64,000 bases of DNA, taken from Chiloscyllium plagiosum. Lineage: Eukaryota. The stretch is taken from positions 9,158,037 to 9,222,036 of the forward strand of contig NC_057719.1 in the NCBI RefSeq assembly GCF_004010195.1, in the 5' to 3' direction. This document shows positions 1-64,000 of the stretch, piece by piece (positions within the stretch are counted from its first letter, which is position 1; each line of letters starts with the position of its first letter). Below the pieces are notes generated by a model. The model did not search any database. It saw only the letters and a list, made by a program, of their open reading frames with translations, and was not told the origin of the DNA. The position numbers were made by a program, and so were the translations under genes.

Positions 1-272
1 AATTCTAACACCTGGCCTGGTTTGTTACCCAGAACCAAATCCAGTATGGCCTCACCTCTTGTTGGCCTGTCTACATATTGTGTCAGGAAACCCTCCTGCA
101 CACATTGGACAAACACCGACCCATCTAACGAACTCGAGCTATAGCTTTCCCAGTCAATATCAGGAAAGTTAAAGTCCCCCATAACAACCACCCTATTACT
201 TTCACACTTCTCCTGAATCATCCTCGCAATCCTTTCTTCTACGTCTTTAGGACTATTAGGAGGCCTGTAGAT
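1..272 (-). mobile_element. CR1/HER1-type LINE, APE endonuclease fragment
   Basis: Minus strand reads YRPPNSPKDVEERIARMIQEK...NRVVVMGDFNFPDIDW...VQEGFLTQYVDRPTRGEAILDLVLGN; YRPP, GDFN and PTR..ILDLVL are CR1 endonuclease motifs. Confidence 0.9.
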
Positions 273-417
273 CCCTGTGGAACACCACTGATCACCGAGC
301 TCCAGGCTGAATTTCTCCTGAATCATCCTCGCAATCCTTTCTTCTACGTCTTTAGGACTATTAGGAGGCCTGTAGATCCCTGTGGAACACCACTGATCAC
401 CGAGCTCCAGGCTGAAT
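208..417. repeat. Perfect 105-bp tandem duplication
   Basis: 208-312 and 313-417 are identical (ttctcctgaatc...ccaggctgaat). Confidence 0.95.
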
Positions 418-1135
418 ACTTTCCATCCACTACCAACATCTGCCTTCTATGGGCCAGCCAATTCTGTATCCAGATGGCCAAATTTCTCTGTATCCCATGC
501 CTCCCTCTTTTCTGAATGAGCCTACCCTGGGGAACCTGATCAAAAACCTTGCTAAAATTCATGCATACCGCATAAACTGCTCTATCTTCATCAATGTGTT
601 TTGTCACATCCTCAAACAATTTAATAATGTGACCTGCCCCTCATAAAATCATGCTGACTATCTCTGATCAAACTATGCTTTTCCAAGTAATCATAAATCC
701 TGTCTCTCAGAATCTTCTCCAATAATTTGCTCACTACCAACACAAGACTGACTGGTCTGTAATTCCCAAGATTATCCCTATTCCCTTTCTTGAACGAGGG
801 AATAGCATTTGCCACCCTCCAATCATCTGGCACTACTCCAGTGGACAGTGAGGATGCAAAGATCATCGCCAAAGACGCAGCAATCTCTTCCCTTCTCTTC
901 TCTAACTTTAGGTATATCCTGTCTGGCCCAGGGGACTTTATCTATTCTCATGTTTTTCAAACTATCCAGCACATCCTCCTTCTTGACATCTAACTGTTTG
1001 ATTATATCAGCCTGTTTCATGCTATCCTCACAAATGACAAGGTCCCTCTCAGCAGTGAATACTGAAGCAAAGTATTCATTAAGGACCTCCTCACCTCCTC
1101 TGACTGCAGGTACAAGTTCCCTCCACTATCCCTGA
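372..1135 (-). mobile_element. CR1/HER1-type LINE, decayed RT fragment
   Basis: ORFs 621-872 (VPDDWRVAN..PSFKKG..NYRPVSL) and 344-619 (FSKVFDQVPQGRL..WIQNWL..SGVPQGS), frameshifted. Confidence 0.92.
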
Positions 1136-1136
1136 T

Positions 1137-2080
1137 AGATGGATTGGCTATGCTCAATTGTCCATAATGTTCAGGGATGTGCAGGCTAGGTGGATTGGCC
1201 ATGGGAAGTGTCGGGTTACAGGGATAGGGTTGGGGTTGACTCTGCATGGGATGCTTTTCAGAGAGTCAGTGTGGATTTGATGCGCCGAATGAATGGAAGA
1301 GCCTTGGGAAAAGTTGACGGGCAGAGAGATCTGGGAGTGCAGGTCCATTGTACCCTGAAGGTTGCTGCACAGTTGGATAGAGTGGTCAAGAAGGCATATA
1401 GTATGGTTACCTTCATTGGACGGGGTATTGAGTATAAGAGCTGGGCAAGTCATGTTAAAATTGTACAAGACGTTGGTCCGGCTGCATTTAGAATACTGTG
1501 TACAGTTCTGGTCGCCACATTACCAAAAGGATGTGGACGCTTTGGAGAGGGTGCAGAGAAGGTTTACGAGGATGTTGCCTGGTATGGAAGGTGCTAACTA
1601 TGAAGACAGGTTGAGTAGGTTAGGATTATTTTCATTAGAAAAAAGGAGATTGAGGGGGGGACCTGATTGAGGTTTACAAAATCATGAAGGGTATAGACAG
1701 GGTGGACAGAGACAAGCTTTTTCCCAGGGTGAAGGATTCAATAATGAGAGGTCACGCTTTCAAGGTGAGAGGTGGAAGGTTTAATGGGGATACACGTGAT
1801 AAGTACTTCACACAGAGAGTGGTGGGCATTTGGAACGCATTGCCAGCGGAGGTGGTAGAGGCAGGCATGGTAGATTCATTTAAGATGCGTCTGGACAGAT
1901 GCATGAGTAGGTGGGGAGCAGAGGGATACAAATGCTTAGGAATTGACCGACAGGTTTAGACAGTACATTTTGATTGGCTTAGGCTTGGAGGGCCGAAGGG
2001 CCTGTTCCTGGGCTGTAAATTTTCTTTGTTCTTTGTTCTTTGAATGGCCTGCTTCCACACTGTAGGGATTCCATGACTCT
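1137..2080 (+). mobile_element. HE1-related SINE 3' half split by a CR1 insertion
   Basis: SINE body at 1137-1291 stops at ccgaatg and resumes at 2042 with gaatggcctgcttccacactgtagggattc. Confidence 0.75.
1292..2041 (+). mobile_element. 5'-truncated CR1 LINE 3' end with (TTTGTTC)n tail
   Basis: LYKTLVRLHLEYCVQFWSPHYQKDVDALERVQRRFTRM; frameshift in a G-run near 1655; FTQRVVGIWNALP; 3'UTR and simple-repeat tail. Same subfamily at 42791-43028. Confidence 0.93.
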
Positions 2081-2606
2081 TACTGAGATTAACAAGTGAA
2101 AGTAAGGGAAGGACTACATCAGATCGCTCAGTGACCTTCTCAGGCAAATCAGGCGAAGATGGGCAGAGTCAGTGCATCCATGCAGCAATAGAGAATTCCA
2201 CTTTAATGCGGAATGCGTTTTTTCTTTAGATCATGTGATGTTCATGGATGGACTGCCTGTCCTAAGTTACCCTTGAGGAAGTGGTGGTGAGCCACCTTTT
2301 GAAACAGCGACCGTCTCCATGGTGTGGAATGACCCATCACAAGTCTGTGTCTGTGTTTACGTGCACAGTTTAATTGCAAAATTATACACTCCTCCAAGAA
2401 TGTGTGTGAACCATGTTAAGGTCATCCAGGAAAACCCCCCCATGTCAAATTATGTGAAGAGGTTGCTGAAGGGAAGGGGAGAGGGTGTAAATTTTGGTAT
2501 TTCGAAGGTGTTCTGGTCAAAACATTCCAGCTATTGATAGCAACAGGTCGGCAACATAGAGAGAAACCATTTCCACTGATTGGGCATGGATCCTTCAGCA
2601 GAGAAG

Positions 2607-2787
2607 GATTAGATTAGATTCCCTACAGTGTGGCAACAGGCCCTTCGGCCCAACCAGTCCACACCGACCCTCCGAAGAGTAACCCACCCAGATCCATTTC
2701 CCTCTGTCTAATGCACTTAGCACTATGGACAATTTAGCATGGCCAATTCACCTGACCTGCACATCCTTGGACTGTGGGAGGAAACCA
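2607..2787 (-). mobile_element. HE1 V-SINE, 3' part
   Basis: (GATTA)n tail followed by ccctacagtgtgg..caggcccttcggcc..gggaggaaacc. Confidence 0.85.
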
Positions 2788-2789
2788 CA

Positions 2790-3137
2790 CAATGACCATG
2801 AAACCATTGTCAATTTTTGGGGAAAAATCCCTCACGTAGTTCACGAACACCTTTTCGGGAGGGAAATCTGCTGTCCTCATGTGGTCTTGCCTACATGTGA
2901 CTCCAGACCCCACAGCAATGTGGTTGATTTTTCTCAAAACATAATCTCTACAGTGTGGAATCAGGCACTTTGGCCCATCCAGTCCACACCGACCCTCCAA
3001 TGGCCATCCCACCCAGACCCACCCCTTTGACCTATCCCTGAAACCCTGCATTTCGACTCTTAGCTGCCCTCTGGGCAATTAGGGATAATCAATAAATGCT
3101 GGCCCAGCCAGTGATGACTAAACCATGAATGAATAAA
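2790..3137 (+). mobile_element. Second SINE family (gggaaatctgc..ctacatgtgactccagacc..gggcaattaggg..aataaatgctggccc tail), containing an HE1 tail piece at 2947-3055
   Basis: Same sequence recurs at 33450-33765 (+), 50270-50715 (-) and 3925-4210. Family name not assigned. Confidence 0.7.
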
Positions 3138-3377
3138 ACAAAGATATTACATCCATAGCAAAATTCATTTTGAGATTGACAGACCTTTGTTAACTACAAA
3201 TAGGGTAGGATAAGGAGCACAGGTTGGTCTATGGTGTGAGGTCACAGATTAGCTACTTATGGAATGGTGGAATTGAGCCAAAGGCTGAATGGCCTTCCCC
3301 TTTGCTCTTGCCTTCATCCATTATCAGCACACCAGAAATTTAACTTTGACGCACACTTACAGTCCCATTGATGGAAG

Positions 3378-3800
3378 GAATTTGCATTTATATAAAGACT
3401 TCCATGACTTCAGAATATGCCAAAATAATTTACATCCAATTAAGCACTTGCTAAGTGTAATCATTGATATGCTTTACTAAGAGCACTATCCAACGCAATA
3501 CACGGCAGCAAATATAGACCCAGCAAGCTCTGATATGAAAATGACCTGATAATGTTTATTTTAATAATGTTGGCTGATGGATAAAATATAGGCTAAGACT
3601 CCACCCCCAATTTGTTCTTGAAAGAGAGGTATCAGATCTTTTCTGCCTGTCTGAGAAAGCTGATGGAGGCTCAGCCAGACAACTCCTCTAAAGGATGTGA
3701 TCTCCCATACTGCAGTGCTCCCTTACTGGTTAGATCATGTACTCAAATGTGGAAAAGAAGTGGAGCTTAAACTCTCAGGAACAAGGACAGCACTGAGACT
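3378..3800 (-). mobile_element. Old Deu-domain SINE relic (SacSINE1/AmnSINE1-like)
   Basis: Reverse complement resembles the Deu core (cagta..agggagcactgcagt..aaaagatc..tatttt.tcc.tca.ccaaca). Highly diverged. Confidence 0.55.
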
Positions 3801-4320
3801 GAAATATCACTGCTGCATTTCTCAATGTACACCTCAGGCCATGCACCACAAGGAAGAGGGAAATCATTAGCCAAAGGGAGCCGCTTTGAAGGAACTGAGA
3901 GAATGGGAGATGAAAGATTTGCTTCTTTCATACCCATATGGGATATAGAGCTTGCTAGCAAGGCCAGCAATTATTGCCTACCCCTTGTTGCCCTTGAACT
4001 GAGTGGCTCACTCGGCCATTTCAGAAGGCAGTAAAGAGTTAACCACAATACCTTGGGAGTGGGGAGTCACATGTGGGCCAGACTACATAAGGATGATAGA
4101 CTTCCTTGCCTCAACAACATCTGCTGTTAGAAGGTCCTTTAGGGAAGGAAGTTCAAATTCCTTGCATGGTCTTGGTCCACATGTGAATCCATACCCACAA
4201 CAATGTGACTAACCCTGTGTTGATTAAAGACTAAAAGTCTCCATTGTATGCAGTTTAAATGGCAAATTTACAGCAAATGGGCTACCGAGTCTATTTAATC
4301 AGCACACTACCACAACAGTC

Positions 4321-4453
4321 AAGGCAGAAGTGGGTACTGCAGATGCTGGAGATTAGAGTCAAGATTAGAGCGGTGCTGGAAAAGCACAGCAGGTCAGGCA
4401 GTATCCGAGGAACAGGATAATCGACGTTTTGGGCCAGAGCCCTTCATCAGGAA
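4321..4453 (-). mobile_element. PLE terminal fragment with mutated hammerhead core
   Basis: Minus strand CTGATGA-A-GGGC-TCTG-GCCC-aAAAC-GTC; aacagtc occurs on both flanks. Confidence 0.75.
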
Positions 4454-5378
4454 GCAAACAGTCCACAGAGTCTACTCAAAGGGAATCTCTCTGAATTACA
4501 GCCGAGTCCATTAAAACAAAGGGATGATTTTCACCATATATCTCAGGCGCTGAGCGGTTTATGTTCGATTGTTTCCAAAAATGTGAAGAGAATTACTTTC
4601 CAGGAAACTTTCCCAAGATTCTACGACATTCTAACAACAATCATTCCCAAACTTCACCAAAAACAATCACCCAAACAGAATTAATGTTTCGGTTTTCCAT
4701 CTAATTCAACACCTTCTAAGTCAGTGTTTTCCAAATTTTCTCCAACTTTGAAACCATGTCAAGTCTTAAAACTTGACCTGACTTCTCAATCTCGGGAGCT
4801 GGGGCCTGTGAGTAGCAACTTATACATTTTGCACTGTACTCATTTGAATGCATGTGACAGTAAAGCTAATTCTACCTCTGTTCTGTTAGAGAGTGGGGAA
4901 ATCAGCAAGGATAACTTGGTCGGATAGTTCCACAATGGCTATGGCTGTCTCAGTGCTCACGGCCTGAAAGTTCCAGCTTGTCATTCCACTTGGGATCCTG
5001 ATGACCATATTTCAGGCAGATCTGTTTTAACAATCATCGGGAGAAAAAGAGGTGTGTTTTGTTGTGGGCATCTTGCTCAGGTACCATCTTGGCCAGAATG
5101 AGCAAATGAGGCTAGGGAGAACACCATCACCTGCAGGAGAGAAGACAAAATGGGCTCCTTTCACCTTATGAGTACAGGAATCATTGAATCCCTACTGTGT
5201 GGAAAGAGGACATTTGTTCCTTCGAAGAACACCCACCCAGACCAAAGCCCATCCTACCCTCAATTAAACATGGCCAAACCACCTAACTTGCACATCTTTT
5301 GGACTGATGAGGCAGAGTTCTTTTGCTCAAAGGCATTAATGAACCAGATGGCTCTTTAATGATAAATTTACAGGTGCA

Positions 5379-5704
5379 ATTAGATTAGATTAGATTAGAT
5401 TACAGTGTGGAAACAGGTCCTTCGGCCCAACAAGTCCACACCGACCCGCCGAAACGCAACCCACCCAGACCCATTCCCCTACATTTACCTCTTCACCTAA
5501 GACTACGGGCAATTTTGCATGGCCAATTCACCTGACCTGCACATCTTTGGACTGTGGGAGGAAACCGGAGTATCCGGAGGAAACCCACGCAGCCACGGGG
5601 AGAATGAGCAAACTCCACACAGTCAGTCGCCTGAGGTGGGAATTGAACCCGGGTCTCTGGTGCTGTGAGGCAGCAGTGCTAACCACTGTGCCACCGTGCC
5701 GCCC
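5379..5704 (-). mobile_element. Full-length HE1 V-SINE
   Basis: tRNA-like head (A box TGGCACAGTGGT, B box GGTTCAATTCC), V-domain, CR1-like tail and (TAATC)n; caattag on both flanks. Confidence 0.93.
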
Positions 5705-6194
5705 AATTAGGCTAGCTTGTTATTCAAAATTCACCATCTGCCATGCTGGGAGTTGAACCCACATCCCTGGAACATTAGTCTGAGGTTCTAGATTACAACG
5801 CCAGTGACATTCTGATTAGATCAGTGCCTGCTCCTCTAGACATGTCCAATCACAGCGGGCATCAATTAACCATAAAACTCAATTTTCACATTGACAACAC
5901 ATCTATTTAATGTCAATTTGCAACCTTGAGCAAAAGCAGCCTCCAGAATCCCTATGACTGACAGTGAACAGATCGTGACCAAACTACAGCAAAGTCTCCC
6001 AGGAAAAGTCGGGTCCTTTCTCCAGCAAACAGTGGGGGTAGTGGAGGAAGGTTCCAGACCCCAAATGAATTGCATGACATATCAATCCAAATCACTTACA
6101 ATGGTAAAGTGGTGGGTAGAAGTTGGGAGGGCTATGAGTGTTGGAAAAGGGGCAAAAGAATGGTGTTGTAGATTACCTCCTTAGCTCAATAATT

Positions 6195-6640
6195 GTGGCA
6201 GCCTCAGTAGTTAGGACTGCTGCCTCACAGCGTCAAGAACCAGGGTTCTATTCCACCCTTGAGTGACTGTCTGTGTGGAGTTTGCCTGTTTTCCCTGTGT
6301 CTACATGGGTTTCCTCCACAGTTCGAGAGTGTGTAAGTTAGGTGGATTGGTCATCATGAAGGGCTCCTGCCTGAAACATAAATTTTCCTGTTCCTCGGAT
6401 GCTACCTGACCTGCTGCACCATTTCCTCACCTTTTCCAGCACCATTCTCATCTTGACTCTAATCTCCAGCATCTGCAGTCCTCACTTTCGCCATGCTAAA
6501 TTGCCCCATAGTGTCCAGAGATGTGCAGGCTAGGTGAATTAACCATGTGAAATACAGACCTACAGGGTTGGGATAGAGAGTTGGTATGACTCACGGGCCG
6601 AATGGCCTGCTTCCACACTATACAGATTCCATGAATCTTG
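6195..6640 (+). mobile_element. HE1-related SINE with a nested PLE terminal fragment (about 6355-6491)
   Basis: SINE breaks at ggattggtcat and resumes at gccatgctaaattgccc. Confidence 0.75.
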
Positions 6641-7887
6641 ATAGGGCTATTCATGTCGCTATAAGTGGCTTTATGAAACAGTCAATCATTCTTTGTGTGT
6701 AAGCACCCATCTTGCCCTAGAAAAGCATCGCCTAGCAACAGCAGCCAATGCAAGGTTCCCCCTCTCTCTATGTTGGGTCTATAAATAAACCACTTCAGAT
6801 AACTGAGGATGAAGAAAGAGACAGTGTAGGAGTAATGGTAATGATGGCTACTATGCAACATTATCATGTCATCTTACTGTTCCGAACACAAGTGAGAATA
6901 TAGATGAACACAAGACTATTCTCTCCAAGTTGGCCATCACTCTCCAGAGGCTACATGTTCTAAATAAAATTGAAGAGACATTTAAAGCAACTTGGAATCT
7001 ACAAGGTTAAAACCCCATTGATGAATCCTAAATAGGTTTTTGGGTTATTAAGCCTCATTGTTTTCTTTATGTGAAATATATTTTATGTGCCTATGTGCAA
7101 GTGTGTGCGTTATTTTAAACTGTTGTCTGGTCTATTGCTGTATTATCAGTGGGCCACCTGTATTCTGATTAGCTTTGAACCTTTTAACCCAATGGGTTAT
7201 TAAGTAGAAAATTAGCTGTCACTGGAGTTGATGCACAGGCAATTGGCTTTCAAGAAAAAAAGCTTTAATTCCCCCTGCAAGGAGGTGCCTCTGTTGATAG
7301 CGAAGGTTATTTTTCCCCTCAAAGCACAGTCTCTTTATCTTCGTTCCCTTGATGAGGCCTGTTCGCCACCATCCCCCCCCACAACCGCCACCATCCCCTA
7401 CCCCCCACCCGCCAACACTTCCACTTTCAGAGAGATCCATAAAAAACAAACCATCTAGGTCCTAGCTTCTTTTGCAAGTGGCTTTTTCTCACACTGTAAT
7501 TTAACGAATGATCCTTATTATTATTAATTAGTACCAGGGATGCTGACCTTTTCCTCATTGTGTTTGCTCTTCATGGGTTTTTGAATGAGGATTTGTGACC
7601 CAATTTGTTTTTTGCTGGTCTTCTGACTGTAAGTCAGCTTCCCCTTTCATCTTTCCTGAAGGAGTCCATCCTCAGTCCAAATGAAATTAAACACAGAAAG
7701 AGCTTCAAATACTTGGCAGATCAGTCACTGTGAGGAGAGGGAGACAGGGGTTTCAGAACGCAGTAAAGCGCCACTGATCTAAAGCCCTTCTCTCTCCACA
7801 GACAGTTTCTGATCAAAGACACACAACAATAAAACCTTACTCTAACTTTCATTCCCTACTTTTATAATCTGTGCCATGACTGATTAA

Positions 7888-8002
7888 GGCAAGTCAAAAA
7901 GTGTGGCGCTGGAAAAGCTTATGCCTGAAACATTGACTCTCCTGCAATCCTGATGGAGGGCTTAAGCCCAAAACGTCGATTCTCCTGCTCCTCGGACGCT
8001 GC
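7888..8002. mobile_element. Rearranged PLE terminal fragment
   Basis: aatc-CTGATGg-A-GGGC-TTAA-GCCC-aAAAC-GTC-gatt; core mutated. Confidence 0.65.
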
Positions 8003-8004
8003 TA

Positions 8005-8210
8005 CTCCACTTTCAAGGAGCTATGAACCTTACTCCAAGGTCTCTTCTTTTCAGCAACATCCCCTAGGACCTTACCATTAAGTGTATAAGTCCTGCTCTG
8101 ATTTGCTTTCCCAAAATGCAGCACCTTGCATTTATCTAAATTAAACTCTGTCTGCCACTCCTCAGCCCATTGGCCCACCTGAACAAGATCCCATTGTAAT
8201 CTGAGGTAAC
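8005..8210 (-). mobile_element. CR1 RT fragment
   Basis: Reverse complement matches the CR1 segment seen on + at 13540-13740 (MEFN..KCKVLHFGKAN..TYTLNGKVLG). Confidence 0.85.
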
Positions 8211-8454
8211 CCTAATGAGCTGAATGGGCTATTTGTGCTCCTTATGGTCTTATAGTGATGGAAAAGTATCTCATGGATGTGGATACAGCAGAAAAAATGG
8301 CGAAAGAGAAAGAAAAGTTTATAAAAGCCAATATTAAACTCAAACAACAAAAGCTAATTCCATCTGACCGTATTGGAACAGGATCTGTTTATGGTAGAAA
8401 ACAGGAACTTGACACTAGATTCGGTTTCACATTGGAAAGGTAGAGTGGAAACTT

Positions 8455-8820
8455 AGAGAATAGGAGCAGGAGGAGACCATTCGGCCCTTCGAGCCTGCTC
8501 TGCCATTCAATATGATCATGGCTGATCATCCAACTCAATATCCTATTCCTACTTTTTTTTTCCCCATTGATCCTTCTAGCTCCAAATGCTATGTCAAAAT
8601 TTCTCTTGAAATCATACAATGTTTTGGCCTTGACAGCTTTCACTGGCCATGAATTCACACAAGCTCACCACTCTCTGGCTGAAGAGATTCTTTCTCGTCT
8701 CAGTCCTGAGTAGTCTCGTCAGACTGTGAGCCCTGGTTCTGGACTCCCTGTCATGGGGAACATTCTTCCTCCATCTACCCTGTGTAGTCCTGATGGTGTT
8801 TAGAATTTTATAGGTTTCCA
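8455..8820 (-). mobile_element. CR1 3' end
   Basis: METYKIL..FSQRVVSL plus 3'UTR (ggctcgaagggccgaatgg..tcctgctcctatt). Confidence 0.85.
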
Positions 8821-9423
8821 ACTTACACTGGAAGTGGAGTGAAGAATAGGTACTCGATCACAGCTATTGTTCTGTGTCTCTACTGCAACAGCACTGAGAT
8901 TAATCAACTCAAAAGCCTGGGGGGACCCCAGAAAAGAATATATATACAAACATATATATAAATTGAGCAAGGCTCACTGGAGCTCACTGATGCCAGGTAG
9001 TCATTTTTCATATGTAACAATCACAGAACTGTGTCTGGCGTCTCTGCGTTTCAGCGAGTTGCTTCAGGTACAGTCGACAGGCAAAGGGTCTGAGTCAATC
9101 AGCTCACCTCAGAGATCTTCTGTCTTCTCTAAGTGACTGGTGGCATACATGGATCTTTTACTGAGGATTGTGAGCCGCATTTACTCTTTTCATGCTCCAA
9201 CTGACCTCCACGTTTGGATGCTCAGCCACCGTCTATGCCAAGGGACCTGCTTTGCTCCCCCTGCTTCAGATTAACAATTACGCCCCTCCCCCTACCGGCC
9301 TGCCCCAACCCACCTCCCCGTCCTAGCGACAAAGTCTCACGCCCACCTCTCCCCCTTCCCACCAGTATATGTCACCTTCTGCAGCTTTGCCTCCACCCCC
9401 TCCTTTATCACTGCTAAAAAAAA

Positions 9424-9503
9424 CACACAACACCAGGTTATACTCCAAAAGGTTTATTTGGAAGCACTAGCTTTCAGAGTGCAACTCCTTCGTCAGGTAA
9501 GTA
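9424..9503 (-). ncRNA. PLE-type minimal hammerhead ribozyme motif (family D terminus)
   Basis: Minus strand 9499-9465: tac-CTGACGA-A-GGAGT-TGC-ACTCT-GAAA-GC-TA-gtg. Core intact; helix III is a palindromic AGCT; helix I is only 3 bp. Confidence 0.6.
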
Positions 9504-9667
9504 GTCTGTAGCTCATGTGTGTTCTGAAATGTTTATATTACGTAGCCCATCGTTGTGGCTCACAGCAATGAGAATAACATACATTTATGTCTTGTTTTTA
9601 CAGTGGCAAACCATCCCAAGATGCTTTGCAGGATCTTCATTAGTGAGGAATTATGGGAAGGGCCTGA

Positions 9668-9876
9668 ATAGATTTGATTTATTATTGTCACATGTGCCCA
9701 GGTACAGTGAAAACTTTTGTTTTGCGGACAGTACACACAGAACAAAACATGCAAAATGCATTAGGGTAATGGAACAGAGTGAAGAATATCAAATATCGGC
9801 TGCAGAGAAGGTGCACAGAGAGAAACTTTGAGAATGCTGTTGGAAATTCTGGTAAACTTAGAATTGAGGTTTCGAA
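9668..9876 (-). mobile_element. Rex1/Babar LINE 3' end (copy 1 of a local duplication)
   Basis: gatttgatttattattgtcaca tail matches the Rex copy at 48717; near-copy at 10626-10835. Confidence 0.65.
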
Positions 9877-9989
9877 GAGCAGAACGATTCTATGTCAGAA
9901 TAAGATCTGCTGTAGACAGCTCACAACATGTTACCACATTCCGGCGCTATCTTGAATTGGGTTGGACTTGTACTCATCCGAGTTCAGGA

Positions 9990-10525
9990 GATGAGAGAAG
10001 ACTATTAAAAGACATTTGGGTAAGTACATGAATAGGAAAGTTTTGGAGGGTTATGGGCCAGGAGCAGGCAGGTGGGACTAGTTTAGTTTGGGATTATGGT
10101 TGGCATGGACTGGTTGGACCAAAGGGTCTGTTTCTGTGCTGTATGACTCTATGACGATGTAAGATTTGTAAGGGATTTGCCAGAATCAACTCAGGGAGGT
10201 TATTTCCCCTTTGTTGGAGAGTCTAGGATTGGGGGCATAATCTCAGAGTTATGAGTCACCCAGTTGAGAGACAGGATTAGGAACATTTTTTTTCTCTCTC
10301 AGACAATTGTGAACATTGAAATTCTTTCCCACAGAGAGCTGTTGAGGCAGGGTCTTTAAGTACATGTAAGGCTGAGTTAGGCAAATGTTTAATTAGTAAG
10401 GGAGTTAAAGGAAAAAGGAAGGAAAGTGGAGTTGAGGATTATCAGATCAGCCATGATCCCATTGAATGGCCGACTGGACACGTTGGGCTAAATGACCAAT
10501 CTCGGTTTCGACATCTTATGGTGTA
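9990..10525 (+). mobile_element. Two CR1 3' ends
   Basis: aaaagacatttgg..gggtctgtttctgtgctgtatgactctatgac (9990-10155); an older subfamily at 10195-10525. Confidence 0.75.
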
Positions 10526-10625
10526 AATTGGCCCGGAGCCAGCTGATGTGTTATTAAGAGTAGTAACCAAAAGCTTGGCCATGGAGGTGGGTTGTAAGGA
10601 GAAGTGTTTGGGGAGGGAATGCGTA

Positions 10626-10835
10626 GATTTGATTTGATTTATTATTGTCACGTTTGCCTTGGTACAATAAAAAGTTTTGACTGCGTGCAGTACAGGTAGA
10701 TCATACCATACAAAGTGTATGAGGGTAATAGAAGAGAGTGAGGAATACAATGTTACTGCTGTAGAGAGGGTGCACAGAGAGAAAATTTGAGAATACTGTT
10801 AGAAATTCTGATAGCCTTAGAATTGAGGTTTAGAA
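10626..10835 (-). mobile_element. Rex1/Babar LINE 3' end (copy 2)
   Basis: Aligns with 9668-9876, including the non-Rex continuation ttgagaat.ctgtt.gaaattctg. Confidence 0.65.
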
Positions 10836-11081
10836 TGACAGAGGTAAGGATCTGGGCAGATGAGAACATGACCACATTGACTTTGAACAATGCAGCCTAG
10901 AACAGGCCCTTCAGCCCTCAAACTTGTGTGGGATTCCTTTTCATGTGAGCTGGCAGTCTTTCCACAAAGCCTTCCTTTAGTCTTTCATTAACATTGGTTG
11001 TTTCTGGCAAGATAGGCATTTATTGCCCACTCCTAACTGACTGGCTTGCTCAGCCATTTCAGAGAGTAAAGAGTCAACCAT

Positions 11082-11305
11082 GTTAGCGAGTTTTGAGAAG
11101 ATTTGTAGCTCAGGTCGAGGTTCTGGATGTAAGTTTGCTCGCTGAGCTGGAAGGGCCGAAGGGCCTGTTTCCACACTGTAATGTAATCTAATCTAATCTA
11201 GAAAACTAGCCACCAGGATACATGAACATCAACTAGTCACAAAAAGACATGACCCTCTCTCACTGTTGTGGTTCTGTTCGCCGAGCTGGAAGTTTGTGTT
11301 GCAAA
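11082..11305. mobile_element. Penelope-like element fragments with an HE1 tail inside
   Basis: 11200-11262 (+) reads RKLATRIHEHQLVTKRHDPLS, the R..EH motif of the GIY-YIG endonuclease. Flanked by two copies of ..ttcg/ctcg-c.gagctggaag terminal-like sequence; HE1 tail at 11151-11200. Confidence 0.7.
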
Positions 11306-12439
11306 ATTTTCTTGGTGCCGAACAGGTTTACTTGCAAGTATTTCTGCAATCAACAAAACGTCTATGTTTGTGCCAATGGCTCAGCTCCTCATAGATTCTG
11401 TGGTGTCTATTTACCCTGCTCTGAGTCCACATTCAGGCTTAACTAATCCAGCACAGTGAGCCTGGATTGCCAGTCTCATACAATTGAGCGCAGAACAAGT
11501 GAACAATTTGCACTGCTGTTACCAAAAGCAGTAAAATGAGGAAAGATCCAGGAACTGGAAACAGGACAAAGGAAGGGTGTATCCATGGCAATGTGAAAAG
11601 TTTGGAGAATGAGTAGAACATTCAATGGTTGGGCCACTGAGCCAGGATCCCTCTTTGCAAATTGTCCCAAAGTGAACTCTCTCACCAACAAACATTATTG
11701 CCAATCATGACGAGTAACATTAAAAGTTGGAGTAAGGGGAGTGCTTCCCTACGTCATGTCAGGAATTATACACATTATCACAGGCCATAGATAGAGACCT
11801 GTTTAATAAACGCACAGGATTTTGTTCAGTTAATATCATTTAATCTACCTGCAAATACATCTGACAAGCTATTGATTGAATGTGGAGACCACTGGAGTTT
11901 CTAATGTAGAGACTAATTTACATTAAAAATCAGTTAAAATGAATCCCATGCAAGATTAAATATGCTAAATAGCAGGAGCACACTAATTTGCTTCACCTAT
12001 TTTGAGCAAGTAACTGTCTAAATATGTGATCAACTATCATTTGTCACACTTACTCTCTACGTTGAAGAATGTAGGAGGTGACTACTCATCTTTTTCTTTG
12101 CATCAGGATAAGAGCATTACTGGTGCGTGAAAGGAATCTAATTTGTCAGGGAGTTGTATTTTTTTAAGGGTGCTTGTTTAGTTGAGTTGCAGCCATGATG
12201 GTGTGTGTCGAATATATTATGCTGGTGCCTCAGAATAGATTGGAGGCCTCAAATATATTGCGGTTCCACGCTCAGGAGAATCGCACCAGAAATGTTTCAT
12301 CCACGCCCTGCACATCCCCACATCGAAGATCTCCTCCCAGGCTTCTGTAGGGATAAAGGTCTGAGGATGAGAACTTGTTTGTGTGGGCTAGGAAGGAAAA
12401 CTGAAGGAAGGAGAACCTCAGAAGGTTGGAAACTTTGAC

Positions 12440-12675
12440 TCAGCTACCATCTCACTCAACCCTAGGTTGCAGACTCAAATCCCACTTCAGGCCAGAATCT
12501 CACACGGTACTGAACATGTGCTGGCTCTGCCTTCCAGGTGAGATATAAACCTGGGACCATAGTTCCCCTCTCAAGTCAGACGTGAAAGACTCCCAAATCA
12601 CTATTTCCAAAACAAAAAGCATGGTCACACCCTAGGGTTCTAACCATCAATTATCCCACAATCAACATCACTCAT
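12440..12675 (+). mobile_element. Old Deu-domain SINE relic
   Basis: ggtactga..tgctg..cc.tccaggtgagatataaacc..gacgtgaaaga.tccc..cactattt..aattatccc.caatcaacatcac. Confidence 0.55.
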
Positions 12676-13202
12676 CAATCAACAAACCAACTCATTTGGG
12701 GTGGGATTGTGTCACTGTGTGGTAACTCAGTTCACAAGTCCTGACTAGTGCTGTGGTCATGTGAGTTTAAATCTTATCCTGAGGGATTTTAAATGTAACA
12801 AGACGCTAGAGTTATTACTAGTCATCATTAAAACATGACTGCTTTCCCTCAATTATCTCCCAATTTCCCCCCCACCCCCACTTCCTTAACTGTTAACTGT
12901 TCAGATCATGTGGTAATACAATTCTATTGACCTATTCCAGTGCCTTAACCAAGACCAAGTTCCTCTGAAGTATAGAGAGGGAATGAAGACTGAATATGGG
13001 CCGGCAACGAACGCCACCAATAATCTCCTCACACCTGCAAATCTTCAGGCAAATCCAGAGTAAGGTAACGGTTAGCAGTCAGGATCAGTAACCTGGTCAT
13101 TTCCTCTTTGCCAATCCAGGGGACTTTGAGATTTACTCTGGAATACTTTGGTATCGCTGCTGTTCAGTTTAGTTGCAACTGACCATGAATCAAATGTGAG
13201 AT

Positions 13203-13946
13203 GATGAGGGCAGAGCGGTAGATGTGACCTATATGGACTTCAGTAAGGCGTTCGACAAGGTTCCCCATGGGAGACTGGTGAGCAAGGTTAGACCTCATGG
13301 AACAAAGGGAGAACTAGCCATTTGGATAAAGAACTGGCTCAAAGGTAGAAGACAGAGGGTGGTGGTGGAGGGTTGTTTTTCAGACTGGAAGCCTGTGACC
13401 AGTGGAGTGCCACAAGTACCGGTGCTAGGTCCTCTACTTTTTGTGATTTACATAAATGATTTGGATGCGAGCATTAGAGATACAGTTAGTAAGTTTGCAG
13501 ATGACACCAAATTGGAGGTGTAGTGGACAGCGAAGAGGGTTACCTCAGATTACAACAGGATCTGGATCAGATGGGCCAATGAGCTGAGAAGTGGCAAATG
13601 GAGTTTAATTCAGATATATGCGAGATGCTGCATTTTGAGAAAGCAAATCTTAGCAGGACTTATACACTTAATGGTAAGGTCCTAGGGAGTGTTGCTGAAC
13701 AAAGTGACCTTGGAATGCAGGTTCATAGTTCCTTTAAAGTGGAGTCGCAGGTAGATAGGATAGTGAAGAATGTGTTTGGTATGCTTTCATTTATTGGTCA
13801 GAGTATTAAGTACAGGAGTTCGGAGGTCATGTTGCGGCTGTACAGGACACTGATTAGGCCACTGTTGGAATATTGCGTGCAATTCTGGTCTCCCTCCTAT
13901 CGGAAAGATGTTGTGAAACTTGAAAGGGTTCAGAAAAGATTTACAA
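13203..13946 (+). mobile_element. CR1 RT fragment
   Basis: [54 protein letters not shown]; stops and frameshifts. Confidence 0.95.
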
Positions 13947-13949
13947 ATA

Positions 13950-14225
13950 TACATTCTGTACACATACGAGTCATGCTGTGTGTCAAAAAGTTGTCCCTTA
14001 TGTCTTTTTTTAAATCTCTCTCCTCTCACCTCAAAAACATGCCCCCAGTCTTGAAATCCTCGATGCGCAGGAAAAGGCACCTACTATTAATCCTATCCAT
14101 GTCCCTCATGATTTTATAAACCTCTGTAAGGCCACCTTTCAACCTCCTACACTTCAGTGAAACAAATCCCTGCCTGTGCAGCATTTCCTTAAAATTCAAA
14201 CCTTCCATATCCAGGAACATCCTGT
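13950..14225 (-). mobile_element. CR1 3' fragment, inverted relative to 13203-13946
   Basis: RRLKGGLTEVYKIMRDMDR on the minus strand. Confidence 0.85.
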
Positions 14226-14483
14226 TGACTTGGACTGTTAGACTTCTTTCCACATCTTATGGCCTGGTGGCTGCCAACATTAATCTGCCCTTCTGCAAGG
14301 ATGAATCTTTTCTTTCTGAACTGGACCTGTCTGTAGCCTGTCTCCATCTGTTTTCCTTTGGGTTGTAAAAGCTTTACTTAGTAAATATTCCAGCAATCAC
14401 CAGGTAGTGAACTCAAGTGGTCATTTATCTTAGGTCTCATGACTTCATGGAAGCGCTGTTTGAACTCTCTGCTAAAACAAAAT

Positions 14484-14698
14484 GAGAGTCGAGAGTGGGG
14501 TGCTGGAAAAGCGCAGCAGGCCAGAGAGCATCCGAGGAGCAGGAGAATCGATGTTTTGGGCATAAGCCCTTCATCAGGAATGACTGGTGAAGGCCTTAGG
14601 CCTGAAATGTCGACTCTGCTGCTCCTCGGATGCTGCCTGACGTGCTGTGCTTTTCCAGCACCACACTCTCGACTCCGATCCCGAGTCTTCACTTTCTA
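14484..14698. mobile_element. Palindromic PLE-derived element with two facing hammerhead-like cores
   Basis: Arms gagtcgagagtg.ggtgctggaaaagc..gcatccgaggagcag and the reverse complement; ccttcatcagg...ggtgaaggccttaggcctgaaatgtc in the centre. Confidence 0.8.
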
Positions 14699-14779
14699 CT
14701 AATAAAAAAATTAGTAGTTTAAAAAAAAAATCACCTTCACTGAACTGAAAGCCAAAGACTCATTTACCTCGACAAAGTC

Positions 14780-14961
14780 CCTCCTCCCTACCTTTTATCT
14801 TAGCCTGCTTGGCACACCCTCCTCATTCCTGAAGAAGGGCTTATGCCCAAAACGTCGATTCTCCTAAAAAAAAGCTCCTTGGATGCTGCCTGACCTGCTG
14901 CACTTTTCCAGAAACACCTTTTTCAGCTCTGATCTCCAGCATCTACAGTCCGCACTTTCTC
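14780..14961 (+). mobile_element. PLE 3' terminus
   Basis: Pyrimidine tract, then cattc-CTGAAGA-A-GGGC-TTAT-GCCC-aAAAC-GTC-gatt and ..ctccagcatct.cagtcc.cactttctcc. Confidence 0.8.
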
Positions 14962-15541
14962 CCATTATAACTCAAGTTCCAAGCTGATACTAATAATATA
15001 TTAATATAAGAATATATTTCAAGCCTTCATCATACTAAACCTAGGTTCACCGTATTTAGGTACTGAATGTCGAAAAGGGACTGACCAAGAAAGCCAAAAA
15101 GGTAGAAAGTGCCCATAAACTCAAGAGTGGAGTGAATGATTTTTTGGACAAAGAGATGGCACAATACAGAATCTTGATTGCCAGCAGTTTTGCCTTTTCA
15201 TTTTAGCAGTTAGTGCAGAGATAAATGGGTCCAGCAGGTTTTTTCACACAGCTGTTACAAAATAAACAAACCAGAGCATAGCTGAGCTGAGAGAACTGGC
15301 CACTCCCCTTTCATTGTACAATTGGTTTATTTTTAAAACGAGAAAGCCTTCTGCCTAAGGCAGTATCTGTTAGTCATAAACAAATTGGCCCTGAAACCCT
15401 TCAACTCCCAACTTTTTGGAGTTTGTGTCTTTTATGATCTCTCTGAAAAAGAAAGCCAAGGACAGCATGACCTTGTTAAAGGAGCAGCTTCTTCCCACCA
15501 GGTTGTTATAATCCAACAGGTTTATTTGGAAGCACAAGCCG

Positions 15542-15850
15542 AGGTGGCACGGTTGCTCAGTGGTTAGCACTGCTGCCTCATAGCACCAGGGTCCCAGGTT
15601 AAATCCCAGCCTTGGGCGACTGTGTGGAGTTTGCACATTCTCCCCGTGTCTCTGTGGGTTTTCTCCAAGTGCCCCGGTTTCCTCCCACAGTCCAAAGATG
15701 TGCAGGTCAGGTGAATTGGCCACGCTAAATTGCCCATAGTGTTAGGTGCATTCGTCAGAAGGAGATGGGTCTGGGTGGGTTACTCTTTGGAGGATCGTTG
15801 TGGACTGGTTGGGCCGAAGGGCCTGTTTCCACACTGTAGGGAATCTAATC
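15542..15850 (+). mobile_element. Full-length HE1 V-SINE
   Basis: Head ggtggcacgg..gctcagtggttagcactgctgcctca; tail gggcctgtttccacactgtagggaatctaatc. Confidence 0.92.
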
Positions 15851-15934
15851 TTTCGGAACACTGTTTCCTCGTGTGGTGAACTTCACCTGATGAAGAAGCA
15901 GTGCGTCAAAAGCTTCTGATTTCAAATAAACCTG

Positions 15935-16428
15935 TTGAAACTTGAAAGGGTTCAGAAAAGATTTACAAGATTGTTGCCAGGGATGGAGGATTTGAGCTAT
16001 CGGGAGAGGCTGAACAGGCTGGGGCTGTTTTCCCTGGAGCATCGGAGGCTGAGGGGTGTCCTTATAGAGGTTTACAATATTATGAGAGGCATGGAAAGGG
16101 TAAGTAGACAAAGTCTTTTCCCTGGGGTGGGGGAGTCGAGAACTAGGGGGCATATGTTTAGGGAGAGAGGAGAAAAATATAAAATGGACCTACGGGGCAA
16201 CGTTATCACACAGAGGGTGGTACGTGTATGGAATGAGCTGCCAGAGGAAGTGGTGGAGGCTGGTACAATTGCAACATTTAAGAGGCATTTGGATGGGTAT
16301 ATGAATAGGAAGGGTTTGGAGGGATATGGGCCGGGTGCTGGCAGGTGGGACTAGATTGGGATGGGATATCTGATGGGCATGGATGGGTTGGCCCGAAGGG
16401 TCTGTTTCTGTGCTGTACATCTCTATGA
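15935..16428 (+). mobile_element. CR1 3' end
   Basis: KLERVQKRFTRLLPG..LEHRRLRG.LIEVY..TQRVVRVWNELP..FKRHLD; tail ctgtacatctctatgac. Confidence 0.93.
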
Positions 16429-17444
16429 CTATAACCTGGAGTCATGTGACCTCTGACCTTGTCCATCCCAATTCAACACTGGCACCTCCATATTATTCCT
16501 ACTGAGTTTGTCAAACACCATCTCAGAATGTTCCGCTGTATAGGAATATTTCAAGGATTTATAGAGTGGAAGTCCATCCATGTGAAAATGAAAGACATAA
16601 ATAATAGGAACCAAGGAAGCATTCAGGTTAAGCAAGCAAATTGCAAACAGCTTATTTTTCTACAAACGTAAGAAGTTATGGAGTCAAAAGTAATTTAAAG
16701 AGAAGCAAATGGTGGTGGGAAGGCAGGTATGAAAAGCTAAGTCAATGGGAACAGTGGGTATGATCCTTTCTAATAACATGAAACGCAGGCAGTGTCATCT
16801 AAAAAGTTAATTTAAGATAGAAATTCTGGAGGATCAGCAAGTGACGTATGGAACAGTTTCCGCATCACTCTCCACATAACAAGGTAATGACTGCTGATGG
16901 ATTTGCACTAACTATAGCAGAAGTCATTTTCTTATCTCCTTAGCTCCAAATATACCACCCGTAAACACACTTTACCTTCCCGCTGTGTTGAGACAAGACT
17001 TAACTTGGGTTTGCTGGACGAGAGAAGATTAAGGAGAGATCTAATTGAGATTTTTGAGGTCATGAATGCAATTGTGAGTGCAGATTGAGGAAAACATTTT
17101 CTTCTGGTGGGCCACTGGAATTTTAGATTGGAACTAGGCTATCTGGGGATGTAGTTAAAGGGCATTTTTTTCAGATTTTGAAAACATGAAACTCCCTCCC
17201 AGAAAATGTCATTAAGGTTACAAGCTGAGTCACAATTTCAAAACTGGAATGTATTGATTTTTGCTGGAGACAAGATCTGGAAGCAGATGGCTGAGTGAAT
17301 GGAGCTGGGGTACTGTTCAGCTACAATCGCATTAAACAGCAGTACAGCTCAGTGCAAAGGATGGACCAACTGACCACTGCTGTGGCTATGACTCTGTTCC
17401 CTTCCTTCTGCAGCAAGGCAAAATGTGGCCATCATCCAACAATT

Positions 17445-17812
17445 GGGATGACACCAGGATTGGTGGCATAGTGGACAGTAAATGTTTTCCAAGATTACAA
17501 AGCAATCTTGATTAATTGGGTCAATTGGCTGAAGAGTGGCAGATGGAATTTGGTTTGGATAAATGCGAGATATCGCATTTCGCTAAAACAAACATGGGCA
17601 GGACTTATATAATTAAAAGTAAGGTCTTGGATAGTATTTTAGAACAGAGAGAGAGCTAGGGGTTCAATTATATAATTCTTTAAAGTTTGCATCGCATTTA
17701 GACATGGTAGTTAAGAATCATTTAGCACGCTTGACTTCATTGCTCAGACCGTTGAGTACAGGAGTTGGGACGTCATATTGAGGTTGTACAAGACATTGGT
17801 GAAGCCTCTTTT
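17445..17812 (+). mobile_element. CR1 RT fragment
   Basis: gatgacacca..gtggacagt..gagtggcagatgga..gttgtacaagacattggtgaagcc, degraded. Confidence 0.8.
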
Positions 17813-18117
17813 GGGCAGCATGGTGGCTCAATGGTCAGCACTGCTGCCTCACAGCGCCAGGGACCTGGGTTCAATTCCTGCCTCGGGCAACTATCTGTGT
17901 GGAGTTTGCACATTCTCCCCGTGTCTGTGTGGGTGTGCTCCGGTTTCCTCCCACAGTCCAAAGATATGCAGGTTAGGTGAATTGGCCATGCTAAATTGCC
18001 CGTAGTATTAGGTGCATTAGTAAATGTAGGGGAATGGGATTGGTTAGTTGCTCATCGGAAGGTCGGTGTGGACTTGTTGGGCCGAAGTGTCTGTTTCCAC
18101 ACTGTAGGGAATCTAAT
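17813..18117 (+). mobile_element. HE1 V-SINE
   Basis: Full head-to-tail match to the other HE1 copies. Confidence 0.9.
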
Positions 18118-18389
18118 CAAATTGAATGTTCTGTTAGTTCTATTCTTGGCTCAAGAAAAGATTTTGGACAGAATACTTGTAAAATGTTGCAGCTGATTTG
18201 CTGTGAAACTTTATGCACCTAATTAATGGGTTCTGGATCAATATTTCTACTGAAAGACAACGGAATCAGAGAATTGTTAAGCTGCAGAAGGAGAGCCATT
18301 TAGTCTATTGTGTCTGAACTAGCTCTATTACCTAGCACCAATCTCCTGCCCTTTCCCCATATCCCTTTCATACCATTTCTATCCAAGTA

Positions 18390-18675
18390 TTCTACCACTT
18401 GAAGGACAAGGGCAGCAGATATATAGGAACACCACCACCTGCAAGTTCCCCTCAAGCCCCTCACCATCCTGACATGGAAATATATCACCATTCCTTCACT
18501 GTCACTGGGTCAAAATCCTGGGATTCCCTCCCTCAGGGCATTGTGGGTTAACCCCCAGCAGGTGGACTGCAGCGGTTCAAGAAGGCAGCTCACCCCCCAC
18601 CTTCTCAAGGGGCAACTAGGAACAGGCCATAAATGCTGGTCCAGCCAGGACACCCACATCCCACAAATGAACAAA
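18390..18675 (+). mobile_element. 3' end of a second CR1-group LINE (non-HER1)
   Basis: gaaggacaagggcagcagat..caaaatcctgg.attccctccc..gttcaagaaggcagctcacc..ataaatgctgg; recurs at 33805-34075, 39300-39550, 41125-42055 and 45225-45740. Confidence 0.75.
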
Positions 18676-18689
18676 CAACTTCATCATCG

Positions 18690-18985
18690 CGGTGTGGTGG
18701 CACAGTGGTTAGCACTGTTGCCTCACAGTACGAGGATCCCATGTTCAATTCCAGCCTTGGGTGACTGACTGTGTGGAGTTTGCACATTCTCCCTGTGTCC
18801 GCGTGGGTTTCCTCCAGATGCTCCGGTTTCCTCCCACAGTCCAAAGATGTGTAGGTTAGGTGAATTGGTCATGCTAAATTGCCTGTAGAGTTAGGGGGAG
18901 TGGGTCTGGGTGGGTTACTCTTCGGAGGGTCTGTGTGGACTAGTTGGGCTGAAGGGCCTGTTTCCACACTGTAGGGAAGCTAATC
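18690..18985 (+). mobile_element. HE1 V-SINE
   Basis: A/B boxes, V-domain and tail. Confidence 0.9.
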
Positions 18986-19106
18986 CAATACCCTCATGAT
19001 TGCTTCAATTGAACCTACCTCCTCCACATTTCCAGGGACCTCTCAGAACCCAGGGTTCACGAATCTCAATAGTGCTGCTTCGTCAACTGACACCAAATGC
19101 TCAAAA

Positions 19107-19300
19107 TTCTGGATTAGTGGTGCTGGAAGAGCACAGCAGTTCATGCAGCATCCAAGGAGCAGTGAAATCGACGTTTCGGGCAAAAGCCCTTCATCAGGAA
19201 TCGTCGATTTCGCTGCTCCTTGGATGCTGCTTGAATTGCTGTGCTCTTCCAGCACCACTAATCCAGAATCTGGTTTCCAGCATCTGCAGTCATTGTTTTT
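19107..19300. mobile_element. Palindromic PLE-derived element with intact hammerhead core and 15-bp TSD
   Basis: accaaatgctcaaaa at 19092-19106 and 19301-19315. Minus strand 19197-19170: CTGATGA-A-GGGC-TTTT-GCCC-GAAAC-GTC. Confidence 0.88.
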
Positions 19301-20639
19301 ACCAAATGCTCAAAAGCCAGGCTTGAACCCACAATTTTCAGTCTGAGAGGCAAGAATGCCGTTGCTGAGCCTAGGCTGTTACTTATCACTGAGATTACCA
19401 TTTGTCAAGTGTGAACGAATTCAGAGTTGCATTTTATCTGCAAGTTAGATCACCTCCCTCCAGGGACTGAGCAGATTGCACCCAGTCCACAATGGGGTGT
19501 ACAGTGCAGGACTGTAGGTCGGAATTGGTGTGACAGGAGAAGCAGGCATTTGTTGTGTTGCTTCCTCATGAATCCATTGTACATTGTGAACTTTGTTGGA
19601 AAATTGCGGATGGTTCCATATTCTTAGTATTCTTTTTTTAATAAGCATTTACTCAGACTTTCCAAATAGCAGAAGTCATGCAGCACCTTCTACAGAAGGT
19701 GACTGTGTGTGCAACGTGGGTTGTAAACACTGTACAATGTGTAATGTGGGCAGAAGAAACACTTGCACAACATCCAAATTAACAGTCACAATTACTCAGT
19801 TAATAGGGGTGATTGCAGGGAGTGTAGGTTGAAGATGGGTGGGGAACTACACTCTCAATAAATGTACAGAAAATAGTGGGTCCGGTAGAAGTAATGTCGC
19901 AAACATGCATGACATTATATTAACGGGAGGCACTTGCATTTAAATAGCACCTTTCACCCCCATGGGAAGTCCCAGAACAATAAGTCATTTTTAAACTGGA
20001 GTCACAATTGCAGCTCAGCAAACACACAGCCCCTGCAACTGCAATACCCCACAAACAGGGATGTGATAGTGATCAGACTGTCTTGGTCATGGGAGTGCCT
20101 TGGGGGGGCCAGCAATCAGAGCAAATCAGCAATCGACATTTCACAGCATTGGTCTCTTTGGACAATTGGCTTGGGAAAAGTTGACAAGATTTTAAATTTC
20201 TGAGCAAGCAAAATCAACGATACAAGTCTCAGCAAAGAGTTTCAGCCATTTCCCTGTAAGCTTCGGTCGGAAGAAAATTGAATGCGATGCAAAATCATTT
20301 GCTGATTTACTTTTGTCTTGTTTTTCTATTCACTCGTGGGATGTGAGTGCCTCTGGCTGGGCCAGTGTTTACTGCCCATGCCCTTGAGGAGATGGTGATG
20401 AGCTGACGTTTTGAAACGCTGCAGTCCATATGCTGGCTTGTTTTAAAAAAAAGCATTTTGTGCTGTTAATGGGGACTAAATTCTGTCACGTTAAGTAAGA
20501 GACAAATATTGACTTGGACAGTAAGCACAGCTTCCTTTGAAACAGTTCTGTGTGTTGAAACGGGGCTGTTAGGGTTTTAGTTTAATGTCTCGTTTTAATG
20601 TCAGCACCTCGAACAATGCTGCACTCTCTCGGTACTACT

Positions 20640-20900
20640 TTAAAGGTGAGGGGTGAAAGTTTAAAGAAGATGTGCGAGTTTTTTAAACAGTGAGTGTTAG
20701 GTTTCTGGAGTGCACTGCCATGGAGCAGAAGTGGAAGCAGACATGATAGCGATATTTAAGAGGGGTTTAGGTAGACACATGAACAGGTAGGGAGTAGAGG
20801 GAAATGGAGCCTGTGCAGGTGCATGAGATTAATTTGGAATGGTATCATGGTTGGCACAGACATGGTGGGCCGAAGGGCTTGCTCCTTTGCTGTACTGTTC
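20640..20900 (+). mobile_element. CR1 3' end
   Basis: tttaaaggtgagggg..ggtagacacatgaacagg..gggccgaagggc.tgctcct..gctgtactgttct. Confidence 0.75.
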
Positions 20901-21439
20901 TTAGCACATTAGAATTGTCAGTCTACATTATGACAACAAGTCTCTGAAACTGATCAAGCATCCATGATTCAATGACAAGAGCATTTTGCATGCAGCCACT
21001 TTCAGATGAAGCATCCCATTGTTAAACTAGGTGCCTTACATTTTTCACAGAAGACTGTGAGAGGAACACCATTGTGATACTGAATGAGCATCAGTGTACT
21101 CACTCTGCATCAGGGAGGAGAGGTTTACAGTCTATTCAATATTATATTGCTCACAGGTTTACAAGTTCCAGCTGGACACCACTTCGGATCTTGTTCACAC
21201 CAGGTAGCACCAAGCATTGATGGGAGAGCCTGGAACAGGACCAGGCAGATAGGGGGTGAGAGAAAGAATTTTAAAATGAGACCTGGGCTGTTCAGGAATT
21301 ATGTTAGGAAGCCGTTTCTTTATCCAGTAAGTGGAAATCTGGAATTCAATATCCTCAAAAAGCTGTTGAGAATATTGCAAAGTTCCAAATTACCATAGAA
21401 AGTGACCCCTTTGTCTGCCTACACTTTTGTTTTTAACTT

Positions 21440-21650
21440 ACTTGTGTTGGGCTCTGTCTTCCCCTATACACTCACTCCATTCCCCCCATTCCCTGTCATC
21501 AGCATAAATACCAGCTTTTCCAAGCTGCTGTCACATCTGAAGAAAAGTCACTGGATTCGAAATGTTAACTCTGTTTTCTCCAAACGGGTGCCGACAGGCC
21601 TGCTGAGTTTCTCCAGCAATTTCTGTTTTTGGTTGCTTCAGATCTCCAGT
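21440..21650 (+). mobile_element. PLE 3' terminus, family B
   Basis: Pyrimidine-rich tract, then CTGAAGA-A-AAGTC-ACTG-GATTC-GAAA-TG-TT-aactctg and cctgctgagtttctccagcaatttctg. Confidence 0.65.
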
Positions 21651-22962
21651 ACTCACATGATGTTTCATTTTATGGGTAACCTTTTGGCTGTGCAAGGGCT
21701 TCATGGGACTATGGAAGCAAGGCAGAACCTTATGTTTAGACAATAACAAGTGATCAGACTTCAGAGAGGTCCATTAAAGGATCACTCGCAAGGAATTAAG
21801 GGCTACGGGGAGAGTGCGGGTAAGTGAAATTAAAATGCCTATCAGCCATGATTAAATGGCGGAGTGGACTCGATGGGCCGAATGGCCTTGCTTCCACTCC
21901 TATGTCTTATGGTCTTAAATATCCTCTTAACCATCTCTGCTCCAGTTAGAATAGCAGCAAGTTGGTCTTGTATGAATTTCAGGGTGGGGCTGATGGACAG
22001 CAGAAGACCTGCCCTGGTTTTACATTGCATATCGGCTCCTGCACAGCTTTTTCTGAGAAATCGTATTGACAAAGCAACATTGACTTGCTAGGCGACTGAC
22101 ATGACGTTTGGAATTGAAGGTGGAGTTGGCACGACTAAATTTTAAAGTCAAGGTGAATTTCTTCATTGTGGGAGCTAAACAATCACAGCAACACATTTCA
22201 CAGAGATATATATATTGTTACTCGGAATTCACAGGAGGATTGGTGGTGTCTTGATTGTTGTCCTAGTCTCTGAACTCAGAGTTTTGGGTCCAATCCCCAT
22301 TCGAAGGTATAATAGCTAAGGAAGGTGTATTTGATACGCGTCCAAACAGACTATCAATCTGCAAAGGCTTGCAATGTACCCAAAGAGTGGAAGGAGTCTG
22401 TGCCAGCCATGTGATGGAACCAAAATTGGAGCTTCTACCATCACCATCCACAGCTCCAGACTATAATGTACAGATATGTTTCAATCAATTTGTTCAAAGA
22501 TGCTACAAAATGCTTCTGGAAGCAGGAGAAACTTGAACTTGGGCCGTCCAGATCAAAGGTAGGGGCATCATCACTGTTCAACAAGATTCTGAACCTGTAT
22601 ACAATGTGTATGTTGCAATTCAGATTGCTGGGAAAGGGGCTAGTCTGGATCAAGATGGTGTCCATAGCGTGGGGATGGCTCACAGACGGCATTTAGAACA
22701 AGCTTCCTCTCTCCACCTATGGGTTGGACCTGCCTTTGGGCAGGGAGCTTAGAAAGGAGATAGAGTCACTTATCAGACTTTTCTTTGAATGCTTCTGTGC
22801 TTTGAATAGAAGTTGTAGCAAATTCCACACTTTAACAACAAACAATTCTCCTGAATTCCCTGCTACTGTCTTATAGTTACGACTGCAGTGCTGCTCTGTT
22901 AAGAAAATGGAAGCATCTTCTCTACAGTTACCCAATCAGAATATAGCACAGTCTTAGAAGAC

Positions 22963-23075
22963 TCTCATGGTGCAGTGGTAATGTTTCTGCCTCTAAGCCA
23001 GGAGGCCTGGGTTCAAGTCCCACCTGCTGCAGAGGTGTCTAAGAACACGTCTGAGCACTTTGCTGAGGGAATATC
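22963..23075 (+). mobile_element. Short tRNA-derived SINE head
   Basis: A-box-like tggtgcagtggt and B-box-like ggttcaagtccc; no convincing cloverleaf. Confidence 0.55.
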
Positions 23076-23945
23076 TACTCATTGGAACTTAGAAGAATGA
23101 GAAGCGATCTGTGGTGAAACGGTTAAAAATTATGTCCCAATACATGTGTGAATCTAACCGGAATGGAGGTGTTGCTTAGTCCCGTGTGAATCTTATTACA
23201 CACCTCCCCGTGTGAATCTTCTTATCTGTATGTAACCAGAATGGAATGTGTTTTTTAGCCTTGCTCTGCTGTTCACATGAATGTTTATATCTGGAAAAGA
23301 GTATATCAGCTGGAAAAGTCTCCAGTTCGGTGAGTCTGCTCCGGGGTTACGTTTAACCGCCGAGCGTGGGTTGTTGGCAACCGCTCTACGAGAACTGACG
23401 GCTCCCAGTTCCGGTAACATGTAGAGTGAGTATAAGCCAGACCCGTTTAAAGTATGAGACCTGGTTGTGGCGACGCTGCGGGGAATAAAATGCTCATATT
23501 CTAGCAGACTCGCCTCTTGGTCGTTTGTTCTGTGTCAGACTACTCTCCTACGAACCTGACCTTGAGAATTTTTTAAAACACGATCTCATTGAAACATTTC
23601 GGATTCTTAAGGGGCTGGTCACGATAAATGTTGCGAGGATGCTTCCCCTGATGGGAGAATGTAGGAAAGGGGGCATAGTCTCAGAATAAAGGGGCATCAC
23701 TTTATGGCTGAGATGAGGATGAATGTCTTTTGAACTCCTTGCCAGAGAGAGCTGTTCGGGCAGAGTCCTTGTGAATATTTAAGGCCGAGATCGATACATT
23801 CTTGATCAGTCAGGAAATCGAGGGTTACAGGGTAAGGGCAGGAAAGTGGCTGTGAGGAACATCATATCAGTCACGATCCCACTGAATGGCAGAGAAAGCT
23901 TGAGGGGCTGAACCATCTACTCCTGTTCCTACATCCTATGGTCTT
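23075..23945 (+). mobile_element. CR1 3' end split by a solo LTR
   Basis: agaagaatgagaagcgatc|LTR|cgatc-tcattgaaacattt restores RRMRSDLIETFRIL. Confidence 0.85.
23110..23580 (+). mobile_element. Solo LTR (471 bp)
   Basis: TGT...ACA termini; 5-bp TSD cgatc at 23105-23109 and 23581-23585; TATAAG at 23431; AATAAA at 23484; repeated gtgtgaatct motifs upstream. Confidence 0.9.
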
Positions 23946-25211
23946 ATATCATAATGATCCTGTTCAAATTATGTGTGCAACATTCCCTTTCCTGAAGGAA
24001 ACAGAGTCGGTCTGTAAAGCTTTCCCTTTCTCTACCTTTCTCTACCTTTCCAAAAGTTGCTACATAATGGAGAACCAAACTGTTCACATTGCTCAAAGTG
24101 GGTTCTAAACGAGGCTCGATTAAGTTTAACATGGTGTTACTGTTTCTGAATTCTATAAGTTGCATCTTCTTCCTGTGCAATGCCATCTTTTATTTTCCAT
24201 TTGGTCCCATTCTTAACTTCCTTGTGTTGACAGACTGTTGGCAGCTCAACCACAACACTGCTGCCCTTTCCCAGGCAGGGGTTGACTGTGTCGTCAAACA
24301 GAGTCCACCTACTCAAAACCGAAGTGACATTTCTAAGCCGAGCAGGGCCCGAGAAGTGGGACTGAAAGCTGCATTGCCCACCCTCCGGCCCCTCACTACA
24401 CCCCCGTCATCTTGAAGCAAAAATCAGACAAAAAAAAAACGATTCAACCAACACACGGAGAGGAATCACCTCCACAAAACAGGCTGGTGTGGTATCTCTG
24501 CTTCACATTCTGGTCCGTGGAGTATCCCCTGAGGGCCCCCGTCAAATGTTTTCAGGGAGGTTTCTGTCAGGGACTGTCAGAACATTTTCTCTCTTTTTGT
24601 TTTGGCAATGATTAAACAGTTAGACTGGTGCCAAATCAGAGGCGGAGGAAGGCAGGGTGACATTTCCCTGGCAATGCATTGTAATGCAGCTGGAAACATT
24701 GTGATCCAACACTACAATAGGAATTAATCAAGTAGAAGGCAGCTTGTTCAGTCGCACGGAGAAATGTGAACACACACAAAAATGAAAAAAGACTGCCACA
24801 CTCCAGCTCCGGAAGAGAAGGTTTTCACCTCTTCGGCACAAGTAATGTCTGCGATTCTGATTTCACGTTTGCTCTGGTCCTTCGACAGATGTTCCATTGC
24901 TGAGATGGGATGCAGATGGGGAAGGGGTTGACTTGCAGGGTGGGGGGAGTTGGGGGAGCTGATATTGAGTCAATGTTGCTCCGTACCATTCATCTGGCTG
25001 GTATGGTTGGTCTTCCAGTTGGCTGATCCATGAACTGTGGCTCCACTGGACTGTTAACAGGGAAACATCACATCCGCAGTGACATAGAGTGCTTCACAGG
25101 CCAGTCTGTCATTAGAACATGGGATTCAGAGATCAGGAGAGTGATTCCTTCTCTCCCAGACAGTTGTGAATTTTTGGAAATCTTCTCCCCCTCTAAAAAT
25201 CTTTTCCCCGC

Positions 25212-25832
25212 AAATGTAATGTTGTCATTTATCTCAAGAGGGTTGGAATGTAAAAGCAGCGATGTGCTACTGAGACCTTATAAAGCTCTAGTTAGGCCCC
25301 ATTTAGAATACTGTATCCAATTCTGGGCCTCATATACTGGCACTGGAGCGTGTCCAGCGGAGACTCACACGGATGATCCTGGAATGGTCGGCCTAATATA
25401 TGATGAATGGCTGAGGATCCTGGGATTGTATTCATTAGAGTTTAGAAGGTTGAGGGGAGACCTAATAGAAACGTACAAGATAATGCATGGCCTAGAAAGA
25501 GTGGATGCTGGGAATTTGTTTCCATTAGGTGGGGATACTAGGACTCATGGTCACAGCCTTAGAATTAGAGGGGGTCAATTTAGAATGGAAATGTGGAGAC
25601 ATTTCTTCAGCCAGAGAGTGGTGGGCCTGTAGAATTCATTGCCATGGAGCGCAGTGGAGGCTGGGACGTTAAATGTCTTCAAGGCAGAGATTGATAATTC
25701 TTGATCTCGCAAGGAGTTAAGGGATATGGGGAGAGTGCGGGTAAGTGGCGTAGAAATGCCCATCAGCCATGATTGAATGGCGGAGTGGACTCGATGGGCC
25801 AAATGGCCTTTCTTTCACTCCTATGTTTTATG
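25212..25832 (+). mobile_element. CR1 3' end
   Basis: YKALVRPHLEYCIQFW..LEFRRLRGDLIETYKI..FFSQRVVGL plus 3'UTR. Confidence 0.92.
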
Positions 25833-26139
25833 GTTAGATTAGATTCGATTACTTACAGTGCCCTTCGGCCCAACAAGTCCACACCGACCCGCCGAAGCGC
25901 AACCCACCCAGACCCATTCCCCTACATTTATCCCTTCACCTAACACTACGGGCAATTTAGCATGGCCAATTCACCTAACCTGCACATTTTTGGATTGTGG
26001 GAGGAAACCGGAGCACCCGGAGGAAACGCACGCAGACACGGAAGAATGTGCAAACTCCACACAGTCAGTCGCCTGAGGCAGGAATTGAACCCGGGTCTCT
26101 GGCGCTGTGAGGCAGCAGTGCTAACCACTGTGCCACCGT
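25833..26139 (-). mobile_element. HE1 V-SINE inserted in the CR1 tail
   Basis: CR1 tail ..ttatggt is interrupted and resumes as tggtctta after the SINE head. Confidence 0.9.
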
Positions 26140-26309
26140 GGTCTTAAAGATGGTGGAGGCAGAGCCTTGGAATATCATTAAGGCAGATCAATTATTGAAA
26201 GCAGAGGGGTAAAAGATTGTGAGGGGTCAGGCCGGAAGGTGGAATCATAGAAGTGTTACGTCGCAGAAAGAGGCCATTCGGCCCATTCATATGTAAGATT
26301 ATATATGAG

Positions 26310-27582
26310 AATATATGAGACATGGTTAGTAAGTTTGTGGATGACACCAAAATTGGTGGGATATTGGACAGTGAAGAAGGTTATCTAAGATTACAAAGAG
26401 ATCTTGATCAATTGGGTCAATGGGCTGAGGAGTGACCGATGGAGTTTAATTTGGGCAAATGTGAGGTGTTGCATTTTGGTAAAACTAACAAGGACAGGAC
26501 TTATTCAATGAATGGTAAGATGCTGGATAGTGCTGTAGAATAGGGAGACTGAATGAAGTGCAAATTACTGCAGATGCTGGAATCTGTTCTGAAAACAACA
26601 AATGCTGGAGGTCACAGTGGGTCAGGCAGCACCCATGGAGAGAGACCAAGCTAGCATTTCGGGCCTGGATGGTCTCCAGCGTGTGATCTCCAGCATTTTT
26701 TGTTTTCAGAGAGACCTATAGGTTCAGGTACATAATTCTTCACAGGGTGGTTGAGAAGGTGTTTAGCAAGCTTGCCTTCATTGCTCAGACCTTTGAGTAT
26801 TGAAGTTGTGATGTCATGTTGAGATTGTACAGGGCATTGGTGAGGTATCTTCTGGAGTATGTGCACAGTTCTTATCTGGTCGACAGGATGGACATTATTA
26901 AGCTGGAGAGGGGTCAGAATAGATTAGCTGGGAATGGGGGGTTGACTGGATAGGCTGGATAGACTGTAACTTTTTTCACTGGTGCATAGGAGGTTGAGGA
27001 GTGACCCTGTAGAGATTTATAAAATTCTGAAGCGATTACATAAGGTGAAAAGCAAAGGTCTTTTTTCTAGGGTGGGGGTGTTCAAAACTAAGGGGCATAT
27101 TTTTTATGGTGAGAGGAGTAAGTTTTAAAAAGGAAATGAGGGGGTAACTTTTTTTACACAGAGAGTGGTTTGTGTGCAAAATAAATTGCCAGAGGAAGTG
27201 GTGGATGCAGGTACAGTTACAACAATTCAAAAGCATTTGGTGAAGTACGTGAACAGGAAAGATTTAGAGGGATATGGGGCAAATGCAGTCAAATGGGACT
27301 AGTTTAGTTTGGCACATGGTTGGCGTGAGATTAGAGTGGTACTGGAAAAGCACAGCAAAGTCAGGCAGCGTCCGAAGAGCAGGAAAATCGATGTTTTGGG
27401 CAGGAGCCCTTCATCAGAAAAGGTCGATTTTCCTGCTCCTAAGATGCTGCCTGACTTGCTGTGCTTTTCCAGTACCACTCTAATTTTGACTTTGATCTCC
27501 AGCATCTGCAGGTCTCACTTTCGCCTACATAGTTGGCATGGACTAGTTGGGTCTGTTTCCATGCTGTAAGACTCTATTACTC
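26310..27582 (+). mobile_element. Decayed CR1 3' kilobase with two PLE-derived insertions
   Basis: KFVDDTK..MEFNL..through to the 3'UTR; inserts at about 26553-26710 and 27326-27527. Confidence 0.85.
27326..27527. mobile_element. Palindromic PLE-derived element
   Basis: Arms gattagagtggtactggaaaagcacagc / gctgtgcttttccagtaccactctaat; acatggttggc and acatagttggc on the flanks. Confidence 0.8.
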
Positions 27583-28034
27583 TATCCTTCCTGACATGTG
27601 GCCCCCAAAACTGTACACAATACTCCAGCTGAGATCTAACAAGTATCTAATACAAGTTCAACATTCTTGCACTTGTACTCTATACCTCTATTAATAAAGT
27701 GGAGAATACTGTCTGCTTTCTCAACCTGTAACGTCACCTTCAGTGATCTGTGCACGTAGACTCTCAGGTATCTCTGCTCCTGGACAGCCTTTAGAATTAT
27801 GTCCCCTACTCCATGTTGTCTTTCAATGTTCTTAAGGCCCAGTGCATCACCTCATACTTCTCTGCATTGTGCCCCATCTGCCATCTATTTTCTCACACCA
27901 CTAACCTGTCAATGCCCTTTTGGATTTCCAAACTATCCCTGTCCCTTCAGTTCACACTTCTTCCCAAGTTTCATGTATTTGACACACTTTGAAATTGTCC
28001 CTTGTACACCAAGATCTAGATCATCAACATAGAG

Positions 28035-28790
28035 ACAATAAGGCTAGGACTTATACAATTAACATTGGGTATTGTTGGAGAACAGAGGGACATAGGGATT
28101 CAGGTACATAACTCTTTGAAGTTTGCATCACATATAGATAGGACTGTTAAAAAAAGCATTTCACCCACTTCTCTTCATTACTCAATCCTTTTAAATATAG
28201 GAGTTGGGAAGTCATGTTGAGATTGTCCAGGATATTGGTGAGGCCTCTTCTGGAATACTGTGTCCAGTTCTGGTCTCCCTGTTGCAGGAAGGATATTATT
28301 AACATAGAGAGGGTTCAGAAGAGATTTACCAGGATGTTGCCGGATATAGAAGGTTTGAGTAATAAAAAAAGGCTGGATAGGCTTGGATTCTTTTCACTGG
28401 AGTGTAAGAGGTTGAAAAGCCACCTTATAGAAGTTTATAAAGTAATGAGGGGCATAGACAGAGTTTATGGTAGTTAAGTCTTTTCCTGAGGATAGGGGAT
28501 TTCAAGACTCAGAGACACGTTTTTAAAGAGAGAGATTTAAAAAAAAGACATGAATGGCAATTTTTTTTTTACACAGAAGGTGGCTCATGTGTGGAACAAA
28601 CTTCCTGAGGAAATGGTGGATGTTGGTACAATTACACCATTGAAAAGACATTTGGAAAGATACATGAGTAGGCAAGGTTTGGAGGGATATGGGCCAGGAG
28701 CAGGCAGGTGAGACTAGTTTAAATTGGGATTATGTTCAGCATGGACTAGTTGAACCGAAGAGTCTATTTGTGTGCTGTATGATTCTTTGA
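28035..28790 (+). mobile_element. CR1 3' end
   Basis: LVRPLLEYCVQFWSP..ERVQKRFTRMLP..LIEVYKVMRGIDR plus 3'UTR. Confidence 0.9.
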
Positions 28791-30220
28791 CTTGATGACA
28801 AAGCAATGTTCCCAGCACTGACCCCAGATGGTAATTAAAAGCAGATCAGCCCCTGAATGATGGAATGAACTGGAGGGGATGAGCAGCCAGCTCCCACTCT
28901 GGGTTTGTCTGTTTTGTTTGGAGAGTGGTTGAAGTGGAGGAAATGCACTACTGGTTGGGAAATAAAACCATGTACATTGTGACACCAGGCAGGACTCATT
29001 CTTGATCTGAGTTTGAGGATTGTTCCCCTATCTACCTGACCACACTCAGGTGACCTGGGCACAAATTCTGGGCTGTTATCGCAATGGCGAGTGCTGTACT
29101 GCCCACGATGCCCTCCCTTAAGTAAAATGAGAGTCTTTTAAAGGAGATTCATAGAGTCAGAAAAGGCCCTTCGGCCCATCAAGTCTACATGACTATAACT
29201 AAAGTGCATTCATCCCAACTTCCTGCACTTGTCCCATTTTCTTGAATGTTATGACATTTGAAGTACTCGTCCAGATACCATTTAAAGGTTGTAAAGCTTC
29301 CAGCCTCCATGCCTTCCCAGGGCTCCTTAGTGCCTTGGCTAATAATTATCCTTCGACCAATGTTACAAAACCAAAACAGATAAGAAACTTGCTGCTTTTG
29401 GGATCCTGCAGTGTGCAATATGACTGGTGCCTTTTCTCACATCTGAATGGTAATCGAGGATGTGACAGACACTACTGAAATGCAAATCTTCCTTTGCTTT
29501 CTCTCGCTCCAGTGCATCATCGGCCCCCAAACCCTCATCCTATCCAGTGTCTTCGTCTGAACAGTTCGGGGAGACCTTGCATTCTTTTTGCCAGTTTTCA
29601 CACCATTGCGAAAACAACACAAATTCCACTATTCCAGTAGCCAGGCCTCCTATAGAAAGCAAAGCTCCTCAAGAAGTTATGTAATACAGCAGAGATCTAA
29701 GATTATAATCCAATTTTAGGTGCAAGTACATTCCCACTAATTAACGCACATAGTTATTTTACACCAATCATTCATTTCAGGACGAAATGAAAAACTTTTC
29801 ACTCAGGTCTTAATTTGAACTCGTTGAGTCATGAAAGGGGAAAAATAAAATGGTGTGCATGCCTGACAGAGGACATTGAAATTAGACAAATGAGTCAAGA
29901 TGTTTTCTGCTTTTATTTGTCCCTAAATAGACAAGCCTTTGACAAGTGCACTCAGACAAGTGCTGAACGTACAGTGTGGCCTGATTAATTAATCCATGTT
30001 GCGTGAACGTTTCTCGATGTCACAATTCGACCTTTGTTACAAATGTGTTCTTTTTTTAAAATAAGATGCCATTATGAAAAGGCTTGGCTCAGCGACTAGT
30101 GCTGTACTTAGGGGCCAGCCAGGGGTATGGAGGCGGCAACAAAACATAATCCCAGATGGGTAGGAGCAATTTACTGCAGACACCGGAATCTGAACTGGAA
30201 ACAAAAAGTGCTGGAGATCA

Positions 30221-30437
30221 CAAGAGAAAATGCTGGAAAATCTCAGCAGGTCTGGCAGCTGACATTTCGAGTCTAACTGACCCTTTGTCAAAGCTGTCGA
30301 GCTTTGACAAAGGGTCAGTTAGACTCGAAACATCAGCTCTTTTCTCTCCTTACAGATGCTTCCAGACCTGCTGAGATTTTCCAGCATTTTCTCTTTTGGT
30401 TTCAGACTCCAGCATCCGCAGTCATTTGCTTTTATCC
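30221..30437. mobile_element. Palindromic PLE derivative with head-to-head hammerhead-like motifs
   Basis: 39-bp inverted repeat 30257-30295 / 30300-30338; agtg(g)ctggagatca duplicated on the flanks. Confidence 0.82.
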
Positions 30438-30714
30438 AGTGGCTGGAGATCATAGTGGGTCAGGCAGCATCCACGGAGAGAGAGCAAGCTAATGTTTTGA
30501 GTCTAAATTTGGAGATGCCGGTGTTGGACTGGGGTGTACAAAGTTAAAAATCACACACCAGTTTACAGTCCAACAGGTTTAACTGGAAGCACTAGCCTTT
30601 GGAGCGCCACTCCTTCATCATCCTTAATCAATCACCTGGACTATAACCTGGTATTGTGTGATCTTTAGTTTTGAGTTGAGGTGACTTGTTATCAGACCTA
30701 CGATGAAGAGTCAT

Positions 30715-31049
30715 CATAGAATCCTTACAGCGTGGAAACAGGCCCTTCAACCCAATAGGTCCACACCAACCCTCTGAAGAGTAACCTATCCAGACCCATT
30801 CTCCTATATTTACCTCTGACTAATGCACCTAACCAACACATCCCTGAACACTATTGGCAATTTAGCATGGTCAATTCACCTAATCTGCACATCTCGGGAT
30901 CATGGGAGGAAACTGATGCGCCCGGAGGAAACCCGCACAGACACAGGGGGAGAATGTGCAAACTCCACATAGACAGTTGCCTGAAGTTGGAATTGAACCA
31001 GGGTCCCTGATGCTGTGAAGCAACAGTGCTAAGCCAACATGCCACCCCT
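30715..31049 (-). mobile_element. HE1 V-SINE
   Basis: Full tail-to-head match. Confidence 0.88.
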
Positions 31050-31459
31050 TCATCTGGACTCAAAACATTAGCTTGCTTACTCTCCATGCAATGTGCCTGA
31101 CCCGCTGTGATCACCAGCACTTTTTTGTTTTCCTTACAATCTCAAATGGTCTTTCTTCAGCAATATAACCAACTGTGTGATATTTGCCCTGATTGCCGTT
31201 TCTGTTACCCTGATGGTTTATCTGCCATCTCTGTCATACAGTGGCAGAGAGGTAGGGTTACATAAGATCCACGTCTTTCTATTTTACCTTGACGATATAT
31301 TGAAAGGGAGAGATGGGCATTGTTTCAAAAAAGAAGACAAACAAGGAGTTGTCCACAGCTTTAGGAAAGCAAGCAAAGCTTATGGGTTGCATATCAGATG
31401 CTTCTTCTCTTTGCGGGCACTGACAAAGACTCATCACTTGTGTATGTTTGCCCAGAGTC

Positions 31460-31671
31460 GAGAATGTGTTGCTGGAAAAGCACAGCGGGTCAGGCAGCAT
31501 CCGAGGACCAGGAGAATTGACATTTCGGGCTGGACACCTTCATCAGAAAAGGGGCTGACGCGGCCAGAAACGTTGATTCTCCTGCTCCTCAGATGCTGCC
31601 TGACACGCTGTGCTTTTCCAGCACCACACTCTCGACTCTGATCTCTAGCATATGCAGTACTCACTTTCTTC
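31460..31671. mobile_element. Palindromic PLE-derived element with 17-bp TSD
   Basis: tatgtttgcccagagtc at 31443-31459 and 31672-31688. Confidence 0.85.
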
Positions 31672-32070
31672 TATGTTTGCCCAGAGTCAGGGTTTTTAAC
31701 TAGACCAATTGTCTTGGGTTCAGGGGAGCTCAGCATGGCAACAAGCCTTGACTTTATACAACAAATTCCACTGGAGGTAAATGAAAATGACTGGACCATG
31801 CGGTTGGTGCAGGGAGGAGATGGTATAGCATCAATTAGCTCATAATCCATGAGCCCTCTCTGGCTTGCATGTTCAAATCCCATCATTGAAGCTGGTGGAG
31901 TTTTAATCCATTTCCTAAATCTGTATAAAGTGGAGTTCTGAAAACCAGAATCAAAACATTAACTGTGTTTCTTTCTCCAAAGATGCTGCCAGATCCACTG
32001 AGTTTCGTCAGCATTCTCTCTGTTTGTTTCAGCTTTATAGCATCTGCAGTATTTTATGTTTTTTTAAAAA

Positions 32071-32351
32071 TTCCCTACAGTGTGGAAACAGGCCCTTTGG
32101 CCTAACAAGTCCACACCGACCCGCCACCCATCCAGACCCATTCCCCTACACCTAACACTATGGGCAATTTAGCATGGCCAATTCACCAATTCAATTGGAC
32201 TGTGGGAGGAAACCGGAACACCCAGAGAAAACCCACGCAGACACAGGGAGAATGTGCAAACTCCACACAGACAGTTGCCCGAGGCTGGAATCAAACCTGG
32301 GTCTCTGACGCTGTGAGGCAGCAATGCTAACCACTGAGCCACCGAGCCGCC
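32071..32351 (-). mobile_element. HE1 V-SINE
   Basis: Tail, V-domain and head present. Confidence 0.88.
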
Positions 32352-33259
32352 TGGAATACTCACCCTACACCTTACTTGCCTCCTTTGAAACATTTCTTAA
32401 AACCTACCTCTTTCATCTTGCTTTTGCTCAACACTTAATATCTCCTTATATGATTGTTATATTTTGTTGTACAGTGCTCTGGTGAAGCGCCTTGGTTGTG
32501 CTGAAGGTGCTATATGAATGCAAGTGGTTGCTGTTGCCTGGACTTAAAGCACGCAAGAGGCCAAGGACATAGGTTATAGAAATAGACTCAAACAAACAGA
32601 GAATGGGGCTGAATGATCTCCATCGCACCATCACGAGCATTAGACACGGAAAAATGATGAACGAGGTCTGACTGAGCAGCCTGACACACTGATAGCATAC
32701 AATCATTTCTTGTCTGTGGCCAATTTTGACCTGCCTTCCTCCCACCACCTCCTTTTTGACATATCTTTGAAGCATCACTTGTCATTCCATCATTGTTACA
32801 AAATTCTCTTGACAAGGGAGCGAGCTTTTATTGATGATCCAAGGACAGTTCTTTCAAGATAATAAGAATCATGTTATTCCACATTTTGCAGACAGCTTTT
32901 GGAAAAGGTTACAGAGGGCCAGTGAATGATTATGCTCATCGCACTCTTGTGAAAGTCCAGAAAATTAACCATAGCTCCAAATGATTTCTTCACAATTTAT
33001 TTTACAATATGAGATGCATTCTCCCCAATAAAACAGGGCTGAGGACTGCTTTGACAGATACATTTACATCATGAGATGATTAACTGTAGGGAAAACGTCT
33101 TCATTTGCAATTGGGCTATAACCTGGTATTGTGTGATTTTTAACTTCATTTGCAGAGGAATGTAAAACTTGGGGTCACAGGTACCAGATAGTCGCTGATA
33201 TTGATTTGTGAAAAGTTTTGTTTTGTGAGTGGTACAGGCAGATTATAACAGGCAGATTG

Positions 33260-33415
33260 TGGGCGGCATGGTGGCACAGTGGTTAGCACTGCTGCCTCAC
33301 AGCGCCAGAGACCCAGATTCAATTCCCGCCTCATGCGACTCACTGTGCGGAGTTTGCACGTTCTCCCCGTGTCTGCATGGGTTTCCTCCGGGTGCTCCGG
33401 TTTCCTCTAATCTAA
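33260..33415 (+). mobile_element. HE1 V-SINE, internally deleted
   Basis: Head to ccggtttcctc, joined directly to taatctaat. Confidence 0.85.
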
Positions 33416-33449
33416 TAACAAACAGGGACATACATAATAAATGGGTAGG

Positions 33450-34075
33450 TTTTCTCACTAGACTGTTAGCCCCAGACCCAGGTAATGTTCAGGGGACCTG
33501 AGTTTGAATACTGCTATGGTAGGTAGTGAAATTTGAATTCAATAACAATCTGGAATCAAGAGTTTAATGATGACTATGAATCCATTCCTGATTATCAAGG
33601 AGGGAAAACTCATCTGGTTTAATGCCCTTTAGGGAAGGAAATCTGGCCTGTCTGTGACTGCAGACCCACAGCAATGTGGTTGACTCTTAACTGCCTTCTG
33701 GGCAATTAGGAATGGACAATATCTGGCCCACCCAGTGATGCACACATCCTATGGACAAATAAAAGAAAACCCAGAAATCAGGCAAATTTCAGGACATTGA
33801 TGCCATTGGCTGGGCCAACATTTATTGCCCGTCCCTTGAGGAGGTGGTGGTGAGCTGCCTTCTTGAACTGCTGCAGTCCACTTGCTGTAGGTTGACCCAC
33901 AATGCCATGAGGGAGGGAATTCCAGGATTTTGACCTAGCAACAGTGAAGGAACAACGGTATACTTTCAAGTCAGGATGGTGAGTGACTTGGAGAGGAACA
34001 TGCGAGGGAGTTCCCATATATCAGCTGCCCTTGTCCTTCCAGATGGAAGTGGTTGTAGGTTTGGAAGGTGCTGTG
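33450..34075. mobile_element. Second SINE (+, 33450-33765) tail-to-tail with a 3' end of the second LINE (-, 33805-34075)
   Basis: Both end in the related gggcaat..aataaatg.tggccca tail. Confidence 0.65.
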
Positions 34076-36704
34076 TAAAATTTAGCAGATTCACTGATGG
34101 GATGCAAGTGGAGGAGGAGGAGGCTGAGAGGCGATTTAAAAGTGTCTAAGATCATGAGGGATCTGACAGAACAGATGGGGAGAAACTGTCCCCATACATT
34201 GATGAAACAAGAACGAGGGGGCACAGATTGAATATCATTGGCAAAAGAAACAATAAAGATCAGAGGAGAAATGTTTGCATGCAGTATGTGTTTAGGGTCT
34301 GGAATTAATTAACCGAGTGTATGGTCGAGGCATCCAAGAGGAAATTGGACTAAACCAGAAGAGGGAAAATGTGCAGAGGTTATGGGGACAAAGTTGGAGA
34401 GGGGTTGGTTTGTAGGTGCATTGCCCAATTGATTAACAAGCATTGCATGATGCAATTCTGGGTGGGATAATGTTCAGAGGGTCAGTGCAGACTCAATTGG
34501 CCAAATGGCCTCTATCTGTACTGTAGGGGTTCTGTGGTTCTAAAATTACAAGAATTGTGCTGTAACCGATCAATGTTCATAATATGATTCTTGGAACCCT
34601 GGATTGTTTCACTTGCCCTAATTCCCTACCATCATGGCTGCAAACACTTTGGTATATCGTTTCAACAGAAGCAATTAGAATAGATTATCTCAGAGGCCTT
34701 TCAGCCCATTATGTCTGTGCTGGTCATCAAACATCTAACCACTCTTATCCCATTTTCCAGCAATGGGACCCATAGACTTGTGTGCTGCGGCACATCTAGT
34801 GCTCACCTAAATACCTCCTAAATAGCTTGATGGCTCCTACTTCTACCACCCCTTTTGGCACCCCCCACCCTCCAGGTGAATTATTTTTTCATTAAATCCC
34901 CTCCTGCTGCATACCTTAAGACTTTGCCCCCAATTAGTGACCCATCTACTTAGAGGAAAATTTCTCCCTGTTTACCTCATCTATGCCCCTCTGAACCTTG
35001 TACCCCTGAATCAGGTTTCCCTTTGGCCTTCTCTGCTCTAAGGAAAACAACCGCAGCCTACCTAGGCTCTCTCCTTGGCTGGAGTACATCCTGGTGAAAG
35101 AATCTCCTCTGTGCCATTACTAGTGACATTGCCAGATGAATTGTGACAGAAGGTCAAATTAAGTGCCACTTTTCCCCAGTAACAGGAGGAGTAATGGCAA
35201 TCCCAATTTTTTGGGAACACAGTTAGAATTGACCCCCTGAATTCCAGAATCAAGAAGACTCACCTCTTATGGGAATTCAATGGAGGGTTCATGTGATCTG
35301 GAACACATTGGCAATGCCCATGGCATCTAGAGCCTGGGTCACCCGGAAACAGAACATAACTGCACCCAAATCGACTGGGTTCAAGCATTCAGCCAAACAT
35401 TATCGAGCAAGCAGCCAATAAACATGTGAATTTTGGGAAGAGGCCCTTCAGTCCATTAAACCAGCATGGCTACTCAATTAGATTACTATCAATCTGGAGC
35501 TCAACTCCATTCACCCAACTTGTTCTGGAACTCTTAGAATGAAGTCCTATTTATTTGTGATTTTGGAATTGCTGCAGTGCAGATAGAGACCATTCAGTCC
35601 ATCTTGTCTGCACAGATCCCCCGAACAGTATCTCACCCAATCCCCATTTTTACCATGACTAATCCACCGAGCTTGTACATCTCTGAGCAATTTAACATGA
35701 CCAATCCACCTAACCTGTATATCTTTGCTCAGCTAAATACCTCCTTGATGGTTCCTACCTCTGCTACCCATTTTGGTGAATTTGTTTTCATCAAATCCCC
35801 TCCCACTCCATACCTTAAAACTTTGTCCCCAATTATTGACCTTGCTACAAAGGGGGAACGTTCTCCCTAACTACCCAAACAGACATGGGAGAACACGCAA
35901 ACTCCATGCAATCACCCGAGGGTGGAATCAAATCCAGGTCCCTAGCGCTGTTCAGCAGCAGTGCTAGTCACTAGCCACTGAGGGCAGCTTCCATTTTTTT
36001 TCCCTTCCTGCTAGTACCGAATTGCTTTGCTTCTTTCTTATTAGTGATGATTTTCCTGGCTGTAGTCTAAATTGAATGAAAGCTTCCTTGCATCGAAGAT
36101 ACTTTTTGTGAAACACTGAGTCACTGTCAAGAGTCCTTCAAAAGCACAAACACCTTCTGTCTCTCCCTCAGAGAAATCAAGTCCAAGCTCTCAGTGTTAA
36201 TTGGAATTTGAAAGGAGTTCCTAAACACTTATCATTCACACAATATTTGCAACGGCTTCACTTCTATCTGTCTGACACATTATCTATTTCTGACATCCTA
36301 TGTACTGAGGAGGGGAAATAAAATCATTCATTCACAACTTTGAGCAAACTCTGGTACATCTTAATTTCCTTCCGTCTCATTGAAGCCTGCATCTGAATAC
36401 TTTATAAAGAGCTGCTTCAGAGCTGGTGCTTTCAACAGGCCTGAGATGGACACCAGTCATTGACTGCGAGTGAGTGTTAAACCTGCTAAATAGGCATGAA
36501 ACTGCAGTAATCTGACAAAGAAAAGCCACTGAAATGCAGCTCCCTTTCCAAAGATACAACCCGAGTGCTCCTGCTTTGAAACATTTATTTTCTGACATCT
36601 GCACAGCTCACAATCTGAACACTATATGAGTAGCAGAGTGATATGGCATGGAGGGCCATACAGCCCATTGTGTCTGTGTTAGCTCTTTGATTGAACTGTC
36701 CTAT

Positions 36705-36910
36705 CGGGTCTCTGGGTGGAGTGTAAAAGATCACATGACACTGTTTTGAAGACCAGTTGGGGATTTTGCGCCCAGCTCAACATTTACCCCTCAACCAGCA
36801 TCACCAAGGTTAATTGTCTGGCCATTACCACACCGCTGTTTGCAGGACCCAATTGGGGATAACTTGCCTGCAATATTTCCTGACACTAAAACTGTGACTG
36901 CACTTCCAGA
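36705..36910 (+). mobile_element. Deu-domain SINE relic
   Basis: ggtggagtgtaaaagatcacatgacactgttttgaaga..catttacccctcaaccagcatcac..gtgactgcacttc. Confidence 0.6.
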
Positions 36911-37422
36911 TAGAGTTAATTCGTGGTGGGGTGCAAGAGGCAGTCCTGAGGCCACAACCGTCGGGTCTTTCAAGCTTCTGCGAGATTCACATTTCCTCTC
37001 AGAAACTTGAATGGCCTTCTAAATGTCAGGAAGGAAACCAGTTGTCTCCGAGTGACAGCCTAAGCTGTGGGCAGGACGGCGAGAGAAAATATCAAATAGG
37101 AAGGAGTGCTTTGAATCTTGCTCACGAACACAAGTGCAACTTTTGACCATTGCCCGCACTGAGAGCTCAGGGGGCATGAGGCTGTGCCAAGGGCAAGCAG
37201 TTCGCCAGGAGCATATTCCAAAATAAGCAGGCATCCCATTGCCTCTTCGATGGCATGGCATTACTTTCCATCAAAGCAAACAGACTGGGCATCAATTATT
37301 GAAAGCTAAACACCATGTGCTGCACTGTCAGACTGTGAGCAGCTGCCTGATGAATGTACCTGAATCACTGATACACAGTCCCCACCAGACGTGTTTGAGC
37401 TTGAGTCAATCACCCGCACTAG

Positions 37423-37732
37423 GTTAGATTCCTTACAGTGTGGAAACAGGCCCTTCGGCCCAGTAAGTCCACACTGATCCTCTGAAGAGTAACCCACCTA
37501 GACCCATTTCCCTCTGACTAATGCACCTAACACTATGGGCAATTTAGCATGGCCAATACACCTCACCTGCACATCTTTAGATTGTGGGAGGAAACCGGAG
37601 CACCCGGAGGAAAACCATGCAGACAAAGGGAGAATGTGCAAGCTCCATGCAGACAGTCGCCCGAGGCTAGAATCGAACCTGAGACCCTGGTGCTGTGAGG
37701 CAGCAGTGCTAACCACTGAGCCACCATGCCAC
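37423..37732 (-). mobile_element. HE1 V-SINE
   Basis: Full-length match. Confidence 0.92.
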
Positions 37733-37851
37733 CAACTGCAGAGTCCCACATTCTCCAACTACAGACATCCGCAGAGCTGGACTGACTGGGGCACCATGAG
37801 TCTAGACCCATGGAGAAATACCAGGGGACGTGAGGAAGTGCTTGGTTAAAG

Positions 37852-38100
37852 AGGTATTGGTTGCTCAGTGATTAGCACTGCTGCCTCACAGCGCTAGGGA
37901 TCCATGTTCAATTCCAGCCTCGGGTGACTGTCTGTGTGGAGTTTGCACACTCTATGTGGGATTCCTCCAGTGCTGGTTGGGTGGATTGGCCACAGGAAAT
38001 GCAGGGTTCTAGGGCTAATGTGGGTCTGGGTGGGATGCTCTTCAGAGGGTCGGTGTGGATTCGATGGGCCAAATGGACTGCTTCCACACTGTAGGGATTC
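37852..38100 (+). mobile_element. HE1-related SINE
   Basis: Head and tail present, with an internal deletion. Confidence 0.8.
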
Positions 38101-38729
38101 AATGATGAACGAAAAACTAGGTAGGTTTTAACATGCATCTAGTAGTAGGAAGGAGCGTTAAAGAGGTGAGGTGTGCTGGGCAGGAAATTCCAGAGGTTAG
38201 TGGCCTCAGTAACTCACGGTACAACTGTTGTTGTGAAGTTGAAAGCAAATGGTGGATGTGCAAAGAACATTAATGGATGTATCTCAGCGTGCTGGATGGG
38301 AAGAGTGTGAGGTCATGTGACAATTTCAATAGAAAGCTGAAGAGATTTAACAACATAATCAGACTGGGAGTCAACGTGGGCTGGTGAAAACGTGAGTACT
38401 GGGTCAACAGTTTGTGCTGTGAGTTAGGGTCTGAGCACTTTACACAAGGGAAAATCCACAGAAAGTAGACACAACTAATCGAGCTTCATGCGTTCAATGT
38501 CCATCAACAAGATGCACTGCAATGACTCACCTTTGACAGCACCTCCTTTCAGAGAGGGAAAAACCAGTAAGTCTTGATAATTAACATACTGGTTGTACTG
38601 GAGCTCCATGCTGATGTGTAAAAGATGGGTCAGGCTAGTATGCATCATTCACAAGTCTTACTGGTGTTTCCTTTGCACTCAGGCTCCTTTGACAACACCT
38701 TCCAAAGCTCCATCCTTTACCAGTGAGAA

Positions 38730-39298
38730 AATAGAACATAGAACAGAACAGCACAGGAAGGGGCCCTCCAGCCCACAATGTTGTGCCGAACATGACACGA
38801 AATGAAAATAACTCCTTCTGCCTGCCCTTGGTCCACATCGTTCCACTCCTTGCATATTCATGTGCTTATCTAAAAGTCTGTCATATCTGCATCCACCACC
38901 ACCCCTAGCAGCACATTCCAGACTCCTACCACTCTCTGGGTAAAAACGTGCCCCTCACCTCTCCTTTGAACTTGCCCCTTCTCACCCCAAATGCATGCCC
39001 CCAACATTTCAACTCTGGGAAAAGATTCTGACTGTCAACCCTGTCCATGCATCTGATAATGCTAGCAAGTTCCCCCTCAGCCTCCGCTGCTCCGGAGAAA
39101 GCAACTCGAGTTTTTCTAGCTTCTCTTATACTTCACACTCTCTAATCCAGGCAGCATCCTGGCCAACTCAACTGCAGCGTCTCCGAAGCCTCCATATCCT
39201 TCCTGTAATGTGGCGACCAGAATTGAACGCAATACTCTTAAGTGTGGCTTAACCAAAGTCTTACAAAAGTGCAACATGACATCCTGACTCTTGAACTC
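38730..39298 (-). mobile_element. CR1 3' end
   Basis: EFKSQDVMLHFCKTLVKPHL; (agaac)n-type tail. Confidence 0.85.
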
Positions 39299-39554
39299 CA
39301 GGACAGGGCAGCAGTTATATAGGAACACCACCACTTGCAAACTCCCCAACAAAGTGCACGTACACCACTATATTGTTGTTCCTTCTGTGTCACTGGATCA
39401 AAATCCTGGACCTCTCTCTGCAACATCACGGTGGGTCTACCTGCACCCCAAGGACTGCAGCAGTTCAAGAAGGCAGCTCACAATCACCTACTCAAGGCAA
39501 CTAGGGACGGCCAATAAATGCCAACCCAGCCAGAGTTGCCGACATCCCATGTAT

Positions 39555-39865
39555 CCCGTACTGGAACGAGGGGGAATGGCCTTAAAATAAGGGGGAGCAG
39601 ATTTAGGACTGAGTTGAGGAGGAACCTCTTCAGCCAATGGGTTGTGAATCTGTGGAATTCCCTGCCCAGGGAAGCAGTTGAGGCTACCTCATTGAATGTT
39701 TTTAAGGCAAAGAGAGATGGATTTTTGTACAGTAAAGGAATTAGGGGTCATGGCGAGTGGGCAAGTAAGCGGAGCTGAGTCCATGAAAAGATCTTATTGA
39801 ACGGCGGAGCAGGCTTGAAGGGCCCGACGGCCGATTCCTACTCCTGTTTCTTACGTTCTTATGAA
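39555..39865 (+). mobile_element. CR1 3' end
   Basis: RFRTELRRNLFSQWVVNLWNSLP..VFKAK plus 3'UTR. Confidence 0.88.
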
Positions 39866-40565
39866 TGAATTTAAAAATAAAGCTCTCTTGGAAAGCCTGC
39901 ATTTTCATTTTAAAAAATGTAACTCAGAAAATGTAACTGCTGTTAATTTTGCAAATAATGCCTTTGGAAAGGAGAAGAGTCCATCAGGGACACTGAAGGC
40001 CCATTTTATTCCATGGCAATGATCAGGACATAGCAAATCACTGTGTGTTTGTCTAATTGCAGCTTGCACCCAAACAAGATGTTTTCATCAAAAGCATTAC
40101 ATTCCTTCAGCCTAAACTAATCAATTACTTGATACCTAATTGAAAAACTGCTTCAGCATGTGGATCCGATGTCAGTAAAAACATTATATTGCAGCCAAAT
40201 AAAGAACGCCATTAAGTTATCTCTGCTATTAGTCTCTCATTTGTATTAACTGCCTTCCTCCAATCCTCACCCACCTCTCCCTTCATTCATCATGTTGGAC
40301 CTAATTACCAGTGCCTTGCCTTCCAGCTACTGCAAGTCTGTAACCAAAGCAGTGTACTCAACCATACACTGCGTCAACTGTGGTAGCTCTTACTTTCACT
40401 GACACACAGCACCGTACATGTCTCTGATCGAGTTAAGCCTGCTTCATGTGTCCCATTGAATACAATAGGTGTGCCTTCTCTCGAGTTTGGAAGAATGCGA
40501 GGTGGTCTCGTTAGGAACACTACATTCTTACAGGATGTGAAAGGGTAGGCAATAAGAGGTTATTA

Positions 40566-40699
40566 GGAGAAAGTGAGGACTCCACATGCTGGAGATTAGA
40601 GCCGAACGTGTGGTACTGAAAAAGCACAGCCAGTCAGGCAGCATCCAAGGAGCAGGAGAGTCGACATTTCGGGCAAAAGCCCTTTATCAGGAAAGGGCT
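40566..40699 (-). mobile_element. PLE terminus with 10-bp TSD inside an old CR1
   Basis: gaggttatta at 40556-40565 and 40700-40709; minus strand CTGATaA-A-GGGC-TTTT-GCCC-GAAA-TGTC. Confidence 0.8.
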
Positions 40700-41193
40700 G
40701 AGGTTATTACTCTCAGATGTAGAATCCAGAACGAAGAGGCAAAGTCATAGCATCATAGAGATGTACAGCACAGAAACAGACCCTTCGGTCCAACCCGTCC
40801 ATGCCGACCAGATATCCCAACCCAATCTAGTCCCACCTGCCAACACCCGGCCCATATCCCTCCAAACCCAAAGTCTCAGGATAATGTGGCTGAGATGGCA
40901 GAGCAATTTCTTCCCCCAGATGGCTGTTTAGAACTCTCTACCAGGCTGTTCTTCCAACAAGGTAAGGAAGAGGAATCAGCTCTACTTTTTAAAAAATCCC
41001 CTCTTGTTCAGTCACAACAAATATTTGTTATTTTGTTTTTCAGTTAAAATGAGATAGAACGAAAAAAATCATGCAACTCCATGTTAGACTATATTCTTTT
41101 TTACTTTTTATTTATTAATTTTGCAGGATATGGGCATCCTTGGTTGGCCCTCTCTAATTGCCCTTGAGAAGGTGGTGGTGAGCTGCCTTCTTG

Positions 41194-41823
41194 GAGAGAC
41201 TGAGGACTGCAGATGCTGGAGCTCAGAGTCGATAAAGTGTGGCGCTGGAAAAGCACAGCGGGTCAGTCAGGCAGCATCCGAGGAGCAGGAGAGTCGACAT
41301 TTCAGGCAGAACCCTTCATCAGAAGCGGGGAGGGGGAAGAGAGATAAACAGAGGGTGGGGTGCTAAACAAGGCCACCCGCAAACTGGAGGAAGAACATCA
41401 CAGCTTCTGCCTTGGGAGTCTATAGCCACAAAGCCTCAACATTGAATTCACCAGTTTCCATATCTCCCCTCCTCCCACCCATCCCAGATCCAACCCGGCA
41501 CTGCCCCCTTGACCTGACCTAACTTTCCCACCTATCTGCTCCACCTTCCCACCCGACCTCTCACCATCACCTCTTATGTGCATCCACCTATCACCATCCC
41601 ACCCACCTTCCCCACCGACCTATCACCATCACCTCCGACCTGCATCCACCTATCACCATCCCACCCACCTTTCCCCCAGCCACACAGCTCCCCCCACCAT
41701 TTATTTCTCAGCCTCCTTCCCCCTCCCCATTTATGACGAAGGCATTATGCCTCAAACATTGACTCTCCTGCTCCTCGGATGCTGCCTGATATGCTGTGCT
41801 TTTTCCAGCGCCACACTTTATCA
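41194..41823 (+). mobile_element. 5'-truncated Penelope-like element: inverted terminal repeat, ORF end, 3' UTR and terminal repeat
   Basis: About 41366-41460 reads KATRKLEEEHHSFCLGSL*PQSLNIEFTSF (PLE ORF C-terminus); 13-bp TSD agctgccttcttg at 41181-41193 and 41824-41836. Confidence 0.85.
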
Positions 41824-42274
41824 AGCTGCCTTCTTGAACTGCTGCAGTCCACCTGCTGAGGGTTGACCCTCAGTGCCATTAGGGAGGGAATTCCAGGATT
41901 CTGACTCAGCCACAGTGAAGGAACGGGTCAGGATGCTGAGTGAATTGGAAGGGAACTTAACAGTGGTGGGGTTCCCTCGTATCCACTGCCGTTGTCCTTC
42001 GAGATGGAGGTGGTCATGGGTTTGGAAGGTGCTGTCTGAGGATCTCTGGTGAATGTGTTACTGCACAAGTCGGATCCCAGTCTGACATAATAGACTATAT
42101 TTGGTTCCTTTTGGTTTCAATGAGCTGCTCTTTCACAGAAACTTAAGCACGCAATGCTGTAAATTTGTTTCTAACAATAAAACAGAAATTTACAAAGCAA
42201 AAGGAATGAAGAAAAAATCAATTTAAACCCAAATTATTTACATATAACACAATTTTAAAGATTTTGAAACATGT

Positions 42275-42560
42275 AAATAAACAAGGTCCTTTTCCCAGGG
42301 TATGGGAGTTCAAGGTGAGAAGGGAAGATTTAACAGGGGGAACCTTTTCATGCAGAGGGTGGTCTGTGTATGGAATGAGCTGCCAAAAAAAGAGGTGGAG
42401 GCTGGTATAATTACAATATTTAAAAGGCATATGTGAATAGGAAGGGTTTAGAGGGATATGGGCTAAATGCTGGCAAATGGGACTAGATTAATTTAGGATA
42501 TTTGGTCGGCATAGACGTGTTGCACCAAAGGGTCTGTTTCTGTGCTGTATCTCTCTATGA
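42275..42560 (+). mobile_element. CR1 3' end
   Basis: cagagggtggt.tgtgtatggaatgagctgcca..gggtctgtttctgtgctgtat. Confidence 0.85.
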
Positions 42561-42597
42561 CAAGAAAATACCAAACCATTAATCCTTTTAAAGTAAA

Positions 42598-42745
42598 AAG
42601 CGAAAGGACTGAGGATGCTGTAAATCAGAAACAAAACTAGATGTTGCTGGAAAAGCTCAACAGGTCTGGCAGCATCTGTGCAGAGAAATTAAAGTTAACG
42701 TTTCAGGTCCAGTACCTAAGCTTTTCCAGCAACTTCTGTTTTGGA
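42598..42745. mobile_element. Family B palindromic PLE derivative
   Basis: gttgctggaaaagct..gttaacgtttcaggtccagt..agcttttccagcaac. Confidence 0.7.
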
Positions 42746-42790
42746 ATTCCTTTACAATACTAACATCAACAATCATTCCCACCACCATCA

Positions 42791-43028
42791 TACTTCACAC
42801 AGAGGGTGGTGGGCGTTTGGAACGCGTTGCCAGCAGAGGTCGTAGAGGCAGGCACGGTAGATTCATTTAAGATGCGTTTGGACAGATGCATGCGTGGGTG
42901 GGGAGCAGAGGGATACAGATGCTTAGGAAGTGACCGACAGGTTTAGACAGTACATGTGGATCTGCTCAGGCTTGGAGGGCCGAAGGGCCTGTTCCTGGGC
43001 TGCAAATTCTCTTTGTTTCTTTGTTCTT
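42791..43028 (+). mobile_element. Young CR1 3' end
   Basis: Close match to 1804-2040. Confidence 0.9.
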
Positions 43029-44454
43029 TATATGCATGAGTCTTAACTTAACTGCAGGTTCAATTCTCAGTCTTGGGAATGTGCCACTGTCTGACTGGAA
43101 ATTTCAAATTAGTTCCTCACACTGAGGTAGCCAATTTTTTTTTTAGCAGATCTGACCTAACACCTTTCGACAGGAGCAAGTGTCTTACAAAGCAAAGACT
43201 TCTGCAAAACTGAGCTGAAAGCAAAACTTAAGTCAGGGGATCTTCTCCCTCAGCCAAAGGACAAGTTCAAGCTTCTTTGACCTGAGACTTAATGTACAAC
43301 TGTTGTCCCCTTATAGGCATAAAACTCGACCAACGAAAGCACTTTGCTCTCCAGGAAACCTCTCTGCCTTCCTGTGTTTTTTTAAAATCCCATGGCAACA
43401 GAAGAGCTTGCAAGTTTTAATTATCAAACATCTTTCTTGACACAGACCAAAGCCACCATGTCACTAGCTGAAAATCACTCTAAAATGAACAACATTATAA
43501 ATGAAATAAATTGCACAGCTTTAATCACAAATCCAAGTTTACAAATTTGGAAATAGCATGTCATAAACCTTCGTTGCACAGGTACGCACACAAATACACA
43601 CACACAAAGTCTGACAGCATCTTTAAAATCAGGCAAATTATTTTGGAAATCAATCTTTCATCATTGACACTAATCTTAGTGTTCCTCTTTACAGGTGTTG
43701 ATTAAACTTGCTTGCGTACCCAGAATTTTCTACTTTTCATCTGATGCCTTTCTCTGTCACACATACTTCTCCTTCATTGAAAAAGTACAGGTTGTTTTCC
43801 TTTACACACATTTCATTAATGAGAATTAGCCAAAACAAGATTGGCAACCTGGGGACACTGCCTCTATAGCACAAAGTTTTAAAGTGCAAATCCTGCCCCA
43901 TTAGTTTAAATGGTGCTGCTATTGCATGATTTTCTTGTTACACAGGTTTGCTTGAGAACGGACCTACCGCGTTATCGCAGAACTGATGGTACAGCATTAC
44001 TAAGGCTACAAGTGAATTGAACCCAGGCACTACACAGGCGACTAACATATTATTGGCAGTTTTGAAGCTGCGACTGAGTATTTGACACAATCTTAACCTG
44101 AATGAAGCAGAGTGGCTCAATAGGCTTCTAGTTTCTATATACAGAGATTACCAATTGGGGAAATTCATCAAGCAAACCAGACGTGCTTTGCAATTTCAGA
44201 CTCCTCTCAGAGAGGTCTGGCTGTGTATTAGTTTGATTTTAGTGCTGAAATTGCCTCTTTTTTAACAGTGCAATTGAAGTGTATGAATTTACAGTTTAAA
44301 TTTACTCATATCCCCCATTAAAATATTAAGCCAAACAGGAGCTATGTTCCAACAACATTAAAATACATATAAATCACACACATCTTAAATCACAAATACA
44401 AGCTTCCAAATTATAGATATAATATATCATAAATCTTCATCACACAAAGTTGAG

Positions 44455-44822
44455 CGGTGACCTTACAGAGACCTAATGAGGGGTCTAGATAAAGTCAATG
44501 ACTGGTGTCTTTTCTCCAGGGTGGGGGATTTCAAGACTAGGGGGTTTATTTTTAAGGCAATAGAAGAAAATTTAAAAAAAAACATGGGGCCATTTTTGTT
44601 CACAAAGAGAGTGATTCGCATGTGGAATGAACTTCTTGAGGAAGTGGTGGATGTGGGTAAAATTACAAAGTTTAAAAGGCATTTGGATAAGTCCATGAAT
44701 AGGAAAGGCTTGGAGGAATATGGGCCAAGCGCAGGCAGGTGGGACTAGGTGAGTTTGGGATTATGGTCAGCATGGACTGGTTGGACCGAAGGGTATGTTT
44801 CCATGCTGTGTGACTCTATGAC
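44455..44822 (+). mobile_element. CR1 3' end
   Basis: MRGLDKV..FTKRVIRMWNELLEEVV..FKRHLD plus 3'UTR. Confidence 0.9.
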
Positions 44823-45224
44823 ATGATTTTCTTCACACTATTCAATTCACAATGTTGTGTCCTTTGATTTGACAGCGATGTTATATTTCAGTGTCCACAC
44901 CCTCCGACCATCATGATCTCATTTCTCCCTCCAGCCTTCAAGCATTTTATTGACATTTAAGAGATTTGGACAACCCAAATGAAGTGTAAGATCTAAGAGC
45001 AGGACTTGGCCATACAGCCCCTTGTGCTTGCTCCACCTTTCATTACAATCATGGCTGATCGCATCTCATCCCCAACTCTACTTTCCTGCCTACTTTCCAT
45101 AACACTTCAACCCACCCTGTCCCCCCAGAAACTATGAGTCCATGCTGAGGCATTTTACAATCCCTCGCCCTGTGGCACACCTGGCCACTCTTAGTATGAG
45201 GGTCAAAAGGCTTTCTTAATGCAC

Positions 45225-45740
45225 TCACTGGGTGTGGGCATCATTGGTTGGGCCAGCACTCATTACACATTTCGAGTTGCTCTTGAGAAGATGGTGGTGA
45301 GCTACCTTCTTAAACAGCTGCAGTCCTTGTGCTATAGGTAGACCCACGATGCATGAGGGAGCGAATCCAGGACTTTGACCCTGTGACAGTGAGGGAATGG
45401 TGATACATTTCCAAGCCAGCGTGGTGAGTGGCTCAGAGGGGAACTTGCAGGTAGTGATGTTCCCACGTATCTGCTATCCTTGTCCTTCAGGATTGACAGT
45501 GTCATGAGTTTGGAGAGTGCTGTCTGAGGATCTTTGATGAATTTCTACAGTGCATCTTGTAGATAGTATACACTGCTGCTATTGGAGCACAAGTCTTCAG
45601 TACTATTGCCGGAATGTTGTCAGGGCCCATAGCCTTTGCAGTATCCAAAGTTTCCAACTATTTCTTGATATCACACAGTGTGAATCAAACTGGCTGAAGA
45701 CTGCTATCAGTGGTGCTGGGGACCAGTGGAGGAGGCTTGT
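45225..45740 (-). mobile_element. Second CR1-group LINE, 3' fragment
   Basis: Reverse complement of the 18390 / 51450 family. Confidence 0.7.
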
Positions 45741-45949
45741 GGGAGGAGACTGTAGTAATATGAAGATATGAACTAGGAGCAGGAGTTGGTCAATCAGCTC
45801 CCCAACCCGACAGGGTCATGACTGATCTGGTTGCATTCTGACTTCTGCACAAAAACAGAAAATGGGAGTAGACCATTCAGCCCTTTGAGCCTATTCCACC
45901 ACTGAATAAGATCATGGCTGATTCAACTCAGTACATCCAATTTGCAGTG

Positions 45950-46250
45950 AACCTGCCTCACAGCACCCTGGACCCAGGTTCGATTCCACCCTCAGACAAC
46001 TGTCTGCGTGGAGTTTGCACATTCTCCCCGTGTCTGCATGGATTCCCTCCCACAGTCCAAAGATATGCAGGTTAGGGTGGATTGGCCATGCTAAATTGCC
46101 TATGGTGCCCAGGCATGTGCAGGCTAGGTGGGTTAGATATGGGAATTGTATGGTTACAGGTTATATGGTAGGAGGTGGATCTGGGTGGGGTGCTGTTCAG
46201 AGTGGTCTCCATAGTCCAATGGCCTGCTTCTATACTGACAGGATCCTATG
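45950..46250 (+). mobile_element. HE1-related SINE
   Basis: B box, V-domain and long-form tail. Confidence 0.82.
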
Positions 46251-46343
46251 ATTCAATGAGAGAAGATTGCCCAGTCAGCTCCTCACCACTGGTTAGGCCC
46301 CTCCCCCTTCCCAAACCCTTTCAGCAATTGTAACTGTGGTGAT

Positions 46344-46536
46344 TGTAACGAGGTCAGCAAGGGTTCCTCGCAGAATGTGCATTCACTGATTGAGACTGTT
46401 AATGTCATCCAATCAGGGAACTCATTGGGCTTTCAGATATCCTGTTCACTCAGAGTTGGATCAGTGTCAAGGACTCTCCACATGTAAATAAAGGGGTACG
46501 TGGTGATGGGATATCGGCCTCTGTGAAGTTATTTCA
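46344..46536 (+). mobile_element. Possible short solo LTR
   Basis: TGTAAC...TTTCA termini with an internal aataaa near 46487; flanks tgat/atat are not a clean TSD. Confidence 0.5.
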
Positions 46537-46576
46537 ATATACATGCAAGGTATTTCAACCATGGTCTTATTTAGCA

Positions 46577-46903
46577 GGGAGGCACGGTGGCTCAGTGGTT
46601 AGCACTGCTGCCTCACAGCGCCAGGGACCCGGGTTCGATTCCAGCTTTGGGGCAACTATCTATGTGGAGTTTGCATGTTCTCCCCGTGTCTGTGTGGGTT
46701 CCTATTCCACAATCCAAAGATGTGTAGTATAGGTGAATTGGCTGTGCTAAATTGACCATAGTGTTCAGGGACGTGTAGGTTAGGTCAGTTAGTCAGGAGT
46801 AAAGTATAGGGTAGGGGAATGGGTCTGGTTGGGTTACTCTTCGGAGGGTCAGTGTGGCCTTGTTGGGCTGAAGGGCCTGTTTCCACACTGTAGGTAATCT
46901 AAT
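46577..46903 (+). mobile_element. HE1 V-SINE
   Basis: Full-length match. Confidence 0.9.
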
Positions 46904-47029
46904 TTAAATATATGAATAGGTATTAACCCTTTCCCTTTTGGAAAGCACTGTACATGTAGTAGGATACCCACACATTAATTCTTGCTTAGTAAGAGAATGA
47001 TAGCTGGGACTGTCTGGGGCACAGTGCAA

Positions 47030-47290
47030 GGATAATGGGTGGGCCATTTAGGACTGAGATGCGGAGAAATTTCTTCATGCAGAGACTGGTGAACCGTGGA
47101 ATTCTCTGCCACAGAAAGCAGTTGAGGCCAACATATTAAATGCTTTCACGAAGGAGTTAGATATAGTTCTGAGGGCTAAAGGCATCAAAGGCTATGGAGA
47201 ACAAGCTACAGAGTTAGATGATCAACGACCATCTTATTAAATGGCAGAGCAAGGTCAACAAACCAAATGGCCTCCTCCTATTTTCTATGC
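47030..47290 (+). mobile_element. CR1 3' end
   Basis: tttaggactgagatgcggagaaatttcttc..tggaattctctgccacag. Confidence 0.8.
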
Positions 47291-47957
47291 AGAAATCGGA
47301 ACATAGCCAGATCAGTCATTACCTTAGTAAATGGCAGAGCAGGCTTGAGGCTTGATGATGTGCAGACCTCTTAAACATCAATAAAATGCTCTGCAAGAGT
47401 TGAACAATAAACATCAAGTGGGATTCCCAATGGATTCCATCTCCTCCTTTTAACATTCTCCCCTCATCCCTTGGCTCATTGTTTGCATTTCCACTGGTGA
47501 CATGTAGAGACTCAGCCTTTTCTATCTCATTCAGTTTTCCTCACTGTCCTGCTGAATAACTGGAATGAGCACAGCGTGTGTCGCACACCTTATCAGCTTA
47601 TCAACCTCTTTCCTCACAAGACCGTCCCCACACAATACAGGCAAAATTGCTTTTCCTTCCGTTCGTCACAGGAGTTGTGAGATCGTGGTTATGATATTTG
47701 CACATACGGAGGATTAGTTTATTTTCCTCCAATGCTATTCTTCCTCCTGTATCTCTAAGCCTCACCAGCCACACAACAAAAACAGCTTGTGTTTAAACAG
47801 AGATTCCAGAGATGAAAGCTTGTCTATGAGCAGAGATTGAGCAGTTTAGGCCAATAATCACTAGAAGATTGAGAGGAGATCTAATTGTGGGACATAAGAT
47901 GCTAAAGGGGATTGACAAAATATACAGAGTGGATCTTTTCTCATGTGAGACAATCAA

Positions 47958-48275
47958 GGGTGGCACGGTGGCACAGTGGTTAGCACTGCTGCCTCACAGC
48001 GCCAGTGACCCGGGTTCAATTCCCGCCTCAGGCGACTGACTGTGTGGAGTTTGCACGTTCTCCTCGTGTCTGTGTGGGTTTCCTCTGGGTGCTCCAGTTT
48101 CCTCCCACAGTCCAAAGATGTGCAGATTAGGTGAATTGGCTGTGCTAAATTGCCCTTAGTGTAAGGTGAAGGGGTAAATGTACGGGAATGGGTTTGGGTG
48201 GGTTGCTCTTCGGAGGGTCGGTGTGGACTTGCTTGGCCGAAGGGCCTGTTTCCACACTGTAGGTAATCTAATCTA
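47958..48275 (+). mobile_element. Young full-length HE1 V-SINE inside an old CR1
   Basis: gggtggcacggtggcacagtggttagc..cccgggttcaattcccgcc..taatctaatcta. Confidence 0.93.
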
Positions 48276-48410
48276 AAAAGAACACAAGGTCATAGATTTA
48301 AGGTAAGGGCTAGCAGAGATGAGGAGGAATGACCTCTCAATGGGTCATGAATCTGTGCAATTCACTGTCCCAGAGTGTGGTAGATGATGGGACACTGAGT
48401 AGATTTAAGA

Positions 48411-48716
48411 TTATCTACAGTGTGGGAACAGGCCATTCGGCCCAAGAAGTCCACACCGACCCTCGGAAGAGTAACCCACCCACACCCATTTCCCTCTGAA
48501 TGACACACGTAACACTATGGACAATTTAGCATGGCCAATGCACCTAACCTGCACATCTTTAGGTTGTGGGAGGAAACCGGAGCACCCAAAGGAAACCCAC
48601 GCAGACACGGGACGAATGTGCAAACTCCACACAGACAGTCACCTGAGGTGGGATTCAAACCTGGGTCCCTGGCGCTGTGAGGCAGCCGTGCTAACCACTG
48701 AGCCACCGTGCTGCCC
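48411..48716 (-). mobile_element. HE1 V-SINE
   Basis: Full-length match. Confidence 0.92.
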
Positions 48717-49095
48717 ATTTGATTGGATTTATTATTGTCACATGTATCCAGTGTAATGTTTTGCTTTGCGAGTAGAACAGGCAGACAATACCATAGAAAG
48801 TGAATCAGGGTAACAGAACAGAGTGAGGAATACAATGTTATGGCTGCAGAAAATGCACCCAAAGAGGGAGATCAACACTGAATTTAAAATTTGAGAGGTC
48901 CATGTAGAAGTCTGTTAACAAAGGAGAGGAAGCTGTTCTTGAATCTATTGGTATGTGTGTTCTAGCTTTTGGCACCTTCTGTCTGACGGAAGAGTTTGGA
49001 GGAGATTATAACTGGGGTGGGAGGGGTCTTTGATGATGTTGGCTGCTTTCCTGAGGTAGTGGGAAGTGTAGGTGGAGTCAATGGATGGAGGTGGA
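48717..49095 (-). mobile_element. Rex1/Babar LINE 3' end
   Basis: PSIDSTYTSHYLRKAANIIKDPSHPSYNLLQTLPSDRR is a Rex-type ORF C-terminus; tail tgtgacaataataaatc. Confidence 0.8.
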
Positions 49096-49254
49096 ATTAG
49101 ACAGATTTTAATGGTGGAGAGAGTACGAAGGGTAAGTGGAGTTGAGATCACGCCATCATCGTACTAAATGGAGGAGCAGGCTCGAGGGGCTGAATGGCCT
49201 ACTCCTGCTGCTGGTTCTTACGTTCAGTGCTCTCCATGTAGTTAAAAGGCCCCA

Positions 49255-49687
49255 GTGCAAATATCAGGAAACATCTGTCTACGCAATGATATGAGACCAG
49301 GTGACCAAAGCTTTGGAGTAAGAGGTGGGTTTTATGAAGTGTCTGAAAGCGCAACAGTAAGGCAGGGAGGTTCAGGGACAGCATTCCGGAACTGGAGGCC
49401 CAGGCTGGACAACCAATATTGGAGCGATTAGAATCAGGCAAAGGTGCAGAAATGAAGTAAGGCTGAGACCTCATGGTGTCGGGCTGAAGGAGCTTAATAA
49501 TGAGGTTGTAGAGGCGAGACAAGGTTTGAGTTAGGAAGCATAACATGGGCTGCAAGAGGTCGCAGAGGTAGGAAGAGTTATAGGGCTGAAGGGGTTCATG
49601 AAGAGAGGGAGGGTAGTACCACTGGAGAAGGTTAAAGAGATAATGAAGGTAATAGGGGCCAGGGGAGGTTGTGGGGATAGGGAGAGT
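49255..49687 (-). mobile_element. L2-type LINE 3' end relic
   Basis: SSYLCDLLQP..; cctccagttccggaatgctgtccctgaacctcc..taaaacccacctctt..aaagctttggtcacc (minus strand). Confidence 0.6.
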
Positions 49688-49720
49688 NNNNNNNNNNNNN
49701 NNNNNNNNNNNNNNNNNNNN
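49688..49720. other. Assembly gap (33 N)
   Basis: Run of n. Confidence 1.
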
Positions 49721-50120
49721 GGGGTTGGAGGAGATTTCAGACACAGGGAGGGACCATGGGGCTGGAGGAATTTGCAGAGACAGGGAGGGATCATGGGCCT
49801 GGAGGAGATTGCAGAGACAGGGAGGGAACATGGGGCTGGAGGTGATTGCAGAGATAGAAAGGGATCATGGGGTTGGAGGGGGTTGCAGTGACAGGGAGGG
49901 ATCATGGGGTTGGAGGAGATTTCAGACACAGGGAGGGACCATGGGGCTGGAGGAGTTTGCAGAGACAGGGAGGGATCATGGGCCTGGAGGAGATTGCAGA
50001 GACAGGGAGGGATCTTGGGATTGGAGGAGGTTTCAGAGACAGGGAGTGATCATGGGGTTGGAGGAGGTTGCAGAGACAGGGAGGGATCATGGGGTTGGAG
50101 GAGGTTGCAAAGATATGGGA
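49721..50120. repeat. 37-bp minisatellite, about 11 copies, abutting the gap
   Basis: Unit agacagggagggatcatggggttggaggagattgcag; cagggagg at 49744, 49781 and 49818. Confidence 0.95.
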
Positions 50121-51020
50121 TGCAGTAAGGAATGGAAGAGGCTTTGGTGACACAGAGGATAGTAATTGCTGGACACAGTCACACAGCTAGAGAGAGGAGT
50201 CACATTTGGATAAGATTGCAGAGACATGAGGATAGAGGGGACTGAAGGAATCTCCTGAATTAAAAAAAAATCATTCATGGGATGAGGACGTCGCTGGCTT
50301 GGCCAGCATTTGTTGTTCATCCCTCAGAACCGTGCCCACACAATACAGGCCAAATTGCTTTTTCTTCCATTCGTCACAGGAGATGCGAGATCATGGTTCT
50401 GGTATTTGCACATACAGAGGACTAGTTTATTTTCCCCAACGCTATTCTTTCTCTTGCATCTCTTCGCCTCGGTAGACACATTGCTGTGGGTCTGGTGTCA
50501 CACGTAGGCCAGACCAGGTAAGGATGGCAGTTTCCTGGTGGGTTTTTCCAACAAGCGACAATGGATTCATAGTCATTATTAGACCCTTAATTCCAGAGTT
50601 TTGCTGAATTTAAATTCCACCATCTGCCGTGGCAGGATTCGTACCCGGTCTCCAGAACATTATCTGTGTCTCTAGATTAGCAGTCCAGGGATAATGCCAG
50701 TAGGCCATGGGCTCCCCAGATAGAGGGAGCTGAAGGACCTTCTGGAACCAGGGAGGGTAGTGGGGACTGGAGGAAGTTGTGAAAGTAGGCAGGGTTGAAA
50801 ACAATGTGGGAATTTTAAAACAGAACATTTGTCAAGCAGGAGAAATAATGTAATTCCTTTCTCAACGTGTTGAACAGCGCAATACTGTCCTTTAGAATCT
50901 TGTCCATGGGAGAGACTGTATCACAATAAAACATCTCAACATCTGATTCTGAAGAACACAGGTATCAGAGGAGGCCTGTTAGTCCTTATAACCTGCTCCA
51001 ACACTCTGCATCCTAACTCT

Positions 51021-51235
51021 GAGACAGTGAGGACTGCAGATGCTGGAGGTCAGAATTGAGAGTATATTGCTGGACAAGCACAGCAGGTCAGGCAGCATCC
51101 AAGGAGCAGGAGAATCGATGTTTCAAGCAAAAGCCCTTCAACAGGAATGGGGGCTCTGGCCCGCAACGTCAATTTTTCTGCTCCTTGGATGCTGCCTGAC
51201 CTGCTGTGCTTTTCCAGCAACACACTCTAACTCCA
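51021..51235. mobile_element. Palindromic PLE-derived element
   Basis: gtgaggactgcagatgctgg..gcatccaaggagcaggag..ctgctccttggatgctgcctgacctgctgtgc. Confidence 0.78.
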
Positions 51236-51444
51236 TCTACTCACCTGCTCCTAGGCTACTTGCCAAAGGGAATTAATTTTTGAAGAAAAATAGTCTCGAG
51301 CTGAAGGTTTCTGATTTCATTTTTACTTCCAGTCATGTTCGGTGGTCATTTTCAAACCTTGTTATTGCAGAATGTAAAGGACAACTCTGAACCTCAGTAT
51401 TGTTTTCCTTTAAACATAGCAAGAAACATTGATGTCACACAACT

Positions 51445-51985
51445 GCCAAGCAGTTCTCTCTTGTTGATTATCCCCAACAAGAGAGAATGTAGTCATCGCC
51501 CTTTAACATTTAATGACATTTCCATCACTGAATCCCACACTGTCAACGTCCTGCGTGGTTCTCATGGATCAGAAATTGAACTAGACTAGCCACACAAATA
51601 TTATGGCTACAGGAGCAGGTCAGGGGCTAGGAATACTGCGACACGTAACTCATTTCGTGACTCCCCAAAGCTTGTCCACCATCTGCAAAGCACAGGTCAA
51701 AGTGTGATAGAATACTCCCCACTTGCCTGGATATGTGCAGATCCATCAGCACTCAAGAAGCTTGACACCATCTACCATCAAAGCAGCCCACTCAATTGTC
51801 ACCACATCCATAAACACCCACTCCTTCCATTACTGATGCTCGGGCAGCAGCACTATGTACCATCTGTAAGATGAGCTGCAGAAAGTCACTCAGGCTTCGA
51901 AGACAGCACCTTCCAAACCTACAAGTTGTACCATCCAGAAGGACAAGGACAACAGATGCATGAGAGCACCAACATCTCCTTCTTC
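51445..51985 (+). mobile_element. Second CR1-group LINE, ORF2 3' fragment
   Basis: Degenerate LTFNDISITES.TVNVL..DQKLN.TSH..MATGAGQ.LGILR.VTH..TPQSLSTI.KAQV..EYSPLAW; distinct from HER1. Confidence 0.75.
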
Positions 51986-52064
51986 CTCTCCAAGTTAGCC
52001 ACTGTGCTGACTGGGAACCAACAAGAAAGTAGAAGTGAACATGAACGGGCAATATTACAGGGAT

Positions 52065-52489
52065 TAGTGTTCCAATGAAGCTCCACGGAAAGCTGAAAGA
52101 ACACCACCTCATTTTCCACTTTGGTGTTTTACAGCATCTGGGATACAATATTGAGTTCCATTACTTCAGACCATGACCGCTGTACTCCATCTTTCTCACA
52201 TGCCCCACCCTTGCCTGGCTATATCTTGTTGGTTTTGCTCTCAGGAGAGAGGCCTCCTTTTTACCACTGAACATTTACACATGCTTTATATCTCCATCTC
52301 TCCTTTGCTTCCATTCAAGGCCCCTTTGTCTTTTGCACCTCACAATCTGTTCCACCTGCTCTTTCACACCCTCTGTCTACAGCAATAAACCACCATTTTC
52401 CAGTTCCATTTAGTTCTGAAGAAGAGGCATACCAAATTTGGAATATTAACTCTGTTTCTCTCTCCACGAGTGCTGCCAGACCTGCTGAG
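52065..52489 (+). mobile_element. PLE 3' end, family B
   Basis: Frameshifted SNEA..KL.EHHLIFHFG.LQHLGYNIEF, then a pyrimidine UTR and a decayed ctgaagaagagg..attaactctg core. Confidence 0.7.
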
Positions 52490-52752
52490 TGGGCGGCATG
52501 GTGGCTCAGCGGGTAGCACTGCTACCTCACAGCACCAGGGACCCGGCTGGATTCCAGCCTCAGGCAACTGTCTGTGTGGAGTTTGCACATTCTCCCCGTG
52601 TCTAAATTGTTCATGGATATATGGGTTAGGTGCATTAGGTAGGAGTAAATGCCGAGTAGTAGAATAGGGGATGGGTCTGGATGGGTTATTCTTCGGAGGG
52701 TCAGTGTGGACTTGTTGGGCCTAATGGCCTGTTTCCACACTGTAGGGATTCT
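52490..52752 (+). mobile_element. HE1 V-SINE
   Basis: Head and tail present, with an internal deletion. Confidence 0.85.
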
Positions 52753-53310
52753 ATAATAAGTGTCTCCAGCATTATTTCAATGGAAGTGAAGGTTCTACTG
52801 AACCAGATATGATGCGAAACAGCAATATCTTTTGAACTGCATTGAAAAATGGGAAATGATTCTGAGGGTTTCCATTTTTCACTTATCAGGACTGATGCAA
52901 GAATGCCAAATTCTGAATGTTTACAAGAATTTATACTCTGGGAGACCCTGTTGTACAAGTCGTTGCGATCATTTGAAATTTGGTGTCCTTGTATTTGTCC
53001 AAATGAATGCAACATGAAAAGTTTTGGCACCATTTCTGTCTTTTCAACAATGCACAACATCTGCACTATCAAGTGACTAATAAATTTCTTAGAATGCGTT
53101 TGGCCTCTCATAACCCCATATGCATTACAGAGAATTTGTACATATTGCAACTCCTTAAAAGCCATTTCCAAGCCATTGCATAGATTACAAATGAAAATAA
53201 AATGCATTTGCTTCCTCACGTTGAATATTATTTTGATTTCAATTAATTCTGAAATGAGCAACCAGACTATCGCCGCAGCAAACTACCTTCGGCTCCAATA
53301 GGTCTTTTTT

Positions 53311-53324
53311 GTTGCCATAGCAAC
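53311..53324. promoter_or_regulatory. RFX X-box motif
   Basis: GTTGCCATAGCAAC matches the near-palindromic RFX consensus GTTNCCATRGNAAC and lies in unique sequence. Confidence 0.6.
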
Positions 53325-54677
53325 GGGTTATCATTGTCATGGCTACCCAGTGCCACATGTAATTGTCTGAATGTGAGCTGCACTGATAATCCAGAGTCAA
53401 TAGGAACAAAGTGAACTTTCTTTCTCATTTTTTTTTAAAAAACTTGGGAACTTAATGCATTGACTCAAAAGGTCATTGCATTATGGGGTCAGGATGCTTC
53501 ATAGGCCAAGCAATTACTTAAATTGTTTTAAACCATATTTGCCATGATCAAGTGATGTTCAAATTCTCTCGGCTGAATAATGGAATTCAATTTTCATTCC
53601 CACTCTGCTCAGTTGTCCTTTTTCACTTTCTTTGCTAATGTTTGAGCTGGCTGGCTAATATCAGGCATTTTACGTCCCAGTTGCTCACTGCAGACTGCAA
53701 CTCCAGCTGCCTGGACCTGAAACTCTGGAATTCCCTTCCCTATCTCTTTACCTCACCCATCTCCTTCAAAATGCTACTTCAGTCTTACGCAGCTCAGAGT
53801 CAAATCTTGCCCTGGGAACTGCCGTGGGATATTACACAATGCTAAGTGTGCCATATGCGTCCAAGTTGTTGTTACATTTGCTGTTCTGGGCTTTTTATCC
53901 GGGAAACATTGAGGTTCTTGGACACGATTTGTCCCTCTCCAATGTCTCTGAAATCCATTCTCCTTTACATCTGCTCAAAACCAACAGCCTTGCATTCTTA
54001 ATGCAGTAATCCTGAGAGTGGCGAGCTCTGTATTTGGTTGTACGCACTAAGTGAGTATGTCGAACAACATTTGCACATTTTTATGTGTATGCTTATTTTC
54101 TGTTGTAATATTGCGAAGTGGAATTTGTGTGTGATTCATAATATATCTACTGTCAATCAGGAACACAAAAAAACATTTCACTTCTGGACCAAGAAGTACA
54201 GGCAGAATCTGATCCAATTTATTTGCAAATTATTAATTTTCTCAGTACATTAAAGCTGAACTTTCTGACCTTAATCAGTCTTCCCCACCACCTATTTAAC
54301 CTACTGCTTGTATATATATTTCACCTTCACCATTCTTTTTAATCCGAAACATGCCCTGTAGGTTAAGACTGTCCTTTTTCAGCTCAATTCCAGAGTTAAA
54401 AACTAACATCGAAGTGCACAATAATACATACACAACCTAAACCATGTGTCATACACTCTGATCCCAGTTGGAAGGCCATGGGATCAAGACGCATTGCAAA
54501 GATTTGGGCACACTAATCTCGGCTGACACTCCAATGCAATGGTAAACAAATGTCAAACTGTTGGAAACACTATCTTATAGATGTCTCTTTAAGGTCCTAT
54601 TCCCCACCCCACCCCACTTCTTTGTGTTATTTTGAAGAAATACTGAGAGTTTTAACCCAGTGTCTTTGGGCCACACA

Positions 54678-55450
54678 GTCATAGAGTCAGACAGATGTAC
54701 AGCATGGAAACAGACCCTTCGGTCCAACTCGTCCATGCCAACCAGATACCCCAACCCAATCTAGTCCCACCTGTCAGGACCTGGCCCATATCCCTCCAAA
54801 CCCTTCCTATTCATATACCCATCCAAATGCCTCTTAAATGTTGCAATTGTACCAGCCTCCATCGCTTCTTCTGGCAGCTCATTCCATGCATGCACCACCC
54901 TCTGTGTGAAAAAGTTACCCCTTGTCTCTTTTATATCTTTCCTCTCTCACCCTAATTCCTGATTATCACCCTAATTCTCTCTCATTCCTGAAAAGGGCTC
55001 ATGCCCGAAACGTCAATTCTCCTGTTCCTTGGATGCTGCCTGACCTGCTATGCTTTTCCAGCAACACATTTTTAGCTCTCTCACCCTAAACCCATGCCAG
55101 CTAGTTCTGGACTCGCCCATCCCAGGGAAAAGACTTTGTCTATTTTTCCTATCCATTCCCCTCATAATTTTGTAAACCTCTATAAGGTCACCCCTCAGCC
55201 TCTGACACTCCTGAGAAAATAGTCCCAGCCTGTTCAGCCTCTCCCCATAGCTCAAATCCTCCAACCCTGGCAACATCCTTGTAAATCTTTTCTGAATCCT
55301 TTCAAGTTTTGCAACACCTTTCCTCGAGGAAGGATACCAGAATTGCATACAAAATTCCAACAGTGGCCTAACCAATGTCCTGCACAGCCGCAACATGACC
55401 TCCCAACTCCTGTACGCAATACTCTGACCAATAAAGGAAAGCATACCGGC
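54678..55450 (-). mobile_element. CR1 3' end with a PLE-terminus insertion (54956-55075)
   Basis: LVRPLLEFCMQFW..RLRGDLIEVYKIMRG; 14-bp TSD ctctctcaccctaa at 54942-54955 and 55076-55089. Confidence 0.9.
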
Positions 55451-55593
55451 CAATTTTAATCCATCAACCAACAGCATGAAACAGAATTGTTCTAGAAGGT
55501 AAAAAAGCAGAACTAATATTTCAGGTCCAGTGACCTTACTTCTGAACATAATTTCCATTTTTGTTTCCAATTTCCAGCAACCGCAATTATTGG

Positions 55594-55948
55594 GTCATAG
55601 AGATATGCAGCACGGAAAAAGGTCCTTCGATCCAACTCGTCTGTGCTGATCAGTCCCATTTGCCAGCATTTGGCCCATATCCCTCTAAACCCTATCTATT
55701 CATATATCTATCCAGATGCCTTTTAAATGTTGTAATTGTACCAGCCTCCACCATTTCTTCTGGCAGCTCATTACAGACATGCAGCACTCTCCTCATGAAA
55801 ATGTTGCCCCTTAGCTCCCTTTTAAGTCTTTTCCCTCTCACCTTAAACCTATGCCCTCTAGTTCAGCTCGTCCCCACCGCAGGGAAAACACCTTGTCTAT
55901 TTACCCCTATCCACGCCCCTTATGATTTTATGAACCTTTGTAAGGTCA
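55594..55948 (-). mobile_element. CR1 3' end
   Basis: Reverse complement matches the 15935 family, including the gtcatagaga tail. Confidence 0.85.
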
Positions 55949-56409
55949 ATTCTCTTCTCTGGGTTTGTGTTTGTTCTGTAATGTCATGGATCTGGAGGGG
56001 TTAACTTTATATTCCATCGATTCCATCAGTTCTGCTGGGGTTGCATACAGTCATGGGTGGAGACATGAGTTCTACTCTAGATTTTGGAGGGAGCAGATGT
56101 ATCTGCAACAGCTCCCTAAGGTCCGAGTCATTGTGGCAGTGCAAATGTAATTGCATTTGTTGCTATCATGTACAATAAATGTTGTTATTTAAGAACAGTG
56201 ACTTTTCTGTCGATATAGTACTGTGGTGTTGCCTTCAGTAGTAGTTACGAGATAGGTTCAGCAAAGTGGAACTGGGGAGGTCTGTTGTTATTGTTATTAT
56301 TGCTGGAGTATGAGCTTTGAGACTCCATAATGTTCTGGGGGCCTGGGTTCAAATCCTGTCATGGAGTTTGCATTCAAGTATATTTTTAAAAAAAAACTAA
56401 TTCTTTGGT

Positions 56410-56680
56410 TCTACTCAACATGCTGACCAGATATCCTAAATTAAACTAGTCCCATTTGCCAGCACTTGGCCCATATCCCTCTAAACCCTTTCTATTCATA
56501 TACTCATCCAGATGTCCCTTAAATGTTGTAAATGTCCCAGCCTCCACCACTTCCTCTGGTAGGTCATTCCACACATGCACCACCCTCTGGTGAAAAAGTT
56601 GTCCCTTTTATATCCTTCCCCTCTCACCCTAAACCTATGCCCTCTAGTTCTGGGCTCCCCCACCCTGGGGAAAAGACTTT
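56410..56680 (-). mobile_element. CR1 3' end
   Basis: Same family as the previous entry. Confidence 0.85.
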
Positions 56681-56689
56681 ATTATGAAT

Positions 56690-56839
56690 AAATTGCGTAT
56701 TGATTAACATCAAGTAGTTTGACTAACCAAATTGCATCCGGAACACAACACCTTATGCCTACCTTTAAAATAAGAAAATGTTAAGGTCCAGGCTATCTTC
56801 TTAGTATATTTTGAGGGGGGTTTGGTCTGGTCCGTAACA
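56690..56839 (-). mobile_element. Possible LTR 5' fragment
   Basis: Minus strand begins TGTTACGGACCAGACCAAACCCC; the other end is not visible. Confidence 0.4.
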
Positions 56840-56901
56840 GCAGTCACCAGGAGTGTGAGTTGATTAAAATACAAGAGCAAGCCAGGTGAAGAGATGGTGA
56901 G

Positions 56902-57116
56902 TCGAGAGTGTGGTGCTGGAAAAGCACAGCAGGTAAGGCAGCATCCAATAAGCAGCAGAATTGGTACTTCAGACACGAATCCTTCATCCTGATGAAGGGC
57001 TTATGCCCGAAACATCGATTGTCCATCTCCTCGGAGGCTGCCTGACCTGCTGTGATTTTCCCACACCACACACTTGACTCTGATCTCCAGCATCTGCAGT
57101 CCTCACTTTCTCCTCC
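56902..57116. mobile_element. Palindromic PLE-derived element
   Basis: atc-CTGATGA-A-GGGC-TTAT-GCCC-GAAAC-ATC-gat; flanks gaagagatggtgag / gaagagctgatgag (12/14). Confidence 0.82.
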
Positions 57117-58072
57117 GAAGAGCTGATGAGGGCAGGTGACCAGGAGCTTTTTGTTTCATTCTCTCACAAGAGGTGGTCATTGCTCACTGAGGGAGCAGTT
57201 ATTGTCTGTCCCTATTTGCCTTTGAGAAGGCGGTAGTGACCCAAGATTGGCTGTTCCAAGAGATTGGCTTTAAGAGCTTCTTGAAGAAGTATGGAAGAGT
57301 TCAGGGAAGGGGAATTTTTGGGGAGAAGTGGGAATCCCAATTCAAGCATCCATAGAACCAGTCGCCAACCAAGAAGGGATCGGACTCAGGGAAGCATAAG
57401 GGACCAGGGTTGACAGAATGCAGACATCCCAGGTGTTGTAGGACAGGGATGACATTACAAAGATGGGGAGGAGGTGACGCCATTTTATCACCAAGTAGGG
57501 ACTTTTATTAACCAAGCAGAGAGCCTGAGCAGGTACCATTGTCCTTGTCCTAAGACTGAAACGGTTGCCTCTGCTTTCTATTTTATAGCCCTTTTGACAC
57601 ACACTCACTGCCAGCTGCTGCAAGGGGAGGGGGGAAGATTGTGAATTTCCTCTGTGTCACAGACAGGGAAGTTTTGCTTGAGCGCTGACCAACAGTGCAA
57701 TCCATCACCATCACTGTAAAACATCTTAAACTTTGTCCATCCCCCCAAGACGTTCTGCTGTACCAGAGGAAAAATAAATAACTGTGGGATGTCAAAACCT
57801 GCCAGAAGCTTTGATGCAATTCAGAACTCCAGGGATGTCAAATGTAATCACACGTTCATCTTTTAATATCTCTCGCTGAATTCTGACTAGGTTCACTGAC
57901 AATGAGAAAGCAAACTTCTCTTTTCCTTCTTCATTACATTGCCTCTCACAATTCCCAGAGGTAAAACTAAAACAACACACTTGGAAATGAATGCACTGTT
58001 CTGGAGACTGGTCTGAAAACAAATCGGACCAGCGTGCATCCTCTATAACTTTTGCTGGTTTTATTTCCTGGG

Positions 58073-58334
58073 TTAGATTAGATTCCCTACAGTGTGGAAA
58101 CAGGCCCTTCGGCCCAACAAGTCCACACCGACCCTCCAAAGACTGACCCACCCAGACCCATTTCCCTCTGACTAATGCACCTAACACTACGGGCAATTTA
58201 ACACGGCCAATTCACCTGACCGGCACATCTTTGGACTGTGGGAGAAAACCAGAGCAAACCCACACTGACACGGGGAGAACGTGCAAACTCCACACACATA
58301 CACAGCTGCTAATCACTGAGCCACTGTGCCACCC
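58073..58334 (-). mobile_element. HE1 V-SINE
   Basis: Tail and V-domain; head partly deleted. Confidence 0.88.
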
Positions 58335-58656
58335 CAAAGTTCTCAAAGGCACGAAAGAGCTTCCAAAAAACAATTAGAAGCTGCCTCTTCTCTGCCATTT
58401 GGTTTCTTCTGCCACAAGACAAACTCCGAGGGAAACAAGAATAGAATCCTACAGCACGGAGACAGGCCCTTTGGCCCAAACTGGTCCATGCCGACCAAAA
58501 TGTCCATCCATGCTAACTCCATCTCCCCGCACCTGGCCCATATCCTTCTTAAGCACCTTTTTAAAATGTGGTGAGTTTTTGTGCACTGCCTGAAAAGATT
58601 GTGGAGACAGATTCAGTAGTAATTTTCAGATGTGAATAGACATTGTAAAGGGAAGC

Positions 58657-58838
58657 TAGGGTAGATAAGCAGGAGGCTGGAAGAACACAGCAAGCCAGGC
58701 AGCATCAGGAAGGTGGAGAAGTCAACGTTTTCGGGTGTAACCCTTCTTCAGTCCTCCTGACGCTGCCTGGCTTGCTGTGTTCTTCCAGCCTCCTGCTTGT
58801 CTACCTTGGATTCCAGCATCTGCCATTTTTTTTTATCT
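58657..58838. mobile_element. Palindromic PLE-derived element (divergent family)
   Basis: Arms aagcaggaggctggaagaacacagcaagccaggcagc and the reverse complement; minus strand CTGAAGA-A-GGGT-TAC-ACCC-GAAAaC-GTT. Confidence 0.8.
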
Positions 58839-59932
58839 CTGTAAACGAGAGCTGACAGGGCTATGGGAGAAAGAGTGAGAGATTTAGCCTCATTGGGAAC
58901 CCTCCCGTGAGGTGGCATATGCATGATAGGACATATCTCCTGTCATGTATGTGTGTTGAGTTGATGCAGTTTTCCTCTTTAATTCACACTAAAACATCAC
59001 GTTACATCATCCTTTCCATACCCTGAGTGGGCTCCTCACAAGGGGCTCGGGTTTCAGCCTTCCTCAATCATGACACTCGGAAGTCACTACATTAGGAGAT
59101 TTCCACTATCTATGCATCCCATTTCCACCCCTCTCGCCTTTGTGATCATCTAAGGGCAACTAGAGACAGGCAAGAAATGCTGGCCCATCTTTCACGAGCT
59201 ACAATCAGTTTTGAAGAAGGGTCACTGGTATCAAACGTTAATCATGTTTCTTTTCACAATTGCTGACAGACCTGCAGAATTTCTCCAGCAATTTCTGCAT
59301 TTGTTTTAGATCTTCATTCATTCATATTTCATTGTCTTACTTCGATCTTTCATCCAGATCTCTATGCTCTATTTCATAAACCCGTTCAAAGCCAAGCCTT
59401 ACTTGCCTCTCATCACTGTCTGGTCTTCATTTTAATTCTTGCATCGCTGCATTTTCTGCCCCAGTTCTGATCCTTTTCTGTGGATAGAAAATAGATACAC
59501 AGGGCCCTTCCAGTAACGAACCTGGTGCAGTAGTAACAGCAAGGATAATACAGGGTTACCAAAGCAACCACGTCCTTCCCGAGACACATGTCCACTATTC
59601 CTTTCATAGATCTGCTGACAGATGTTCAGGCTTTGTTAGTAGCATTGTTGGGACATAATTTTATTTGTTTCATTTTCGAATAACTCATCACTTACAATAT
59701 CAGTGTGAAAAAGGTGCAAAACTGCTGATTTCACAAATTGTTATGACAACCTTGAGTAGTTAGGAGTGCAGTTTACCTGTGAGAGCTGAAAAGGGAATCT
59801 TTCCTGCTTACATCCCTCAAAGGTTTTTGAAAGCCCTTCACGGCAAATGAGTAATTTTGAAATTTCTGCCAATAGTTGGACAAGTATAGCAGCCACTTTG
59901 TTTACGATGATGCATCACTAATTAGAAACACA

Positions 59933-60437
59933 TAAATCATAGAATCCCTACACTGGGGAAGCAGTTCATTTGGCCCATCGCATCCATTCTGACCCTCTGT
60001 ACAGCACCCCATCCAGACCCTAACCCTGTAACCCTGCATTCCCCATGGCTAATCCACCTTGCCTGAAAATCGCTAGACACTATGGGCAATTTAGCATAGG
60101 CAAACCACCTAACCTGCTCATTTATTTATTGATGGGATGGTTTGAAAGTGGAATTCTATACAGGAAACAGGGAGAGAAGACCATAAACCATGAGACATAG
60201 GAGCAGAAATTAGGCCATTCAGCTCTTTGACTCTGCTCTGCCATTCCATCATGGCTGATAAGTTTCTCAACCCCATTCTCCCTGTAACCTTTGATCCCCT
60301 TGATATTCAAAAACATACCTATTTCAGTCTTAAATATGATTAGATTAGATTCCCTACAGTGTGGAAACAGGCCCTTCAGTCCAACACGTCCACCACCGAC
60401 TCTCCAAAAAGTAACCTACCCAGACCCATTTCCCTCC
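59933..60437 (-). mobile_element. Cluster of an HE1 tail (59933-60118), a CR1 3'UTR (60180-60338) and an HE1 tail (60338-60437)
   Basis: Matches to copies elsewhere in the window. Confidence 0.75.
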
Positions 60438-62302
60438 AACGAATACGACCACACAAAGGGAGGAGAGTTTCCTTCCCTCAAGAATGTTGGAGAATCCCAG
60501 ATGGATTTTCACAACATTCAGCAAACTATCCTGGTTGCAATTCCCAAAATATTGCACAATTAATGTACTGAAATTCCACCAACAGCTACAGTGGGATTCA
60601 AAGCCACGCACCAGAGCATTGGTTCAGGCCGTTGACATGGCAACATTACCCAGAGGGCCACTGCCTCTCCTACAAAGCTCCAAGGAATACAGGCCCAACC
60701 TATTCTCATAAGACAAACCCCTCATCCCAGGAATTGGCTGACGGTACCGAGAGAGGCAGAGACTGAGTTGGGAAGAAGGTGAAAGGGAACTTTGAGGCAG
60801 TAGACTGAGGTTCGATGTTGTTCCCGCCTGCTGAGGTCTAAGGCCTGAAGGATAATGCGGTGGTGATTCGAGTAAAGCCTCACTGCACCAGAACGTAATT
60901 AAGAAGTAAATCATTGAAAATAATTAGAAGGAATTCTGTGCAATAATTGAAAAGGATTCAAACAGTCAATCCGACAAAATCCCTGGGAGTGGAGTATGTT
61001 TTCCGGAGCTGGCACTTTTACAGCCATTTTAATTTAAGCCAATGCACCAGTAATAACTTTGAAATCTAATTTATAAAACAATGATGCAGGGTCCCAATAA
61101 ATTCTCTTATCAGAGTCACGGCCCATGAGACAGGGCTAGAAATTGAGCCCGCATAAAGAAGATTAGAGACAGAGCCACCCATTAACGACAGCTGGAATAA
61201 CAACCAAGTCCAAAGGACAAAGCAGGAAGGCAGCTCCAAGTCTGGATCTATGGGGCATGCAGTAAAAAGCAGGTGAAGGATCAGAAACAAAAACCTGGAA
61301 CTAGTGAAAGCGGAATATTCAGTGGATATAAGGGACGGCAGGGAAGACTGAATATTGATATAAGATATTGGTGAGAAACAGCTTGAATATGACAGACCAC
61401 TCAGAAAGTACTGCTCCCAGCACTAGCTGTAGTACCAGCCAAAATCAATCAGAGGTAGGTCAGTAACTGGACAAGACAAAGGTAAAATGCAAGCCAAGAC
61501 ACTTTAATTAATAAACGCATAAACCCATTTGTTAATCAACATAACATCACCCATGTTCCGCATCATATAAAATGATATCCTTGCCAGCAATAAATCAAAA
61601 TGACTGCACAGCTGACTGGTAACCTTTGACTTCTGTAATAACCAAGCTTGTGTTGTACCTTCTACACTGGGATGGAATGGTGGAGCCTGTGCACCGTAAT
61701 AATTATTCTTTCATTATTTTTTTGTACACAGTGCCTGGTCAGAACAATGAACGACTTCAGTGCTAAATTACCCCGAGCTAATATGAGCTACCGAAATGTG
61801 TGTTCAGTCTAGGGTATCAGAGTCTGCAGTGAGTGAACTATTACAGCTCATGGGCCAATGACATTCAAAAAAAGACAAGATCGTTGCAGGGATATCATCA
61901 GGGAATTGGGAGAATTGTTTGTTTAAATCAGGCAAATGGTTGCAATCTGCTTCCTGTTTTTTTCTCACTTGCTGCACTGTGGGCACTGGCCTGTACTGGA
62001 CAATGATTGCCCTTCTCACAGGCACTTCTCTCTGGTGAGATCTCATTCCTCTCTGCTTTGAGAAAATTCCACGCTAATCATTCCTTGGAGTGCGACAACA
62101 ATGTCTATAGATTGTGCTTCACTCACATACTCGTACTTAAGAGCTTTCCCTTCAGGCATCATTCCTCTCTTGAATTTCCAGGATATTGGATGTCTTCACT
62201 TGCACTCTTAGAAAGAATACTTTCTTCCTGAGCGGGTACCGCTCCAAATCCCAAACGTATCTCTCAATTGCCCTTAACTTAGAGTCAGACTTTCTGCAAT
62301 TC

Positions 62303-62980
62303 TGGTGCGGCTGCTCAGCAGTCAACACTGTTGCCAGACAGCCCCAGGGACTTGGGCTTGATCCCAGCCTCAGGTGACTGTCTGTGTGGAATTTGCACAT
62401 TCTTCCTGTGCCTGGGTGCTCCTGTTTCCACCCACAGTCCAAAGATATGCAGGTCAGGTGGATTGGCCATGCTAAATTGTCAGCAGTTCTCCAGCTTCCT
62501 CATTTCCCCTCCCCCCACCTTATCTCAGTCCCAACCCCCGGATTCAGCACCGCCCTTTGACCTGCAATCTTCTTCCTGACCTCTCCGCCCCCACCCCCTC
62601 TCCAGCCTATTACCCTCACCCTCACCTCCTTCCACCTATCATATTCCCAGCACCCCTCCCCCAAATTCCCACCCCCTATCCTTTATCTCAGCCCACTTGG
62701 CACACCAGCCTCATTCCTGAAGAAGGGCTTATGCCCGAAACGTCGATTCTCTTGCACCTCGGATGCTGCCTGGCCTGCTGTGTTTTTCCAGCACCACATT
62801 TTTCGACTCTGGTCTCCAGCATTTACAGTCCTCACTTTCTCCTAAATTGTCGGCAGTGTCCTGGGATGTGCAGGGTAGGTCGATTAGCTATTGGAAATGC
62901 AGGCTTATGGGGATAGGGTAATGGGGATGATCTGGGTGGGATGTTCTTTAGAAGTTGTGTAAACCTGATAGGCCAAATGG
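62303..62980 (+). mobile_element. HE1-related SINE split by a PLE insertion
   Basis: Breaks after ggccatgctaaattgtc and resumes at 62842. Confidence 0.8.
62488..62841 (+). mobile_element. PLE 3' end with intact hammerhead core and 16-bp TSD
   Basis: CTGAAGA-A-GGGC-TTAT-GCCC-GAAAC-GTC at 62717-62744; ctaaattgtc(a/g)gcagt at 62472-62487 and 62842-62857. Confidence 0.88.
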
Positions 62981-63182
62981 CATACAAATCAGTAACGCTG
63001 TGCTTTTTTTTCTCTTAAGTCTCCATTACAAGTTTCTTTCTGCTCTGTGCTGTGCTGATGGTAGAATAGTTGTCACTTACATAATAATCACAACCACCTT
63101 CACATTCTATTTATACTATGGCATTCTCTCCAGCAGACACTGAAATGTCCTGAGGAATCATCTCCCTGCTCTCCAGTTTCCA

Positions 63183-63492
63183 GGGCGGCACAGTGGCTAG
63201 CACTGCTGCCTCACAGCGCCAGAAATCCAGGTTCAATTCCTTCCTCAGGCGACTGACTGTGTGGAGTTTGCACATTCTCCCCGTGTCTGCGTGGGTTTCC
63301 TCCGGGTGCTCCCGTTTCTTCCCACAGTCCAAAGATGTGCAGGTTAGGTAAATTGGCCATGCTAAATTGCCCATAGTGTTAGGTGAAGGGGTAAATGTGG
63401 GGGAATGGGTCTGGGTGGCATGCGCTTCGCTGGGTCGGTGTGGACTTGTTGGGCCGAAGGGCCTGTTTCCACACTGTAAGTAATCTAATCTA
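63183..63492 (+). mobile_element. Young full-length HE1 V-SINE
   Basis: A/B boxes, CpGs retained, (TAATC)n tail. Confidence 0.93.
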
Positions 63493-64000
63493 AAACAGTA
63501 AACGCTAAGAGCAGTGAGGTTTAGTGGTGGGGGAATTAGCAGAGCAGCAATCAAAGAGGGAAGTTATTCACAGACACAGTAACAAAGAGATGTCAGCTGA
63601 TCTCAGTTCAATCTGATGGTAAGGAACCTTCATGGCTAAATAACCAGGTCTTGCGTCTGAACCTTCTGATATGAACCAGCCTGGAGGAGACGATTGGATT
63701 TATTTTCAAAGAGAAGAGGGAAAACATGTCAAAGATATTGATCTACGAAGACATGTTTCAGGCATAACAGCATTTTCAGATCCTAAATAATTCTTATGTT
63801 CTTATTCCTAATCCACTTCACTCAACAAGCCAATACCTGGTTAATAGTTGCAGCTGAGCATGATTAGAAACTACAAGAAGCTGACATAATGTTTTCTCAA
63901 AAGGGTCAATAGGATGTATTTCTTATCTATAAATAGCCAAATATTCTTGTTATAAATTGAACAGAAGCTGCACCTAGAAGAGATTGGATTTTACATTCTA

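Follow-up and report, generated by a model that had tools for sequence, protein, structure and literature searches.

Hammerhead-bearing stubs of Penelope-like elements in Chiloscyllium plagiosum are probably reverse transcripts of uncleaved, capped RNA

Results

A 64-kb stretch of the Chiloscyllium plagiosum genome (NC_057719.1, positions 9,158,037 to 9,222,036; hereafter the window) contains many short stubs that are almost certainly copies of the termini of Neptune-type Penelope-like elements (PLEs). They carry minimal type I hammerheads of a known kind. Copy starts cluster before the hammerhead core and not at its cut site, a TATA-like box lies upstream, and an extra G often precedes the copy. 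These features, which are new beyond an earlier sequence-only reading, indicate likely run-off on uncleaved capped RNA. We therefore regard it as quite likely, and as the best explanation overall, that the stubs arose when reverse transcription of an uncleaved RNA ran off its capped start, and as fairly probable that element RNA begins at or just before the hammerhead. The ribozymes themselves are not new: a 2014 paper already reported minimal type I hammerheads (min-HHR) from metazoan PLE pseudo-LTRs (Cervera and De la Pena, PMC4209133).

Hammerhead copies in the window

Profile and BLAST searches of the window identified 43 arms in 32 pieces (Table 1), which represent about 29-30 insertions, some elements having been split by later ones. 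Eleven head-to-head pairs are present. The cut site is passed by 38 arms, and 21 of these cover the complete core (1 per 3 kb), as in the sequence-only reading, which had counted about 20; it gave at least 4 families, where there are six. The five stem II sequences that it quoted are all present, with coordinates and strands as reported. All invariant core bases are kept in 9 of the 21 core-spanning window arms and in 76 of 123 in an unbiased 761-kb genome sample (211 arms). Stem II, the 2-base palindrome and helix I are also intact in two window arms by the alignment test, and a descriptor that permits G-U at the stem II base finds three intact cores (9496-, 19197-, 62717+). A de novo descriptor search, proposed as a check in the sequence-only reading, gave 8, 7, 3 and 3 window matches at four strictness levels, versus 0.61, 0.09, 0 and 0 in 100 dinucleotide shuffles. 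An Rfam search of the window, even at E<=1, returned no hammerhead, indicating that standard RNA annotation misses these motifs. The dense load with few intact cores that had been claimed is present, but arm density in the window is about double that of the genome sample (38 arms versus 17.7 expected). Genome-wide, we estimate about 0.9 million arms and about 130,000 intact cores (range 86,000-185,000).

Table 1. Hammerhead-bearing pieces and related features, in window positions.
Position	Strand	Family	Feature
4328..4453	-	A	Single arm; begins 3 nt 5' of core; G12 gone
6358..6492	+	A	Single arm; begins within core; decayed
7892..8002	+	A	Short arm 7945-8002, degraded pieces 5' of it; G12 gone
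9418..9505	-	D	Single arm, C3 9496; descriptor-intact core (triplet CUA, palindrome AGCT, helix I 3 bp); begins 9 nt 5' of core
14480..14674	.	A	Head-to-head pair; two decayed cores
14767..14962	+	A	Copy extending 62 nt into upstream repeat, AT patch included; G12 gone
15496..15937	.	D	Two inverted decayed pieces, 15496-15539 (-) and 15884-15937 (+)
16427..16493	+	D	Piece without core
19106..19269	.	A	Head-to-head pair; folds as single long hairpin; minus arm C3 19197, intact core, start -4, extra G
21447..21634	+	E	Copy with 94 nt upstream; stem II decayed; TATA-like box retained about 35 nt 5' of C3 (21537)
26561..26709	.	F	Head-to-head pair; truncated core
27336..27525	.	A	Head-to-head pair; core-bearing arm without G12
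30167..31138	.	F	Nested cluster; F arms into which there later inserted a family C pair, a family D pair (30507-30673) and a SINE (in stem II of plus F arm)
30219..30434	.	C	Head-to-head pair; U3-A8 cores, U3 30304+ and 30291-; helix I 4 bp; both arms start -4; 11-bp target duplication; palindrome gone from both arms via CpG decay
31456..31668	.	A	Head-to-head pair; 17-bp target site duplication at flanks
31954..32050	+	E	Piece; truncated core
33111..33146	+	D	Piece without core
40566..40693	-	A	Single arm, -3 to +125; G8 gone; 10-bp flanking direct repeat
41193..41322	-	A	Arm; invariant bases present; stem II and palindrome decayed
41622..41815	+	A	Copy; long pyrimidine-rich upstream repeat; decayed core
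42603..42742	.	E	Head-to-head pair; truncated core
51021..51228	.	A	Head-to-head pair; decayed cores; 9-bp flanking direct repeat
52373..52489	+	E	Copy with upstream AT box; decayed
54981..55079	+	A	Single arm from -7; 1-base core deletion; 9-bp flanking direct repeat
56900..57113	.	A	Head-to-head pair; plus arm (C3 56989) has invariant bases, palindrome gone
58651..58833	.	B	Head-to-head pair; minus arm C3 58751, A inserted after GAAA, helix I 5' strand missing
59197..59306	+	E	Single arm; decayed
62487..62842	+	A1	Longest window copy: last endonuclease ORF codons, 3' untranslated segment, hammerhead with intact core (C3 62717; cut predicted 3' of 62744), 125-nt leader with tail
62682..62691	+	A	AT-rich patch at TATA position, weak in family A (6/8 consensus letters); putative function
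62713..62716	+	A	Helix I 5' strand
62713	+	A	Commonest family A copy start; predicted transcription start

Hammerhead architecture and decay

The conserved core (CUGANGA...GAAA...UH, or a U3-A8 variant) was found in all 11 subfamily consensuses, as were the G10.1-C11.1 pair and an unpaired A after A9. The palindromic 15.2-16.2 step of a loopless helix III is CG in 9 and GC in 2 of the 11, one CpG-decayed majority base having been restored beforehand in the C, D2 and E consensuses. The minimal type I fold, the extra base and the loopless palindromic helix III proposed by the sequence-only reading are thus all present in the consensuses. Some of its details need correction. The family at 30312, given as CTGANGA, reads TTGACAA, with U3-A8 replacing C3-G8, and both of its window copies have lost the palindrome. 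The stem at 58733 on the minus strand is there, but the core to which it belongs is disrupted (Table 1). Covariation in stem II, which that reading had named as a check, was found across families (G-C, A-U, C-G and U-A exchanges at 10.2-10.4), and in helix I too. There, three of four pairs differ on both sides among 8 selected copies, although these rows were picked for pairing with D omitted, which inflated the shuffle test. Helix I has 4 bp in B, C, E and F, 3 bp in D, and 2+1 bp in A. In 3 of 4 cases the monomer fold did not exceed shuffles in stability, and no read pile-up was seen at the predicted cut site in one RNA run, of a library type unsuited to cleavage ends.

Copies decay like neutral DNA. 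The catalytic G12 decays as any other CpG, being deaminated in 18 of 115 copies (17-23% at other CpG sites). Private changes are fewer at non-CpG core bases (17/956) than in the rest of the leader (214/4,583), a difference that requires some selection on copies or else numerous rare source lineages.

Source elements

All six families adjoin the GIY-YIG end of Penelope-like elements elsewhere in the genome. Upstream of family A lie a reverse transcriptase (RT; Pfam RVT_1, E 2e-10), a Cys-rich linker and a GIY-YIG domain (E 2.6e-4; 21.6 bits, just below the curated cut-off of 22.6); both domains were read from broken genome copies, the window holding only the last codons. The same endonuclease end occurs 230-440 nt upstream of B, C, E and F and farther upstream of D. 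The linker (CxxxxCxxC, then CxxC) precedes YIGET in A, B, D, E and F; in family C the endonuclease end alone was seen. The Neptune-type label is provisional insofar as it goes by this linker, which is also a feature of Nematis according to Craig 2021 (bioRxiv 2021.04.23.441226). No intact full-length element was found among the genome copies. The family A segment follows the GIY-YIG ORF in long copies and precedes the ORF start in others, its leader running into an ORF start 159-164 nt past C3 in 10 copies. As it is found both after and before the ORF, it is a pseudo-LTR; on the ORF-start side this test covers family A.

The interpretation in the sequence-only reading is therefore partly supported. 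Its Penelope origin is confirmed by the RT and GIY-YIG domains upstream of the same termini. Its "mini-elements", however, are not a class of their own or a self-spreading family; they are dead-end pieces, 90-135 bases long, of the leader or terminal repeat of full elements.

Copy starts, upstream box and extra G

In the genome sample, 72 of 211 arms start at -10 to -1 relative to C3 and 9 at -40 to -11 (p 9e-34); another 40 start at 0 to +9, and 3 no more than 2 nt from the cut site. Upstream DNA is private, occurring in no other copy, for 41 of 43 near-start single arms. The commonest start is -4 in families A (29/140) and C (27/35), the only families with a clear peak there. Family B starts mostly at 0 or -2, and E and F are spread. 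Family D has a start cluster at -8/-9 (15/44) and a TATA box 4-5 nt further upstream; among its unbiased starts, -3 and -8/-9 are equal (6/21 each).

The best match to TATAWAWR within 100 nt upstream falls at -40 to -33 in all 11 subfamily consensuses. It scores 7-8/8 in C, D, E and F (chance 0.038 each), whose upstream DNA is unalignable between families, while A and B, the commonest, have a weak AT patch (5-6/8; chance 0.22). Among distant, invertebrate-type relatives from metagenomes, the box lies at -44 to -33, a range chosen after viewing the matches, in 8 of 13 sense hammerheads having a good box, and in 6 of 10 with near-twins merged (p 6e-4).

The base 5' of a -4 start is G in 65 of 100 family A copies (26 expected; counted by hand in the top 100 among 5,724 genome matches), and bases farther upstream vary. 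At other start positions G is also common, preceding 19 of 46 (Fisher p 0.011 versus the 65 of 100). Family C has no G excess (7/29), and in three copies with clear duplication the G falls within the duplicated target. Capped full-length L1 copies are recognisable by an extra G at their junctions (PMC11702581).

Could the boundary reflect ordinary 5' truncation of a longer RNA, with stalling, or microhomology joining at the hammerhead or its palindromic helix I strand, piling up ends? Strong 5' truncation, accompanied by inverted copies next to it, is a known pattern (Craig 2021), and family C starts at a palindromic AGCT, favourable to fold-back joints. Starts also range from -10 to +9 without a sharp -4 peak in B, E and F, and G is frequent at other junctions as well. 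We nevertheless consider truncation rather unlikely. Helix I would already be unwound once the enzyme meets its 5' strand, and starts nearly vanish upstream of -10 (9 in 30 nt versus 72 in 10 nt). Neither the fixed distance of the TATA box, which holds in distant relatives and despite upstream DNA that cannot be aligned, nor the D cluster, nor the G excess at -4 is explained by it.

Paired arms and the proposed mechanism

Paired arms make up 95 of the 211 in the genome sample. A long arm is combined with a short one in 44 of 54 pairs, arm 3' ends lying at two places about 35 nt apart (near +81-98 and +120-131). Flanking repeats of at least 9 nt were found for 47 of 95 paired arms, compared with 1 of 280 mismatched flanks. 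The motifs of a head-to-head pair lie on opposite strands and its RNA would fold into one long hairpin, indicating that the arms of a pair are not the dimer partners. The anole Poseidon protein (PMC11167929) cuts and extends both strands, has two internal priming sites and requires RNA downstream of them; its template is uncleaved RNA.

These features can be arranged in a run-off mechanism. The TATA box about 30 nt upstream would fix +1 at, or a few bases 5' of, helix I. The element's reverse transcriptase would prime inside the leader and run off the capped RNA start, the extra G presumably being a copy of the cap. At a staggered double-strand cut, both ends may be primed at the two internal sites, and joining of the two run-off cDNAs would yield head-to-head pairs. 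Lacking the upstream promoter and the downstream protein-binding region, stubs would not spread, and selection on source elements only would keep the ribozyme. Most likely the latter would cut the RNA slowly about 32 nt from the cap, in a manner dependent on protein or on dimer formation. Such cleavage could sort RNA into uncleaved insertion templates and cleaved, uncapped molecules destined for translation or decay.

A self-spreading non-autonomous family (retrozyme-, SINE- or MITE-like), cut by the hammerhead from tandem or read-through RNA and moved by Penelope protein, would also give a short unit at very high copy number. Animal retrozymes come from Penelope terminal repeats and are present in one cartilaginous fish (bioRxiv 10.64898/2026.07.22.740005), and the genome holds 209 short direct tandems. 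In only 2 of 30 tandems, however, does the first unit end at the cut, and a tandem array of the unit is absent from the window. Moreover, the core sequence lying 5' of the cut, which would be absent from RNA that has been cleaved, is retained in copies, and cut-site starts are rare (3/211). Junctions and arm lengths are individual to each insertion, and stubs match full-element leaders without the upstream box. We judge such a family very unlikely.

That the boundary is an RNA-processing site, either for splicing (a 3' splice site) or for cleavage and polyadenylation downstream of a TATAAA variant signal, seems more improbable still. Measured against the typical spacings from TATA box to start and from polyadenylation signal to cut, 29-33 nt suits the former better. 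Families B, C, E and F do have AG at -4/-3 following pyrimidines, and the D. virilis Penelope intron end maps to helix I (PMC4209133); yet the AG is kept in copies, there is no constant upstream exon, A and D1 have no AG there, and a splice junction does not produce the extra G. Least credible is that the dispersed copies are selected working ribozymes cutting host transcripts: the estimated number of intact cores, both-strand reads in one RNA run and the better-kept non-CpG core bases fit this, but G12 decays at the neutral CpG rate, most monomer folds do not exceed shuffles, helix I has just 2-4 bp, the motif is buried in a hairpin within pairs, nearest same-strand good cores in the window are at least 5.7 kb apart, monomers are inactive and dimers weak in PMC4209133, and 8 of 9 Xenopus dimers are inactive.

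Discussion

PLE hammerheads cleave poorly and are dispensable for insertion in vitro. If the hammerhead lies at the capped tip of the RNA, the question shifts from cutting of multimers to cutting 32 nt from its own cap. Run-off from that tip would explain lone stubs as most of the animal-genome hammerheads of this kind, and inverted copies meeting at the hammerhead. We give even chances to a broader proposal: that across animals the Neptune-type hammerhead is the first thing transcribed, a TATA box about 30 nt upstream setting the capped start at or just before helix I; that priming within the leader gives a strong-stop-like cDNA, in most cases inserted unaltered, and nearly 1 million times here, each copy recording start and cap; that the pseudo-LTR acts like retroviral U3-R; and that the ribozyme, instead of cutting tandem precursors, decides between template and message by removing the cap. 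D. virilis Penelope starts upstream of an intron and has an internal, TATA-less promoter (PMC2377424), so the hammerhead-at-start layout is not universal. With its estimated intact cores, six families and a vertebrate U3-A8 variant, the genome is also a large natural collection in which covariation and junctions can be studied statistically.

With the min-HHR of PMC4209133 the motifs share the loopless palindromic 15.2-16.2, the extra base after A9, G10.1-C11.1 and a short helix I, as well as numerous consensus families in each genome, a predominance of single dispersed copies and opposite-strand pairs. The U3-A8 variant is described there too, from Schistosoma. The internal mismatch in helix I of family A is a difference, and the intact cores estimated here compare with about 9,000 in Xenopus and about 4,000 in coelacanth, counted with another descriptor. 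In the part of that paper at hand, no cartilaginous fish is among the genomes named and no promoter or copy-start link is described.

Endonuclease-bearing PLEs of the Neptune clade (Craig 2021; Arkhipova 2013, PMC3846280) likewise have an RT, a Cys-rich linker plus a GIY-YIG at the C terminus, and share heavy 5' truncation, an adjacent inverted copy, target duplications and a tail of 30-40 nt that is confined to one end. A TATA box and initiator-like sequence were noted in one rotifer pLTR. Unlike in those units, truncation points here are not random and cluster at the first bases of the hammerhead. The rotifer work ascribes head-to-head joints to self-priming on an antisense template, whereas our data would fit sense RNA as the template, primed from both DNA ends.

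Poseidon of Anolis carolinensis (PAc; Frangieh 2024, PMC11167929) shares a hammerhead at the pLTR-ORF junction, the uncleaved template, two internal priming sites that define the tail, and cutting and extension of both strands. It belongs to the Poseidon clade, and its ORF begins inside stem II after a 126-nt leader, compared with about 163 nt past C3 in family A; the start site was not mapped in that study.

Ribozymes that head a retroelement or coding RNA, with a proposed translation role, include HDV-like ribozymes in R2 and L1Tc (PMC6765202) and hammerheads in viral 5' UTRs (PMC13725137). Their cleavage falls at or near the ribozyme's 5' edge or releases the element from a host transcript; the cut predicted here is about 32 nt into the capped RNA, and the inserted copies would come from uncleaved RNA. 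Non-LTR retrozymes (PMC7229834; bioRxiv 10.64898/2026.07.22.740005) are also short, non-coding, abundant and derived from PLE terminal repeats with a type I hammerhead. Their units, 170-400 nt long, stand in tandem arrays, most of their hammerheads are canonical and they have circular RNAs, whereas the motifs here are minimal. Retrozyme identity is very unlikely, the window being without a tandem array of hammerhead units and its copies single or head-to-head.

Hammerhead arms in the window and their anatomy

Under a strict search pattern, which required CTGANGA and GAAA around a paired stem, six true cores were recovered from the window, along with three rows due to chance. Profile searches seeded from window copies, followed by BLAST with 11 subfamily references, gave a census of 43 arms in 32 pieces, which are short decayed leaders of Penelope-like elements (PLEs) and divide among families A-F as 15, 1, 1, 6, 5 and 4 pieces. 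Eleven of the 32 pieces are head-to-head pairs, and some, for example at 30167-31138, are single elements split by later insertions. Thirty-eight arms extend past the cleavage site, and the whole core is spanned by 21 of these. All invariant core bases are kept in nine window arms, and two passed every alignment test. A descriptor tolerating G-U at the base of stem II accepted three window cores (see the table), versus none in 100 shuffles. Rfam at E<=1 gave 13 matches in the window, none of them a hammerhead, and those to microRNA precursors correspond to the long inverted pairs. Pfam found no match in five other window ORFs.

All five stem II sequences quoted by the sequence-only reading are present (62725 and 30312, and 9476, 19178 and 58733 on the minus strand), and its observation was confirmed with one correction: the core of the family at 30312 is TTGACAA and not CTGANGA. 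Its attribution to PLEs was right, but it overstated the novelty, as the minimal PLE hammerhead is a known kind.

The core with an extra A after A9 and a G10.1-C11.1 pair is found in 11 of 11 subfamily consensuses, as is a palindromic 15.2-16.2 (CG in nine, GC in two). Cleavage triplets are GUC, GUU or CUA, and the core pair is C3-G8 in ten consensuses and U3-A8 in family C. Helix I consists of 4 bp in B, C, E and F; that of D has 3 bp and that of A 2+1 bp. In the consensuses, helix I pair 2.1-1.1 is C-G or U-A, and 2.2-1.2 is U-A, C-G or A-U. Among eight chosen natural copies, pairing was found in 97% of cells and six of nine pairs vary on both sides, a count that serves as illustration because the rows were picked for pairing and family D, which the automatic alignment had placed one column off, was left out. 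This anatomy consists of features that passages of PMC4209133 list for PLE minimal hammerheads. The same passages report U3-A8 in Schistosoma, copies that are mostly single and dispersed, opposite-strand pairs, and cleavage that is absent in monomers and weak in dimers.

Penelope origin and the pseudo-LTR

We traced family A upstream copy by copy through the genome (3.56 Gb), and found a reverse transcriptase (RT; Pfam RVT_1, E 2e-10), followed by a Cys-rich linker and then a GIY-YIG domain whose match (E 2.6e-4) scores one bit below the curated cut-off. The same endonuclease end precedes the termini of B, C, E, F and D. Among named proteins, those most similar to this endonuclease come from a bamboo shark (83% and 76%) and the whale shark (61%), which makes a carpet shark the likely host. 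A Cys-rich linker is given as a mark of Neptune and Nematis in part of Craig 2021. The RT piece had no match among solved structures, NCBIfam gave only a weak RT match, Pfam found nothing in the mutated endonuclease of genome locus L043, and no intact full-length element was found among the genome copies. Other copies run from the hammerhead with its 125 nt into the ORF start, which lies 159-164 nt after C3 in ten of them. Since the hammerhead segment both ends ORF copies and precedes the ORF start, it is a pseudo-LTR.

Loop II of the A1/A2 leader (e.g. window 62731 onward) contains an ATG from which a short frame opens; where copies continue into the ORF, it overlaps the main start in a different reading frame. 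Other A subfamilies have no such ATG. A further family with hammerheads, the seventh, has a longer stem II and was seen at genome loci L289:9725-9766 (-), L365 and L177; its TATAAATA box lies some 50 nt ahead of C3. Locus L280 carries an RT piece with only 23% likeness to family A.

Load and decay

From each of 40 large contigs we sampled the genome at fixed positions, in 80 stretches of 10 kb overall with 761,456 called bases; this sample contained 211 arms and 29 descriptor-intact cores, with no intact core in five shuffles. Extrapolation with Poisson limits only gives about 0.94 million arms (0.82-1.07) and 129,000 intact cores (86,000-185,000) for the genome; arm density in the window is about twice that of the sample. 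Deamination of the catalytic G12 is seen in 18 of 115 family A copies, a rate like that of other CpG sites (17-23%). As a plain comparison of substitutions between the core and the rest is confounded by subfamily differences, we used private changes instead, which affect 1.8% of non-CpG core bases versus 4.7% in the rest of the family A leader. Fewer core changes are what many rare source lineages would give, an effect inseparable here from selection on copies. RNA through the 19106-19269 pair is predicted to fold into a single hairpin (-135 kcal/mol), and single motifs are predicted to be of marginal stability. Dimer cleavage is reportedly the subject of Lunse 2017.

Ends of the copies

Positions are counted from C3. 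The 5' ends of the 211 sampled arms lie beyond the reference in 27, at -109 to -11 in 18, at -10 to -1 in 72, at 0 to +9 in 40, from +10 to 3 nt before the cut in 29, within 2 nt of the cut in three and beyond it in 22. A missing subfamily as the source of this pile-up was ruled out, as the DNA upstream of near-start single arms is unique in 41 of 43 cases. The distribution and the unique upstream DNA therefore indicate that inserted copies derive from uncleaved RNA, stopping just before the core.

The 3' ends cluster twice, around +81 to +98 and around +120 to +131, and 44 of 54 pairs combine one long and one short arm. This pattern is the one-sided tail of PLEs, and it agrees with the two internal priming sites and the extension of two strands demonstrated for anole Poseidon in passages of PMC11167929. 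Flanking repeats of at least 9 nt accompany paired arms in 47 of 95 cases and near-start single arms in 8 of 41, versus 1 of 280 mismatched flanks.

Short direct tandems gave 209 exact matches genome-wide, with a first unit ending 0-12 nt past the cut and a second starting at about -4. In 30 of them (loci L373-L402), examined with no control, the first unit ends at the cut in two and otherwise 1-12 nt beyond it (1-3 nt in 10, 8-12 nt in 12). Another form (loci L184-L212) consists of a leader, 200-400 nt of the ORF start and a second leader that begins near -4, in many cases preceded by G. In eleven copies the ORF fragment directly adjoins a second leader that starts near -4, a form that fits a template switch at the RNA tip.

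A candidate promoter and start site

The TATA box consensus is TATAWAWR. Its best match within 100 nt upstream lies at -40 to -33 in all 11 consensuses, with 8/8 letters in C, 7 in D, E and F, and only 5-6 in A and B; in D1 it ties with matches further upstream. The chance of a match at these positions is 0.038 for at least 7 letters and 0.22 for at least 6. The upstream DNA of C, D, E and F is unalignable between families. Judged from sequence, the TATA-like box upstream of the hammerhead is likely a promoter. Starts are commonest at -4 in family A (29 of 140 short copies, unbiased) and in family C (27 of 35 copies, query-selected), in both cases 29-33 nt below the box. Family D, with its box at -40/-39, starts at -8/-9 in 15 of 44 copies, yet eight start at -3; B, E and F have no sharp -4 peak. 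Among 80 metagenome loci of distant relatives, with 19 sense-strand minimal hammerheads, a box of at least 7 letters precedes 13 of the 19, at -44 to -33 in 8 of 13; after merging of near twins the figure is 6 of 10 (p 6e-4, for a window chosen after the data were seen). A TATA box and an initiator-like sequence are noted in one rotifer pLTR in part of PMC3846280, and an internal, TATA-less promoter of D. virilis Penelope in part of PMC2377424.

An extra G is a mark of capped full-length L1 junctions, according to passages of PMC11702581. The base before -4 in family A copies without the native C was G in 65, A in 20 and T in 15, with 26 G expected (counted by hand in the first 100 genome matches out of 5,724), and 21 of 30 fetched family A loci have G before -4 and mixed bases further upstream. 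Three observations count against the cap reading: G also stands before starts at positions other than -4, in 19 of 46 (p 0.011 compared with the -4 starts), family C has no excess of G before its start, and in three copies this G lies inside the target duplication.

Of two raw single-cell poly(A) RNA runs, a type of library unsuited to a start-site or cleavage test, one gave no aligned reads and the other gave reads of both strands and no spot where many molecules begin or end. Loose 5' ends at -4 in the first RNA-read copy were set aside because that copy carries private changes a little further up, and those recurring at 62713 in a less altered copy (105 reads; 70 and 36 contigs) were genomic junctions read through.

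Proposed mechanism

Identity, anatomy, covariation, both end distributions and decay were observed in the copies, and the following steps may connect them. Transcription would start at or just before helix I, and the element protein would bind the RNA downstream, within the ORF. Priming at about +90 or +125 would be followed by run-off at the cap; with both ends of the cut primed, two cDNAs would be joined head to head. The resulting stubs would be dead ends because they are without the box and the protein-binding region. The ribozyme would cleave about 32 nt from the cap. Passages of PMC13725137 describe cleavage in viral 5' UTRs that can permit cap-independent translation; because of this, and because inefficient cleavage spares the template, our best guess by analogy is that the ribozyme may act as a template-or-message switch.

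The interest of the stubs rests on this start-site model, which is testable. In the literature searched, which includes few subscription papers and repeat databases, no paper was found that connects a start site or a cap-like G of Penelope elements with the first bases of the hammerhead, and none on shark PLE hammerheads; shark motifs may be listed in the supplements of PMC4209133. Comparison sources were PMC7229834 and bioRxiv 10.64898/2026.07.22.740005 for retrozymes and PMC6765202 for 5' retroelement ribozymes; passages of PMC11371274 contained nothing relevant.

Other repeats

The nesting at 30167-31138 suggests insertion into existing leaders. Two of the four broken LINE pieces were searched against Pfam, with no match.

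Coordinates of features in the window
Position	Strand	Feature
208-417		Perfect 105-bp tandem duplication
9496	-	Core passing the descriptor
11086-11149	-	Core-less piece, sole trace of the seventh family in the window
13583-14119, 15920-16354, 25027-25632, 55013-55594		Broken 3' LINE ORF pieces, presumably CR1-like by motifs
19197	-	Core passing the descriptor
30167-31138		Three Penelope-like insertions and one SINE, mutually nested: one family F arm contains a family C pair (11-bp duplication), the other has the SINE within stem II, and a family D pair sits at the F junction
41379-41474		Family B 3' untranslated region piece, adjoining two family A copies
47958-48716		Two inverted copies of a SINE that occurs many times in the window and that we take to be HE1-like
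49721-50113		37-bp minisatellite, about 10.6 copies, adjoining a 33-N gap; similar repeats beyond the gap
62487-62842		Copy starting within the last ORF codons
62717	+	Core passing the descriptor

Follow-up and report, generated by a model that had tools for sequence, protein, structure and literature searches.

The 194-bp fold-back at positions 19107-19300 of the window (the whole 64-kb stretch of DNA that was analysed) is a real feature, and most likely a doubly truncated insertion of a Penelope-like element (PLE), folded back on itself and of an anatomy that has already been described. We hold with good confidence that the whole is best explained as a single PLE insertion, dead on arrival and formed by the steps proposed below. 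The evidence comes from the anatomy of the insert, an empty site in a relative, seven further fold-backs in the window (Table 1) and a link to reverse transcriptase (RT)-GIY-YIG proteins of sharks.

Table 1. Features of the element and of related copies, in window coordinates; signed positions count from C3 of the hammerhead.
Feature	Position	Strand	Remarks
Left copy of the target site duplication (TSD), 15 bp	19092-19106	+	Last base fits the arm of the element too
Tail-less arm	19107-19201	-	PLE terminal repeat, -4 to about +90 relative to hammerhead C3
Minimal type I hammerhead core	19170-19197	-	C3 (19197) to C17 (19170); from sequence letters
Arm junction	19198-19201	+	From pairwise alignment, junction view
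Tailed-arm body	19202-19269	+	Sense copy from C15.2, 4 nt before the predicted scissile bond
One-sided tail, 31 nt, containing CCAGCATCTGCAGTC	19270-19300	+	No left-side partner
Right TSD copy, 15 bp	19301-19315	+	From sequence and the organism C contig
Fold-back	14485-14700		Tail partly deleted; junction differs from that of the element; no clear TSD
Fold-back (copy 27336), another subfamily	27314-27540		14-bp TSD, 2 mismatches; junction spacing near-equal to that of the element
Fold-back (copy 31452)	31443-31688		Exact 17-bp terminal repeat; junction differs from that of the element
Long fold-back (copy 41193)	41181-41836		13-bp TSD; tail-less arm extends to the end of a PLE ORF
PLE ORF end within the long fold-back	41348-41509		One internal stop
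Fold-back	51021-51228		Core kept on the tailed arm; no clear TSD
Fold-back (copy 56899)	56888-57130		Joined at the core start; 14-bp TSD, 2 mismatches
Fold-back, third subfamily	58651-58840		Tailed arm from about +45; no clear TSD
Single-orientation copy	62487-62845	+	ORF end, pyrimidine-rich UTR, hammerhead core and tail; coordinate reference

Anatomy of the insert

The first-pass annotation had described a 194-bp fold-back with a perfect 15-bp TSD, and both parts of this description hold: the insert is bounded by two exact copies of ACCAAATGCTCAAAA (0 mismatches), a sequence that occurs twice on the plus strand and never on the minus strand of the window, and a repeat search recovers two 72-nt arms in inverted orientation, 19106-19177 and 19198-19269, which are 94% complementary and enclose a 20-nt spacer. 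The minus strand is predicted to fold at -148.1 kcal/mol (z = -19.4), and none of 200 shuffles folds equally well. In structure the insert comprises two 5'-truncated copies of one terminal repeat, fused at their 5' ends. The right copy, tail included, spans +24 (C15.2) to +122 relative to C3, with 3 mismatches to the left arm across the 68 positions of its body. At the join, the letters GAA (19198-19200) can be assigned to either copy, closing the left arm or serving as G12-A13-A14 in the right one, a 3-nt microhomology. The arms had been called asymmetric, as they are, with the segment carrying CCAGCATCTGCAGTC on one side only; the core-bearing arm has no tail and the tail-bearing arm no core, such that neither arm contains the other.

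Contigs of the same family define how the left arm relates to longer copies. Past 19201 these contigs switch to the upstream sequence that is seen in longer copies in the window: 540-760 contigs per run go on behind this point, with a weak consensus similar to what those longer copies have upstream, and because they continue upstream the left arm is to be read as a truncated part of a longer element. At the other end, the family match runs 3 bases into the right TSD, and the family contig pieces end at 19303. When 22 family arms from the window were aligned (16 from the eight fold-backs and six from single copies, with about five short or distant family pieces excluded), the two arms of the element proved to be mutual nearest relatives, 95% identical over their shared body, whereas identity to any of the other 20 arms does not exceed 80%; both therefore derive from one subfamily, which is represented in the window by this element only.

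Short, with long inverted arms and, as first annotated, without coding sequence (neither stop-to-stop frame across it, proteins 35 and 36, has a Pfam match), the element has the look of a miniature inverted-repeat transposable element (MITE) or a foldback DNA transposon. MITEs and other DNA transposons with terminal inverted repeats have a fixed short TSD, whereas TSDs in this family range from 10 to 17 bp and are unrelated in sequence from copy to copy. The true termini of the insert, moreover, match as an inverted repeat at only 5 of 25 bases, and copies in single orientation and linked to an ORF exist. The comparison of termini and the variable TSDs refute a MITE, in agreement with the doubt already expressed at first pass, and we give a DNA transposon of either kind a negligible probability.

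Target site and empty site

An empty site in a relative, proposed at first pass as a check, was found in organism C, where a single contig of 422 bp (run X17) joins 18958-19091 directly to 19301-19581, and thus carries one copy of the target and is without 209 bp (the insert plus one repeat). Because this contig has a single target copy, the 15-bp repeat is a true duplication, and the one contig bears out insertion at an endonuclease cut. The insertion is present in organism A, where a contig of run X5 covers 19279-19620 with zero differences, and absent in organism C (one contig). It is probably carried by organism B too: a contig there (run X9, record 23; 19281-19620) begins inside the tail and holds 20 letters of it, which fall under our bridging rule of 31 letters and make the insertion in this organism only probable. 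Four of the 24 listed runs were aligned to 18900-19620, namely these three and the RNA run X22, which has 0 reads on the entire stretch and is hence uninformative about the element.

The flanks differ at 20 of 415 positions from organism C and at 14 of 340 from organism B. Taken with the divergence between the arms (3/68), and given the wide intervals on all of these values, they would be compatible with an insertion that dates between the splits of organisms B and C. On the minus strand, the right flank (19316-19375) resembles the head of a decayed tRNA-derived SINE, and the target may therefore be an older repeat; with the insert excised, the target was matched nowhere else in the window, and ARAGORN returned 0 tRNA genes.

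The hammerhead core

The first-pass annotation had further described the hammerhead core as intact, a claim that stands for its letters and less so for its folding. The conserved letters are all in place on the minus strand (CUGAUGA, an extra A, a helix II of 4 bp written GGGC/UUUU/GCCC, GAAA, a palindromic CG at 15.2-16.2, and U-C), and would put the scissile bond at 19170/19169, but helix I is weak and contains a U-U mismatch, the loop of helix III is absent, and the hammerhead models of Rfam are silent on the core. Across the window Rfam gave no match at its gathering score, and at E <= 10 the ten matches within 18950-19450 were to sub-threshold microRNA hairpin models only; we judged these non-specific and set them aside. 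A 25-nt core pattern with up to 3 mismatches matches the window nine times, against 0.00 expected from 100 shuffles, and a search of metagenome contigs with a degenerate core pattern came back with 0 loci.

The core is of the minimal kind described for metazoan PLEs, with which it shares an extra base between 9 and 10.1, the pair G10.1-C11.1, palindromic 15.2-16.2 and the absence of loop 3 (Cervera and de la Pena, 2014; PMC4209133). Such hammerheads are reported to require a dimer and to cleave weakly (PMC4209133). Pairs of hammerheads on opposite strands, 100-700 bp apart, are regarded by the same authors as likely truncated PLEs (PMC4209133); unlike such pairs, our element keeps a single core, whose cleavage site would be sequestered by the other arm. 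Secondary-structure prediction for the entire element gives C15.2 to C17 a pairing probability of 1.0, and a forced hammerhead fold would cost +18.6 kcal/mol there, as compared with +6.1 in a lone arm, figures that cover only the secondary structure of a single, protein-free RNA. Self-cleavage of this hammerhead is thus predicted to be disfavoured, and with the ORF absent and the ribozyme buried in the stem the element is probably inert. Since the tailed arm still has the 4 nt that precede the scissile bond, the RNA template of this arm was uncleaved, and we rejected 5' truncation at the self-cleavage site.

These properties bear on whether the element could be a monomer of a non-LTR retrozyme, spread by way of self-cleaved circular RNA. 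Retrozymes of this class are likewise short, non-coding and PLE-related with a type I hammerhead (PMC7229834; bioRxiv 10.64898/2026.07.22.740005), they are reported from the one chondrichthyan sampled (bioRxiv 10.64898/2026.07.22.740005), and the size of about 200 bp and the long TSD of the element would suit one. They are described, however, as direct tandem repeats with at least two ribozymes (PMC7229834; bioRxiv 10.64898/2026.07.22.740005), whereas the element is inverted and has one, and a listing of tandem repeats contains no head-to-tail array here. The core, being minimal and the only one present, would need a dimer, its cleavage site is predicted to lie fully paired in the stem, and the uncleaved template of the right arm is at odds with a self-cleaved RNA. 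We therefore regard a retrozyme as very improbable.

Fold-backs and single copies in the window

A comparison of inversion junctions had been proposed at first pass, and within the window it shows eight fold-backs whose junctions vary, some of them clustered. Read by eye as tail-less and tailed positions, the eight pairs are -4/+24 (the element), -4/+25, -6/0, -8/+8, -2/+45, about -370/-25, +8/-9 and +2/-2, a distribution that is clustered and not random. Two geometries recur, one shared by the element and copy 27336 (-4/+24 and -4/+25) and one by copies 31452 and 51021 (-8 or -9/+8), and these paired junctions coincide with short matches of GAA or GGG, which suggests that joining hotspots are created by the ribozyme's own self-complementary letters. 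In all eight fold-backs the tail is confined to exactly one arm. The tail-less arm is the longer one toward the 5' end in six of the eight, a difference that is not significant (p = 0.14). A script search found TSDs of 15, 17, 13, 14 and 14 bp in five of the eight fold-backs, with no clear TSD in the other three, and of 10 and 14 bp in two of seven single copies.

The recurrence of junctions makes it worth considering whether the element is a non-autonomous hairpin that formed once, was transcribed and was then reinserted by PLE proteins with its junction fixed, propagating itself as a unit. Seven of the eight junctions lie within about -10 to +45 of C3, the spacing in copy 27336 is near-equal to that of the element (-4/+25 as compared with -4/+24), the PLE of Anolis carolinensis known as PAc requires only a short RNA region near its hammerhead (PMC11167929), and non-autonomous derivatives of PLEs are known in MRC1 (PMC8557442) and in the retrozymes (bioRxiv 10.64898/2026.07.22.740005). 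Copy 27336, however, is a member of a different subfamily and agrees in its letters with copies in single orientation, for which reason an independent join at GAA is the simpler account of it. Of the seven other fold-backs in the window, one shares the spacing alone and none shares both the junction and the subfamily letters. In the contigs of three runs there are 397 distinct joints, and among the 15 listed, the 14 that lie within the element are each represented by 1-4 contigs per run. It can also be expected that a stem as long as this one, about 70 bp of duplex, would hide from the protein the stretch of RNA to which it must bind, and reverse transcription that began at the customary start sites on a fold-back RNA would have to traverse the stem. 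Among the 24 listed of about 222,000 pieces, organism A included, there is no contig that spans the element, and one record (X17 record 4; 19106-19211) passes the junction by 10 bases before it diverges, and was not scored as a copy with the same junction. A self-propagating hairpin is on this evidence unlikely. We regard as equally unlikely the broader proposal in which the hammerhead region is a strong stop-and-join site that gives rise to a class of hairpins of about 190 bp in sharks, some of which, those of the -4/+24 type included, may be remobilized as fixed units by Neptune-type proteins and would amount to a MITE-like retroelement with a sequestered ribozyme; this junction type does occur in two subfamilies within the 64 kb.

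If the PLE origin is accepted, the inversion itself might still have come about differently, by the snap-back of a single cDNA or by a later second insertion or gene conversion. Snap-back fits two of the eight fold-backs, 51021 and 56899, whose tailed arm exceeds the other in length, and a letter that is in the minority in run X5 and yet is carried by both arms (19164/19211) also speaks for routes of this kind. In the element, however, as in six of the eight fold-backs, core and tail lie on different arms, and one cDNA therefore cannot template both: because neither arm contains the other, two separate primings are required, barring a later rearrangement of the loop. As for a second insertion, one TSD encloses both arms, and an origin of both from the same rare subfamily is not expected. 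We consider these routes quite improbable, and retain two primings within one insertion event.

Several further copies are of interest in their own right. In terms of BLAST ends against one reference, a measure that is possibly biased, 15 of 27 family arms have their 5' ends between -11 and +2 of C3 (14 after correction of 41193L by eye), a cluster that could stem from the start of transcription or from stalling of the RT. A single tail-less copy at 54942-55089 with a 14-bp TSD has extra 5' pieces that repeat target sequence, and it looks like a case of template jumping; at 7912-8002 two partial pieces of the hammerhead region form a direct tandem. The copies at 6351-6492 and 62487-62845 are both inserted in an abundant tRNA-type SINE, which we take to be HE1, just past the same region of it. 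Finally, the distant relatives at 26563-26680, 30319-30478 and 42605-42720, which were excluded from the arm alignment, have the same tail motif and are probably older PLE subfamilies.

Link to RT-GIY-YIG proteins and placement of the family

The long fold-back provides the link to a protein. In a search without a word index, the 54-aa ORF end that it carries returned 18 protein matches, of which ten are predicted proteins of the whale shark; the other eight (P0006, P0009, P0010, P0013, P0015, P0016, P0017 and P0019) are long, of low identity or repetitive, and were dropped. A word-indexed protein search with the same 54 aa matched none of nine candidates, and Pfam had nothing for the ORF end nor for P0001 alone. 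With a whale-shark protein as the query, P0020 (Rhincodon typus) and P0021 (Stegostoma tigrinum) are among 15 matches (78 candidates). P0020 is 52% identical to the ORF piece of the window over 50 aa; its match to the RT family RVT_1 (E = 9e-5, 22.7 bits) falls under the Pfam cut-off of 29.6, and that to GIY-YIG (E = 9e-5, 23.2 bits) stands barely above the cut-off of 22.6. Upstream of the GIY-YIG domain P0020, a protein of a relative and not of the element itself, has a CX4CxxC linker. P0021 and P0007 extend into the translated hammerhead region, and the PDB yielded no relative of P0020 (best E = 0.1). This link to an ORF runs by way of a subfamily that is about 80% identical to the element, not through its own subfamily.

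A CX2-5CxxC linker between RT and endonuclease characterizes two PLE clades, Neptune and Nematis (Craig et al., 2021; PMC8557442), and the motif in the protein of a relative would place the shark family with this Neptune/Nematis type, the two clades being taken together. The element itself carries the marks of an endonuclease-bearing (EN+) PLE insertion: a truncated and an inverted copy, the tail, the hammerhead letters and, by an indirect route, homology to RT and GIY-YIG. Next to such insertions there is often a second copy, inverted and 5'-truncated, and a tail of 30-40 bp is frequently confined to one of the ends (Craig et al., 2021; PMC8557442). With the complex EN+ insertions described there our element shares the 5' truncation, the inverted copy, the one-ended tail and the hammerhead in the terminal repeat, and the related ORF likewise combines an RT, a CX2-5CxxC linker and, at its C terminus, a GIY-YIG domain (PMC8557442). 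It differs from those insertions in that its copies are each shorter than 100 bp, lack an ORF and have junctions clustered at the hammerhead, and in that it has a clean 15-bp TSD in DNA that is not microsatellite, with an empty site known from one contig (PMC8557442). The proposal made at first pass, of an extremely truncated PLE with an inverted 5' copy, is thereby upheld by the protein link, the published anatomy of PLEs and the varied junctions, and we hold with strong confidence that the element is a truncated PLE insertion of the Neptune/Nematis type.

A proposed mechanism for the fold-back

We propose that the element arose in four steps, the last three of which (double priming, cDNA stops and end joining) we hold with moderate confidence. 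First, the element's GIY-YIG endonuclease, the enzyme expected from the family, would nick both target strands 15 bp apart, the distance given by the observed TSD. Second, both nicked ends would act as primers for the RT, with uncleaved RNA of the element as template, such that one cDNA would begin at the tail tip and the other at the tail base, a step to which the anatomy and two in vitro start sites of the anole element PAc point. Third, the cDNAs would halt in or near the hammerhead, at the observed positions of -4 and at most +24 relative to C3. Fourth, the cDNA ends would be joined through the 3-nt GAA, where the microhomology is observed, and repair would then yield the order arm, loop, arm, tail. 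The scheme would resemble twin priming of L1 elements, except that the same stretch would be copied by both primers and thus be duplicated as a hairpin: in L1 twin priming each primer copies a different part of the RNA, whereas both arms of our element copy the same part. What the two have in common is that reverse transcription is primed from either side of the break in the target and an inversion results (Ostertag and Kazazian, 2001, as described in PMC2246262).

The biochemistry of PAc, an element of the Poseidon clade from Anolis carolinensis, offers a close parallel (Frangieh et al., 2024; PMC11167929). In the in vitro work, nicking and extension affect the two strands of the target alike, the RT starts at two sites that flank the tail, the protein is predicted to be a dimer and the main substrate is unprocessed RNA (PMC11167929), with which the uncleaved template of our right arm agrees. 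As in PAc, the hammerhead of our element lies about 90-125 nt upstream of two ends that bracket the tail, the RNA template would be uncleaved and both target strands would be extended (PMC11167929). The two differ in that the Cys linker is absent from PAc and present in the shark family, and in that the PAc ORF begins inside the hammerhead, whereas the same frame in our element stops after 20 codons (PMC11167929). The evidence from PAc thus concerns another clade, and the main text of that study does not treat fold-back copies and is silent on inverted copies and TSDs (PMC11167929). The origin of tandem and inverted PLE copies is stated by Craig and colleagues to be undefined (PMC8557442), and our literature search, which left most subscription papers and Repbase/Dfam outside its reach, returned no paper on the shark family or on twin priming in PLEs.

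Other features of the window

Among 150 stop-to-stop frames in the window four have Pfam matches, all of them to fragments of RT or AP-endonuclease, and no host gene was found among these frames by Pfam. Broken LINE fragments with matches to AP-endonuclease and RT lie at 3-941 and 13200-14116; these we take to be CR1. The window further contains a perfect tandem duplication of 105 bp at 208-417, which may be an artefact of assembly, two SINE copies of about 330 bp at 47951-48725 (inverted, 83% identical and 125 bp apart), and a 37-bp minisatellite of 10.6 copies at 49721-50113 that adjoins a run of N.

Implications

As a single locus the element is of small import, being one among many such remnants, and repeat annotators could mistake it for a MITE or a microRNA hairpin. 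It may serve as a presence/absence marker among organisms A, B (where its presence is probable) and C. Its value lies rather in the clean mechanistic footprint that it offers for the origin of inverted copies in PLEs. Two-ended priming from two RT start sites predicts a tail on one arm, and a race between a leading and a following cDNA on one RNA predicts that the arm with the core is often tail-less; a tail-less arm that reaches further 5', as in six of the eight fold-backs (p = 0.14), would be expected if it were the leader on a shared RNA. The one-armed tail (8/8 in this window) and the often tail-less core arm together provide a test that could be counted in any shark assembly.
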